This document shows, one piece after another, positions 1 through 64,000 of a stretch of 64,000 nt of DNA (position 1 is the first letter of the stretch; each line of letters starts with the position of its first letter). The DNA is from Octopus vulgaris. Lineage: Eukaryota. Both the position numbers and the translations under genes were made by a program. The notes beneath the pieces are model-generated. The model had not been told where the DNA came from. It did not search any database and saw nothing but the letters and a program-made list of their open reading frames with translations. The DNA lies in assembly GCA_951406725.2 (NCBI GenBank), contig OX597839.1, forward strand, positions 17,856,001 through 17,920,000, written 5' to 3'.

Positions 1-280
1 GCTGCTGCTGTTGTTTTTGTTGTTGCTCTTGTTTTCGTTTTTTAGCCTCTGGTCAACCACGATCAAGTTGAACTGAAATGTAATTTATTTTTCAAAACAA
101 TCTATTTAGGACTACATTATCCAATATGTCCTTCTGCCTGCTTTTTTTTTTATTCAATTTTGATTTATAGACAGTCAAGTGTGATTTGAGGCAGATTTGT
201 TTACTCCTTCTAGCAAGTCAAATGACAAAGTAAACACTCTCTTATATGTTTAGAATAGTTTGTATATTAGCTGCCTTTAA

Positions 281-516
281 CTCTTTACCTGTCATGTTTA
301 TCACATTTGATAGACAGGACATATTTCCTTGGAGTCTTTACATCATATATGATACACATGCACAATTTTTTCCAACCACCAGAACAACCTGAGCCTTATG
401 AAAGGAAAGTTTTATATTAGTCAAAATATGTTAACTAAAAGGGTTAACTAAAAGTCTGAAACCAAGCATGGACATTTATGACAAGCTTAAGGAAAACACT
501 TTGAACAGGCAAAAGG
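281..516. mobile_element. Non-autonomous DNA transposon (MITE) with TTAA target duplication, piggyBac/Kolobok-like
   Basis: TTAA (277-280) then CTCTTTACCTGTC at the left end; GAACAGGCAAAAGG then TTAA (517-520) at the right end, forming imperfect TIRs. A related copy lies at about 4097-4260. Confidence 0.6.
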
Positions 517-764
517 TTAAGAAGCATGTTAGCTGAGGAAGCCAAAGAGTAAAAGCAGTTGATTGTGAGTTAACTTTCAAAATAATCTAATAAGATGCCT
601 AGAAAATGTCACCATTGAAACTCGAGACTGTAGTTTTATCAGCTGTATTAGAGTGACTTCATCACTCAGATGTTTTAGTTTTATCAGCTGTATTTTATGG
701 GAGTGATTTCATCACTCAGATTTTTCTGTTTTTTGTTGTCATGACAACCAAAGGGTTTTTTTAT

Positions 765-931
765 CTTGTTTCAGTCAGTGAATTGTGGCCATGCAATGGC
801 ACTACCTTGAAAGATTTAGTCAAACAAATCAACACTAGTACTTATTCTATTGGCCACTTTTATCAAACTGCTAAATTATGGGGACATAAACAAACCAACA
901 TCAATTGTCAAGCAGTGGTGAGAGACACACT

Positions 932-973
<42 letters not shown>

Positions 974-1138
974 TGCATATATATGATAGGTTACTTTCAG
1001 TTTTCATCTACCAAATCCACTCACAAAGCTTTGGTCAGCCCAGAGCTACAGCAGAAGATAATTGCCCAAGATGCTATGCAGTGGGACTGAACCCAAGACC
1101 ACTTGATTGGGAAGCAAGCTTCTTACTATACAGCCAGT
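765..1138 (-). mobile_element. Degenerate SINE family A copy (tRNA head, CORE-like body, internal microsatellite)
   Basis: Reverse-complement match to the well-preserved copy at 2827-3243, with an internal (CA)n tract. Confidence 0.8.
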
Positions 1139-1438
1139 ATTCCTGGGAGGGTGATGAGTGTAGAGTCTCCAGGCGCCTTGTCCATAGTGTCCTCTCAGAA
1201 ACAACCATCATTAAACTTTTTGGCTGGATTCCCAAGTGTGATCATTCCAAAAATAAACCATAACAAACCCTGTGACTTGGCAGTTCAGCAAAATAGACTG
1301 ATTGAGTTAGTACTAGGTTTCAAAAACAAATATTTAGTACTGGGGGTGATTTGTTTGAATAAGTTCTTCAAACAAATTATTATCATTATTATTAACAATT
1401 ATTAATTCTTCAAAAAAAATCGTTATCATTATTATTGA

Positions 1439-1838
1439 CTAGCAGCATAGCCCGGCGTTGCCCGGGTATGTAAGAGCCCCTAGTAGGCAACGACTAATCC
1501 CAATCTAGTTCTTTCCCTCTAGGGAACGAAGGCGCATGTGTAGGTTGCAATGTCTTCTCTTTACTTGAATACTTCTATGTATACGATGTTCCTAGCTGTC
1601 TCCCGACAGAAAATGTGTTGCATATAAAAAGCTTAGATTCTTGACCCCATGTCGAATTTATCAATTTTTTTCAGAACTGGGGGAACTTTTCAAAATTTTT
1701 GCTGCGTTAGTTTTGAATTATGACATTGGGCTATGTGTGTGTCAAGTTTCATCAGAATCGGTTGAAAGCCGTGGTCAGGGTGAGGGTACAACCTGACAGA
1801 CACACAGACAGACAAACTGCCATTTATATATATAGAGA
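1439..1838 (-). mobile_element. Non-autonomous Helitron
   Basis: The minus strand starts A|TCTCTATATATATAAA followed by (CTGT)n. It ends with the GC-rich hairpin CCCGGGCAACGCCGGG and CTAG|T. Inserted at an AT dinucleotide with no TSD. Confidence 0.85.
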
Positions 1839-2320
1839 TAACAGCCATTAGCAGAATTGGTGGAGTCAGTAGTATTTACTTACTACCATTCGTGCTTCTT
1901 GGTTCAAATCTTGCAAGAATTTACTTTTCTTTTGATCCTTCTTGAGCTCAATAAACTAAGTACAAATCAAGGATAGGGTTTGAGTTACTCTTCCCCTTCT
2001 CATACACAGCAGTTTGGAGTGGTTATCTCCTTTTCAGTTACAGAAGCCAAATGGTGTACTTAAACATTTGTCTACAGTGAGAAATGTTTTCAGTGTCAAA
2101 ATTCAATGAATGGCTTTCATACAGATTCAAATATGCCCCAAGCATATTTGAACTGGTAATAACATTGCATTTATACACATCACTACTTAATGCTCTCAAC
2201 CCATAATAAAAAATAAGTATTAAGGTTGATGTGCTTGGCTAAAAACATTTCAAAAGGGTGCTCTAGCATGGTCACAGTTCAATGACTTAAACAAGCAAAC
2301 AATAAAAGGGAAAAGTTAGC

Positions 2321-2632
2321 ATCATCATCATCGTTTAACATCCGTTTTCCATGCTAGCATGGGTTGGACGAATGACTGAGGACTGGTGAACCAGATGGCT
2401 GCACCATGCTTCAATCTTGATCTGGCAGAGTTTCTACAGCTGGATGCCCTTCCTAATGCCAACTGCTCCGAGAGTGTAGTGGGTGCTTTTACGTGCCACC
2501 AGCACGGGGTCAGTCAGGCTGCACTGGCAACAACCTCGCTCGAATCTTTTACACATGCCACCGGCACAGGTGCCAGTAAGGCGATGCTGGTAATGATCAT
2601 GCTCGATTGGTGTCTTTTATGTGCCACCGGTA
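2321..2632 (-). mobile_element. RTE LINE 3' end (3'UTR and (GAT)n tail)
   Basis: Reverse complement of the 3' end of the RTE at 32408-34250 (ctggatgcccttcctaa; (cat)n tail). Confidence 0.8.
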
Positions 2633-2826
2633 CAAAAGTAAAAAAGAACTATGTTGTTTCTGACCCTTTTTTTTTAGACCTATCATCAGGAAAAGATCAT
2701 AACAGCCATTACATAATCCTGTAGAAGGCCAGTGTGACTTATAGTTACACTGACCTTCTAGAAGAATTCATTTAGTATTGAGAGTTGGTCTGTAAGAAAT
2801 TCTGCAAGAATTACTGCAGCAATAGT

Positions 2827-3243
2827 AGGCATAGGAGTGGCTGTGTGGTAAGTAGCTTGTTTACCAACCACATGGTTCCGGGTTCAGTCCCACTGCGTGG
2901 CACCTTGGGCAAGTATCTTCTACTATAGCCTTGGGTGGACCAAAGCCTTGTTAGTGGATTTGGTAGACAGAAACTGAAAGAAGCCCATTGTATATATGTA
3001 TATATATATATATATATGTGTATATGTTCGTGTGTCTGCGTTTGTCTCCCCAACATCGCTTGACAACCGATGCTGGTGTGTTTACATCCCCGTAACTTAG
3101 CGGTTCGGCAAAAGAGATCTGATAGAATAAGTACTAGGCTTACAAAGAATAAGTCCTGGGGTCGATTTGCTTGACTAAAGGCAGTGCTCCAGCATGGTCA
3201 CAGTCACATGACTGAAACAAGTAAAAAGTAAAAAGTAAGTAAA
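2827..3243 (+). mobile_element. Full-length SINE family A (tRNA-derived head, CORE-like ACCTTGGGCAAGT, internal (TA)n(TG)n, LINE-like tail)
   Basis: A-box-like TGGCTGTGTGGT, B-box-like GGTTCAGTCCC and a (GTAAAAA)n tail. More than 15 copies occur in the window. Resembles octopus OR2-type CORE-SINEs (family name inferred). Confidence 0.9.
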
Positions 3244-3504
3244 ATCCCGTAATCATGACTATACTCATGCTAGATTTCTATAAGAATTCATTTTACATCT
3301 GAAATCAGTCTACCAGAAGTTTTGTAAGAATTTTTCCAACAATGGAGAGAAGAGACATGCCTCACAATTTTCTACACTGTATACCTTATTGCAGCCCCTA
3401 TTTGTTCCATTTACTTCTCAAGATTTTTACTCACTGTTCCCAGGGCTCTGACATTATTGGTACTAGTACCACCTTTTTCATCGACCACAACTGCTTAACC
3501 TCCC

Positions 3505-3733
3505 AAGCTAACCAGGATAAATTGATGGAGAAAGAAATGACAGAAAAATTTAAGGTAGAGTACTTGCACAGACTGAGACTGATCCTTAAGTCAAAATTAA
3601 ACAGACGGAATAAGATTGAAGCTATCAACACCTGGGCAGATTCACTCCTTAGGTATGGAGCAGGGATAATTGCATGGACATTCGATGAGCTAAACAGCTT
3701 AGACGGAGAGACAAGGGGGTTGCTAACTAGATA
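3505..3733 (+). mobile_element. Non-LTR retrotransposon RT fragment, R4/Dong-like
   Basis: Translation EYLHRLRLILKSKLNRRNKIEAINTWADSLLRYGAGIIAWTFDELNSLDGETRGLLT matches the thumb-region signature of R4-type RTs. Confidence 0.7.
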
Positions 3734-5254
3734 TATTATTATTATTTTACAGCAAAATATCCATCTGAAAATTTTATTGGCTCTGTTTAATTGGTGGGGT
3801 CGACAAAAAAATTCCTTTCAAATACATTCAGAGAAGTTTCTTGGTTTGGTTTCTTTCAGTGCAATCTTGCATTTGTTTGGCTTTCCATCTTTGATTCTGC
3901 ATATTTCTAAGTCTTCTTTGTGTTTCTGTCTTCATTTCCTTGACATAAGGAATCAGATTGTTGTTGTTGTCAAATTTAGCGTCACTCCTCTCTGCAATTA
4001 GTTTGTATAGTGTGTGATCATTTTCATCAAACCAATCAAATGGCTATACATTACTTGGGCTAAAATTTTTTGCTGCAGCACCAAGTACTGCTGATTTTAC
4101 CATTTGCCTGCCATGTGTATCACATGTGACACACAGGACATATTTCTCTGGCATCTGTGCATGATATATGATACATATTCTCAATTTTTCTAGCACATTT
4201 TCAAGACAGTATAAAAACTCTCACAGTGTTTAGCCCAAAGTCAGTGCTGAACAGGCAAATCTATGATACCTTACAATCTGTTTTTTAATCTTTGTAATAA
4301 CTCCAGACAACATTTTATATGTTGGAATTTTTTGAAGACAAGTGTAAGTATGATTGTGTGGACAAGAAACTTGCCTCCTAACCATGTGATCTTAGATTCA
4401 GCCCCATTGCACAGCACAGCACCTTGGATAAGTTTTCTGCTATAGCCCCAAAACAAACAGAAAATGCATGAAGCCTGTTGTGTGTGTGTGTATACACACA
4501 CACACTCACAAATATACACACATGACTCTGTAAAATGGTTGGTACTAGGAAGAGCATCTAGCCTTGAAAACCATGCCAAAGTAGACATGACCACTTCTGG
4601 TGCCATGTAAAAGCACCCAGTCCACTCTGTAAAGCAGTAGGTTTTAGGAAGGGCACACATCCATAAAAGCCAGGCCAAAACAGACAGTGGAACTTGGTGC
4701 AGTTCTCTAGCTTGCTACCTGCTGTCAAACCATACAACCCATACCAGCTTGGATTATGCACATTAAATGATGAGGATGATGATGTGTGTGTGTGTATGTG
4801 TTTATGTGTAGCTTGTCTAGACATCATGTGATGAACATAAATGAGCATCATGATGATATAAAGTGATGTCATTTGTTTATAATGTTCCATAAAAACATGT
4901 CTAGCTATAGGAAAATTACCTTCGTTGGCAACAGGGAGGACATCCATCTGGCTGTACAAAATCTGCCTTAACCAAGTCCGTCTGACCTATACCAATATGG
5001 AAAGGTGAACATTAAATGATTATATTGTTGAAACTATCTATTTCATAAACACCTCAATTTGTAAACAATAAATGCTAGCAATACATGTTAAAACAACTAT
5101 TTCAAGTTCACACATTTCATTACATTTTTAGCTCTTTGTATCAGCTCCAAACAGGCAGACCTAAGATAGAAAGTGTTCCAGTCATGACCATACCATCGAT
5201 TTTTCAGTGTTTATGCATACCCCAGACTATATATTTTTATCTTTTATCCGTTAC

Positions 5255-5902
5255 CTTTTACTTGTTTCATTCATTAGACTACTGCCATGCTGGGGCACTG
5301 CCTTAAAGAATTTTAGTCAAACAAATTGACTCCAGTACCTTATTTTTTTTTTCCTGTAAATCCTGGCCGTTATTCTATGGGGCTTTTCTGCTCAAATGCT
5401 ATGTTACAAGGATGTAAATATTAAAAACACCAGTTGTTGTCAAGCAGTAGGGCAGGAGAAAACACACACACACAGACGCACAAACCATGCCGAAACTGAC
5501 CTCACCTGTGCTTGTGCCTCGGAAAAAGCACTCAGTCCACCCTGCAGAGTGCTTGGTATTAGGAAGGGTATCCAGCCATAAATACCATGCTAAAACAGAC
5601 AGCAAAGAATGGTGCAATCTTCTGCAAACAGTCCAACCCATACCAGCTTGGAAAGCAGAGATTAAATGACAATGAGGATATACACGAACACACACACACA
5701 CACACACATATATATAGGTACACACACACACACAACAGGTTTCTTTGTTTACTTCAGTTCTGTCCACTGAATCCACTCACAAGGCTTTGGTTGACTTGAT
5801 ACTATAGTAGAAGACACTTGCCTAAGGTGCCATGCAGTGGAACTGAACATGGAACCATGTTGTTGGGAAGCAAACGTCTTACCACACAGCCATACCTGCA
5901 CC
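5255..5902 (-). mobile_element. SINE family A interrupted by an RTE 3' fragment (about 5480-5677, + strand) in its microsatellite
   Basis: Both SINE halves flank a + strand RTE tail (ttggtattaggaagggtatccagcc). Confidence 0.7.
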
Positions 5903-6270
5903 TGTAATTACAGGGAGATTTGACAGCCATTCTTAGCAAAATCGGAGAACCACATAGAGAGGCCATCGTTGCAGGTTGGCTGGCTGGTCACAGCAGAGCT
6001 CATGATTTACTGAGCTGAGATCAGATCCCCACCGCACAAGAGAGAGTAGATAAAATATTTATTAGTACAAGAGACCTCTAGGAGGAGACACGGTGAATAG
6101 TTGAATAGTGTCTACATTTAATACTAGCAGTTTATTCACTTCCTATTGATAGGCAATGAAAAGGAAGAAAGAAAAAGAGAAGCAAGAAAATGAACAACTT
6201 TATCTTGACATGATCAACATATATTATTACTTCAAAAGGTTTTATTCAAATAAAACTATTTCAGTGTCTA

Positions 6271-6306
<36 letters not shown>

Positions 6307-7309
6307 ACAAAATGCAAAAACATTCAGACTTGAAATAAATAAATAAATAAAGACATAAAGAGTAAAATAAATCTTTTAATTTTTCTCTTTTTTTTTTCTT
6401 ATAGTCACCACATGCAGACTTCAATTTTTTTTTTACTGCCACCAATTTTATATACACACATATATATACATCATATATATCTATATGTACATGCACACAT
6501 ACATACATATATATATATATACATATGTACACATAAATATATATATATGTGCACATAGATATATGCATATATTTATATATATGTATGTATATATATATTT
6601 ATATATATAAATATATATATGCATACACAGACATGTATATATCTATATACATACGTATATGAGCGTTTTTGTATGTGTGTAATTTCATTGTATGTCATAA
6701 AAAGTTCAGTACTAGCTGACACATTTAAATCTATATAACCTTAACTTACCTCTAAGATATTGTACAGAACACAGATGAAAATCTTTCTTCGTGTTTCAAA
6801 TACAACCCAGGGAGAAATTTTTGAATTGGAAGAAAAAAGATAAATAAACAAACAAATAAATAACAAAAAAAAACAAAACAAAATCAACACTATATACTTG
6901 AATGGAAATGGTTTTTCAAATGTCCTCTCTTTCATTTTTTTGTTAAAAAGAAAATATAAAACAAACTACATTTATCGTGATCTTGTCAAGATTATGTTGC
7001 TACCTTGAAAGCATGAAAGGCAAAGGCGTAGTTAGTTTAAACTGCTGTCTTATTAATCTTCTGGGTTCAAATCCTTTCATAGAAATTTCATATTTTTCTG
7101 TGATAAAATTTACAAACAGTTCACATCGTTATTGTTATCGCCATCATTGTTTTTAATGTCTAATTTTCCATGCTGTCATGGATCACATGGAATTTGTTGA
7201 GGCAGGTTTTCTACAGTTAGATGCTTTACCTGTTTCCAAGTAAGGTAATATTTCCCCATGACCAAACATGTTTTTCATGGATGTTTGGAAAGAAAGGGTA
7301 CCTATTTTT

Positions 7310-7531
7310 TTTACTACCCACAAGGGGCTAAACACAGAAGGGACAAACAAGGACAGACAAACGGATTAAGTCGATTACATCGACCCCACTGCATAACTGG
7401 TACTTATTTAATCGACTCCGAAAGGATGAGAGGCTAAGTCGACCTCGGTGGAATTTAAACTCAGAATGTATCGCCGACGAAATACGGCCACGCATTTCGC
7501 CCGGCGTGCTAACGATTCTGCCAGCTCGCCT
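7310..7531 (-). mobile_element. SINE family B (tRNA-like head, Meta-domain-like body)
   Basis: Reverse complement of 50531-50761, containing the gcctttcatcctttcggggtcgataaa-taagtaccag block. Other copies lie at 14548-14768, 23545-23775, 30845-31047, 39845-40030, 42025-42240, 57789-58008 and 63620-63835. Confidence 0.85.
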
Positions 7532-8104
7532 GAAGTCACGAAAGGGGACAGTGTCACTTACACACACATGCAATGGGCGTCTTTCAGTTCCCATCTACCC
7601 AATTCACTCGCAAAGCTTTGGTTTACTCAGGGCTAGTGAAGACACTTGCCCAAGGTACCATGCAGTGGGACTGAACATCAAGTGGTTGGAAAATAAACTT
7701 ATCACACATCTTTGCCAATACCATATTCCCAAAGTATAATAAATAATTTCTTCACTGTGAGCGAAAGACATTTAGCATCTCATGCATAACTCTTCATCAG
7801 AGAAAAAGGAAGAGTCTTGCTTTAAAGATAGAGATCTATGATAAAGTCACATGTGCATGGTTTTGGTAAACACACATGTTTAGCCTCACTTTAGAAATTA
7901 GGAATTGTGAACATCTGTTGTTTACAGTAATGCTACACAAGAAGAAGAAAAGGATAAACATTTAGCAAGGACTGATTTAAAACAACTTTGGTAGTCCTTC
8001 CACTCCTCAAGGGGCTTTTCTCCCACTGAACTTCCAGAGACAGAAGAAGGAGAATTCAGTTAGTCTGAGGGAGAGACAATCAGTTGCAGGGATTGCCAAG
8101 AAAG

Positions 8105-8179
<75 letters not shown>

Positions 8180-9204
8180 TGTGTGTGCAGATAGATAGAT
8201 AGATATACACAGGCAAGCACATAGTTGCAGAAGGTGGAAATATAGTACCAATATATTACTTATTAAAGCTGAAAAATAAATATATATAGATAGATTTTTA
8301 TTTACATAACTATACATATATCTTTTTCATTATTACTAACAGAAGCAATATTAGTTCAAAATAGCCATCTGTGTATCATACTTGAAACAGATACATTGTT
8401 AAGAATATGTGTTCCGAACATGATACATCCATAAGATATACTTTCTTGGAATGAATACCTCATTTTAAGAAGCTTACTTACATTGATGTATCTACATTAA
8501 GTATGATATACGGATTGCTATATACATTACATATGTGAGTGTGTATTTGATATTTTTATCTGTTTACTTCTGACATAGTCACCAGACTATAACCTTGCTG
8601 GGGCACAGCCTTCAGTGGTTTTAGTCAAACAGATTGGTAGCAGTACATATTCTTACATCTAGTACTTATTCTATCAGCCTATTTTCCTAGGGACAGAAAC
8701 AAACCGACATCAGTTGTCAGACAGAAGAAGTACAAATACAAAAATATATATGCATATACATGCAAAGAAATACATATTTGTATATATATATAAATATATA
8801 CAACAGTGTTCCATACATTTTCTGTCAACCAAATTCTCTCTTCAGGCATTGGTCAGCCTGGGGCTATGACAGGTGACACTAGCCCAAAGACGCCATGTAG
8901 CAGGGCTGAATCTGAAACCATTTGGTTATTTAGCAAGTGTCTTAACCATACAACTATGTCTGTGCTTATACAACATGTATGTGTGTGTGTGTGTGTATGT
9001 GTGTAATAAATACACACACATACAGAAAAACACTTGTAAATGAACAATCTGTACACACACACACACACACATACGTACACACATACACACACACACACGC
9101 ACAGAGGCAGGCATTCGTGCAATCTCGTACAAATTTTTATATCTATGTATGTGAATGTGTGTGTTTTGGTCATGCATATGTACACCCTCATGTTCTCACA
9201 CTCT

Positions 9205-9454
9205 CATATATATATATGTGCATATACGTGTATGTGTTAATATATGTATGTGCATATATATATATATATATACACACACACATACACACAAATGTGTATA
9301 TGTGTGTGTATATATATGTGTGTGTGTGTATATATATATGTGTGTATGTGTGTATATATATATGTGTGTGTATATATATATGTGTGTATGTGTATATATA
9401 TATGTATATGTATATATATATGTATATATATATGTATATATATATATGTATATA

Positions 9455-9496
<42 letters not shown>

Positions 9497-9510
9497 TGTA
9501 TATGTATATT
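9205..9510. repeat. Compound (TA)n/(TG)n microsatellite
   Basis: Seen directly; it is the source of the spurious YIYI/CVCV ORFs. Confidence 0.95.
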
Positions 9511-9875
9511 TCTTTATATACTTCAATTTTAGCCAATGTTTCTGAAAATCTAAGAATAATTTGTCTAATTTTCTATGACAAGTCTATCATTAGGAACAGA
9601 GAATGTCTGACAGTGATGAAACCCCAAAAGATAGTTGTTCTTTTCCTAAGATTCTTCCACTTCCATTCTTTCTTTGTTCCATTGTTACAGCTGTCTGCTG
9701 TACCAATTTTGCAGTTTTCCTTTCCTTCTTATTTTTTTTTTCTTACATGGTTTCTTAACCCAAACACATTCTGCATCCTGAGAACACACATAAATAGTGT
9801 TTTGTATGTGTGTGCATGTGTGTGTGTGTGTATAAATTATATATATAAATTACATAAATATATATGTAGTAAATG

Positions 9876-9920
<45 letters not shown>

Positions 9921-10443
9921 AGCATATATACATGGGTATGTATGCATGCATGTGCAGGCAATGGCTATGTGGTTAGGAAATTTGCATTACATCCATGTGG
10001 ATTTAGGTTCAACCCCACAGCACAGCACCTTTGGTTAGTGTCTTCTTGTATAACCTTGACCCTACCAATGCCTTTTCAGTGAATTTAGTTGATAGAAGTT
10101 GTGTAGAGACCCGATGTGTATGTATGTATGTGTGTGTGTCTATATGTGTGTGCGTGTGCTTATATACATGTATGTTTGAGTGTTTGTGTATTTGAGTTTG
10201 TCACCCCTGCACCAGCACCTCACAACCAGTGTTGGTTTGTTTATATCTGTGAGATTTCGATAGAATGAATACCAGACTTAAAGGTTCGTGTTGCTCCAGT
10301 CTACTCAGCTGTAAACGGACTTGCAATGGACCAGCACACTGTTCAGAGGGTCTGTTGGGTTTGATTTGTTTGACTAATCCTATAAGGTAGTGCTCCAGTT
10401 TGGCTGCTGTCTATCCAATGGCTAAAACAATAATAAGAGTATG

Positions 10444-10507
<64 letters not shown>

Positions 10508-10690
10508 TAAATATATATATATGTATTGATTAATTCTATATGAAAATATTTAATTATATATACAAAGACACACACATACCTATACATATGTATATATATA
10601 TATATGTATAAACTCAGACATATAGAATATGTATGTATGTACATATATATATAAATATATATATATATATATGTACATACATGCATATAC

Positions 10691-10723
<33 letters not shown>

Positions 10724-11227
10724 CATATATATATATAAATCATTCTATTTTATAAGCAAGTTGACTGTATTTATCCATTAGAGTTTTCTTCCTTTTATTG
10801 TTTTTGGTGAATTTTATTTACATTTTTTTTTAATATTCTGATGAAATGCAAGAAGTGAACCAAATAATATTTTGAATAAAAATTATTTTAAAAGGTGATG
10901 AGATAAAGTGGTAGTGGTGGTGGCAGTGGTGGTGGTAGTAGTAGTAGTAGAAGAAGGAAGAGGAGGTGAAGGAGGTGGAGGAGTGTTGTTTGTTAACCCC
11001 AGGTCTTTCCTAATTGAGCCAACACCAGTCAAAGACACTATGAGTATCCAGATCTGAACTAAGAAAGAGACTCCAGTATGGGTCACTCAACCAGCTAGAA
11101 GTATCAACCAAATCTCATACACTTCACAGCATATCATTTTAAAAATCAAATAATCATTGGAGAGTGGAAACGTCAGTACAATGTGTCTAAATAAAAGACA
11201 AAATGCTTACAAGTAGCTGTGACCATG

Positions 11228-11263
<36 letters not shown>

Positions 11264-11339
11264 AACTTAACAACTAGTGATTCTAAATAATTTTTGATTT
11301 ATAATTCACATATATGTATGTGTGCATATGTTTATCTAT

Positions 11340-11678
11340 TGCTTTACTTGTTCAGTTATCAGACTATGGCCATGTTGGGGCACCACCTTGAGTGCTTATT
11401 CTATCGGTCTCCTTTACTGAACTGCCAAGTTACAGGGACATAAACACACCAACATTAATTGTCATGATGGTAGGGAGACAAACACAGATACACAAATACA
11501 TATATGTATATGTACAACAGGTTTTTTTCAGTTTCTGTCTACCAAATCCACACACAAAGCATTGGTCAGTCCAAGGCTACAGTAACAGACACTTGCCCAA
11601 GGTGCCACACAGTGGGACTGAACCAGGAAACATGTGGTTGGGAAGCAAGATTCTTACCACACAGCCACTCCTGCACCT
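11340..11678 (-). mobile_element. SINE family A
   Basis: Reverse-complement match to 2827-3243. Confidence 0.8.
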
Positions 11679-11995
11679 GTTGTTATAGGATTCATTGTAT
11701 TAAAAGATATAATTTATCAGAGAAATTTAATTACTAAATGGTGAGTATGGAAACTGGGTAACCAATATTTTGAGTCCTAGGAACTCAAGACAGTAACGTC
11801 AAAGGGTGGTTGTTGTTGATGATGATGATGATGAAAACGATGACAACAATAGCTTCAGTGGGATTTGAACTCAAGATTCAAGAGCAGAAGCTGAAACAAT
11901 CCAATGTTGATGAGGATATTGATGATAAAAAGGTTGAAAGATAGTTATTCTTGGCAGGATTTCAGCTCAGAAAGTGAAGAACCAGAACAAACAAC

Positions 11996-12224
11996 TTAGC
12001 CCTTTTTGATACCAACTCTCCTGAGACCACCCCTAGTTTTATAATACAAACTTCCTCATTTAAAGTAATTTAAATCAAAGCCTTCCATCAAAATTCCATA
12101 TTAATTTATATTCCAGAACCAGGTTAATTATGACAAAGTTATTTTATTTAACTCTTCCTTATCTTAAAAATGAATTTAAACAAAGGCAGTGTGTTTCAAC
12201 AGAAACATAATAACAAATAGGTTC
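11996..12224. mobile_element. Degenerate TTAA-type MITE (related copy at about 22815-23040)
   Basis: Ends ttagccctttttgatacc and caaataggttca resemble TTAACCC/GGGTTAA termini; the internal sequence is shared with the 22.8 kb copy. Confidence 0.5.
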
Positions 12225-12474
12225 AGATATTTTCTTCCATGTTCTCGCTATTCTGCCTGTTCTTCCAGAGAAAAGCAAAATTTGGGCTGGTTGTTGCTTC
12301 TACGAGTTGACCCCAAGTTTATCTCATCTCCAGGGGAGTGGGGTTTATATAAATTGGAATATTGGTTATAGTTTAATTCATTTTTTTTAATGCTAAATAA
12401 TTTTATCTGTATGTCTGCTTGTGTTCTGTGTGTGTGAGTGTGCATATGTATGAAAGTAGTATGTAGGTATGTGT

Positions 12475-12511
<37 letters not shown>

Positions 12512-12771
12512 CCTTTTGCTTATTCTTTTTTATTTTTATTTATTTTTATTGTATCTTCTCCAAAGTAATTTAAAATAAAAACTAAAAGAAAAAATATATA
12601 TATATATAGTTTATTGTTATAGGATTTATTGTATTAAGAAATATAATTTATCAGAAAAATCTAATTACTAAATGGTGACTACGGACATATAATTATGCTT
12701 TTATTTTATTTTATGATATATTCATTTTTCTATTTTCTGATATAAAAAAAATATTAATTTTTATTTTTTTA

Positions 12772-12807
<36 letters not shown>

Positions 12808-13440
12808 CTGTGTGTATATGTGTATATATCGGTATGTGTGTGTGTGTGTATATATATATTTATATTTATATAAACGTTTTTTTCTTGTGGCTACACATAT
12901 TCTAAAATCATCAATATCTTATCAAGTGTGCGGTAAAATTTATTTCATACAGAGATTCATACACACATACACACACACACACACATGAAATAATTTATCT
13001 GTATATTAAAACAGTAGTCCATTCCTATCTTTTCAGTAACGCTAAGGGAAGTAAAGCAAACAGAATGAGAAACATACAGTTAGGTTGTTTTAGTCATGCT
13101 AGTGGTGTTGATAATGGTGAAAGGAGAAAGATAGATAGACAGAGAGAGAAAGAGAGGGGGAGTGAGAATAGGGGAATCAATGAAAAGAGAAAACATGAGG
13201 CAAATTGAGAAAAAGTAATGCAAAGTATTCTAAGTAATGCAAAGCTGGGTAAGACTAAGAGTGGAAGCTAAAGATGTGAGTGAAAGAGCAGAAAGTTGGT
13301 AGATTCAAACACACAAAGAGAGGAGAAGGAAGAATATGTGTATGTATTTATGTATATATATGTATATGTGCATATGTGTGTATATATATATATATAATAT
13401 AAATGTGTACATGTGTACGTATATATGTGTATATGTATAG

Positions 13441-13491
<51 letters not shown>

Positions 13492-13611
13492 TATATATGT
13501 CTATCTATATATGTATATATATATATGTATATGTATGTATGCATATATATGTGTGTATATATGTGTATGTATATATATATTTATATATCTTTATATATAT
13601 ATATATATATA

Positions 13612-14016
13612 TTGGCTGTGTGGTAAGTAGCTTGTTTACCAACCACATGGTTCCGGGTTCAGTCCCACTGCGTGGCATCTTGGGCAAGTGTCTTCTGCTA
13701 TAGCCTTGGGCCGACCAATGCCTTGTGAGTGGATTTGGTAGACGGAAACTGAAAGAAGCCTGTCGTATATATGTATATATATATATAAGTGTGTGTTTGT
13801 GGGTTTGTGTGTCTGTGTTTGTCCCCCTAGCATTGCTTGACAACCGATGCTGGTGTGTTTACATCCCCGTCACTTAGCGGTTCGGCAAAAGAGACCGATA
13901 GAATAAGTACTGGGCTTACAAAGAATAAGTCCCGGGGTCGATTTGCTCGACTAAAGGCGGTGCTCTAGCATGGCCGCAGTCAAATGACTGAAACGAGTAA
14001 AAGAGAGTAAAGAGTA
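13612..14016 (+). mobile_element. SINE family A, near full length
   Basis: Highly similar to 2827-3243 and 35110-35516. Confidence 0.9.
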
Positions 14017-14036
14017 TTTATATATCTCTATATATA

Positions 14037-14538
14037 AACTATTAAGGTGACTATTCGCAATTTAGAACCAATAGGCAACAAGTACAGTTATCACTAACGT
14101 GATAGAGGGTGCTAGTAAGCACCAGCACTGCTAGAAATAGGAGTCAAAACAACCTTAACCATGTGAGAGAATTTTTCTAATGGCTGACAAGGGAGACAGG
14201 CTCCCTCCCTAGAACAAGCGAGATGGAGTCATATCACCACTGATTTCAGATTTAATCAATTTTCATCAGTGACCCATTACTCCATTGCCGAGGGTTAAAG
14301 AATCTAAGTCACCTTGTCAGCCTTATATAGAACACCATAGTAAACATTGACTGATTTCAAAAAATGGTGAAGTGAGAATTATAAATTATTAAGGTGGTTA
14401 TTTGTAATTTAGAACCTATAGAGAACAAGTATAGTTGTCGCTAAAGTAACAGAGGATGATAGTAAGCACCAGCATTGCTTGAAATAAGAGTCAAAACAAC
14501 TCTTAGCCATGTGAGAGCACTTTTCTAATGGCTGACAA
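14037..14538 (-). mobile_element. Penelope-like non-autonomous element with partial tandem (pseudo-LTR) repeat
   Basis: A direct repeat of about 150 bp (14037-14190 and 14384-14538) brackets a hammerhead motif, with a TATATAAG box upstream of it on the - strand. Confidence 0.6.
14223..14277 (-). ncRNA. Type I hammerhead ribozyme motif
   Basis: ATGGGTCA CTGATGA AAATTGATTAAATCT GAAA TCAGTGGTGA TA TGACTCCAT. Stem I has 8 bp with a 1-nt bulge, the CUGAUGA/GAAA core is intact, stem III is TCA/TGA, and the cleavage triplet is AUA. Confidence 0.75.
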
Positions 14539-14926
14539 TATATATATATTTCTTTACTACCCACAAGGGGCTAAACATAGAGAGGACAAACAAGGACAGA
14601 CATATGGATTAAGTCGATTATATCGACCCCAGTGCGTAACTGGTACTTTATTTATCGACCCCGAAAGGATGAGAAGCAAAGTCGACCTCGGCGGAATTTG
14701 AACTCAGAACGTAACGACAGATGAAATACCGCTAAGCATTTCACCCGGCGTGCTAACGTTTCTGCCAGATACATATATTGATATTTTGCTTAGGCATAGT
14801 GCTACTAATAGCATGGTGTTAGAACTCTAAATACATATGCTTCAGAATGAAGTGTTAGTCAAGTATAGAGCAGTAATAAGAAATTGGGATAAGAAAGGAA
14901 TAAACAATTACATTACAAGCTTCATT

Positions 14927-15007
14927 AGTTTACAGCTGTTTGGGCTGTAAGGTGCAATGCATTCATAGTTGGATGCTTGAGTATTACTCTATAGCTTCAT
15001 CAAAGCT
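14927..15007 (-). ncRNA. Decayed hammerhead motif (same family as 17537 and 26199)
   Basis: AGCT TTGATGA, long stem II, then AAAA CAGCTG TA AACT; the core is mutated. Confidence 0.45.
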
Positions 15008-15149
15008 CCATCTCCAGGAGGTGCTTCATAATTGTTCATTCCTTTGTGATTCTAATCTTTTATGTATGTGTATGTGTATGTGTGTGTGTGTGTGTGTTCT
15101 GGTTAAAGTACCTGGCACCTTAGACCACTCGGCCATTCTGACAAGCAAG

Positions 15150-15204
15150 ATGGAGTCATATCAGCACTGATTTCAGATTTAATCAATTTTCATCAGTGAC
15201 CCAT
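15150..15204 (-). ncRNA. Type I hammerhead ribozyme motif, second copy of 14223-14277
   Basis: Identical 55-mer except one change in loop III (TCAGTGCTGA). Confidence 0.75.
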
Positions 15205-15681
15205 TACAGTGACCCGGGGGTTAAAGAATCTAAGTGTGTGTGCGTTAGTGTGTACATATTATTAACCACATATTCTTTATGTATTTGCTTTGTTTATTTT
15301 CCAGTGGCTGCAATAGCATGGTGGGAGTACATACACTCTCAGAGCACCAGGTTTTAAAAACATCTCGGGCACGTGAGGTAACTCACTTTCAATCCCGTTT
15401 GGGAGTGATGGACACTGACATTTCATGTGGTTGGTAAACAAGCTACTTACCACACAGCCACTAGTATTTCATTTTAGTATTTCATTTCTCTTTGTTGGTC
15501 TGGTGGAAGGGGCAGAGCCCATGACTTTTGTAAGCCCAATGAGACTGATGCTGAGAAAAGTCTGCTTTAGCTGTTTCAAACTGCCTACAGGGAAGTAAGT
15601 TTTGAGCAGTGAGAGAGTTCTTGATAGCTGACATTTGTGAAGGAAGGACTGAGTGGAGTGGATAATGTAGGGCAGGATTTT

Positions 15682-16074
15682 GTTAAGTTAAGTTAAGTTA
15701 ATTTTTTTGGCTCAAAAAACAAAGAGCAAGGCCATGTAGGGGGACATGGAGTTATGTACAGGGAGGGTGTTCATGCAAAGAGTTCAGGCCATTTCTGGTC
15801 AAGAGAGACTTTGAACTGAGCGGTCGTCGGCATCTTCACTATCTTGTCTGGCAGCTTATTCCACGGATCCGCAACCGGGATGGAGAAAGCCCCTCTCCTT
15901 CGATTGAGATGAAATCGTCGCAGATAGAGCTTTTCGGAGTGACCCCGCAGCCGACGCTCTGGAGCAGGAGTGAAGAACAGCTCTTTCGAGAGGTTACACT
16001 TTCCGCTTATGATGTCATGAGCAAGAATGAGATCACCACGGTGGCGTCGTTTTTCTAGAGAATAAAGGTTGAGC
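15682..16074 (-). mobile_element. CR1-clade LINE 3' fragment
   Basis: The minus strand reads LYSLEKRRHRGDLI...LRGHSEKL...WNKLP, with a (TTAAC)n tail. Confidence 0.8.
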
Positions 16075-16571
16075 GTGAGTGAATGGGTGAGGGAAGGACA
16101 GGCGATTGAGGTAGGAGTGCCTGTATGGAGGTGGCATGAGATTAGTCAGTCAACTTTGTGGTGCAGTAGAAAAAATCAGTAAGAAAGCACAGCTCATGTG
16201 AACCAGAAGATTAAACATGTCTTTGAGTGACATTATACCAGTCAGTTAAGTGACCTCTCTCTGGCTAGTCAAATGATCTCTCTCTCTCTCCCTCCCTCTC
16301 TCATACACAAAAGATAGATTAATTTTAATTGCTTACTGATGTGACCAAATGACTGTGAAGTTCATTATGTAATATGCATTATATAATAGACACAACTATA
16401 TTACTGTTACCATCCATGTCTTCATTCATGATATTTGATTTGTCATCCACAGATTATTGAAACAATTGTAAACCACAGAATAAATGTAATACCAGAAACA
16501 CCATCCTTCGAATATTACATACATATACATATGTACATACACAGACATACACACACACACACATGTATATA

Positions 16572-16650
<79 letters not shown>

Positions 16651-16962
16651 CACACAAACACACATACACACACATATATATATGTGTAACACACAAACAC
16701 ACACACTTACTTGTAAATGATAAAGTTAATTATTTTATTGAATCTTCTCCAACTTCTTGATTATTTTCCAAATTCAAACAAATGAACTGTGTATTCCATT
16801 AGAAACATGATCTTGTTAAGATTTAAATTGTTTGTTCCAACCCCGTGCTATGAGAGCTATACCAATATATTTATGCAAGTGTGTGTGTGTGTGTGTGTAG
16901 ATTGATAGAGATATAAACATACATATTTAGACATATCTTGATTTAAACAAATGTAATATATG

Positions 16963-17053
<91 letters not shown>

Positions 17054-17056
<3 letters not shown>

Positions 17057-17290
17057 GGAAAAGTTTACGAAAAAAAACAAAAGACAAAGACAGGTGGTGT
17101 AGAAAACAAACAGATGTATTCGTATAGCGCTCAGGAATAGAAAAAGTCTTTTACGCTTCGAGCCTATGCTCTTCTACAGAAAGGTACACAGAAAAAAACA
17201 AGGAGAGAAACAAGGAGAGAAAAAAAGGAGAGAAAAAATGTGTGTAGTGGCTAACGATCTATTGTGACGTCTGACTCGGACAAAAAAAAA
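17054..17290 (-). mobile_element. PLE-like short element in a (TA)n tract, carrying a variant hammerhead motif (17148-17183)
   Basis: CTTT CTGTAGA A GAGC ATAG GCTC GAAG CG TA AAAG; stems I and II are intact and two core positions deviate. Confidence 0.5.
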
Positions 17291-17868
17291 AATGGAAAAT
17301 ATATATATATATATATGATTGATTGATTGATTGATTCTAGTTTCAGCTTATGAGCTGTGGCCATGCTGGGGCACCACCATTTGGTGTTGCTACTTGGTTT
17401 CACTTCACGAAAGCTTTCTAGCAACTGCCATTTGGTGCATGAGAGAGTTCGATGCAGCTGCCCTATATATATATATATATTTAAAAGAAATTAGATAAAT
17501 GACAAGGGAATGAGAAATTATGTCCTAAACTTCATTAGCTTACAGCTGTTTCTGCTATAAGATGCAATGTATTGGTAGTTGAGTGCTAGTGTATCAAGCA
17601 ACCTTTCAGATTATAGCCCTTTCCAAGTTAAACTAAAATCTAATACTTGAAACCTTAAAATCTCTTAAAATAAGTTTGTATTTCTGGAGTTTGAATGATT
17701 GCCTGAGTACACACACCATGTTCTACTACCTTATACAACTATCATATTTCCTCAGGCATGAAACTAATAGCAGCTCACATTTAAATCCTGTGTAGATTAA
17801 ATGATATTTATCTCTTACTAGATGGAGAACTTTTTTAGTTTATCCCACCTATAACTGAACAGTACACA

Positions 17869-17899
<31 letters not shown>

Positions 17900-17910
17900 T
17901 GTATGTATGT

Positions 17911-17973
<63 letters not shown>

Positions 17974-18884
17974 CACACACACATACATACACACACACAC
18001 ATATATTCAGTTATTTTTTCGTTTGTCATTGAACTTTGGCCCTGCTGGAGCACTGCTGAAAAGTGCTTTAGTCAATCATTGTAATACTCAGTGCTTTTTT
18101 GTTCTTAAAGTCTGGTCCTTATTTTATTGATGGCTATTTGTCAAACTGTTAACTCATGGTATGTAAACACATGACACTGTTTTTCAAAATATGAAGTGCA
18201 AAGACTGACAACAAAACTAACATGTAAATATATGTACAATGTGTGTGTGTGTGTGTGTGTGTGTGTGTCTATCTGTCTGTTTCAGTGTGTGTGTGTGTGT
18301 ATCTGCGTCTGTACATATGCATGCATGAGCTCTTACATGTGCATCTATATTAGAAGCTATGTACACCTGAGTGCTGGCATAGATGTCGTTACATATATGG
18401 ATCCTATTACATACTGATTTTCTTGAATGTTTTACATTTCATGGCAGTACCTTTGACAGCTTCTACCTGTAATTTTCTGACTAGGTATTTCCTTCCTATT
18501 TTACTGAAACCTAACTTCCAAAGATTAGCAGGGAGCCATAAAGCCAAGTGCTCCAGGAATTATTGGTGGAAATCTAAATCTATTGTTTGGACAGAATAAT
18601 ACAGATTTCTCATCAGTTTGGCAAAGATCTTTTCTTTTTCATTGACCTTTAAATCAGGTTGACATCTGCTGGGGAACTGATTTCAACTTTTGTGCACAGT
18701 GTCTTTTGTCAACCCCAGGTTGTTATGTCTGGTCTATTAGCTTTTATTTTATTGAAATCTTGAGAAGGATGTTCCATCAGTATGCTTTCTTATTATGTAA
18801 GGTTCTGCCCTCCACATTATTGTTACTTCTTAAATTTTCTCCCTGTGATTATCCTTTCAGCAAATTTCATTGTATAATGTACTA

Positions 18885-19169
18885 TATTGTTTGTTCCTTC
18901 AAAAGCCATGCCTGGCTCAGGGCTGGTTTCCCGGCTTCTTGGCGTATAGGTTCCCCACCTGGATGGGACACCGGTCCGTCACAGGAGGAAAGAGTGAGAG
19001 AAAGTTGTGGCGAAAGAATCAGCAGAAGTTTCGCCATTACCTTCTGCCAGAGTCGCGTGGAGCTTAGGTGTTTCGCTCATAAACACACACATCGGCTGTC
19101 CTGTGACTCGAACCCGCGATCCCTCGACTGCGAGTCCACTGCTCTAACCACTAGGCCATGTGCCTCCAC
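18885..19169 (-). mobile_element. SINE family C (tRNA-derived) with 12-bp TSD
   Basis: TSD TATAATGTACTA at 18873-18884 and 19170-19181; A box TGGCCTAGTGG and B box GGTTCGAGTC. Confidence 0.9.
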
Positions 19170-19458
19170 TATAATGTACTAGCCATTATATAATGTCTCC
19201 CTAGATAGAGAATATCATGACGACACCTTCAGGCAGCTACTGATGATAAGGATGACATCATGAATGTAATTTCATAGATCTGCATCAATTGTTACAACAG
19301 GTTTACTTGAATTTCTATCCCTTTTGTATATTTCCTGCCCTTGTATTGCAAAAATAAAAATACGCTGCAAAGTGAGTGCTAATATCTTATTTATTAGTCT
19401 AAGATAGACTGCTCTATTTGTATCAATTATTGTCAAAAATTAATGAACAAACAAACAA

Positions 19459-19491
<33 letters not shown>

Positions 19492-19642
19492 TGTATGTAT
19501 GTATGTATGTATGTATGTACGTACATACGTACATACATACCTACCTACCTAGAATCTCCAGATTCTAACTAATTCTTTTTTTAAAATTTTAATGAAATGA
19601 CACTTCATAATATATCTAATAGATAAGTTACAAGTTAAATCA

Positions 19643-20044
19643 TACTCTCTTTTACTCTTTTACTTGTTTCAGTCATTTGACTGTGGCCATGCTGGAGCAC
19701 CGCCTTCAGTCAAGCAAATCGACCCTGGGACTTCTTTGTAAGCCCAGTACTTATTCTATCGGTTTCTTTTGCCGAACCGCTAAGTGACAGGGACGTAAAC
19801 ACACCAGCATCGGTTGTCAAGCGATGCTAGGGGTACAAACACAGACACACAAACATACACACACACATATATATATACATATATACGACAGGCTTTTTTC
19901 AGTTCCCATCTACCAAATCCACTCACAAGGCATTGGTAGGCCCGAGGCTATAGCAGAAGACACTTGCCCAAGGTGCCACGCAGTGGGACTGAACCTGGAA
20001 CCATGTGGTTGGTAAGCCAGCTACTTATCACTTACCACACAGCC
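19643..20044 (-). mobile_element. SINE family A
   Basis: Reverse-complement match to 13612-14016. Confidence 0.9.
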
Positions 20045-20749
20045 TCTTCATGCTGAAGATTTTAAAACAAAAGAATGAAATAATGCTACACATGACAAGC
20101 ACCAACCAGAAATTTTGAGAACTTCATAACAAAAGAATAATGTGTACACGCTGCATCTTCTTCCCTGTGTTCCTTAATTTCAAAATGAAATTCACAATCA
20201 CACCTCATGTTGTGATGGGATGATTTTTTCCCCTTGTATTAATAGCCATAACTAGAGGGAACCACATATGTGTACATATTGTTGCACACAAAACACATTC
20301 TTTCATTTATGTTTCTTATCTGTTTTTCCATGAAAGCATGTGTTGAGTAAATACTCATTAAGACATTGTTTTACGGCTGGCTGCACTTCCCGTTGTTAAT
20401 TTTTACAAATTTTTCAAGTAAGGAATTTTTATTCCACTTGTCTTTGAAAGTTCTGAGCTGCAGGAAGCTTTGTTAATGGGGAATGTCAATAATGTCGCTG
20501 TTTTTTCTTCAATGCTTTTTATGTGGAAACAGGGAATGTACACATTCACGTAAATATGTATGCATACGCTAACACACACAAATGCATTTCCATTTATTGA
20601 TTCTGTTCTCAAGGCATTGGTCTGCCCAAACAGAAAGCAGAAGACATGCACAGAGATAGAACTCAAAATGACATATATTGATGCAAGCTTTGTATCCACA
20701 CAGCCATGCCTGTGCATACATACATGTAAATATATACATATTCTTTTGT

Positions 20750-21240
20750 TCATTTACTTGTTTCAATCGTTTGACTGCGGCCATGCTGGAGCATCGCTTT
20801 AAAGGGTTTTATTCAAAGAAATTAACCCCAGGAACTTATTCTTTGTAAATCTAGTACTTATTCTGTCAGTCTCTTTTGCCGAACCACCATGTTATAGGGC
20901 GGTATAAACACCAACATCTGTTGTCAAGCAATGGTAGGGGGACAAACACAAACACAAAGACACACACACACATAAATATATATATATATATATACAAAAT
21001 AAGCAACAAGAATATCTTCGGTAATTTGGTATGATCGTTTCACGCTACATCATTTTATTAAGCATTGTAAGTATTACCACAGTTTTAAAATGTTGAGCAA
21101 TCATCAGCCATTTATAGAGATTTTCCATTAATACATATTTTCATATTAATTGATAACATTATAAAGAAGGTAGATATATAGACAGAGATGTCAATTTGAA
21201 TTTTAAGAACATTAAGGTAATAGCATTTATCTTCTAATTC

Positions 21241-21271
<31 letters not shown>

Positions 21272-21438
21272 ATGGGTTTCTTTCAGTTTCTGGCTACCAA
21301 ATCTACTCACAAGGCTTTGGTCAGGTCAGCTTGAGGCTATAATAGAAGACATTTGCTCAAAGTGCCACACAGTGGGACTGAACTTGGAGCCGTGTACTTG
21401 AGAAGCAAGCTTCTTACCACACAGCCACACTTGTTCCT
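20750..21438 (-). mobile_element. SINE family A interrupted by a hammerhead-bearing insert (about 20995-21240) in its (TA)n tract
   Basis: The SINE halves flank an unrelated AT-rich insert. Confidence 0.7.
21027..21110 (-). ncRNA. Partly decayed type I hammerhead motif with extended stem II
   Basis: TGG CTGATGA TTGCTCAACATTTTA...TAAAATGATGTAGCGT GAAA CGATCA TA CCA, with TATAAA immediately upstream. Confidence 0.55.
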
Positions 21439-21657
21439 ATCTACATATTTCAAGTAGTGGGGGATCTAAATGATCCTGGCAAATAACTTGGAGGGACTCC
21501 AATGTATATCAGCCTAACAGGGACTCAGAATACTTCCAATCAATCAACCAGTCAATATAGCAATCAGTGCAATGTTAAACTATTGTATATTGATCTTAAG
21601 CTTACTATAAATCTGCTTATGTAGCAACGAGACACTGCACATATAACATGATGTCTT

Positions 21658-21714
<57 letters not shown>

Positions 21715-21753
21715 CAATGCATGGAACTCTCAGCCTTTAAATCACTCTGTAAC

Positions 21754-21785
<32 letters not shown>

Positions 21786-23154
21786 TATAATATATGTGTG
21801 TAGTATAAATTATGTGTATAATTTATATTGTAGAGTAAAATTGGGATGGTCTGAAGTAGTCAGCCAGATCCAGCAAAACTCATTACTGCATGACTGTTAA
21901 ACATTTCAAATATTGAGGAGGAAAAAAAAATGAGGAGGAGGTGTAAAGGAGGCTGAAGTGGAGGAGAGAGAAGGAAAAATTGTAATTCTGTATGTGTTGT
22001 AAATAAAATATTGGCTTAATATGAAACTAAACTTAAAAGAAAAAAACAAAAACACCCAAATTTATTATAACATTTGTTATTAAATTGAATAAAAAAAAAT
22101 GATAATAATAAATGAAATCTTAAATAAGATATATCAATAATATAATATTGAACTGCTATTCAATTCAGTTTTTGCCAATAGGAAATTATTAATACCTCAG
22201 TGATTGGATGAATGTTGAAGGTGTGGAATGATAGATTAATAGAGGGCGCCATACTAGTTTACTTACATTATCTAGTTACATCCTTTTAGAGTTCCTAGAT
22301 CGTATTCTGACATGGTGGGAAATTGTTAAGTCACTTCATCATCATCTTCATCATCATCATTTAACGTCTGTTTTCTATGCTGGCATTGGTTAAACAGTTT
22401 GATTGAGACTGATAATCCTGAGCGCTGCACCAGGCTCCATCATCTTTTTTTGCCTGGTTTCTATGGCTAGATGCCCTTCACTTTATAAAGTGTACTATGT
22501 GATTTTTACATGTCACTGACATGGGTACCTTTTACATATCAACGGCACCATTGAAGGACTGAAATAAATGTTTGAAATACTGAGATATGGTGCTTTACTC
22601 TTTTGATACTTTTATATCCTGGTGTTGGATAAATAATTTAACAAAGCAAGGGAAAGAAATATTTGCATGATGCACTACTATTTCTGTTACACAAAGTTAA
22701 ACGCTCTCTGCCAACAGCTCACAGTGAACTGCTTACCATCAGTTGCTCACAGTTCTTTATTTTATAGTAATATGTTAGTCCACTTTAGTCACTTGGGTGG
22801 TTGGAATCCTTCCACAACAGATACCAACTTGTCTGAAAATGTCCTTAATTCTTTGGCACGAGGTTCCCTTATTAAAGTGATCTAAATTAAAACTTTCCAT
22901 CAGAAATTTGTGTTAATTTATGTTCTAAATACCAAGTTAATAATGACAAAGATATTTCAAAAAATTCTTCATCATTTTCAAAATGAATTGAAACAAAGCA
23001 GTGTATTTCAACAGAAATGTGGTAATGAGAGAGTTGAATCTAGTTGCAGTCAATTCTGCTCTATCATCTTTCTGAGATATCAATATAGATATAATAAGAC
23101 ACCAGTCATGTACTGAGGGTTGATTTAATATTTCTATAAACATATAGATAATAC

Positions 23155-23540
23155 ATAGTTGTGTAATTAGGAGGTTTGTTTCCATGTGATCTTGGGTTCA
23201 GTCCTGCTGTGTGACACCTTGGGCAGCCGTCTTCTGCTATAGTTGCAGGCTGACCAAAGCCTTATGATTGGATTTGGTAGATGGAAACTGAAAGAAGAGC
23301 ATTGTGTGTGGGTGGGTGTGTTTGTGTGTACTCTTTTTTGGACATTATTTGATTACTGTAAATGAGCATCACCTTCATACAAGTGATGTTGTTCATTTCC
23401 AGTCTTCCACAAAAACATGTCTGGCCAAGCAGATGAGGAACGGTGACAGAAAGAGCATTTAGACACTGAAAACGCTATCTCATTAAACTTCTGTATGACC
23501 CATAGAAGCATAGAAAATTGGAATTTAAATCATGATGGTC
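23155..23540 (+). mobile_element. SINE with family-A head but RTE-type tail
   Basis: Shares the 5' 150 bp or so with family A, then has a different body also seen at 4790-5020, 7135-7290 (-) and 60830-61041, ending in a (GAT)n-like tail. Confidence 0.6.
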
Positions 23541-26198
23541 ATCTATTTCTTTACTACCCACAGGGGCTATACACAGAGGGGACAAACAAGGACAGTCAAA
23601 CGGATTAAGTCAATTACATCGAACCCAGTGCGTAACTGGTACTTAATTTATCAACACCGAAAGGATGAAAGGTAAAGTCGACCTCGGCAGAATTTGAACT
23701 CAGAACGTAATGCCAGACAAAATACAGCTACGCATTTCGCCCAGTGTGCTAACATTTCTGTCAGCTCACCACCTTATCATGATGGTCATCATCATCATCA
23801 TCATCATCATCCTAGATGGGAACTGAATTATTATGGAAGACAAAGCAAAATCAGATATGATCAGTATTTCATCCCTTGGCATTTCTTAAGTCGACTACAG
23901 ATTTCTTTCCTATAATTTGAGGTCAATTACCTGTGTTTAGAAATCAGCATTTAATAATGTTTTACCATTTTAGTTGCAAGAAAATGAAATCCAAAGTCTG
24001 AGAGAGTAAATCTATAGGATTTTCAATCAGATTTAAATATCATTAGTTTTACTATAATTAGTATAGAGTTAACAATTCTTTCCCAGAGTTGTTTAGAATG
24101 CCATGTAGAATGTCTTGCAGTATTTGTTCTCAGGGTTCAAATCTCACCTAGATCAACTTTCATCTTTTCAGGGTTATTAAATAAAGTACTAATCCAGTCC
24201 AATGCACTGGCAGAATGTTAGATCATCAAAAGAAATGTTTTGTTGTATCTGTTTCTGCTATGTATGGTGTTCAAATCTTGGTTTCTCTCTTGGTTATGTT
24301 TATTTATTTACATTGATTTGAATTAGTCAAACATTACTTTATAGCTTTGAGAATTCGAATGCGTGATTGCTTATTTTAAGAATAATATTGTAGGGGATGT
24401 GTGAAAGGCCGGATCTGGCCAGTTTGAAGATAAAACAGGTAGAATATTTTGGCCAGATATGGCTGGTTTAAGCGCTAAAGGGTTAAGCAAATGTCCAAAT
24501 ATTTTAAATGAATACTGTTGATGCTAGTGAACCAGCTGAGAGGAGAGAATGCAAAGGGGCCACTCTAACCCTGTACACTCTATGAACAATATACATGACA
24601 TATGTGATTGTGTGTGTCACTGTGTGTGTGTGTGTGCATGTTTATATCATGCACCAGATATCAGTGAAGAATGTAAACCTTAACAAAAAGAACTGTTTTT
24701 TAACGAAAGTCCACCAAGTTACCAATACTTTCATGTCCGTCTCAGCATCAGAATTGCCATGAGCCAGCAATTGGTCCACTGGAGATCAACAACCAACACT
24801 TTTGCCCGTAAATGGAGACATACAATAAATTTTTAAAAAGTGCGTATTCGACAGGAACTCTTGCAAGCATATTTGTTCTAAGTAATAAACTGCAGGCATG
24901 CCTGAGTGGTTAAACAGTTTTCTTCACTACCATGCACTTTTGGGTTCAGTCCCAATTCACAGCACCTTAGGTAAATGCATTCTACTATAGTGCTTGGCCA
25001 ACCAATACCTTGTGAGTGAATTTGGAAGATGCAAACTGCTGAAGCCCTTCATGTATGCATCTGTGTGTACCACTGAGTCTCCCCAAATTAGAAATTATTA
25101 ATTAAATATCATCCTAGCTTAATAAGATTAAAGACAAGCATGTCATATCAATATATGTCATAATACAAACAACAAAACCTCCATGAACCTTGAACTCTTT
25201 AATATGTTCAACCTTACAAGACATAAAAGATTCATAGACAACAGGCATATATGAATATATTCTCATCATCAGCTGCTTCATGGATATCACTATGGTTTTG
25301 AAATTTGGTTTCTGTGTGTGTATATATATATACACACACACACATACACATGCGCACACACACACATACAGAAAATAAAGGAATTCTTGAATGCATGATG
25401 GCTGTGAAGACAGCTTAGAAAATAGGGCAAATGCCCTTTAAAAGATGGGGAAAAGTGACCAGCAACCTCTACAGAGAATTGGGACCACTTTCTTTTCATC
25501 CTCTAAAGGGTATTTTGTCCTATTTTCTAACCTGTCTTCACAGCCATCCTGTGTTCAAGAATTCCTTTATTTTCTGTACAATACTGACTGACTCAGTGCT
25601 TATAAGTGTGTGTGTGTGTGTGTGCCCCACCCCACCACATGAGAACCAGTGTTTGTTTATGCACATATTTGTACCTCAGTAGTTCAGTATAACAGACCAA
25701 TAGCATTCATACCAGACTTTAAAAAAAAAATATACTGGAGCTGATTTGTTCAGTTAAAACCCTTCAAGGTGGTGCCCCAACATGACCACAGTCCAATGAT
25801 GTAAAAAGTAAAAGATTAAAAAATGTATGAAAAGAATGTTCGGTAGCACTACAAGCCAGTTGGTAGAAAAATATAATTTATACATTATATCTTACTCTTA
25901 AACTGTTTTAAAGCTAAAACTGCTTGTGAGGTTCAAAAAGAAAGTTTATAGATAAGAAAAAGAAAATTTCTTCCAATTAGGTGATAAAAGATGAGTACAA
26001 CTTAATAGGTTGATTTTAAATTCTATCATCAAAATTCTCACAGCTGGTGTTGTTTCTTTCCCCTTGACTGATGACACATGAAGATAAAAATGCAAACAGA
26101 GCTAAACAGGCTTCTATATAATGCCAAAGCATATATATATATATATATATATGTGTGTGTATATGAAAATGAGATGACAACTAAATATGAACTTCATT

Positions 26199-26277
26199 AG
26201 CTTCATTGTTTCTGCTATAAGATGCTGCAGACTGATAGATAAGTGCCTGAGTAACACCTTATAACTTCATCAGAGCC
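26199..26277 (-). ncRNA. Hammerhead motif with long stem II in a PLE-like repeat (about 26165-26365)
   Basis: GGCT CTGATGA AGTTATAAGGTG...CATCTTATAGCA GAAA. Stem III is damaged here but intact (CAGCTG TA AGCT) in the copy at 17537. Confidence 0.55.
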
Positions 26278-26365
26278 TCATCTATGAAGTACTCAACTAA
26301 CATTCCATTCGGAAGCATATGTAGATTGAGTTCTACACCAGGTTACTAGTCTCACAATGCCTAAA

Positions 26366-26412
<47 letters not shown>

Positions 26413-26487
26413 AGAGTAAACACATAAATGTGAAGCAAGGTGGAAAAAAGAGTACTCAAATGCCAGGGGTAGAGTAATATGCCTTAC

Positions 26488-26622
26488 TTAAAAGCAGCAG
26501 AAATTTAACAAAAGCTGTTACTTGGAGTTTCACATTCCCATTCGTCGGACAACAAAACTGTCTGACGAACGGGAACGTGAAACTCCGAGTAACAGCTTTT
26601 GTTAAATTTCTGCTGCTTTTAA
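26488..26622. repeat. Near-perfect palindrome: 64-bp arms, 7-nt loop, 4 mismatches
   Basis: 26488-26551 is the reverse complement of 26559-26622. Confidence 0.95.
26558..26595 (+). ncRNA. Minimal type I hammerhead ribozyme, intact
   Basis: CTGT CTGACGA ACG-GGAA-CGT GAAA CTCCGAG TA ACAG. Stem I has 4 bp, stem II is GNRA-capped, and GUA cleavage is predicted after 26591. Confidence 0.85.
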
Positions 26623-27267
26623 ATAAAGTATATATATTTATATACATATACCTATCATTTGTTTCAGTCATAGGACTACAGCCATGCTAGGGCACTGCTT
26701 TCATGGGTCTTAGTTGAACAACTTGAATCCAGTACTTAATTTTTTCATAGCCTGGTACTTATTCTCTTGGTTTCGTATTTTAAACCACTAAGTTATAGGG
26801 ATATAAACAAACCAACACCTTTTGTCAAGTGGTGTAGGGGAGAGGACAAACAGACACAAAGATGCACCACACAAATATAAATGTGTGTGTGTGCTTATAT
26901 GTGTGTGTATTGTGTGTATGTGTATTTATATATATACACACACTTGATGGGCTTCATGCAGTTTCCTTCTACCAAATTCACTCACATATCATTGGTCATC
27001 CCAGAGCTATATTAGGATACATTTGCTCATGGTACTGTACAGTGGGACTGAACCAAAATCCACCTGGTTGCAAAGTGAACTTCTTAACCACACAGCCATG
27101 CCTGTGCCTATATATTTATACATATATATTTTTTTTCTTTTATGAATTACAAGTTGCTTGTTCAACATTATGTCTTTTTACTTTGATCACCCTAACAAAG
27201 TAAACCTGAAACATGATATTAGTTAGAATTCAATGCAGCATCCCAGTCTTCCTTGTTGTTTTTACAG

Positions 27268-27459
27268 GTCTTGTTGAAAACATCCGTCTAGCTGATATGA
27301 ATAACTGGTCTTTAAGTCCTGAGCAGTTTGCTGACTTAGCATCTTCTTTGAATAGCTTCTTCAGTCAAACTGGGCTGTCGTCTCCTTGTCTAAGTGAAGT
27401 AGGCTCCCAACCAATGACGTCCATCCAATATGACGACAGCCACCAGAATCCAGGTCCAG
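27268..27459 (+). CDS. Candidate internal coding exon (192 nt, phase 1-1) of an unidentified host gene
   Basis: Polypyrimidine tract and tttacag acceptor; CAG|gtaagg donor. The open frame reads [63 protein letters not shown]. The sequence is non-repetitive and more GC-rich than its flanks. Confidence 0.55.
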
Positions 27460-28279
27460 GTAAGGCTGGATCTGTTATTAACATTGTTTCTCCATCTTTT
27501 GAGGCTGGTTAAGATGGGAATTGATTCAAATGTTTTCATCATATACTATACAAATATTCTATGCACAAACTAACTACTAGCTACTAATTAATTAACAAAA
27601 TCACCAAAATTATTAATCTAAAATTGTTCACTAACACTGCACCTACTCACACTAATACCCTATTTTCTTTCTTTCAGTTTTGTCCATTATTTTTTTTTAT
27701 TTTTAATAACACACTTTATTCTTTCTCTACTTAGAAATTAATATTTAAGTATAAGCTTCAAAACTAAGGTGACCTCTCCCACTAAAATACATTGAGTAAG
27801 GATTCTATTATAGTAGAAATGTTGGATCAGATCTCATCAGAGCCTTCTTAATGGTGTTATAGACCTCTGGGCAAATCAATAGTATTTATTTACTGACAGC
27901 AAGCCACAGCATACATAAGTCCAGAATTGGGTCCCTAGGCCAGTGAGGCTCTTGGTCAACTGCCCAATGTGCTTATGCCATAAGACCACATTGGGTCTCT
28001 TGGAATCAAGTCTTCATTCTGGAGCACTCAGGAAATCTAAACTAGATAATGTAGACAGAATCCTTCCTTTGACTACTAAAGTAAGAAAAAAAATTTTGCC
28101 TTAAATTCCAAATGTTCTTTTGGAAAATTCAAAACATTTTGAAAACAAAATCTTTATCAGCAAGCTTGAACTCATTTCATATTAATATCAATGACTTTCT
28201 CCCCTTCTTGAAATTAGAATTGCGTAGACACACTTCAACTACTTCCTTCAACTATTGATTATTTTATCCTTCCATTTCC

Positions 28280-28357
<78 letters not shown>

Positions 28358-29206
28358 GTATTGTCCATCATTTGAATTTTCAGCAGTGAAGAATTTTCAA
28401 CAGCAAAGGAAGAGATGCAGATTTCAAAACATCTTTATTATTATTTTCTTTTTTCCGCTCTCACTCCTAAATGTGATTTTATATTTGTTTATTTGTTTGC
28501 TGTTTTTTTGTTTTTTCTTCTTCTAACAAACTTAAACTTTTCTACTTTTAATGATTTATAATTGCCACATAATGAAATTATAAACTTCAGATGTATCCTT
28601 GTAGTCATTGCATTCAAAATTCAAGTCATTTTAAAAACTTTTTCTAAACTTAAAGTGGTAAATATTAATGCATATGTGTATGTGTGTGCGTGTGTGTGTG
28701 TGTGTGCATGTGTGTGTGTATTTGTTATACAGTACTGTAGAAAATATATGTATCAAACCAGTAATTTATATATTATTCAGTATATATATATATTATATGT
28801 ATAGAAAATCCAAGAATGGAAGTTATGGTATTACAGTAATGGATTTACTGTATTATAATCCATGACAAAGAGATCATCCCTGCTGGAATTTCAGTTTGTA
28901 TGTACAGTTTCCTATATGGAATATTGTCCACTTCTATACACTTTGTTAGTCGGTATTATGACATACATAAATACATATATACATCACACCACATCGCATT
29001 CATTCATCCATGTATGCATGCATGAGACTGAGGGAACACTTATTGACTCTATAAATCCCCTCTAATCTTATATATATAAATGTGTGTACATAAATATACA
29101 TGTATGTGTATTGGAAGTGGTATACAGTTGACCAAAGAGGCCAACAAAATGTCCTATTTATCTCATATACTACAAAAATATCTTACGTTCTATATATTTA
29201 TAATAC

Positions 29207-30254
29207 TGTTACGGGGGGACCTCCGTCGAACGAAAGCTGTTACGGAATCCCTCCCACAGGCCCGTTCGATTAGCGAATGTTCGCCATGGAGACTCAGAGA
29301 GGAGAGAGAGACAACAACAACAGCAGCAGGAAGAAGAGACACAGAGATACAGCGGAAGGCAATTGGCTACGTTTAACAACTAGTTTATATGACTATTACA
29401 ACATCAAGTACATTTAAAGATAACACATGCAAGAAACAGGTATACAACTGGTAAATACAAGCAAGTAACAGAATCAACACATCACAACATTTAAACTGTC
29501 CGGGTAACAACACATCAAATGCAATAACAACAGCATTTCAAGAGTACACGTCCGGAGACAACAGTTCTGTTTCAAAACACATTAAAGTTACAGTTCAAAG
29601 GACATTAAAGGCCTATACAGTTCAATATTCATTACACAGTTCTCTCTTCAACAACTCTGTACACAATGTCTTTACACAGTTCACATTGTTCTTTTCTACT
29701 GTCTCATTTCTTTTACAGTTCAATACATCGATTCTTTTTCCTTCTTTTTCTTCACATATCAATACACAATTCACGTACCTTAGTTCCTACTATAATAGCC
29801 AATGTCTCATACTGCACCCCATCTCTCTCAACACTGCTAAATCCAACTTGCTAACCGCTTGCCTTGAATTCCAAATCCTGACTCCTAAATCCAACCGCTC
29901 GCCTTGACTTCCAAATACCGACTGCCAAAACCTCTTGCTCTGTCACCACCCCCAATCTCTCTTAGCACTGCTAATACTCTCTCTATCGCCGCTTGGTCCT
30001 ATCTGCCTGTCTTCATCGACGCTGTCACTGTCACTCTCTCACGACAGGCTCCTCAGATTCCTTAATCTGTCTTTCTCAGCCCTTCCTTTTAAGGGGTGTT
30101 TAGAACAAACTTTCCTTGACCGGCAAAGGGTAGGGGTCCTTCCAAAAGCCATTACTCTTCCCAAAAAAAAGGACTATAACTTTTTATTCCAGACTTTGTC
30201 TCCAAGCCAGCAAAGTAGGTCACAATCAACTGTCCCTAAGTTGAACTCACAACA
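29207..30254 (-). mobile_element. Solo LTR, Gypsy-like, 1048 bp
   Basis: TGTT...AACA termini with a 4-bp TSD ATAC (29203-29206 and 30255-30258). Orientation is inferred from a TATA-like TTAAAAGG on the - strand near 30085. Confidence 0.8.
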
Positions 30255-30347
30255 ATACATTAGGAACTATTATCTTTTTTTATCACAAAATTAATGAAAA
30301 TACACCATATATAAATACCTATGAGTGTGAACACACGCACACATGTA

Positions 30348-30405
<58 letters not shown>

Positions 30406-31449
30406 AATGCATACACAGCTAATCACCTTCAACTACAGGTGAAATTGTGCAATGGATAGCAACTCTTCTTTTCCTCTCAGAAAAGGGTTTTTAAATTTTG
30501 TTTTTGTTGTTTTTTCACCACTAAGCTAATGAAGATTGTATATTCACTTTTTGCATAAAAGAGGTTGTATCTGTCCAGCCTACATGTCTGTTAGAGCCAT
30601 CTGTATTGCCAAGTGCGATAGTAAATGCGAAACCCATGTTAACTTTCTGATTGATTATATGCCATAACCAGGAATATACAACATGACAATATAAATGTGT
30701 GTGTGTGTGTGTGTATATGTACGTATGTTAGGTTGGAGAAGAAAGTTGCAGAATTTCAAGATGGGAAAGTAACAAATGCTTCTATGGGCTTAATTCATCT
30801 ATCAACAGAGATAATATTTCCTTTCATTATCATTTTCAAATTTTAGCAGAATGCCAGCAATTTCAGTGGGGGAAGGGAAATCAATTATGTTGACCCCAGC
30901 ATTCAACTGGTACTTATTTTATCTACCCTGAAAGCATGACAGGCAAAGTCAACCTTAGTGGAATTTGAACTCAAAATATAAGGATGGATGAACTACCACT
31001 AAGCATTTTGCTCAGCATGCTAATGATTCTGCTAGCTCACTGCCTTAATATTTTCCTCTCGTTATTGATAAGATAGACCAATTTACTTGGTCAAATGTTG
31101 ATCCCTTAGGCATAAAATTTTCCAGGTTATGAATAAAAGAAACACTGAGTATCATTATTTAAGCTCTTCACAATTAACTGTTTTCCCTCTAAATAATGCT
31201 GTATAGATCTGAAAAGATGACAGTCATGTGCAAGATATGAGAGTACAAACGATAAGGCAAAAGGTTCATATTTAGTGTCCTAATCTTTTCCTAAATGACC
31301 TGAGCAGTATGTGGTCTTGTACTATCATGTAGGATCAGCACCCCTTTATCAATGACCTATGATGGGTGCTTTTTCTGCAAATTTTTGTGTAATGCTTTCA
31401 GTTGACAACAATGCTTCTCCATATTAACTGCTTCATTTTGTTTTAAAAT

Positions 31450-31790
31450 AATAATAATGAAACTATTGTATACAGTGCTCAGGTGCACCACACCTTTTAA
31501 AAAGTGCGTATAAAGTATATGCAGTAATGTACAAATGTCTGGAAAGTGAACAGTGTATGAGTCAGATACATGCTTGCGTGTGTATGGAGGGGAGAAAATC
31601 AGGTGTAGTGTTGGTGAATCTCAGGAAGCATGGAAGTTTTGAAGGATGCAGTGCTCCAACAACTAACAACTGATGCCGGCAGTTTGTTCCATGCTTCAGC
31701 AACTCTTAGCATGAATAAATGTTTCCGAAAGTCATGGGAGCTGTGCTGTTTACTGACTTTGTAAATATGCCCACGGGTGTTAGACTTTAT
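31450..31790 (-). mobile_element. CR1-clade LINE 3' fragment (second copy at about 39515-39845)
   Basis: NTRGHIYKV...RVAEAWNKLPASVV...FK motif; near-identical to the 39.5 kb copy. Confidence 0.8.
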
Positions 31791-32407
31791 AGTATACGAC
31801 ACCTGTGATATCCCCCACTAAGCACAGATAGTAACATTTCTAGGGCATAGTCCTGGTTTGGGACTGGATTCTCCTTTTTCACTGGGTGCTAACCATTGTT
31901 GTTCTCATTCTATATGAATCTAGAAAACTTGCTTTTCATCATTTGTGATGATTCTGTATACCAAACGGTTCAGTAGCAAGTCTACTCTTTAATGACAAGC
32001 AAGGGGCAACTCTGAATTAAGCTGAGAAGCACTTATATGATGAGGGACACACTGGCTAAGTTTAGACCCTCTTCTCACTTCACGAAGGTGTTCTTTTGTA
32101 AATTTTCATGCAGTTTGCTAATGGATTTTCCTCAACTATTAGTTTCAAAAGCCCAATATTGACAGAACTTCATGGTCTAGGTCAAGGGAATCTGTGAAAG
32201 AAAAATTTCCCAAGTGAAACTATCCAAACCGTCATTCATAAGTCCAGACGCTTAAAGCTTCATTTCTATGGAGAGAATATCATTTCTCACCACTTCCATT
32301 GCTGAAGAGCTCCTTTTGAATTCATACAGCATACAGTGTCTGATATGGGTATGATCTAAGCTCATTTTCAACATGTAAAATTGATATGAATTTAACCACT
32401 CTGGTAG

Positions 32408-34250
32408 ATGAGATGAGATGAAGTTCGGTTTTGTGCCGGGTAGAAGCACCACTGATGCTATATTCCTGGTCCGACAACTGCAGGAGAAGTACCTAGCTAA
32501 AGATAAACCCCTCTACATAGCTTTTGTGGACTTGGAGAAAGCCTTTGACAGAATTCCCCGTTCCCTTATCTGGTGGTCGATGCGGAAACTGGAGATTGAT
32601 GAATGGCTAATAAGGGCTGTACAGGCTCTATACAGAGAGGCTGTCAGCAAGGTTAGGATTGGCAATGAGTGTAGTGAAGAATTCCGGGTAGAAGTAGCTG
32701 TGCACCAAGGCTCAGCCCTCAGTCCCCTTTTATTCATCATAGTCCTCCAGGCAATAACAGAGGAATTCAAAACAGGATGCCCCTGAGAGCTCCTCTATGC
32801 TGATGACCTGGCTCTCATAGCAGTTATAGTAAGCAGAAAGGCGAACTCAGCACCCCCCCCCTCGGGCAGGTGGCCCTGCTCGATGTGTAGGAAAGGTGTA
32901 GGTAGAAACTCCATAAGATGCACCCAATGTAAGCTATGCACGCACAAGAGGTGCAGCAACATTAAAGGGAAATTAACAGATAAGATAGCTTTCATGTGCG
33001 GCAGATGCACAGGGACAATAGACACCACAGACACTCAGAAAACAGATTCCATCACACTCCAGGGAGAGAAACTAGAAGTAGTTGATAGTTTCCGCTACCT
33101 GGGTGACCAAATTAGTAGTGGAGGTGGATGCACAGAGAGTATCACCACTAGAATACGAATAGCCTGGGCAAAGTTCATAAAGCTCCTACCCCTACTGGCG
33201 ACAAAGGGTCTCTCGCTCAGAGCGAAAGGTAGATTGTATGATGCATGTGTGCGAACTGCCATACTTCACGGTAGTGAAACATGGGCTGTGACTGCAGAGG
33301 ACATGCGTAGACTTGAAAGAAATGAAGCTAGCATGATCCGCTGGATGTGTAATGTCAGTGTGCACGCACGACAGAGTGTAAGCACCCTGAGAGAAATGCT
33401 GGATATAAGAAGCATCAGATGTGGTGTGCAAGAGCGACGCTTGCAATGGTATTGTCATGTGCTGCGGTTGGATGAGGAGAGATGTGTGAAGAAGTGCCAC
33501 TCCCAAACAGTTGAAGGTATCAGGGGGAGAGGTAGACCCAGGAAGACATGGGATGAGGTAGTCAAGCATGACCTCAGAGCATTGGGCCTCACTGAGGCAA
33601 TGGCGAAGGACCGAAATCTCTGGAGATATGCTGTGACTGCAAAGACCCGAGCTGCTTCCTGCATCAGTTCCGCATAGCCCCTGCCCATTCAAAGTACCCC
33701 GGTTCCCAGAACGTCCCGCTGTGCTTGAGGAGACCTGTTGAGTCAAGTACATGAACATGAACGTCGAAATAAATATCAATGGAAATAGTAGTTGTGATGC
33801 CTGTGCTGGTGGCACATAAAAAGCACTATCCGAACGTGGTCAATGCCAGCACCGCCCCGACTGGCTTCTGTGCCGGTGGCACATAAAAAGCACCATCCGA
33901 ACGTGGCCGATGCCAGCGCCGCTCCGACTGGCTCCTGTGCTGGTGGCACATAAAAAGACCATCCGAACGTTGCCAGCGCCGCCTTGGCTGGCTTCCGTGC
34001 CGCTGGCACATTAAAAGCTCCAACTGATCGTGGCCGATGCCGGACCCCCCCTGGCACCTGTGCAGGTGGCACGTAAAAAGTACCCACTACACTCGCGGAG
34101 TGGTTGGCGTTAGGAAGGGCATCCAGCTGTAGAAACTCTGCCAGATCAGACTGGAGCCTGGAGCAGCCCCTGGCTTCCCAGACCCCGGTCGAACCGTCCA
34201 ACCCATGCTAGCGCGGAAAACGGATGTTAAACGATGATGATGATGATGAT
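32408..34250 (+). mobile_element. 5'-truncated RTE-clade LINE (RT remnant, tandem-repeat 3'UTR, (GAT)n tail)
   Basis: Motifs FGFVPGRSTTDAIF, FVDLEKAFD, HQGSALSPLLF, LYADD, FRYLG, GSETW and RGRGRPRKTW. It has a stop at 32784-32786 and an internal deletion after YADD, so it is non-functional. Confidence 0.95.
33800..34085 (+). repeat. Tandem repeats of about 60 bp (about 5 copies) in the RTE 3'UTR
   Basis: Unit resembles GTGCCGGTGGCACATAAAAAGCACCATCCGAACGTGGCCGATGCCAGCGCCG. Confidence 0.85.
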
Positions 34251-34426
34251 GGTATGAAGTTATCTGCAAAGAAAGAAAAGAAAAAACTCATTAGAATGCA
34301 AAAATCAATGCTTATTTTACCATAAATATTGAAACAAAAGTACCCTCAAAGTAATCATGTTAAAACTGCAAAAGGAACAGGATTTCTTTCCAATCTAATA
34401 CATACACAAGTTACTTATTTTCTTAA

Positions 34427-34572
34427 CCCATTTTAACCCAGGTTAACCCTCACGAAATTTTGAAAATAGTTGTATAGGGATAACAAACATAAGGAAGTGT
34501 CCATTTAACCTTTACTGCAGTAAATAAACGAAATACAACTGTCCTCAAATGTGGACAGTGGGTTTATATGGG
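34427..34572. mobile_element. Small TTAA-flanked MITE
   Basis: TTAA|CCCATTTTAACCCA at the left end and TGGGTTTATATGGG|TTAA at the right end. Confidence 0.6.
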
Positions 34573-34704
34573 TTAACGAAGTGTTAGAGAAATAATAAAA
34601 CTTTTATGCAATGTATCACAAAAGACAATAAAAAGAATAGTACATACATATACACACATGTACATGTGTGTATATATATTTATACATGTGTGTGTAAATA
34701 TATA

Positions 34705-34739
<35 letters not shown>

Positions 34740-34869
34740 GTGCATACGTATGTATAGATCACAGTATCGACCAGACTGTCAGATATCTTTATACATCACT
34801 GGTCACAATGCACTTCACATTGTTTTAGCTGTCAAATGATGCTACCCCTCTGGCTGGACAAGCAGGCCA

Positions 34870-34907
<38 letters not shown>

Positions 34908-35109
34908 GTATAAGACATTCAAAATGCAATATAATGTTGTACAATGCATTGTATACTGTAAGATGTCTGTGTGTGGTCCTTTTTTTAATTGTCTCTAAGT
35001 ACATCATATTACAGTGTAAATTATATTACATTACAGTACTAGTTCAAGTAGTCTACTTTAAATAGCATAAACTATGGAATAAAACTGAAGACATAACTAA
35101 AAGCTTTGA

Positions 35110-35516
35110 TAGGCGCAGGAGTGGCTGTGTGGTAAGTAGCTTGCTTACCAACCACATGGTTCCAGGTTCAGTCCCACTGCATGGCATCTTGGGCAAGTGT
35201 CTTCTGCTATAGCCCCAGGCCGACCAATACCTTGTGAGTGGATTTGGTAGACGGAAACTGAAAGAAGCCTGTCGTATATATGTATATATGTATGTGTGTG
35301 TATATGTTTGCGTGTCTGTGTTTGTCCCCCTAGCATTGCTTGACAACCGATGCTGGTGTGTTTATGTCCCCGTCACTTAGCGGTTCGGCAAAAGAGTCCA
35401 ATAGAATAAGTACTGGGCTTACAAAGAATAAGTCCCAGGGTCGATTTGCTCGACTAAAGGTGGTGCTCCAGCATGGCTGCAGTCAAATGACTGAAACAAA
35501 TAAAAGAGTAAAGAGT
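35110..35516 (+). mobile_element. Full-length SINE family A
   Basis: Complete head GGCGCAGGAGTGGCTGTGTGG through the (AAAGAGT)n tail. Confidence 0.9.
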
Positions 35517-35589
35517 ATATCATAAAATAATGTTGTAGCAATCTATGAATTTATGAATTAAAATAGAAATAAGAACCTCTACAAAGCAT

Positions 35590-37712
35590 GGAACCTCCAC
35601 TGAATTTCACACATTTTCATTAATTTGCTAAGACCTGGAGAGAACTCCAAGGAACAACCTGTTTTGATTATATTATAACCACTCTCAGTGGGCCATAAAC
35701 CTCACTGTGGAACCTCCATGTATCTCTAGTTGTCCATGCATTCACTCCACCCACACCTCCTAGAAGGGTCATGGGTTAAGACCCAAGCACTCCATCATAG
35801 CCCCTACCAGAAACAACTATCATTACACATCCTGCTGAATTCTCAAGCATGACCAAATGAGACTATGGATATTATCCAATGGTCTTATTCTTGATTTACT
35901 CTTAGGTCTCCTGCTGATTGGCTCAGTTTGAAGAATCTGTCTTATAATCCTTTCCTATGACATTCTAATCACATATCTGTGGTACCAGAGTAATGACTTC
36001 TCGATGGGAAGAAGTAGTGGCTCAACCTGGAGAGGTTCCCTGATCTCCATGTTATGCACCCTGTCCTGTAATGTTGTTACTCCAGACACCCTCCAGAGGA
36101 ACCCTATTTCAGTGATGATGGGCATGGAAAACAAGTTAAAGATAGCAAGTTTTTTTTTTGGGGGGGGGGGCAACTTCTCCCCTTCTAAATATCAAATACT
36201 GGGGTTAGCACAAGTGGTGGTAAGAAAGTCTCAAAAGAGCTGAACAGCAGAAGGTCTTCAGAGAAGAATCCCTGCCACCATCTCAGGCAAGTGTTTCAGC
36301 CCTTAACTTCTTACACTCAAAGATAGCTGGGCTTTCTGCCAATACTTCTTAGCCCCTTGGATATCAGAGACTTGTGCATTTAAACAGCATGGATGTTTCA
36401 TCTAGTTGTAACTCCTCTCTGCTGACTCACCTACAATTCTAGCAGCATCCAATTTAGCTTCCAGCTGAATTTCCATGGATCTCACAAATTTTAATTATAC
36501 TGGCAAGACCAGAGGACAATACAAGAGTCAACATATTTTGATCACACAATGACCACCCTCAATGAACCATAAACCTCATGATGGAATTTCTACAAATTTT
36601 AGTTATTTTGGCAAGACTAGAGACAACTTCAAGAGACATGTTTTGATTAAACTATGACCACCCCTAATGAACCATAAACCTCACTATGGAATTTCCATGG
36701 GTCTCAGGAATCTTAATTATTTTGACAAGACCAAACATGAGACAACTCCAAAAGACAACATGTTTTGGTTATATTATGACCACTCTCTGTAAACCATAAA
36801 TCTCACTATGGAATTTCCATCCAATCCATCTGGTTTTTTTCTTTGTCCACTATTCCTGGGAGGGTCATAGAGGTAGAGTCTTTGGGCACCTCCTCCATAG
36901 GGTCTTATCAGAAGCAACTGTCATTATACATTCTGGTTAGATTCCCAAGCATGACCAGCTGAGATTATGGGTCAGCTTGAAGAATCCAGTTATTTCCTGT
37001 GACCTTCTAACCACATGTCCACAGTACTGGAGCTGTGAGTTCTCAATGCAGAGAAATAACCACTCAACCTAACCTAGCAAGACTCTTCAATCTCCAAGCG
37101 ATGTACCCTGTCAAGTAATATTTCACCAGAGATCCTCCAGCAAAACCCCATTTCAACTGCTTGTGTTTATTATCATACTCTTCCTCTTCCAGTCAGTACC
37201 TAACTTTCATGACTGTACGTGAAGATAAGCTAAATTGAAGATAACATGTTTGGCTTTTCTTATCAGCCTCTCTTCTTCTGAGGATGGAATGCTGGATCTG
37301 ATGCATTACTTTGTTATTGGCTGCAGTTTTAGTATCCAGTTGAGCTTCTTGCTGAATTTTTATGGACTTCAGGAATTTTAATTATTTTGGCAAGACCAGA
37401 AGACGACTCCAAGAGACATGTTTTGGTCATATTATGACCACCACCAGTGAACTATAAACCTTACTCTGGAATTTCCATGGATTTCCCGAATTTTAATTAT
37501 TTTGGGAAGACCAGAAGACAACTCCAAGGGACATGTTTTGGCCATATTATGACCACCGCCACCACCAACGAACCATAAACCTCACTATGGAATTTCCATG
37601 GATGTCATGGATTTTGATTATTTCAGCAAGACCAGGGGATAACTCCAAGAGACAGAGAGACAGCATATTATGATCGTACCATGACCATCTTCAATGAACC
37701 ATAAACCTCGCT
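35590..37712. repeat. Minisatellite of about 120 bp (about 7 units) alternating with two - strand RTE-like LINE 3' fragments
   Basis: Unit GGAATTTCCATGG...GGCAAGACCAG...ATGACCAC...AACCATAAACCTCAC. LINE pieces lie at about 35740-36465 and 36830-37350 (EIGFLWRVSGVTTLQDRVHNMEIRE). Confidence 0.8.
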
Positions 37713-38164
37713 ATTTTTACAAAATAACAAGAAGAGGTTACAATCACCAAGTAATTTATACAAGTTCACTGATTAGCATAGAAAACTCAGAATGTTTAGA
37801 GAATAAATTAGTTTTTCAATTGTTCACTCTAACTAACTTCACATGATTGTATAATTAAAATAACTAATCAAATAATTAGTACTGTAATGTAATATAATTT
37901 ACGCTGTAATATAATGTACTTAGTTAGAGATGATAAAAAAAAAAGACCACACACACATCTTACCATATACAATGCATTGTACGACATTATATTGCATTAT
38001 AATACTAATTATTTGATTTAGTTATTTTAACTAAAATTATACTTTCTAATGTTTCCTCCAAATTGACATGTTTACAGCATACTGACTTAATTAATGATGG
38101 AATCAATCAACATTGTTCACAGAATTCACAGACTTCAAATGTTGTTTAATACATCGTATTGTGT

Positions 38165-38678
38165 TATGTATGTATGTGTGTGTGTGTGTGTGTGTCTGTG
38201 TGTGTGTGTGTGAGAGAGAGAGAGTGAGAAGAGTGTATCTGTCTGTGAGTGTATGTATGTGTGTCTGTGAAAGTAAGGGTTTATATGAGTGCGTCTATAT
38301 ATGTGAAAGTGAGTATATGTCACTGTGTGCTAGAGTGTCTGTCTGTGAAAGTGTCTTTATGTGTGTGTGGGAGAGAGAGAGAGAGAGAGAGACAAACAGA
38401 CAGACACACAGAGTAAATGGCTATATGAGAGTGAGTATATGTAATTTCATATGATAGAATTTGTGTGTATGTGTTTGCGTGTGTGTGTGTGTGAGAGAGA
38501 GAAGAGAGTATCTGTCTGTGAGCATGTGTATGTGTGTCCATGAAAGTAAGTGTTTGTATGAGTTTGTATGTATATGTGAGAGTATGTGTCATTTTGTGTC
38601 TGATAAAGTATCTGTCTCTGAAGGAGCCTCTATGTGTGTGTGTGTGTGTGTGTGTGGTCTGTGTCTCTGTGTGTGTGT

Positions 38679-38713
<35 letters not shown>

Positions 38714-38904
38714 CAAAACAGGTAGACAGACAGACTGTAAAAGGCTATGTGTGTCTGTATATGTGAGTATATATCATTGTATGTGATAGAGAGTATCTAT
38801 CTAGGAGTGAGTGTGTGTGTGTGTGTGTGTGAAGGAGAGAGAGGATGTCTGTGTGTACATGAAGGAGAGAGATGTCTGTGTGTGTGAAGGAGAGAGAGGA
38901 TACC

Positions 38905-38942
<38 letters not shown>

Positions 38943-39030
38943 TGTGAAGGAGAGATAAAGGATGTCTTTGTGTATGCGTGTGTGTGTGTGTGTGTGCAGG
39001 AGAGAGAGACATGTGATAGAGGGAGAGGCT
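38165..39030. repeat. TG/AG-rich compound repeat with a tandem duplication of about 280 bp
   Basis: The block gagaagagt(g)tatctgtctgtgag...tgaaagtaag occurs near 38225 and 38500; gtgtgaaggagagag is repeated across 38828-39010. Confidence 0.75.
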
Positions 39031-40159
39031 GTGTATTCTTGTGTGTCTGTGTACATATGTCTCTGCATGTGAGGGGAGAAAGTGAGGTACAAAGAAGAAA
39101 GTTCTTGACAAAGCAAGAAGGAGAAAGTAATTTTCTTGCATTTCTCCCCCCACCTCTTTCCTCTTCCTCTCCATCTCTCCCTTTCGCTCTTCATCTCTCT
39201 CCCCTGTCTTTCCTTCTGTCCTCCCTCAAAATCCATGGCAATATTTATAAATCCTAAGACATCTGCCAACTGATGATCAGAACATAAACTTTGTGTTCTC
39301 CAGGGTCTCAAAACCTTCAGTCTAAAAGTCTTACAGGTGTATGTATCAACCCCAAAGGAATGACAGGCAAAGTCATCCTTGGCTGCATTTGAACTCGAAA
39401 TGTAAGGAACTAGAAGAAATTCCACCACATTTTTTTGTCCAATGCACTAATAATTCTGCCAACTTGCCACTGAAATAATAATCCTTTCTAATGTAGGCAC
39501 AAATAAAAAAAAAAATAATAATGAAATCATTGTATACAGCGCTCAGGTGCACCACAACTTGTCAAAAGTGCATATAAAGTATATGCAGTAAAGTACAAAT
39601 GTCTGGAAAGCGAACAGTGTATGAGTCAGATACATGCTTGCGTTTGTATGGAGGGGAGAAAATCAAGTGTAGTGTTGGCGAATCTCAGGAAGCATGGAAG
39701 TTTTGAAGGATGCAGTGCTCCGATAACTAACAACTGATGCCGGCAGTCTGTTCCATGCTTCAGCAACTCTTAGCATGAAAAAAATGTTTCCGAAAGTCAT
39801 GGGAGCTGTGCTGTTTTCAGTCTTTGTAAACATGTCCATGGGTGTAAGGCCTAAAATTTGGCAGGAAGGTGGTTAGTTGATTAAATCGACCTCAGTATTT
39901 AACTGGTACTTGTTTTATCAACCCTGAAATAATGAAAGACCACATCAACCTTGATGGAATTTGAGTTCAGAACATAAAGCTGCAAGAAATGCTGCTAAAT
40001 ATCGTGTCCAAAGTATTAACAATTCTCCCAGTTTGCCATCTTAATAATAATAATAATAATCCTTTCTACTATAAGCGCAAAGCCTGGAATTTGTGGAGAG
40101 GGGAATAATCGATTACATTGACCCCAGGACTCATACACACAAGTAAAATATATATATAC

Positions 40160-40198
<39 letters not shown>

Positions 40199-40547
40199 CA
40201 TATATATATACACACAGACACACATCCATGTGTGCACAATAGACATTTTTAAAGTTTTCTGTCTACCTAATCCACTCACAAGAATTTGGCTGGCCCTGAG
40301 CCATAGCTGAAGACACTTGCCCATGGTGTCACATAGTAAGACTGAACCTGAAATCATGTTGTTTGGAAGCAAATTCTTATCACACAACCATGTTTGCACC
40401 TATTAATTTGTTTTAAATGGCTATCATCTCATTTACCATAATTCAGTTTCAGTACGCAGTTTATCAAATCATTTGTTAATGAGTACAACTAATGATAATA
40501 CTCAGTCTTCCTTGCCAGGGTTTATTAATACCTAAAATAAATGCTTT

Positions 40548-40857
40548 GTGGAGGCACATGGCCTAGTGGTTAGAGCAACAAACTCACGGTTGAGGGATCG
40601 CGGGTTCGAATCTCAGACCGAGCGATGTGTGTGTTTATGAGCGAAACACCTAAGCTCCATGCAGACCCGGCAGAAGGTAATGGCAAAACTTCTGCTGATT
40701 CTTTCGCCACAACTTTCTCTCACTCTTTCCTCCTACATCTTGCAGCTCACCTACGACGGACCGGCGTCCCGTCCAGGTGGGGAACCTATATGCCAAGAAA
40801 CCGGGAAACCGGCCTTTATGAGCCAGGCATGGCTCAAGAAGGAACAAACAATAAAAC
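40548..40857 (+). mobile_element. Full-length SINE family C with TSD
   Basis: A box TGGCCTAGTGG and B box GGTTCGAATC, with a flanking AAATGCTTTG duplication. Other copies lie at 18885 and 44390-44690 (-). Confidence 0.9.
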
Positions 40858-42639
40858 AAATGCTTTGCTTTGTAGCTTTGAGAGATGTAGAGGTGCTGCT
40901 GTGACACCTTGTGTCTCTTGGATGAGGCTTGGCAGAGTCCATCTCTCTTCAAGTTTGCTTACAGCAGATTCCATTGCCTGATCGTCCTGCAACATTATCC
41001 TCTAGCCTCTTTATTACTTTATTTAGTCTTTGATTCTTCTCAAAGCTAGTAATCTCATTCTTTCATTAATCTATGTCTTATTTAAATTTTGAAATAAGCT
41101 CCTTCCATCCTATCTATTATTTTTCTCCTTCCTTGAAGTTAGACGTGTTTTAAACCTGGCTATTATTTCTCTCCTGAATGCAACGAGCGAGCAGAATAAT
41201 TAGCACACCAGGCAAAATGCTTTGTGGCATTTCTTCCAGCCAAACATTCTGAGTTCAAATTCTGTTGAGGTCAACTTCACCTTTCTTCTTTAATAAAATT
41301 AGTAGCAGTAGAGCACTAGGGTTGATGTAATCAACTAAACCCTTCCCTATAAAAATTTCAGATTTTTTCCCTAGAGCAGAAAGGATTATTTCTCTCCTGA
41401 CCATTTATTGGTCTTTTTCCTATTTATTGGTCAATTTGTTTTTTCTACTTAACCATGTTCTTCAGCTTTTCACTGTTTCGAAGATGTCTTCCACCTCCAG
41501 CTGGGATATCCATTGTCCTTCCATGAATAGATTTCTCTGGTGTACAAGTCTTTGTTCTGTAGTAGTAAACAATGTCTTTTTCTATCCATTTTTTTATGCA
41601 ACTTTTTCTTGCATGCTATTTTGGCAAATTCACTCCTATTGTAACAATTCATAATAATTCTGTTATTCTTGCAGCAGTATTTTTATAACAACCAGGTCCT
41701 TCATGCTGCAAAGTGAGATATTTGCGATGCAGGAGACCTTTACTTGAGGACCCAGCTCATTATCACTATTGTGATAATTCTTTTATAAGGAGGATTTTGG
41801 CATTAAAGTATTACACCCATAAGTGTCTCTATTAAGACACCACTTCTCGGGGCCAACAGCCAAGACTAAAGAGACCCTCTTCTCTTTGTGGTAGGTCTAA
41901 CCCTACCAAAGTCAGTCTCAATAGTTTATGGTATTGAGTTTCTTATCATTATTGTTACCATCCTGTGCTGGTCATACAGTTTATAATGGTTAGATAGGTT
42001 AATAACAGTGGCAACTCCAGAAACAATAATTCTTTCTAATCTTGGCACAAGGCCAGCAATTTTGAGGATGGTGGGGAAATCAATTACATCAACCCCAGTA
42101 CTTAACTGGTTCTTTATTTTCCCAATAAACGGGTAAAAAAGGCAAAGTTGACCTCAACAGTATTTGAACTCAGAACCTAAAGAACTGGAAAAAAAGGCTG
42201 CTAAGCATTTTGTCCAGTGTGCTAATGATTCTGCCAGCAACGACAATAAAGAAATACTACTTCGAAGGCTGTTGACTCTCCTGATTTCATCCATCCTTTG
42301 ATAGGTTTTATTTCTTTATCCTCCTCGGTCTCCAAATAGAAGCAACACTCTTCTTGTTCAGCATGCTCTATGGAGTTGCCAATTTAGATGCCAATAGCCC
42401 TGCTTTTATGGGTGTTGTCTTGTCATCCTCAATCATGTTACAGCTTTTCTTAATATCATTGCTGTTGTTGTTATTACTGTTGCAGTATTGTGCATTATGG
42501 CAAATTATCTCATAAAGAAAGATTTATTAATTAATAGAACAAGACATAATTTCAGTTGAATTACTGAAAGGTTAAAGCTTGCTAATCTTTTCCATTTCAT
42601 TTAATATGTACCAAACAATAACAACTCTGTCAACATCTT

Positions 42640-42819
42640 CATCATCTTCATCATTACTATTATTATTATCCTTATTATTATTACCATTATTATCATTACC
42701 ATAATGACTATTATTATTATTATTATTATTATCATTCAGCCATATCATTGTTTTTACTATTATTATAATCATCTCTATCATTATTATTACTATTACTACT
42801 TTCATCATTATTATTATTA

Positions 42820-42874
<55 letters not shown>

Positions 42875-42995
42875 CAATATCACTTTTTTTTATTATTATC
42901 ATTATAACTATTATTATTATCATTATTACTATTATTATTATCTTCATCATCATTATCACTATTATTGCTATTACTTTTATTATTATGATTTTTAT
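42640..42995. repeat. (ATT)n/(ATC)n trinucleotide microsatellite
   Basis: Seen directly. Confidence 0.95.
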
Positions 42996-44119
42996 CACCG
43001 TTTCATTCTGGTGAAAGAGAGAAACAAGTAATGAACCACACTAAATCTGATATCGTAAACCCATACCATTGCTTACATAGACAAATAGACAAACTCCTCG
43101 TTTCTACATCTTCAACATTATTTCCACTGCTCACACTTGTCTATTACTTTAGCATTACTTTAAGAAGAATTTCTAGCTGTATTTCTCTGAATCTTCTTAT
43201 TTTATTGATCAAATCAAGCTTCATCCTGTTAAAATTTACTGTGTCTGCACACACACATACACACAGCTTTTTTTGTATTATTTAATATTTTTTTTTTTTA
43301 CTATTTCACAGCAGGCTAACCTTCTTTTCGTTTTTTTATTTTCTTTTTCCATTTTTTCGTTGTTTTTTTTTTCTTCCATTTTATTTATTCTGTAGACTCG
43401 ATATAGTAAAATGAAAGATACTGAGGGGGATACACACACACAAAAAAAAAAAAAGCAGAAAAAAATTTCATCTCATCTATCCACCCTTGAGGCTGGCTGC
43501 CATGTAATGGCTAAGTCCCTTATGTCATAGAAAAAAAGTATGAACAGCTAAAAATAAATATATTTTTTCTGTGTTGTCGAATTCCAGAGTTAGTTTCTAG
43601 TTTTTCTTTTGGTTTGTTCCCCTCCCCCACTTACCTTCTTTTTTGTATTTTGGGGGATTTTTTTGGTAAGTTTTCATTCTGATTTTTCTTTTTAGTTCTT
43701 GTATTCCTTCATGAGTTTAGTTATTGCAGTGTGGCCATGCTGGAGTACTGCATTCTAAAGTGTAGTTGATATTACATTAACCCTCAATAATTGTATCATT
43801 AGTGAAGGTGTGTGGCCTAGTGGTTACAGTGTTGCACTCATGATTGCAAGATTGTGGTTTCAATTCCCAGACCAGGTGGTGTGTTGTGCTCTTGTGCAAA
43901 ACCTTTCATTTTACTAAACACTTTACGGAACTCATGAATAACTCTCACATTTATGACCAATTCCTTGACCAATGACTTGCACAGCTTTCACAAGACATCT
44001 ATCCACGCCTAGTTTTCTGAGCAAACCACAAAACTACAGAGTGTGGAACATAATCTAGGGCCTTCTCCATATCAGTGAACGCCAAATATAATGGCTTATT
44101 CTAGCTAAGAACTCTTATC

Positions 44120-44975
44120 CATCCATCTTCTCTGCCCACTTTTCCTGATAGAGTCACAGAGACAGAGTCCTCAGGCACTCCTCCATAGGGTCCTTTCTGA
44201 AGCAATGGCCATTATACTTTCCAGATGGATTCCCAAGCATGATCAACTAAGACTATGGACATCATCCAAGCATCTCATTCTTGTTCTATTACTAGGTCTC
44301 CTGCCAGTTGTTGGGGTAGAATCCTTAGGCACTTCTTTCATGGGGTCCTATCATAAGCATCCATCATTACACTTTCTGGTTGGATTCTTTTTTGTTCCTT
44401 CTCGAGCTATGCCTGGCTCATAAGGGCTGGTCTCCCAGTTTCTTGGAGTATAGGTTCCCCACCTGGACGGGACGCCAGTCCGTCGTAGGTGAGCTGCAAG
44501 ATGCAGAAGGAAAGAGTGAGAGAAAGTTCTGGCGAAAGAGTCAGCAGAAGTTCACCATTACCTTCTGCCAGAGCCGTGTGGAGCTAAGGTGTTTCGCTCA
44601 TAAACACATACATCACCCGGTCTGATATTCAAACCTGCGATCCCTCGACCGCGAGTCCGCTGCTCTAACCACTAGGCCATGTGCCTCCACTTCCCAAGCA
44701 TGACCAACTGAGACTATGGATATCATCCAACCATCTCATTCTTGGACTATCTTTTGGTCTCTAGCCAGTTGGCTCAGCTTGAAGAATCTGTCACATAATT
44801 CTTTCCTCCGACTTACTAATCACGTGTTCATCGTTGCAGAGCTGAGACTTGTGAATGTGTAGAAGTCACAGCTCAGCATGGAGCAACTTCCCTATCTCCA
44901 AGCTATGCATCTTGTTGAATAACGTTAGTCCAGAGATCCTCTGGCGGAACCCCATTCCCAACACTTGTCCACTTG
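44120..44975 (-). mobile_element. RTE-like LINE 3' fragments interrupted by a family C SINE (44390-44690)
   Basis: The gattcccaagcatgacca motif is shared with 1140-1250, 35.8 kb, 36.9 kb and 51945-52140 (+, RITRQILQAE...GRPRIRWPDNI). Confidence 0.7.
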
Positions 44976-45154
44976 TACTCACATTTGTCCTCATTTAGTG
45001 GTACCTCATCAAAGTTAATTTTCTTCCTAATCAGTTAGTTGTCCTATAAATCTTTTTTGTTTTTTTGTTGACTAATTTTTTTTTTTCCATTTAAATATTC
45101 TTCATAACTGTTTCTATTGCAATAAACATTTCCATTGTGGAGAATTTTTAATTT

Positions 45155-45310
45155 GCTACTACTACAACTCCAACGACTGCGACTACTACTACTACCACCA
45201 CCACCACCACCACCACCACCACCACTGCCACCACCACCACTGCCACCAACACCACCACCACTGCCACCACCACCACCACCACCACTGCTGCTGCTACAGC
45301 TACTACTACT
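45155..45310. repeat. (CCA)n/(CTA)n trinucleotide microsatellite
   Basis: Seen directly; the poly-Pro ORF is an artefact of it. Confidence 0.95.
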
Positions 45311-45944
45311 TCTTCAAAAAAGAGTTTTCTAAGCATTTTTTTTTGATTCTGGAACTTTTGATCTTTTCAAAAAAAGAAAAGAAAAAACAAAATAAAACAA
45401 AACATTTTTTCAAACATTTGGACTTTAAAATGTAAATTTTTTACATTCAATTTATGAACAGATTTTGTTTTATAATTTTTGCCAACAATAACAACAATAC
45501 CAACAGCAACTACTACAACAATAATGATAATAGTGATTCAATATAAAAAATTAAAACGGAATTTTTAAAGATTTTTTTTTACCCTTTACTCATATATTCT
45601 CCATATCAAATCAATAAAAGAGCTTCTGCTATAACTTGTTAGAAATAGCAGCAAGATCTCCTTACCCCCAACCACAATCACATATCACAATCATAAATAA
45701 AAACAAGGCTTTTGGATAATATCTAAATATACATACTTTTATATGTACACACAGTCCTGTGGAGCCCTCTTCATGGTGATGCAAGAAGAGGAAGATATCA
45801 CACTTACATCAACATGATGCAGATATTGGCCTACAGGCCAATATCGAGGCAGGATATCGAGGCAGTGAAGATGGACTAAGTAGTATGGTGGGTAGACTTT
45901 GTTGCTGCAGCCTGGGTTGGAACCCAACCATAATAATAATAAAA

Positions 45945-46300
45945 TGCATACATACATACATTAACACCCCCTCCTCAGTCATGAATGACCATGGGATTGC
46001 TCCTAGAAAGTTACCCTCCGAGGCACAAGTCCGGGCAAGGTTGTTTATAGAAGACCAACAGTTGCCCATGCATACCAGCCACCCCTCTCCACGCCACCGA
46101 TGTTATCCAAGGGAAATGCAAAAGTTGATACAGCTTGGCACCAGTGACATCGCAACTCATTTCTACAGCTGAGTGAACTGGAGCAACGTGAAATAAAGTG
46201 TCTTGCTCAAGAACACAACATGCAGCCTGGTCTAGGAATCGAACTTGCAACCTCATGATCGTAAGCTCAACATTCTAGCCACTGAGCCATGCACCTTCCC
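45945..46300 (-). mobile_element. SINE family D (tRNA head, V-SINE-like body, (ATGT)n tail)
   Basis: The minus strand reads TGGCTCAGTGG...AGTTCGATTCC...GTGTTCTTGAGCAAGACAC. Related pieces lie at 43805-43915, 48050-48275 and 57243-57480. Confidence 0.75.
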
Positions 46301-47638
46301 ATACATACATACATACGAGTGCACTCCATTGGTTACAATGACAAGGGTTCCAGTTGATCGGATCAGTGGAACAGCCTGTTCATGAACTTGCAAATGGCTC
46401 AGCACTCCACCAGCATATGTACCCTTAGCATAGTTCTCAGGGAGATTTAACATGACAGAATGTGATGAAGTTGGACCTTTGAAATACAGGTGCCACTTGA
46501 CTGAGTAATCTGAATGATAAAGAGCTAAGGCCCTTCAATTTCGGGTTTTGTTTCCATGTCTGGAATTTCTCCAAATACTCCACTGATCTTGTTATTGGAA
46601 CAAAATCATCAGCATACAAGAGTTTCCACAGACAGCCAAAATGATGAAGAGAACAGTTGTGTGAGTAGAGTATCACTCATAAGTTTTCACACTCAAGATA
46701 CATGAACCTCTACATAGTTATTTGGTGTGCTAAGAACAATGCTGGTGCATAAACCAAAAAATGCAGAAGATGTAGAAAAGCTGGAAAGAAATGAAGCAAT
46801 CATGCTTCACTGGATAAGAAATTTGGGGATTTGTGGACAACAAGGCAAAGACTTGCTAAGAGAAAAACCATGTTGTGTGCATGGGAAATGATTGCATTAG
46901 TGAAGATAATAATGAGTATGGATGATGACAGCTGAGTAAAGAAGTGACAGAAGGTCCATGTGGAAGGAAACAGAGGAAGGTTAAGATAAAAGTGAGGAAG
47001 ATAGATGTCAGGGGGCTGAGTAACACTAAGGAGATAATAAATACAGATTCAACTGTATTCAAGGGGACTCTCTAAGCCATTGTAGAGTGATTGGTATTAA
47101 AAAAGGCATCCGACTGTAGAAACTGTGCTGAAGCTGACAAGGGAATTTGATGCAGTCCTATGGCTTGCCAGATCCTGTCAAACAATCCAACCCATGCCAG
47201 CATGGATAAAGGGCTGTTAGATAATAATAATAATAATAATGATAATAATAATAATAATAATTACACAGTATATACAGTGGTTGTGTGGTAAGAAGTTTGC
47301 TTCCTAACCACATGGTTCCAGGTTCAGTGCCACTACATGGCACCTTGGGCAAGTATCTTCTATTACAGTCTTGGGATGACCATAGCCTTATGAGTGGATT
47401 TACGAGACAGAAACTGAAAGAAACCCATTGTGTGTGTGTGTCTTTGTATCTGCTTGACAATCGGTGTTGGTGTGTTTATATCCCTTAACCTAGCAGTTCA
47501 AACAGAAGGAGATTAATAGAATAAGTAGTGGACTTTACAAAATAATCAGCATTGGGGTCAATTAGTTGAACTAAAATTCTTCAAGGTGGTGTCCCAGCAT
47601 GGCCGCAGACTAATGAATGAAACAAGATAAGAGATATA

Positions 47639-48013
47639 TCTTTATATATAAAAGTCAAGTTGTGTGTCTGTCTCCTACGATTTAGATTCCTAACTACTCC
47701 CACATTTTGCGGTGCAGTTTAACCAAAACCGGGTATCTTATAGTTGTGATTCATATCGAGCCCTTCTGGGTATTAGCGCATGTCTACGATGAGTCTACGA
47801 TTTAAAAAAAAATTTACCATAATTTTTTTCCATTTTAATGCATTTTTTCGCTATTATATAAGGGAAGTAACTCTCTAAAAATGTCTACGATGAGTCAACG
47901 ATTTAAAAAAAATTTACCATCATTTTTTTGCTATTTTTTGGCTATAACTCTCTAAAAATGCTTATATAGTTATTTCCCTTACAAACCCAAGCAACGCCGG
48001 GCGATACTGCTAG
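47639..48013 (+). mobile_element. Non-autonomous Helitron
   Basis: A|TCTTTATATATAAAA at the 5' end and CCCAAGCAACGCCGGGCGATACTGCTAG|T at the 3' end, with an internal duplication of about 50 bp (47780 and 47881). Confidence 0.85.
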
Positions 48014-48682
48014 TGTTTATATAAAAATAAACTGGAAGTCCTTTGCTTATGATAATGAATATTTCAGTTGATCTGATCAATGGAACAGATTGCTCATGAG
48101 ATTAACATGCAAGTGGTTGAGTACTCCACAGACACGTCTACCCCTTCACATACTTCTCAGGGAGATTCAGCATGACACAGAGTGTGACAAGGCTCGCCGC
48201 TTGAAATACAGGTACAACTCACTTTTGCCAGCTGAGTGGACTGGAGCAGTTTGAAATAAAGTGTCTTCCTCAAAGACATATATAAAGGTAAGATCCAAGA
48301 ATCCAGGTGTAGTAAGAAGTCCGTGGAAGGTATAAAAAACAATTTTCAGGAATAATAGTGGTTTATCGACTTAGAAGGTTGTAAATTTTTCCCATATCGA
48401 AAATTGATAAGCTGAAAAAAAGGTTATTTTATAGTTCACAGTTAGCAACCGGAGTTGCTGTGTATGTGAATAAAAATCCAGATTAAGGGAATAGAGCAGG
48501 TAAAATCCAGGCTACATATGTTTCCTAGCTAACAGAACCTCAGAAGTAGTAATTACTCAATGAGGGGCACTCCACTAGCTACTCATCAAGCCAAAGATTC
48601 CTTAATCAAATGAAGGTTACATGTAGCCTGGATTTTACTTTCTCCATTCCCTAAATTTGGATTTATATGTATATTAAAGTAA

Positions 48683-48768
48683 AGACCCTGAAGAAATTGC
48701 ACCGGTGTTTTAGTAGGGTTGCAGTTGCAACAGTTACTAATCGATGCAGTTGAAACATGTGTAGGTCT
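48683..48768 (+). ncRNA. Type I hammerhead ribozyme with long stem II, intact core
   Basis: AGACC CTGAAGA AATTGCA...TGCAGTT GAAA CATGTG TA GGTCT. It has a palindromic ACATGT in stem III, and GUA cleavage is predicted after 48763. Confidence 0.85.
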
Positions 48769-48854
48769 ATGTAAAGTTGTATATATAGAAAAGAATTAAA
48801 GGTAATGCTATGCTACTTCGTAATATTCCTTATTATTAATATATATTCGTTGAT

Positions 48855-49586
48855 TCTCTTATTCTTTCACTGGTTTCAGTCATTTGACTGCAGCCATGCT
48901 GGAGCACCACCTTTAGTCGAATGAATCAACCCCAGGACTTATTCTTTGTAAGCCTGTAACTTATTCTATTGGTCTGTTTTGCTGAACTGCTAAGTTACAG
49001 GGACATACACCAACATTGGTTGTCAAGCGATGATGGGGTGACAAACACAGACACACAAACATATATATATATATATATATATATCATCATCATCATCATC
49101 GTTTAGCGTCCGCTTTCCATGCTGGCATGGGTTGGACGGTTCAACTGGGGTCTGGGAAGCCAGAAGGCTGTACCAGGCCCAGTCTGATCTGGCAATGTTT
49201 CTACGGCTGGATGCCCTTCCTAACGCCAACCACTCCATGAGTGTAGTGGGTTCTTTTTACATGCCACCAGCATGGAGGCCAGTCGGGGTGGTGCTGGCAA
49301 TGGCCACGTTCGGATGGTTCTCTTATGTACCACCGGCACTGGTATCACAGCTACAATTTCCATTGATGTTGATCGATTTTGATTTTGATTTTGATTTTAT
49401 ATATACATATATATATATATATATATGATGGGCTTCTTTCAGTTTCCATCTACCAAATCCACCAACAAGGCTTTGGGTGGCCCGAGGCTATAGTAGAAGA
49501 CACTTGCCCAAGTTGCCACACAGTGGGACTGAACCTGGAACCATGTTGTTGGGAAGCAAGCTTCTTACCATGCAGCCACACCTGTG

Positions 49587-49589
<3 letters not shown>
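48855..49589 (-). mobile_element. SINE family A with an RTE 3' end (about 49084-49395) inserted in its (TA)n tract
   Basis: Both SINE halves are present, with a (cat)n-tailed RTE segment between them. Confidence 0.85.
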
Positions 49590-49656
<67 letters not shown>

Positions 49657-50124
49657 ATTCATAGAATACATATATCCAACTCTCCCACCCTTTCACTTCC
49701 TAAGTTACAATCACACTTTCCTCACCACTGCCACCTCAATTCAGTTTGTTTTACTCCACACCATTTTACATTCTCTCTCTTATGATTTGATTTCATTCTC
49801 CTCATTGATTGCTATTATTCTGTTCGCTATAAATTTCTCTCTCATCAAGAATATTTAAGATTTTACATGAAGAAACAGCAAACAGAATAAAATCCTGATT
49901 GAGGACATGCCAGCCATGACCATCCTGTCTTTCAAAAGCTACCTAGAACTTAGTATTTCTTCTGGCTCTTTATGTTCTGAGTTCAAATTCTGCCAAGGTC
50001 AATCTTATCTTTCATCCTTTCACAATTGATTTATCAATAAGTACCAGTTTATCATAGGTGTTGATGTAAAGGACTTACCCTCTCCCCCTAAGTTTGTTTG
50101 CAGTATTTTGTCCGTCTTTACACA

Positions 50125-50369
50125 ATGTTCTCAGATTGACACCCAGGGACTCTGAAATGTTCATATTGAAGCTTCAGGCATGAATGCCAAGCAGCACAGC
50201 ATGTTGTGTCCAAATTTCAGGCAGAGTGAATTGCATGATGGTACTGTTTTTCTCACAGACAGTGCCCAGCTGAACCTACTATACTGTGTAGTCGACAAAA
50301 TCAAAAACAAAGAATGTATATGCACAAAACTAAAAATATAAAATGGCAACAATTTACCTATCGCACTCT
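50125..50369. mobile_element. Tc1/mariner-type non-autonomous remnant
   Basis: On the - strand it begins TA|CAGAGTGCGATAGG next to a (TA)n tract. Confidence 0.4.
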
Positions 50370-50530
50370 GTATATATATATATATATATATGAATGTGTG
50401 TGTGTATACACACACACAACAGGTTTCTTTCAGTTTCTGTCCGCTAAATCCACTCACAAGGCTTTGGTCAACCCAAAGTTATAGTAGAAGACACTTGCTT
50501 AAGGTGCTACGCCATAGGAATGAACCCAAA

Positions 50531-50761
50531 GGCGGCAAGCAGGCAGAAACGTTAGCACACCGGGTGAAATGCATAGCTGTATTTCGTCTGCTGTTACGCT
50601 CTGAGTTCAAATTCCGCTGAGGTTGACTTTGCCTTTCCTCCTCTCGGGGTCGATAAATTAAGTACTAGTTACGTACTGGGGTCGATGTAATCGACTTAAT
50701 CCGTTTGTCTGTCCTTGTTTGTCCCCTCTGTGTTTAGCCCCTTGTGGGCTGTAAAGAAATA
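50531..50761 (+). mobile_element. Full-length SINE family B nested in a - strand family A SINE (50420-50822)
   Basis: GGCGGCAAGCAGGCAGAAACGTTAG...GAGTTCAAATTCC; the host sequence ataggaatgaacccaaa is duplicated on both sides (TSD). Confidence 0.9.
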
Positions 50762-51426
50762 GGAATGAACCCAAAGCCACGTGGTTGGGAAGCAGACTTC
50801 TTACCACACAGCCATATATACCTATGTCTTATTTCACCCCTTCGTCTTCCTTTGCCCTCATCTTCTATGCAACTCCCCACCACACATAAACACACACAAA
50901 ATGTTAATTGTCTATATAATGTCCCCCTCATCTGATGTCCCTGTGGTGAATAAAAGAAAACTGTTTTATTTTTATTATTATTATTGTCATCATTATTATC
51001 GTCATCATTATCATCATTATTATTATTATTATCTTCATATTGAAATACCAGAATTTTTTCAAATCCAATAATTCAGAAAAGAAATTTAACGAGTACTTGG
51101 CAAAACAGCTCTTGTTTGATGAGACTGCCATATTTTTGCTGAAAAATTGTCCTTTTTTTTTTATTTATATTTATTATTTATTTTTTTTGTAAATTAAATG
51201 AATTTAATCTGTCTGTCATTTCAAAAAAAAAAAAAAGATTAATTTTTTGTTTGATACTTTTTTTATTTTTTATCACACAGCAATGAATGAATGTCCTTCA
51301 TTAAAGAAAATTTGAAATTCTGGTCTTTTATATAAAAAAATTCTTTTGATTGCACTCTTTGTCTGTCTGTCTATCTCTCTCTCTATTCTCTCTCCCACAC
51401 ACACACACACACCACTCTCACACATA

Positions 51427-51466
<40 letters not shown>

Positions 51467-52195
51467 ACTTGCCTACTTACAATGAAATTTCAGTTTTAAA
51501 GCGTTGAAGTGCAGTAGAGGTTAGCAACAGTGCTATTTTGCACTAAACTTTATGTGAAATAATTTCCTATGAAAACTAATAATTAACAAGCAATTGAGGA
51601 GGGATCTTATATGTCATGGGTGGGGAACCATTTTTACTACCTGGTGGTGGTGGTGTTTGGGTTGGGGGTAAATTATAAGTGCACAAGAACCTGTGATGGG
51701 GGTGGGTGGTGGCACATTTGCGTTGAGAAGAATGATGACTCATTAATTTTACAAATTCATAGGTTCTACTCCTTCTATTTCTGTTACTGCTCCTCCTCCT
51801 CCTCCTCCTCCTCCTCCAGTTGTTTTGTGTTGTAGTCATCAGCAGCTGCTATCTTCTTGAGTTTGCATGGGTTCTTTTCTCTTTTTCTTTTTTTTTTCTT
51901 TTTTGTTTCTGGTTAATAGTCTGTGAGGCTGTTAAAGTGTCACAGAAAAGAATCACAAGACAGATTCTACAAGCTGAGTCAATCAGCCGGAGTCTTAAGG
52001 GTAGACCAAGAATTAGATGGCCGGATAATATCCGTAGTCTCGGTTGGTCATGCTTGGGAATCCAGTCAGTAATAACAGTTATTTCTGATAACACCCTAGG
52101 AAGGAGATGCCTATAGACTCTACCCCCATGACCCTATCAGATTTTCTTGTTAAAATTTATGTGCAATAAATTAGTTATATTTCTGCAATGCCCAT

Positions 52196-52416
52196 GGGCA
52201 TATGGCGTAGTGGTTAAGAGCATGGGCTACTAACCCCAAGATTCCGAGTTCAATTCCAAGCAGTGACCTGAATAATAATAATAACAACAATAACATCGAA
52301 AAATACCTTAGGAATGAGAACCCAAGTTCGAGGTTTCCCCAAGACACCTGATGAAGGTTGGAGGGTATATCAGTTGAAACGTTATGTTAATAACAAACAA
52401 GATGAGGACAAATATC
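52196..52416 (+). mobile_element. tRNA-headed SINE-like element ending in a hammerhead-like motif (52343-52388)
   Basis: A box TGGCGTAGTGG (52203-52213), B box GTTCAATTC (52248-52256), an (AAT)n spacer, then GACAC CTGATGA A GGTTG-GAGGGTATAT-CAGTT GAAA CG TT ATGTT. Confidence 0.65.
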
Positions 52417-53228
52417 CATCATCATCATTGTTTAACATTCGCTCTCCATGCTAGCATGGGTTGGACGATTTGACTGAGGGCTGACGAACCAAATGGCTGC
52501 ACCAGATAGCTGCACCAGGCTCCAATCTTGATCTGACAGAGTTTCTACAGCTGGATGCCCTTCCTAGTGCCAACCACTCCGAGAGTGTAGTAGGTGCTTT
52601 TACAAGACACCGGCACGAGGGCCAATCAGACAGTACTGGCAATGACCTTGCTTGAATCTTTTTACACATGCCACCAGCACAGGTGCCAGTAAGGTGATGC
52701 TGGTAACGATTATGCTCAAGTGGTGCCTTTTCATGCCACCGGCACAGAAGTCAGTTAGCCACTTTGGCAATGATCACACTCGGATGGTGCTCTTAGCACC
52801 CTACTAGCATGGGGCACAAGTGCCAGTAAGGTGACGCTGGTAACGATCACACTCGAATGGTGCCTTTTATGTGCCACTGGCATAGAAGCCGGTTAGCCGC
52901 TCTGTTAACGATCACCCTCATATGGTGCTCTTTGCACCCAGCTAGCACGGATGTCAGTCATCGAATTTGATTTTGATTTCACTTGCCTCAACAGGTCTTT
53001 GCAAGCAGAGTTTAGTGTCCAAAGAAGGAAACTGTATGCATAAGTGGGCTGGTTACGCCCCTGGCATAAGCCATGAGGTTATGGTCTCATTTGGTTTGCC
53101 GGCTCTTCTCAAGCACAGCATATTTCCAAAAGTCTCAGTCACTTGTCATTTCCTTGGTGAGGCCTAAAGTTCGAAGGTCGTGCTTCACCACTTCATCCCA
53201 GGTCTTCCTGAGTCTACCTCTTCCACAG
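52417..53228 (-). mobile_element. RTE LINE 3' portion (ORF end GRLRKTWDEVVKHDLR, repeat-rich 3'UTR)
   Basis: Homologous to 33530-34250 but with a different 3'UTR repeat unit; a similar copy lies at 55772-56175. Confidence 0.85.
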
Positions 53229-53998
53229 ATTTGTAAATAATTCCAAATAAAATTTAATCATAAAAATATGATAAGAATCTTTCTAAACATCAAATGGCTC
53301 TAGGCGGAATGGGGGTCCACCTGAGTGAAACAGGAACTAAAGGGATCCATAGGAAAAAATGCTTGTGAACCACTGAGGGAGAATATGGATGGATAGTCTG
53401 TGAAGCACGAGTCTGTCACTGATGCAACTCAGTTTTTAGCTGAAATGGACTGAAATACAATCGGAAATGAAGTACTTTTTCTAAAGGATACAACATACAG
53501 CCCAGTCTCAGAAGTGAACCTAAAACCTCATATTCATTGTCTAATCACTAAACCAACCACAGAGAAAAGGAAGATGAAGATGAAAGTGACCAAGGAAAGA
53601 AGAAAGAGGAGGTTGCAAAGAATGACTCTGTTGTTAAAGGTAATTAACTGTGTAATTAGGCTCTGCAACAGTAAAATAAGTGACAAGACCAGGTTGAAAT
53701 ATTGTGATCTCTCAAAGTCTCCTTAGCTCGAGGAATTGAGTGTGCTGTGAACAGACATTATCTGAAGGGAGATGTCATTCTCCATCTCCAAAGTCATACT
53801 TGAATCTGTCAGAACATATTAACCTTTAGCACACATTAGGTGCGTCATGGCACTGTATGAGTTTTCCCCCTTCTAGCTGCAGGTGCATTGTGTCACATTG
53901 AGACAGAGAATACTCGTACAATGACATGATGTGTCTACAGTCTGCTAAAAGATAAAAATGAATATGTGCATCATTGGTTTGCTTCTCACTGTTTTCTG

Positions 53999-55036
53999 TG
54001 CCATTGATTTCATGTGATAACAATGAAATTATCAAATCTTTCGCTTAAAAATGTTGGTAATCTGCCTCCATTTTGGGTAAGGCTATGTGAGATTACACGA
54101 AACATAACAAGACTTCAGTGTTAGGTAGTATGATTTATTCTTAGTTTGGCAGACACCAGCAGGCATTAGAAATTATTTGTTTGTTGATTTCTATAAACAA
54201 GAGCCATAACTGTTGTTTAGCTTCATTGATTTGAGGGTAGCTTTAACTGAAGAGATACAGGCAGGTTGAAACACCCCTTCCTTTCATAAGTCAAGTGTGT
54301 TGTAGATATACATTGCCTGGAAGCCATGCTCCAAAAATGAAATACAACAGAAATCAGTGTATTTACATTCAAATGGGTGAAGCCTATTAAAAATGAACAT
54401 GTATATCATTCTTTTCCTTTTTGCTCTTCCCCATTTTGCAGCCATGTGGTTTTGGGTTCAATCCCACTGAGTGGCACTTCGAGCATGTGTTTTCTACAAT
54501 AGCCTTGGGTCAACAAATATATTGTGAGTGAATTCGATTGACACAAACTGCATAGAAGTGTATGTGCATGTGTATGTGTTTGTCCCACCACCACCACCTC
54601 CACCAGAAAACCAGTGTTGGTTTGTTTGTGTCCTTGTAATTTAAGAGTTTAGTGAAAAGGTGTCGATAGAATAAGTACAAGACTTTAGAAAACAAAAAGA
54701 TATATAAGATTTTGGTATGGACAATTTAAAGTGAGATATCTTATATCATTTGACTTCAGAAAGTGCCAGACTAATTGTCACCAAAAGAGTTAAACATGTG
54801 TTCAAGTTCGTACAAGCTTTCTTTTTACACATTTTTCCTAAAAAAAAGAAAACACATTTTGAATGCATAATTTACGCAATCAACTTCCATTTCTATGCAA
54901 AGGGAATTCTTTTCTCATTAGCAAATGATGATAATAGTTACTTTCTGTCAACCACTCACCCTGAAGAATATTCTGTTATTTTTCTAAATTAAACATAACA
55001 CTTGAAGAAAACTGCAAATCACTATAAAATTCTCTC

Positions 55037-55093
<57 letters not shown>

Positions 55094-55201
55094 ACTCTCT
55101 CTTCAAACACATCAGCACACAGATACGTGTGTGTGTGTATATATTCATATACATGCATGCATATGCATATATATATGTGTGTGTATGTATATATATATAA
55201 A

Positions 55202-55250
<49 letters not shown>

Positions 55251-55260
55251 ATATATATAC

Positions 55261-55292
<32 letters not shown>

Positions 55293-56615
55293 TCAGAGAT
55301 GTGTGTGTGTGTAAGCATGTGTGCAAATATGTATGTATCTTTGTATGTTCTTTTTTTCTTTTTAATTTGGAGATAATTTTCATCATCTGCTTGCTTGGTT
55401 GCAAGGTTGCAAAGGAAAGTATCTTCTTTTATGTATCAGCCATTAAATCTTTAGAAGGTCTTGCAGATTTTTATTGTTCCAGTTATCACTATCATTTGTA
55501 GCACGTGAATTAAGAAGTTGCATTCTGTCACAAACACCCTAAATTCAGCCATATCAATAGTATGTATGTTTGTATGTATATATAGGTATGTTAGGTTTTT
55601 CGCTTGTTTGTTTTGGACGCAATCTGTTCAGAAAATAATTTGAGATCCACCCCTCCGCAGCTTTGCGTCTATGATGTTTATATCATCACATCCCTCCCAT
55701 ACTCATTTCAGGTATAGGTCCTCTGTTGACATCACATAAAATACTTAACACATTTCTAAGGTGTATACTAATCATCATCATCATTTAATGTCTGTTTTCC
55801 ATGTTAGCATGGGTTGGGCGATTTTGACTAAGGGCTGGCAACCAGATGGCTGCACCAGGCTCGTCTTGATCTGGCAGAGTTTCTACAGCTGGATGCCATT
55901 CCTAATGCCAACCACTCCGAGAGTGTAGTGGGTGCTTTTTACGTGCCACTTGCACGGGGGCCTGTCAGGCGGTACTGGCAATGACCTCACTCGAATCTTT
56001 TTACACGTGCCACCAGCACAGGTGCCAGTGAAGCGACATTGGTAACGATCACGCTCGAATGGTGCCCTTTTACGTGCCACGGGTACAGAAGTCAGTTGGC
56101 TGCTCTAGCAACGATCATGCTCGGATGGTGCTCTTGGCACCCTACTAGCATAGGCACAAGTGCCAGTAACGATCATAAGTTAGAAATCTTTTACAACTGA
56201 CACAGAAATGATGGAAACAGTGGGCTCTCTCAGTGTGGAAGATCTCATTAAGTACTGTATATGGTGGGTTTATCTTGTCATCAATATTGATTTCAGCTTT
56301 CAAAATTGATTACTTTATGGAGACATAGTTCTTGAAAATTGTCCCCAACACAAGACAAGATAAAGATATAATGATATCATACAAAAAAAAAATAAAATAA
56401 ACTTACATCCTTGAACATCAACATAATTCATTATTTAATGAAAACTGTATATTAGTTATCAGTGTGTCTTATATTGCATTTCATACTACCTAACACTGAA
56501 GTCTTGTTATGTTTCGTGTAATCTCAAATAGCCTTACCCAAAATGGAGGCAGATTACCAACATTTTTAAGCGAAAGATTTGATGATTTCATTGTTATCAC
56601 ATGAAACCAATGGCA
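53999..56615. repeat. Long-range inverted repeat pair (53999-54133 / 56481-56615)
   Basis: 135-bp arms with 3 mismatches and a 2.35-kb spacer. Confidence 0.95.
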
Positions 56616-56717
56616 GCATGGTAAATCCACAAATAAAGAATAGCTTTATCCACCCAATGCAGTGTTAAATACTCAATCTTTGTTTGCCACAACCGTGTGT
56701 ATATATATATGTATATA

Positions 56718-57232
56718 TTCGGTTATCCCATAAATAATGCAATTGTTTTATACTTCTTTTATTTTTCAAAGTTCTTTTTTAATCTAAAATATACATGCCT
56801 TCATTTTCCACAATAGTCTTTCATCTATCTGGTAGACTTGCAAGGCCCCTCTTCCAAAATTCACTTGTCCATGATGAAAAATACTCCTGCAGTACTGTTA
56901 TGACCTCGTCTACAGAATTCATATTTTTTCCGTCCAAATGATTTTGAAGACTGCGGAATAAATGATAATCAGATGGAGCAATTCCTGGCAAGTATGGTGG
57001 GTGGGGCTTCATTTCCCAGTCAAACTGTTCCAGTCTTTGGAATGTCATCGTTGCTGTATATGTGGCCAAGCATTATCCTGATGGAAGAACACCTTTCATC
57101 TTGAAACCAAAGATGGTCGTTTTTCTTCTAGTGCTGGCTTAAGCTTCTCACAGTATATCTCCTTTGTTATTGTTTGGTTTGGGTTTAAAAGTTCAAAGGG
57201 GACTAAACCCACCAAACAGATAAACAACACTT
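56718..57232 (-). mobile_element. Mariner transposon 3' fragment (transposase C-terminus)
   Basis: FHQDNAWPH and PHPPYLPGIAPSDYHLFRSLQNHL (the YSPDLAPSD motif region); TIR TA|TTCGGTTATCCCAT. Confidence 0.9.
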
Positions 57233-59079
57233 CTTAACCACTAGGTGTGCGGCCTAGAGGCTGGGGAGTTGGACTCACGATCATGAGATTGTGGTTTCAA
57301 TTCCTAGATCAGGTGATATGTTGTGTTCTGTAACAAAACACTTCATCTTACATTGCTTTGCAATCACTTTGACACCTGGTGCATCTGTTCAGACAATTTC
57401 GATGTGATAGAGAGAATGAGCTAATATACAGCACATACGTTTGATCATTATAAAAAATCCTTTGCACAGGTCTTTCAACAGAAGCTGAGCACATACATGG
57501 TTGCATATAATGGATTTTATTTAGCTGAGTGGCTTTGCTATGCTGGTGATTGTTTATTCACTGTTTCCATATATATTGGTGATGATAGATTTTGATGAAG
57601 CATGTTGGCTCTGAGTACACATTGATAATACCCAACACAGCAGACATGTATCTAACATCTCTCTGATACATACAGTTCATTTTTTTCAAACAGTGCATCC
57701 ATAGGGGATATTATCTCTGGACCAATATGTAGCAAATTTTTCCTATTTGGGTGGTGTGGATTATATTATGCATGACGCATATATACATATTTCTTTACTA
57801 CCCACAAGGGGCTAAACATAGAGGGGACAAACAAGGACAGACAAACGGATTAAGTTGATTACATCGACCCCAGTGCATCACTGGTACTTAATTTATTGAC
57901 CCCGAAAGGATGAAAGGTAAAGTCGACCTTTGCAGAATTTGAACTCAGAACGTAACGGCAGACGAAATACCGCTAAGCATTTTGCCGGCGTGCTAACGTT
58001 TCTGCCAGTATATATGCATAATGCATATATACAAAATTGATTCTGTTGCAAGTGTGGCTGTGTGGTAAGAAGCTTGCTTCCCAAACCACATGTTTCCAGG
58101 TTCAGTCCCACTTTGTGGCACCTTTGGCAAGTGTTTTTTACTATAGCCCTGGTCTGACCAAACCCTTGTGAATGAATTTGATCAGCTCTGTAGATTTAGA
58201 AACTAAGAAAAGCCTGTCATATTATGTGCGTGTTTGTTCCCCACTTCCACTTGGCAACTAGTGTCAGTTTGTTTATGTCCCCATAATTTAGAGGACCAGC
58301 AAAAGAGACTAATAGAATAAGTATCTGGTTTACAAATTAAGTGCTGAGGTTAGTATGTTGAATTAAACCCTTCCAGGTGGTACCCCAGCATGGCCACAGT
58401 CCAATGACTGAAACAAGTAAAAGATAACGAACTGCCACCAAAACTGTTGAAGAACTTGAAGAACTTGTTGATGAAAAACATTCCTATATCTTCTGCGAGA
58501 AATTAAGTGAAATTTCTTGGTGCATGCATCATTTTCTGATAAACAAACTACCACAAATTGCAATCCTAATTTTGGATTTAAATCATACAACTGTCTCTCC
58601 ACCACTATATTGCTTCATCTGTTTACAGAGGAACTATTTCTACTAATTAAAAATAAAAAAAATTCTGGGAAATCACAATTGCTATCAGATGAAATTAAAT
58701 AACAATCTGTACAAAATATAAAAAAAAAAAATTGTATTTTATTCAATTTGCCAAAGCAAAAAATTTACACAAAATCAAGCATAATACCTATCAACATTGT
58801 ATTTCTAATTCCATTGCTAATAATTATTATATGAAAGTAGACAACATATTAGAAATGAAATAAACTCAAAAAGACAGAAAACTAACAAACTGAACATAGA
58901 TGACAAAAGTAAATCACTTTTGCTACAGATTCCATAGTTTACTCTCAATGACCACAAAACAAATTTCCAAACTCTATTTGTTTCATTAACCCTACCAAAA
59001 CTGACATTTGTAAAAATTAATGAAAACACATTAGTGAGAATAATTCCTATAATCAAATTAATTTTGCCATTTTTTCATA

Positions 59080-59451
59080 TCTTGGGAGGTTCATTATGCT
59101 AATAATAAATACATACACTGATTCTATTCACTTCTTTATTTTTCATTTATCATTTTGATTAAATATTTAATTATTTAACCAATTAACTCATCAATTGTTT
59201 GATGGGTCATTTATTCAATTAATCGATCAATGAGGTTTATCAATGTCTTTTCATTGCTATCCATGACTTGATCGATGATGTTTTCTCTACTCCAGGTCTG
59301 ATTCAGGTCTCTGAATTATTGATTGAGTTAATGAGTAATTAATTTAATTGATTAATTAACTGGTTAAAGATTCAAGCAAATAGCAAAAAAAGCAGTGAAA
59401 TAGAACCAGTGTGTGTGTGTGATTAATATTGGCATTATGAACCTCCCAAGA
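59080..59451. repeat. AT-rich foldback / MITE-like element
   Basis: Imperfect TIRs of about 55 bp (59080-59132 / 59394-59451: TCTTGGGAGGTTCAT...ATGAACCTCCCAAGA). Confidence 0.7.
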
Positions 59452-59606
59452 CAATAAAATATGTTTCAGCATGTAAGTTCACATCAGAAGTTTTGCAAAC
59501 CAAATACAAAATGAAACGTTTCATCATTACCTCTGTCAAATAACACACAAAACATGATAGGGTTGTTTAGAAACATTCGCAGAAAAAAGAAAGAAAAATA
59601 AGCAAT

Positions 59607-59993
59607 AGGTGCAGGAGTGGCTGTGTGGTAAGTAGCTTGCTTACCAACCACATGGTTCTGGGTTCAGTCCCACTGCGTGGCACCTTGGGCAAGTGTCTTC
59701 TTATAGCCTCAGGCTGACAAAAGTCTTGTGAGTGGATTTGGTAGACGGAAACTGAAAGAAGCCCGTCGTATATATGTACATGTGTGTGTGTGTCTGTGTT
59801 TGTCCCCCCAACATCGCTTGACAACTGATGCTGGTGTGTTTACATCCCTGTAACTTAGCGGTTCAGCAAAAGAGACCGATAGAATAAGTACTAGGCTTAC
59901 AAAGAATAAGTCCTGGGGTCGATTTGCTCGACTAAAGGCGGTGCTCCAGCATGGCCACAGCCAAATGACTGAAACAAGTAAAAGAGTAAAGAG
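59607..59993 (+). mobile_element. Full-length SINE family A
   Basis: Near-identical to 2827-3243. Confidence 0.9.
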
Positions 59994-60432
59994 CAAATTG
60001 TTCATAATTGAACATCCAGGAATGCTATTCTTATATCTTCCAAACTCTTTACTTATGAATACTTTGAATTTGCAAGATCATTTACTCTGCTTATGAATAC
60101 AAATATGACAGAAATTCTAATGCTCTCCTTCAGTAATGTTTTTTGGATTAAAAAGTATTGAAAATCCTTTTTGCTGAGATTAGGGATTTGGTGAGATTAT
60201 CTTTTATCTATTCTGTTTTACTTGTTTCAGTCATTGGACTGCTGCCATACTGGGGCATTACCTTGAAGGGTTTTTTGTTGAAAAAAATCAACACAAGCAC
60301 CTTTTTTTTCAAAGTTTGGTATATTTTGTGTTAGTCTCTTTTACCAAACTGCTAAGTTACAGAGATGTAAACAAACCAACACCAATTGTCAGGCAATGGA
60401 AGCAGGGAAAAAAACACAGACGTGTATGTATT

Positions 60433-60480
<48 letters not shown>

Positions 60481-60648
60481 TTGATAGATAGATAATGATT
60501 CTGTATTTTGGTACCAAGGGACACAACTCTTAACTCAATCTTCTGCTTGAGATTCGTTTCATCTTTTTCACAGCAACCACAAACCATATGTATTTATGTA
60601 CCTCCATCAATAGAGAGCGGTCATTATATTTCATTCCATAACAGAGCT

Positions 60649-60730
60649 ACCTCTGATGAGTGCAGGTTACATAATCAAATTGTTACCTAACACTCCATTG
60701 AACCCCTAGTGTGAAACCAATTGGTAAGGT
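60649..60730 (+). ncRNA. Type I hammerhead ribozyme with palindromic stem III
   Basis: ACCT CTGATGA GTGCAGG...CCTAGTGT GAAA CCAATTGG TA AGGT. GUA cleavage is predicted after 60726; stem II is wobble-rich. Confidence 0.75.
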
Positions 60731-61087
60731 CAATCGTAACGGATATATAATACTGTACACTTTGATTAATGTAGATATTAATATTGATGTGGGTGTATGT
60801 ATATGTGTGTGTAACTTCATCTGGCCAGCACATGATTGTTGTAAATGAGCATCATCATCATACAAGTGTGGTTGTTTTCCCTTGAAAATGTTTCTAGCTC
60901 TGGGAAAATATTACTTCTATGTGGAAACGGGTGAAGGTTGGTGACAGGATAGGCATCGGGTCATGGAAATTCTGCTTCAAGAAATTTCATCTGATCCATG
61001 TAAGCATGGAAAAGTGGACATAAAACGATGATGATGATGATTCCATATTCCATGTTGAAATCAGTTCCACAATTTCCCATTACTTAC

Positions 61088-61339
61088 CGTAACCTTGGTT
61101 GTTGTTGTTCTTCTTCTACTTCTTGTTCATCTTCAGACAATATGGTAAACTAAAACTTTAAATATGATCATCATTTACATTTGCCATACTAACGAGGAAG
61201 CATAAAGTTTCACAAAAACAAAAAAAAAAATTAATTCATTTAATGTCACAGATTGATGTTTCGGTACATGAAACATGTGTGTCGTGGTTTCTCTTTCTCC
61301 TTTCCTACCTCTCGCCGCGTTCTCTTTCTGATATCGTAG
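61088..61339 (-). CDS. Candidate pair of short exons (61339-61309 and 61149-61088)
   Basis: Strong acceptor ttttgttttattttcaaag, with donors GAG|gtagga and ACG|gtaagt. One frame is open across the junction: YDIRKRTRRE-FTILSEDEQEVEEEQQQPRL. Confidence 0.35.
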
Positions 61340-61487
61340 CTTTGAAAATAAAACAAAATAGAAAATGAAGTTTAAAATAAAACAAAATAATAATAATTAT
61401 TATTATTGTGGTTGTGTGTGTGTGTATTAATTTGTTACATTAATAATAATAATGATAATAATAACAATATTTTATTATGATCATTGC

Positions 61488-61527
<40 letters not shown>

Positions 61528-62797
61528 TTTATTATCTCAAATTAACACACATTCACATAATACATAACATGACACACTGAGAGAAGTGATGAAACAACTT
61601 TTCTTTGGAAAATTTACATTTCTGAATTAGTATGCATATGAGAGAGTCAATATGTATGTATATGTGTGCCTGTAGTATATATATATATAATTGTGTGTAT
61701 ATGTATGTATATATGTGTGTAGATATACATATTCATATATTTGTACATCTACCAATATATACACACACACACATATATAGACCAATATATATATACCTAT
61801 ATATATATATATACACACACATATATGATATATCTGTGTATATACACATATGTACATGCACACACACTCACACATATATATAGAGAGACCAATATATATA
61901 CACCTATATATATACACACATATATGATATATATGTGTACATACACATATGTACATGCACACACACTCATACACACACATAGCACACATACAACACACAC
62001 ACCATACGCATACATGCACACAGAACAACAACAACAGCATACAACACACGTGTAATAAGCAAGTTGCTGAATCTTACCATTTTCAAGCACCTGGTGAACT
62101 AAAAACCGAAAACCTCATGTTTCACATGAGGTTCTTAATTATATACTTGAGCAAAGACAGTTTTGTATATATGCATTAGTACTTTGATTGTGTGGCAAAC
62201 AATACTCTATTGTTCCTCTGCATTGTTATGGCTTAATTAAATCATTGTTCTCATTCTGTGTTTTAATGCCTTACCATGAGAAAACTGCAACAACCTACGC
62301 TAAAGCTAATATTTATTGTTACGTTATTATGACACCAACTAACAACAAAACTTGAGCAGATTTTCCAAGGCATTAGAAAAAAAAATTATAGGATAGATGT
62401 ACGTGTGTACACACATACAGAGAGGCACATGCATGCATATACTTAAACATACACACACACGCGCATGCACAAATACACTCGTGCACAAATAACATAGACA
62501 CACACACTAATACGCATTCATAGGCACATACACACACCAGAGACACACACAACACTCACTAACACATCCAACATACACACACACACATACATGCAAATAA
62601 TACATGCACACACATTTACAAATCAAATAGTGTGGTGTTCATGGTGGAGGTGGAAGGATTGGTGGATAAAAAAATGTGCAAATTTATCATTGAATGATTA
62701 GGAATGTTGTATGTTGAATTATTTTCTTACCTTTTTCAAAATTACCAAATAAAGGATTGTGAAAGGGAATCTTTACTTCATAGCTAGTCAATATAAT

Positions 62798-62836
62798 ACA
62801 TACATACATACATACATACATACATACATACATACA

Positions 62837-62868
<32 letters not shown>

Positions 62869-63080
62869 CACATATATGCATATATGTATATATCTATGTG
62901 TGTGCATGTGCATGTGTATGTATGTATATACATATATATATTTATTTGTATATATGTATATATATATTTGTATATATATATATGTATATTTGTATATATA
63001 TATATGTATATATATATGTATGTATGTAGGTGTATATATAAATATATATAGATAGATATATATTTATTTGTATATATATA

Positions 63081-63145
<65 letters not shown>

Positions 63146-63242
63146 TACATATTCATTTGTGTGTGTATATGTATGTATATATTTATATATATATATATAT
63201 ATATACACTACATATTCATTTGTGTGTGTATATGTATGTATA

Positions 63243-63277
<35 letters not shown>

Positions 63278-63322
63278 TACATATTCATTTGTGTGTGTAT
63301 ATGTATGTATATATATATATAT
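62798..63322. repeat. (TACA)n, (TA)n and three tandem units of about 65 bp (ctacatattcatttgtgtgtgtatatgtatg)
   Basis: Seen directly. Confidence 0.9.
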
Positions 63323-63843
63323 TTAAAGCCATATGTTTATTTTACATTTATTTCGTTCATTGCCATCCTCATGCACACGCTTTACATGGCTCACCCTATA
63401 TGTTTCATCATCCAATAATAAGTTAGTTATTAATTAAGTTTAAAACTAAGTCTCATTAAATGAAAAATAAAAATTAAAAAAAATCTGAATATAAATTTCT
63501 GTTTATTAGAGGACTTTTGAATATTACCTGCTTTCGAAAAAAGCAAAATGTTTTCATTTTTTCTCTAATTATATTATGGCAAAATCATTTAATACAACAA
63601 CAACAACAGTAATGATAATAATAATCCTCTCTACTAAAGGCACAAGGCCTGAAATTTGGTGGGAGAGGACTAGTTGATTACATCGACCCCAGTATGCAAC
63701 TGGTACTTAATTTATTAATCCTCAAAGGATGAAAGGTAAAATTGACTTTGGTGGAATTTGAACTCAGAATGTAACCATGGGCAAAATACTGCTAAGCATT
63801 TCGTCCAGCATGCTAAAAATTCTGCCAGCTCTCTGCCGAAATG

Positions 63844-63890
<47 letters not shown>

Positions 63891-64000
63891 CCTTTCTACT
63901 ATAGGCACAAGGCCTGAAAGTTGAAGGAAAAGGGACTAGTTGATTACATTGACCCCAGTATTTCACTGGTACTTAATTTATTGACCACTTTAATAATAAT

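Follow-up and report, generated by a model that had tools for sequence, protein, structure and literature searches.

The window analysed here, a 64,000-nt stretch of the Octopus vulgaris genome, is strewn with hammerhead ribozyme motifs, which raises the question of what kind of element carries them and how those elements were moved. A preliminary description named ten type I sites and a mirror copy from at least seven families, and read them as a dense layer of non-coding, retrozyme-like derivatives of Penelope-like elements (PLEs) that would be mobilised in trans and could cut host pre-mRNAs. Using profiles built from other genomic copies, with the window copies left out, we found 12 hammerhead-bearing repeats of eight families in the window (Table 1). 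All ten sites and the mirror are there, within about 10 nt of where they had been placed, as are the four palindromes that had been named (ACATGT, CAGCTG and AACGTT among them). Sites 14223 and 15150 belong to one family (15150) and sites 14927 and 26199 to another (26199); a profile match at 17529-17596 on the minus strand adds a further fragment of family 26199 to the original list.

Could these motifs have arisen by chance in AT-rich repeats? Taken alone, the CUGANGA box shows no enrichment in the window (40 occurrences compared to 29 in shuffled sequence, maximum 43), and folding z-scores are weak for nine window copies (-2.3 to +1.0). In contrast, a descriptor that checks the stems yields 5 matches against 0.10 +/- 0.36 (maximum 2) in 100 dinucleotide shuffles of the window, and a strict descriptor yields 2 matches against 0.02 in the window and 26 against 0.25 in 800 kb elsewhere in the genome; there were three descriptor versions, all composed after the sites had been seen. 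The eight families also have unlike stems, yet their cores occupy the same position with respect to the 3' end. These controls refute the chance reading, to which we give next to no credence. Only two of the 12 window copies pass the strict descriptor (48688+ and 60653+), and 2.1 such matches are expected per 64 kb, judging from the 26 found in 80 other 10-kb stretches; the layer is thus dense in the genome, with an estimated ~10^5 hammerhead motifs, and is no speciality of this window. An Rfam scan of the window did not include the hammerhead family among the matches listed (150 of 246), its output being swamped by microsatellite matches, and gave no hammerhead match on two loci of family 52343; the output of a repeat finder consisted mostly of microsatellites and other SINEs.

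In the family majority sequences, pairs that individual window copies have lost are restored: stems I, II, and III all pair, although stem I is only 3-4 bp long in families 21027, 26199, 26558, and 17148 and is weak in 60649. The core, CUGANGA/GAAA/NUH in type I order, is canonical in the majority sequences of six of the eight families; the exceptions are 17148 (CUGUAGA in 17/17 copies) and 26558 (CCGACGA in 10/17). Mismatches to the majority are rarer at core positions (25 of 1,234) than at other non-CpG positions (480 of 11,457), a difference of little weight given that resemblance to the window was the basis on which the copies had been chosen. These results confirm that the window sites are type I hammerheads, in copies that are mostly decayed and come from eight repeat families.

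Table 1 Hammerhead-bearing repeats of the window, with positions counted from its first letter.
Element and putative assignment	Position	Strand	Core and predicted cut	Remarks
Family 15150, retrozyme-like copy, 1.45 units of the 348-bp repeat	14033..14538	-	core at 14269; cut after 14232	A-C mismatch in stem II; 158-bp terminal direct repeat; (TA)n on both sides
Family 26199, copy with tail	14769..15008	-	UUGAUGA at 15003; CAAA	both core boxes mutated; dead
Family 15150, fragment	15139..15235	-	intact core at 15196; cut after 15159	same stem II mismatch as in 14033..14538
Family 17148, 5'-truncated 3' end of coding PLE	17054..17283	-	CUGUAGA at 17179	A6U family-wide, GAAG private to this copy; (TA)n at end
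Family 26199, fragment without first core box	17480..17596	-		
Family 21027, 5'-truncated 3' UTR of coding PLE	20994..21238	-	intact core at 21107	3-bp stem I; palindrome decayed at CpG; (TA)n on both sides
Family 26199, copy	26163..26367	-	intact core at 26273	2-nt deletion damages stem III and cleavage triplet (triplet lost); inverted tail piece upstream
Family 26558, inverted 5'-truncated copy	26411..26551	-	CCGACGA (U4C); mirror at 26549	72-nt tail
Family 26558, 3' end of coding PLE	26552..26630	+	CUGACGA at 26562; cut after 26591	no tail; (TA)n at end
Family 48683, 3' end of coding PLE	48671..48845	+	core at 48688; cut after 48763	truncated ~17 nt before core; passes strict descriptor
Family 52343, 10-nt fold-back hairpin at 5' end	52190..52199	+		in 24/30 head loci
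Family 52343, tRNA-derived head	52196..52270	+		A box at 52203, B box at 52246
Family 52343, (AAT/AAC)n linker and minimal hammerhead module	52271..52420	+	core at 52348; cut after 52383	stem I pair broken next to cleavage site; no 3' end
Family 60649, 3' UTR end of likely coding PLE	60506..60770	+	core at 60653; cut after 60726	passes strict descriptor

As had been noted before, the window holds no PLE reverse transcriptase (RT) or GIY-YIG ORF; we found none by tblastn or with three protein profiles, and a search for host exons that compared 26 + 4 window ORFs with Pfam returned only mariner HTH and weak zinc-finger-like matches. Following longer copies elsewhere in the genome, as had been suggested, we reached a GIY-YIG ORF on the sense strand upstream of the hammerhead in five families, which bears out the link to PLEs. 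The ORF is present in 11/19 loci of family 48683, in 6/12 long copies of 21027, in 11/14 long copies of 26558, and in one locus (L192) plus 20/20 long-ORF sister loci of 17148, but in only 1/19 loci of 60649; no locus ties family 26199 to an ORF. In the 17148 sister lineage the ORFs are 606-853 aa long and encode both RT and GIY-YIG domains (RVT_1 at E 4e-7, GIY-YIG weak at E 0.09; homologues carry PF00078, PF26215, and PF01541), whereas in the other four families our ORF reading reached the endonuclease end only. Judged from these sequences, the window copies of the five families are ordinary 5'-truncated insertions of coding PLEs. The claim that the repeats are non-coding derivatives mobilised in trans therefore falls for five of the eight families but is compatible with two elements, the 348-bp unit (sites 14223 and 15150) and a tRNA-headed element (52343). 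Two sets of neighbouring ORFs were rejected, one as the parent of family 21027 and one as unrelated to family 15150. Next to the 21027 loci L148 and L158 is a Nematis-like ORF that a (TA)n tract separates from them, that is encoded on the other strand, and that has a 3' end of its own; endonuclease matches near family 15150 are either antisense (L031) or not continuous with it (L033).

How the copies end is informative about how they were inserted. Copies of these families have (TA)n neighbours, ragged 5' ends, and two discrete 3' ends, the longer of which includes an optional tail; the tail is found in 6/18 copies of 26558, 7/18 of 21027, and 8/30 of 52343, occurs in 26199 and 60649 as well, and was not seen in 18 loci of 17148. 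Inverted 5'-truncated copies and partial tandems are found in the window (26411-26630), in 13/30 loci of family 52343, where the inverted piece is a 5' partial copy of the hammerhead module (five more loci have inverted head or tail pieces), and in examples from other families. For an anole PLE, the mechanism of RNA binding, DNA nicking, and reverse transcription from two downstream sites is established (PMC11167929). By analogy, the protein of an octopus PLE would attach to the hammerhead region of its own RNA, nick DNA at AT-rich places, and initiate reverse transcription shortly downstream of the ribozyme, at either of two sites. PLE-type initiation would account for all of these features, at the 3' end (two sharp ends and the optional tail), at the 5' end (raggedness and inverted duplicates), and in the neighbouring (TA)n; the ribozyme would be the part most often left behind because copying begins downstream of it and usually halts early, and the inserted copies would decay afterwards. 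Because the copies extend beyond the predicted cut site, their templates must have been uncleaved, and 35 5' ends of copies show no clustering at the cut site, and so no sign of cleavage. We are confident, short of certainty, that the hammerheads mark the 3' ends of PLEs, five families being truncated coding copies and two being short non-coding passengers that likely use a PLE enzyme in trans.

One of the passengers, family 52343, consists of a tRNA-derived head with A and B boxes, an (AAT)n stretch, a hammerhead, and a Penelope-type tail (30 nt, optional). The A box lies at +8 and the B box 43 nt beyond it. When compared with 30 tRNA loci of the same genome, the head is collinear with tRNA-Arg(TCT) (z 7.2, 0/300 shuffles); its score against tRNA-Cys is also good (z 6.8), which makes the parent tRNA uncertain, and neither Rfam (two loci) nor ARAGORN called a tRNA on the head. 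RNA reads of the family come mainly from longer host transcripts, with 87-88% running on into the flanks. Taken as a whole, the element is probably a SINE that a Penelope enzyme mobilises: its RNA would be transcribed by Pol III from the A and B boxes and recognised by the PLE enzyme through its hammerhead-and-tail end.

The same element might instead be a LINE-driven SINE, in which an RTE-type LINE moves a tRNA head followed by an (AAT)n tail, and the PLE fragment was inserted or is a passenger. (AAT)n tails do follow other repeats (L016, L024, L322, L328), and headless copies of 52343 exist, including a nine-unit tandem array at C2:2.73 Mb. Nor did several genomic searches find a coding PLE partner: a look for the SINE module downstream of forty diverged endonuclease loci gave no link, a search by odd upstream flank gave no partner, and a search by exclusion pattern gave 186 matches, most of which resemble internally deleted SINE copies. 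However, the ribozyme module is attached at the same place in 29/30 head loci, the window included, and the inverted duplicates comprise head and module together. The 3' end has the PLE-type two-end pattern and no simple repeat, with no LINE-type run of 10 A in 30 loci, and an older sister element (L272) shares the plan of hairpin, head, hammerhead, and tail. We consider LINE-driven movement unlikely on these grounds. We think it fairly probable that the octopus harbours a SINE lineage driven by a PLE rather than by a LINE, with a tRNA-derived Pol III head, a PLE hammerhead-and-tail end, ~30,000 copies, and at least one older sister family, and that it does so beside an active coding PLE lineage in which A6U is fixed.

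That coding lineage is family 17148. Exact genomic matches number 14,295 with U6, 143 with the canonical A6, and 0 in the control, so that U6 makes up 99%; the match pattern itself fixes the other core letters and counts only copies that have them, and an 800-kb sample, which is small, agrees. Positions that are free to vary do so, N7 occurring with each of the four bases and H17 with A or U, and U6 is found in 19/20 long-ORF loci. Family 17148 belongs to a young coding PLE lineage whose core A6 has changed to U, a change that is predicted to slow self-cutting. The fold was likely kept for protein binding, with at most slow, assisted cleavage, although the strict conservation of the remaining core could equally mean continued cleavage. 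On this last reading, the A6U hammerhead would be a natural variant of full activity, with tertiary contacts or the PLE protein making up for the change, and the cycle would still include cleavage. All other core positions are indeed fixed in the 14,295 copies, N7 and H17 vary just as an active core allows, nearly all long-ORF loci retain U6, and natural core variants can stay biologically active, such as U4C in a viroid (excerpt of PMC3088659). Yet the conservation is partly built in by the match pattern, A6C cleaves at under 0.1 per min (same excerpt; we found no figures for A6U), and catalysis is dispensable for PLE insertion in vitro (PMC11167929). Full activity of the variant seems to us doubtful, and the slow, assisted cleavage described above remains the preferred reading.

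The second passenger, family 15150, has a unit of 348 bp that is non-coding, holds one type I hammerhead, and has no linked ORF in 20 loci. Units with terminal redundancy are present in the window and at 5/18 other loci, with no full dimer in the 20 loci. At another locus, L086, there is a young 359-bp tandem array with seven identical hammerheads; no reads cover its hammerhead in three RNA runs, and one contig set of uncertain type does cover it, with unit joined to unit, in which tandem DNA and circles are indistinguishable. These true units, together with the two window copies that pass the strict descriptor and the inverted and tandem pairs that could dimerise, favour the view that every family is a non-coding retrozyme, moved in trans, and that intact copies cut host pre-mRNAs reading through them. 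In contrast, five families continue into GIY-YIG ORFs, 10/12 window copies fail the strict descriptor, and 8/9 Xenopus retrozyme dimers tested did not cleave (10.64898/2026.07.22.740005). RNA-seq reads of family 52343 cross the cleavage site with no pile-up of ends (three runs of one study; fragmented cDNA, a weak test). We judge this view very improbable. The idea that intact copies cleave host pre-mRNA is without support, most copies being decayed single motifs with palindromic stem III. The one PLE hammerhead studied in purified form required protein for cleavage, PLE catalytic mutants still insert in vitro, and no RNA-seq ends were found at the cleavage site (PMC11167929); for the minimal hammerheads in PLE repeats, the monomer is inactive (excerpt of PMC4209133). 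Because cleavage would need a dimer or a protein, we predict that single dispersed copies are largely inert in host transcripts.

PLEs have been known since 2014 to scatter hammerheads through animal genomes (PMC4209133), and the finding as first stated is therefore ordinary. As to the role of PLE hammerheads, the one biochemical study found cleavage that is protein-assisted and dispensable for insertion (PMC11167929), and the octopus genome provides two natural experiments on that role. Family 52343 is little more than a hammerhead end yet bears every PLE insertion mark, which points to the hammerhead region as the recognition signal and makes the element a minimal substrate. If this is true, the hammerhead region would be a transferable signal, able to turn any RNA into a template for a PLE enzyme, and PLEs would join the known drivers of SINEs. 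With the young coding A6U lineage, nature itself tests whether cleavage by PLE hammerheads is required and whether catalysis matters in vivo.

Going by their linker motif, the coding octopus PLEs are putatively of the Neptune type. They share with EN+ PLEs the order of RT, cysteine linker, and C-terminal GIY-YIG, a hammerhead near the 3' end, an optional tail, an inverted 5'-truncated copy, and microsatellite neighbours; they differ in the tails of 26558 and 21027, which are 70-80 nt compared to the 30-40 nt described (PMC8557442; mechanism in PMC11167929). As excerpted, the account of PLE hammerheads by Cervera and de la Pena (2014, PMC4209133) describes much of what we see: a type I core in the 3' repeat with a short stem I and palindromic stem III, an unpaired base between 9 and 10.1 with G10.1-C11.1 (as in 17148 and 52343), and many families per genome, mostly in single truncated copies, with pairs on opposite strands. 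In contrast, our estimate places the octopus at ~10^5 motifs, above the ~4,000 of coelacanth and the ~9,000 of Xenopus given there, and neither a lineage-wide A6U nor U4C is among the core variants in that excerpt, which reports U3-A8. Like non-LTR retrozymes (PMC7229834; 10.64898/2026.07.22.740005), family 15150 has a non-coding unit (known range 170-400 nt) with one type I hammerhead and copies that exceed unit length, and L086 is a typical tandem array; unlike an active retrozyme as defined in the preprint 10.64898/2026.07.22.740005, no window copy has two tandem hammerheads.

A close counterpart of family 52343 is Sm-alpha, in which a type I hammerhead likewise follows a tRNA-derived head of the Pol III type and which exists in tens of thousands of copies; the excerpted account of it names no partner enzyme. 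Octopus tRNA-derived SINEs, namely OK, OR1, and OR2, were reportedly described by Ohshima and Okada in 1994, and, compared by description rather than by sequence, they resemble 52343 in their tRNA-derived heads. Sm-alpha differs, in the same account, by a canonical, efficiently cleaving hammerhead in tandem repeats, whereas the hammerhead of 52343 is of the minimal PLE type, its copies are mostly dispersed, and they show the marks of PLE insertion: the tail, the inverted 5' duplicate, and the fold-back.

All ten hammerhead sites listed in the preliminary description, together with the mirror, an inverted 26558 copy beside the forward one (families are named here by window site), are present in the window, which is 36% G+C, microsatellite-rich and at least half repeat. 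Using descriptors composed post hoc, with the sites already known, we found that one requiring the core and three stems matches 5 window sites compared to 0.10 in 100 block-wise dinucleotide shuffles (maximum 2); a loose version matches 7 versus 1.2, a stricter one 2 versus 0.02, and the CUGANGA box alone occurs 40 times versus 29. Each window site, used as a query, recovered 17-24 further genomic copies per family (an initial search gave 188 to 3,439 candidates per family, of which 40 were scored), and profiles built from these other copies yield 12 window matches in 8 families, one previously unlisted. Two of these 12 copies pass the strict test. The family majority restores the stem II that is broken in the window copy of 15150, both core boxes and the palindrome in 26199, the palindrome in 21027, and stem I in 52343. 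Because the majorities mend the broken parts, the elements from which these copies derive had well-formed hammerheads, and most window copies are decayed.

These repeats had been proposed to be non-coding. That holds for two families (15150 and 52343), but five others are the ends of coding Penelope-like elements (PLEs). In 11 of 19 loci of 48683, the shared upstream sequence is the C-terminus of a GIY-YIG endonuclease that stops 110-230 nt short of the motif; a search for related endonucleases gave 11,525 candidates, with related hammerheads downstream in several of 40 loci. Walking upstream from 21027, we reached an endonuclease after about 1 kb in 6 of 12 long copies. In 26558, it lies about 1.3 kb upstream in 11 of 14 long copies, and six share a locus with the hammerhead; contig C16 is over-represented among long copies of this family, with 14 of the best 40 matches. 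For 60649, the endonuclease is reached only in the longest locus (L062, 1 of 19), and for 17148 in locus L192; of the L192 endonuclease, the genome carries at least 150 copies that are 93-100% identical. Each of 20 loci picked for their long frames, which encode RT plus GIY-YIG in 606-853 aa, is followed downstream by a hammerhead of a form sister to that of 17148. The window copy shares 89% identity with L192 and 77-88% with these sister loci. As the preliminary description stated, the window itself lacks a PLE ORF: our search of the 64 kb found none. The labels 'Neptune-type' and 'Nematis-like' are ones we presume from motifs rather than from a tree. Nematis-like fragments were seen at L148, L158, L331 and L112, the first having in its 3′ end a hammerhead-like motif with the last letter of its first box altered, as judged by eye; the sample also holds a 5′-truncated PLE of another family.

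The copies end 3′ at one of two fixed points: the nearer lies 35-40 nt beyond the cut site, the other follows an additional tail of 70-80 nt, and (TA)n adjoins beyond; their 5′ ends are ragged and often fused to an inverted partial copy. The optional tail, (TA)n and ragged or inverted 5′ ends are described as PLE marks in the available part of PMC8557442, and such end marks are attributed to internal initiation in that of PMC11167929. Family 26199 carries these marks, yet the upstream walk reached no ORF.

Family 15150 is a non-coding unit of 348 bp. Terminal redundancy, present in the window copy, recurs in 5 of 18 other loci, and no full dimer was seen among the loci examined. A second window copy is interrupted and continues as a short stretch resembling the 5′ portion of a tRNA, presumably tRNA-Leu, and this stretch was not found in other loci examined. 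Elsewhere, locus L086 (G000:C1 near 20.003 Mb) holds a young tandem array of a GC-rich 359-bp unit flanked by (TA)n, in which one and the same canonical hammerhead recurs 7 times, 5 of them forward and 2 inverted; by its sequence this array reads as a typical retrozyme with PLE-type inversion. Three RNA runs gave zero reads over its motif.

Coordinates of features in the window and at other loci of the same genome
Feature	Location	Strand	Details
15150 copy	window 14033-14538		158-bp terminal repeat
tRNA-like piece adjoining a 15150 copy	window 15096-15140	-	
Mariner transposase HTH fragment	window 32255-32512	-	Pfam HTH_48, E 1.7e-6
296-aa frame	window 32787-33674	+	Pfam: weak zinc-finger matches only
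Tandem array	L086:2100-4760		359-bp unit
Nematis-like PLE fragment	L148:1930-3127	-	
5′-truncated PLE	L300:3500-4950	-	351-codon RT frame and GIY-YIG end
Sister of 52343	L272:150-560	-	

The 296-aa frame resembles a LINE RT end. Other dispersed repeats of 100-300 bp in the window (D11-D20, 4-10 copies each) are probably common octopus SINEs.

The second non-coding family, 52343, is an element of 230-260 bp, likely a SINE, comprising a fold-back hairpin, a tRNA-like head with an A box at +8 and a B box, (AAT/AAC)n, a minimal hammerhead, a 3′ end about 55 nt beyond the predicted cut site, and an optional 30-nt tail. Using the head alone as a query gave 1,912 candidates; in the 30 loci analysed, the ribozyme module lies downstream of the head in 29, the hairpin is present in 24, the tail in 8 and poly(A) in none. 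Upstream inversions contain the module in 13 of the 30 and a head or tail piece in 5 more, and both head-to-tail pairs and a headless 9-unit array exist. Against 30 tRNA loci from its own genome, the head can be aligned over its full length with tRNA-Arg(TCT) (z 7.2) and with tRNA-Cys (z 6.8); neither Rfam nor ARAGORN calls it a tRNA. The genome contains 3,142 exact occurrences of a 35-nt piece of the element, and 9 profile matches in 800 kb suggest about 30,000 copies. Locus L272 carries an older sister, a single copy among the loci examined, with a hairpin, an A/B-box-like head, another linker and a related hammerhead and tail. Our search for a coding PLE partner of the SINE found none.

To look at RNA, we used three raw runs from one study, whose fragmented cDNA makes them a weak test of cleavage. 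One SINE copy draws 5,083-6,914 reads per 11.5-12.9 million, equally in both directions, with no piled-up read starts or ends in these fragmented runs. Since 87-88% of the reads continue into unlike flanks, the SINE is mostly a passenger in host transcripts. RNA-seq was likewise blank for cleavage ends of the anole PLE hammerhead (PMC11167929, available part), and PLE-type hammerheads are described as cleaving not at all as monomers and at low levels as dimers (PMC4209133, available part).

Several lineages depart from the canonical core. Position 6 is U instead of A in 17 of 17 nearest copies of 17148 and in 19 of 20 long-ORF loci of this type, the remaining one being unparsed; the exact motif occurs genome-wide 14,295 times with U6 versus 143 with A6. 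Related families retain A6. Within this motif, whose search pattern itself fixes the other letters, all four bases occur at N7 and either A or U at H17, variation that looks as it would in a working core. Among 17148 relatives in 800 kb we also saw U4C (L100, L281, L304, L310) and A6C (L124, L307). In the available part of PMC3088659, A6C cleaves at less than 0.1 per min and U4C, though weak in vitro, is viable; our literature search found no A6U hammerhead. The majority core of 26558 is U4C although the query carried U4, so the canonical-looking window copy is likely a product of CpG decay.

An ORF of this 2.8-Gb genome shares 91% identity with a protein labelled Octopus vulgaris. To estimate density across the genome, we sampled 80 10-kb stretches from contigs C1-C30, placed by hand at round coordinates rather than at random. 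The strict descriptor gives 26 canonical-core matches in 18 stretches (7 of them in one tandem array) versus 0.25 in 8 shuffles, and 14 variant-core matches (A6U 8, U4C 4, A6C 2) versus 0-0.4; a U4A/G control core gives 0. Extrapolation yields roughly 70,000-90,000 motifs with a canonical core and 50,000 with a variant one. Profiles of the eight families match 42 times in 30 of the 80 stretches, or about 150,000 times genome-wide. The window's 2 strict matches equal the 2.1 expected from the sample; its 12 profile matches exceed the 3.4 expected, eight of the 12 being present by construction. At least eight more families, absent from the window, appear in the sample (for example in L087, L095, L110, L288, L302, L314, L316), most with a palindromic stem III.

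By analogy with the anole PLE, the PLE protein would bind the hammerhead region and nick AT-rich DNA, copying would begin by internal initiation, and hammerhead cleavage would be protein-assisted and unneeded for insertion. The SINE may be transcribed by Pol III and mobilised in trans, as the preliminary description supposed for all these repeats, and fold-back priming could produce its 5′ hairpin and inversions.

The hammerhead layer itself is known biology. PLEs are already annotated in octopus, and the available part of PMC13282606 leaves ribozymes unmentioned; our literature search, which covered few subscription journals and included PMC4758252, PMC10886601 and PMC5786205, turned up neither a description of hammerheads in octopus PLEs nor one of a PLE-driven SINE. 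Repbase, Dfam or the PMC13282606 repeat library may already include these families. Family 15150 resembles the non-LTR retrozymes described in the available parts of PMC7229834 and bioRxiv 10.64898/2026.07.22.740005, the latter arguing that they descend from PLE repeats. For the SINE, the nearest precedent is schistosome Sm-alpha, which the available parts of PMC2770079 and PMC6765202 describe as both tRNA-derived and hammerhead-bearing.
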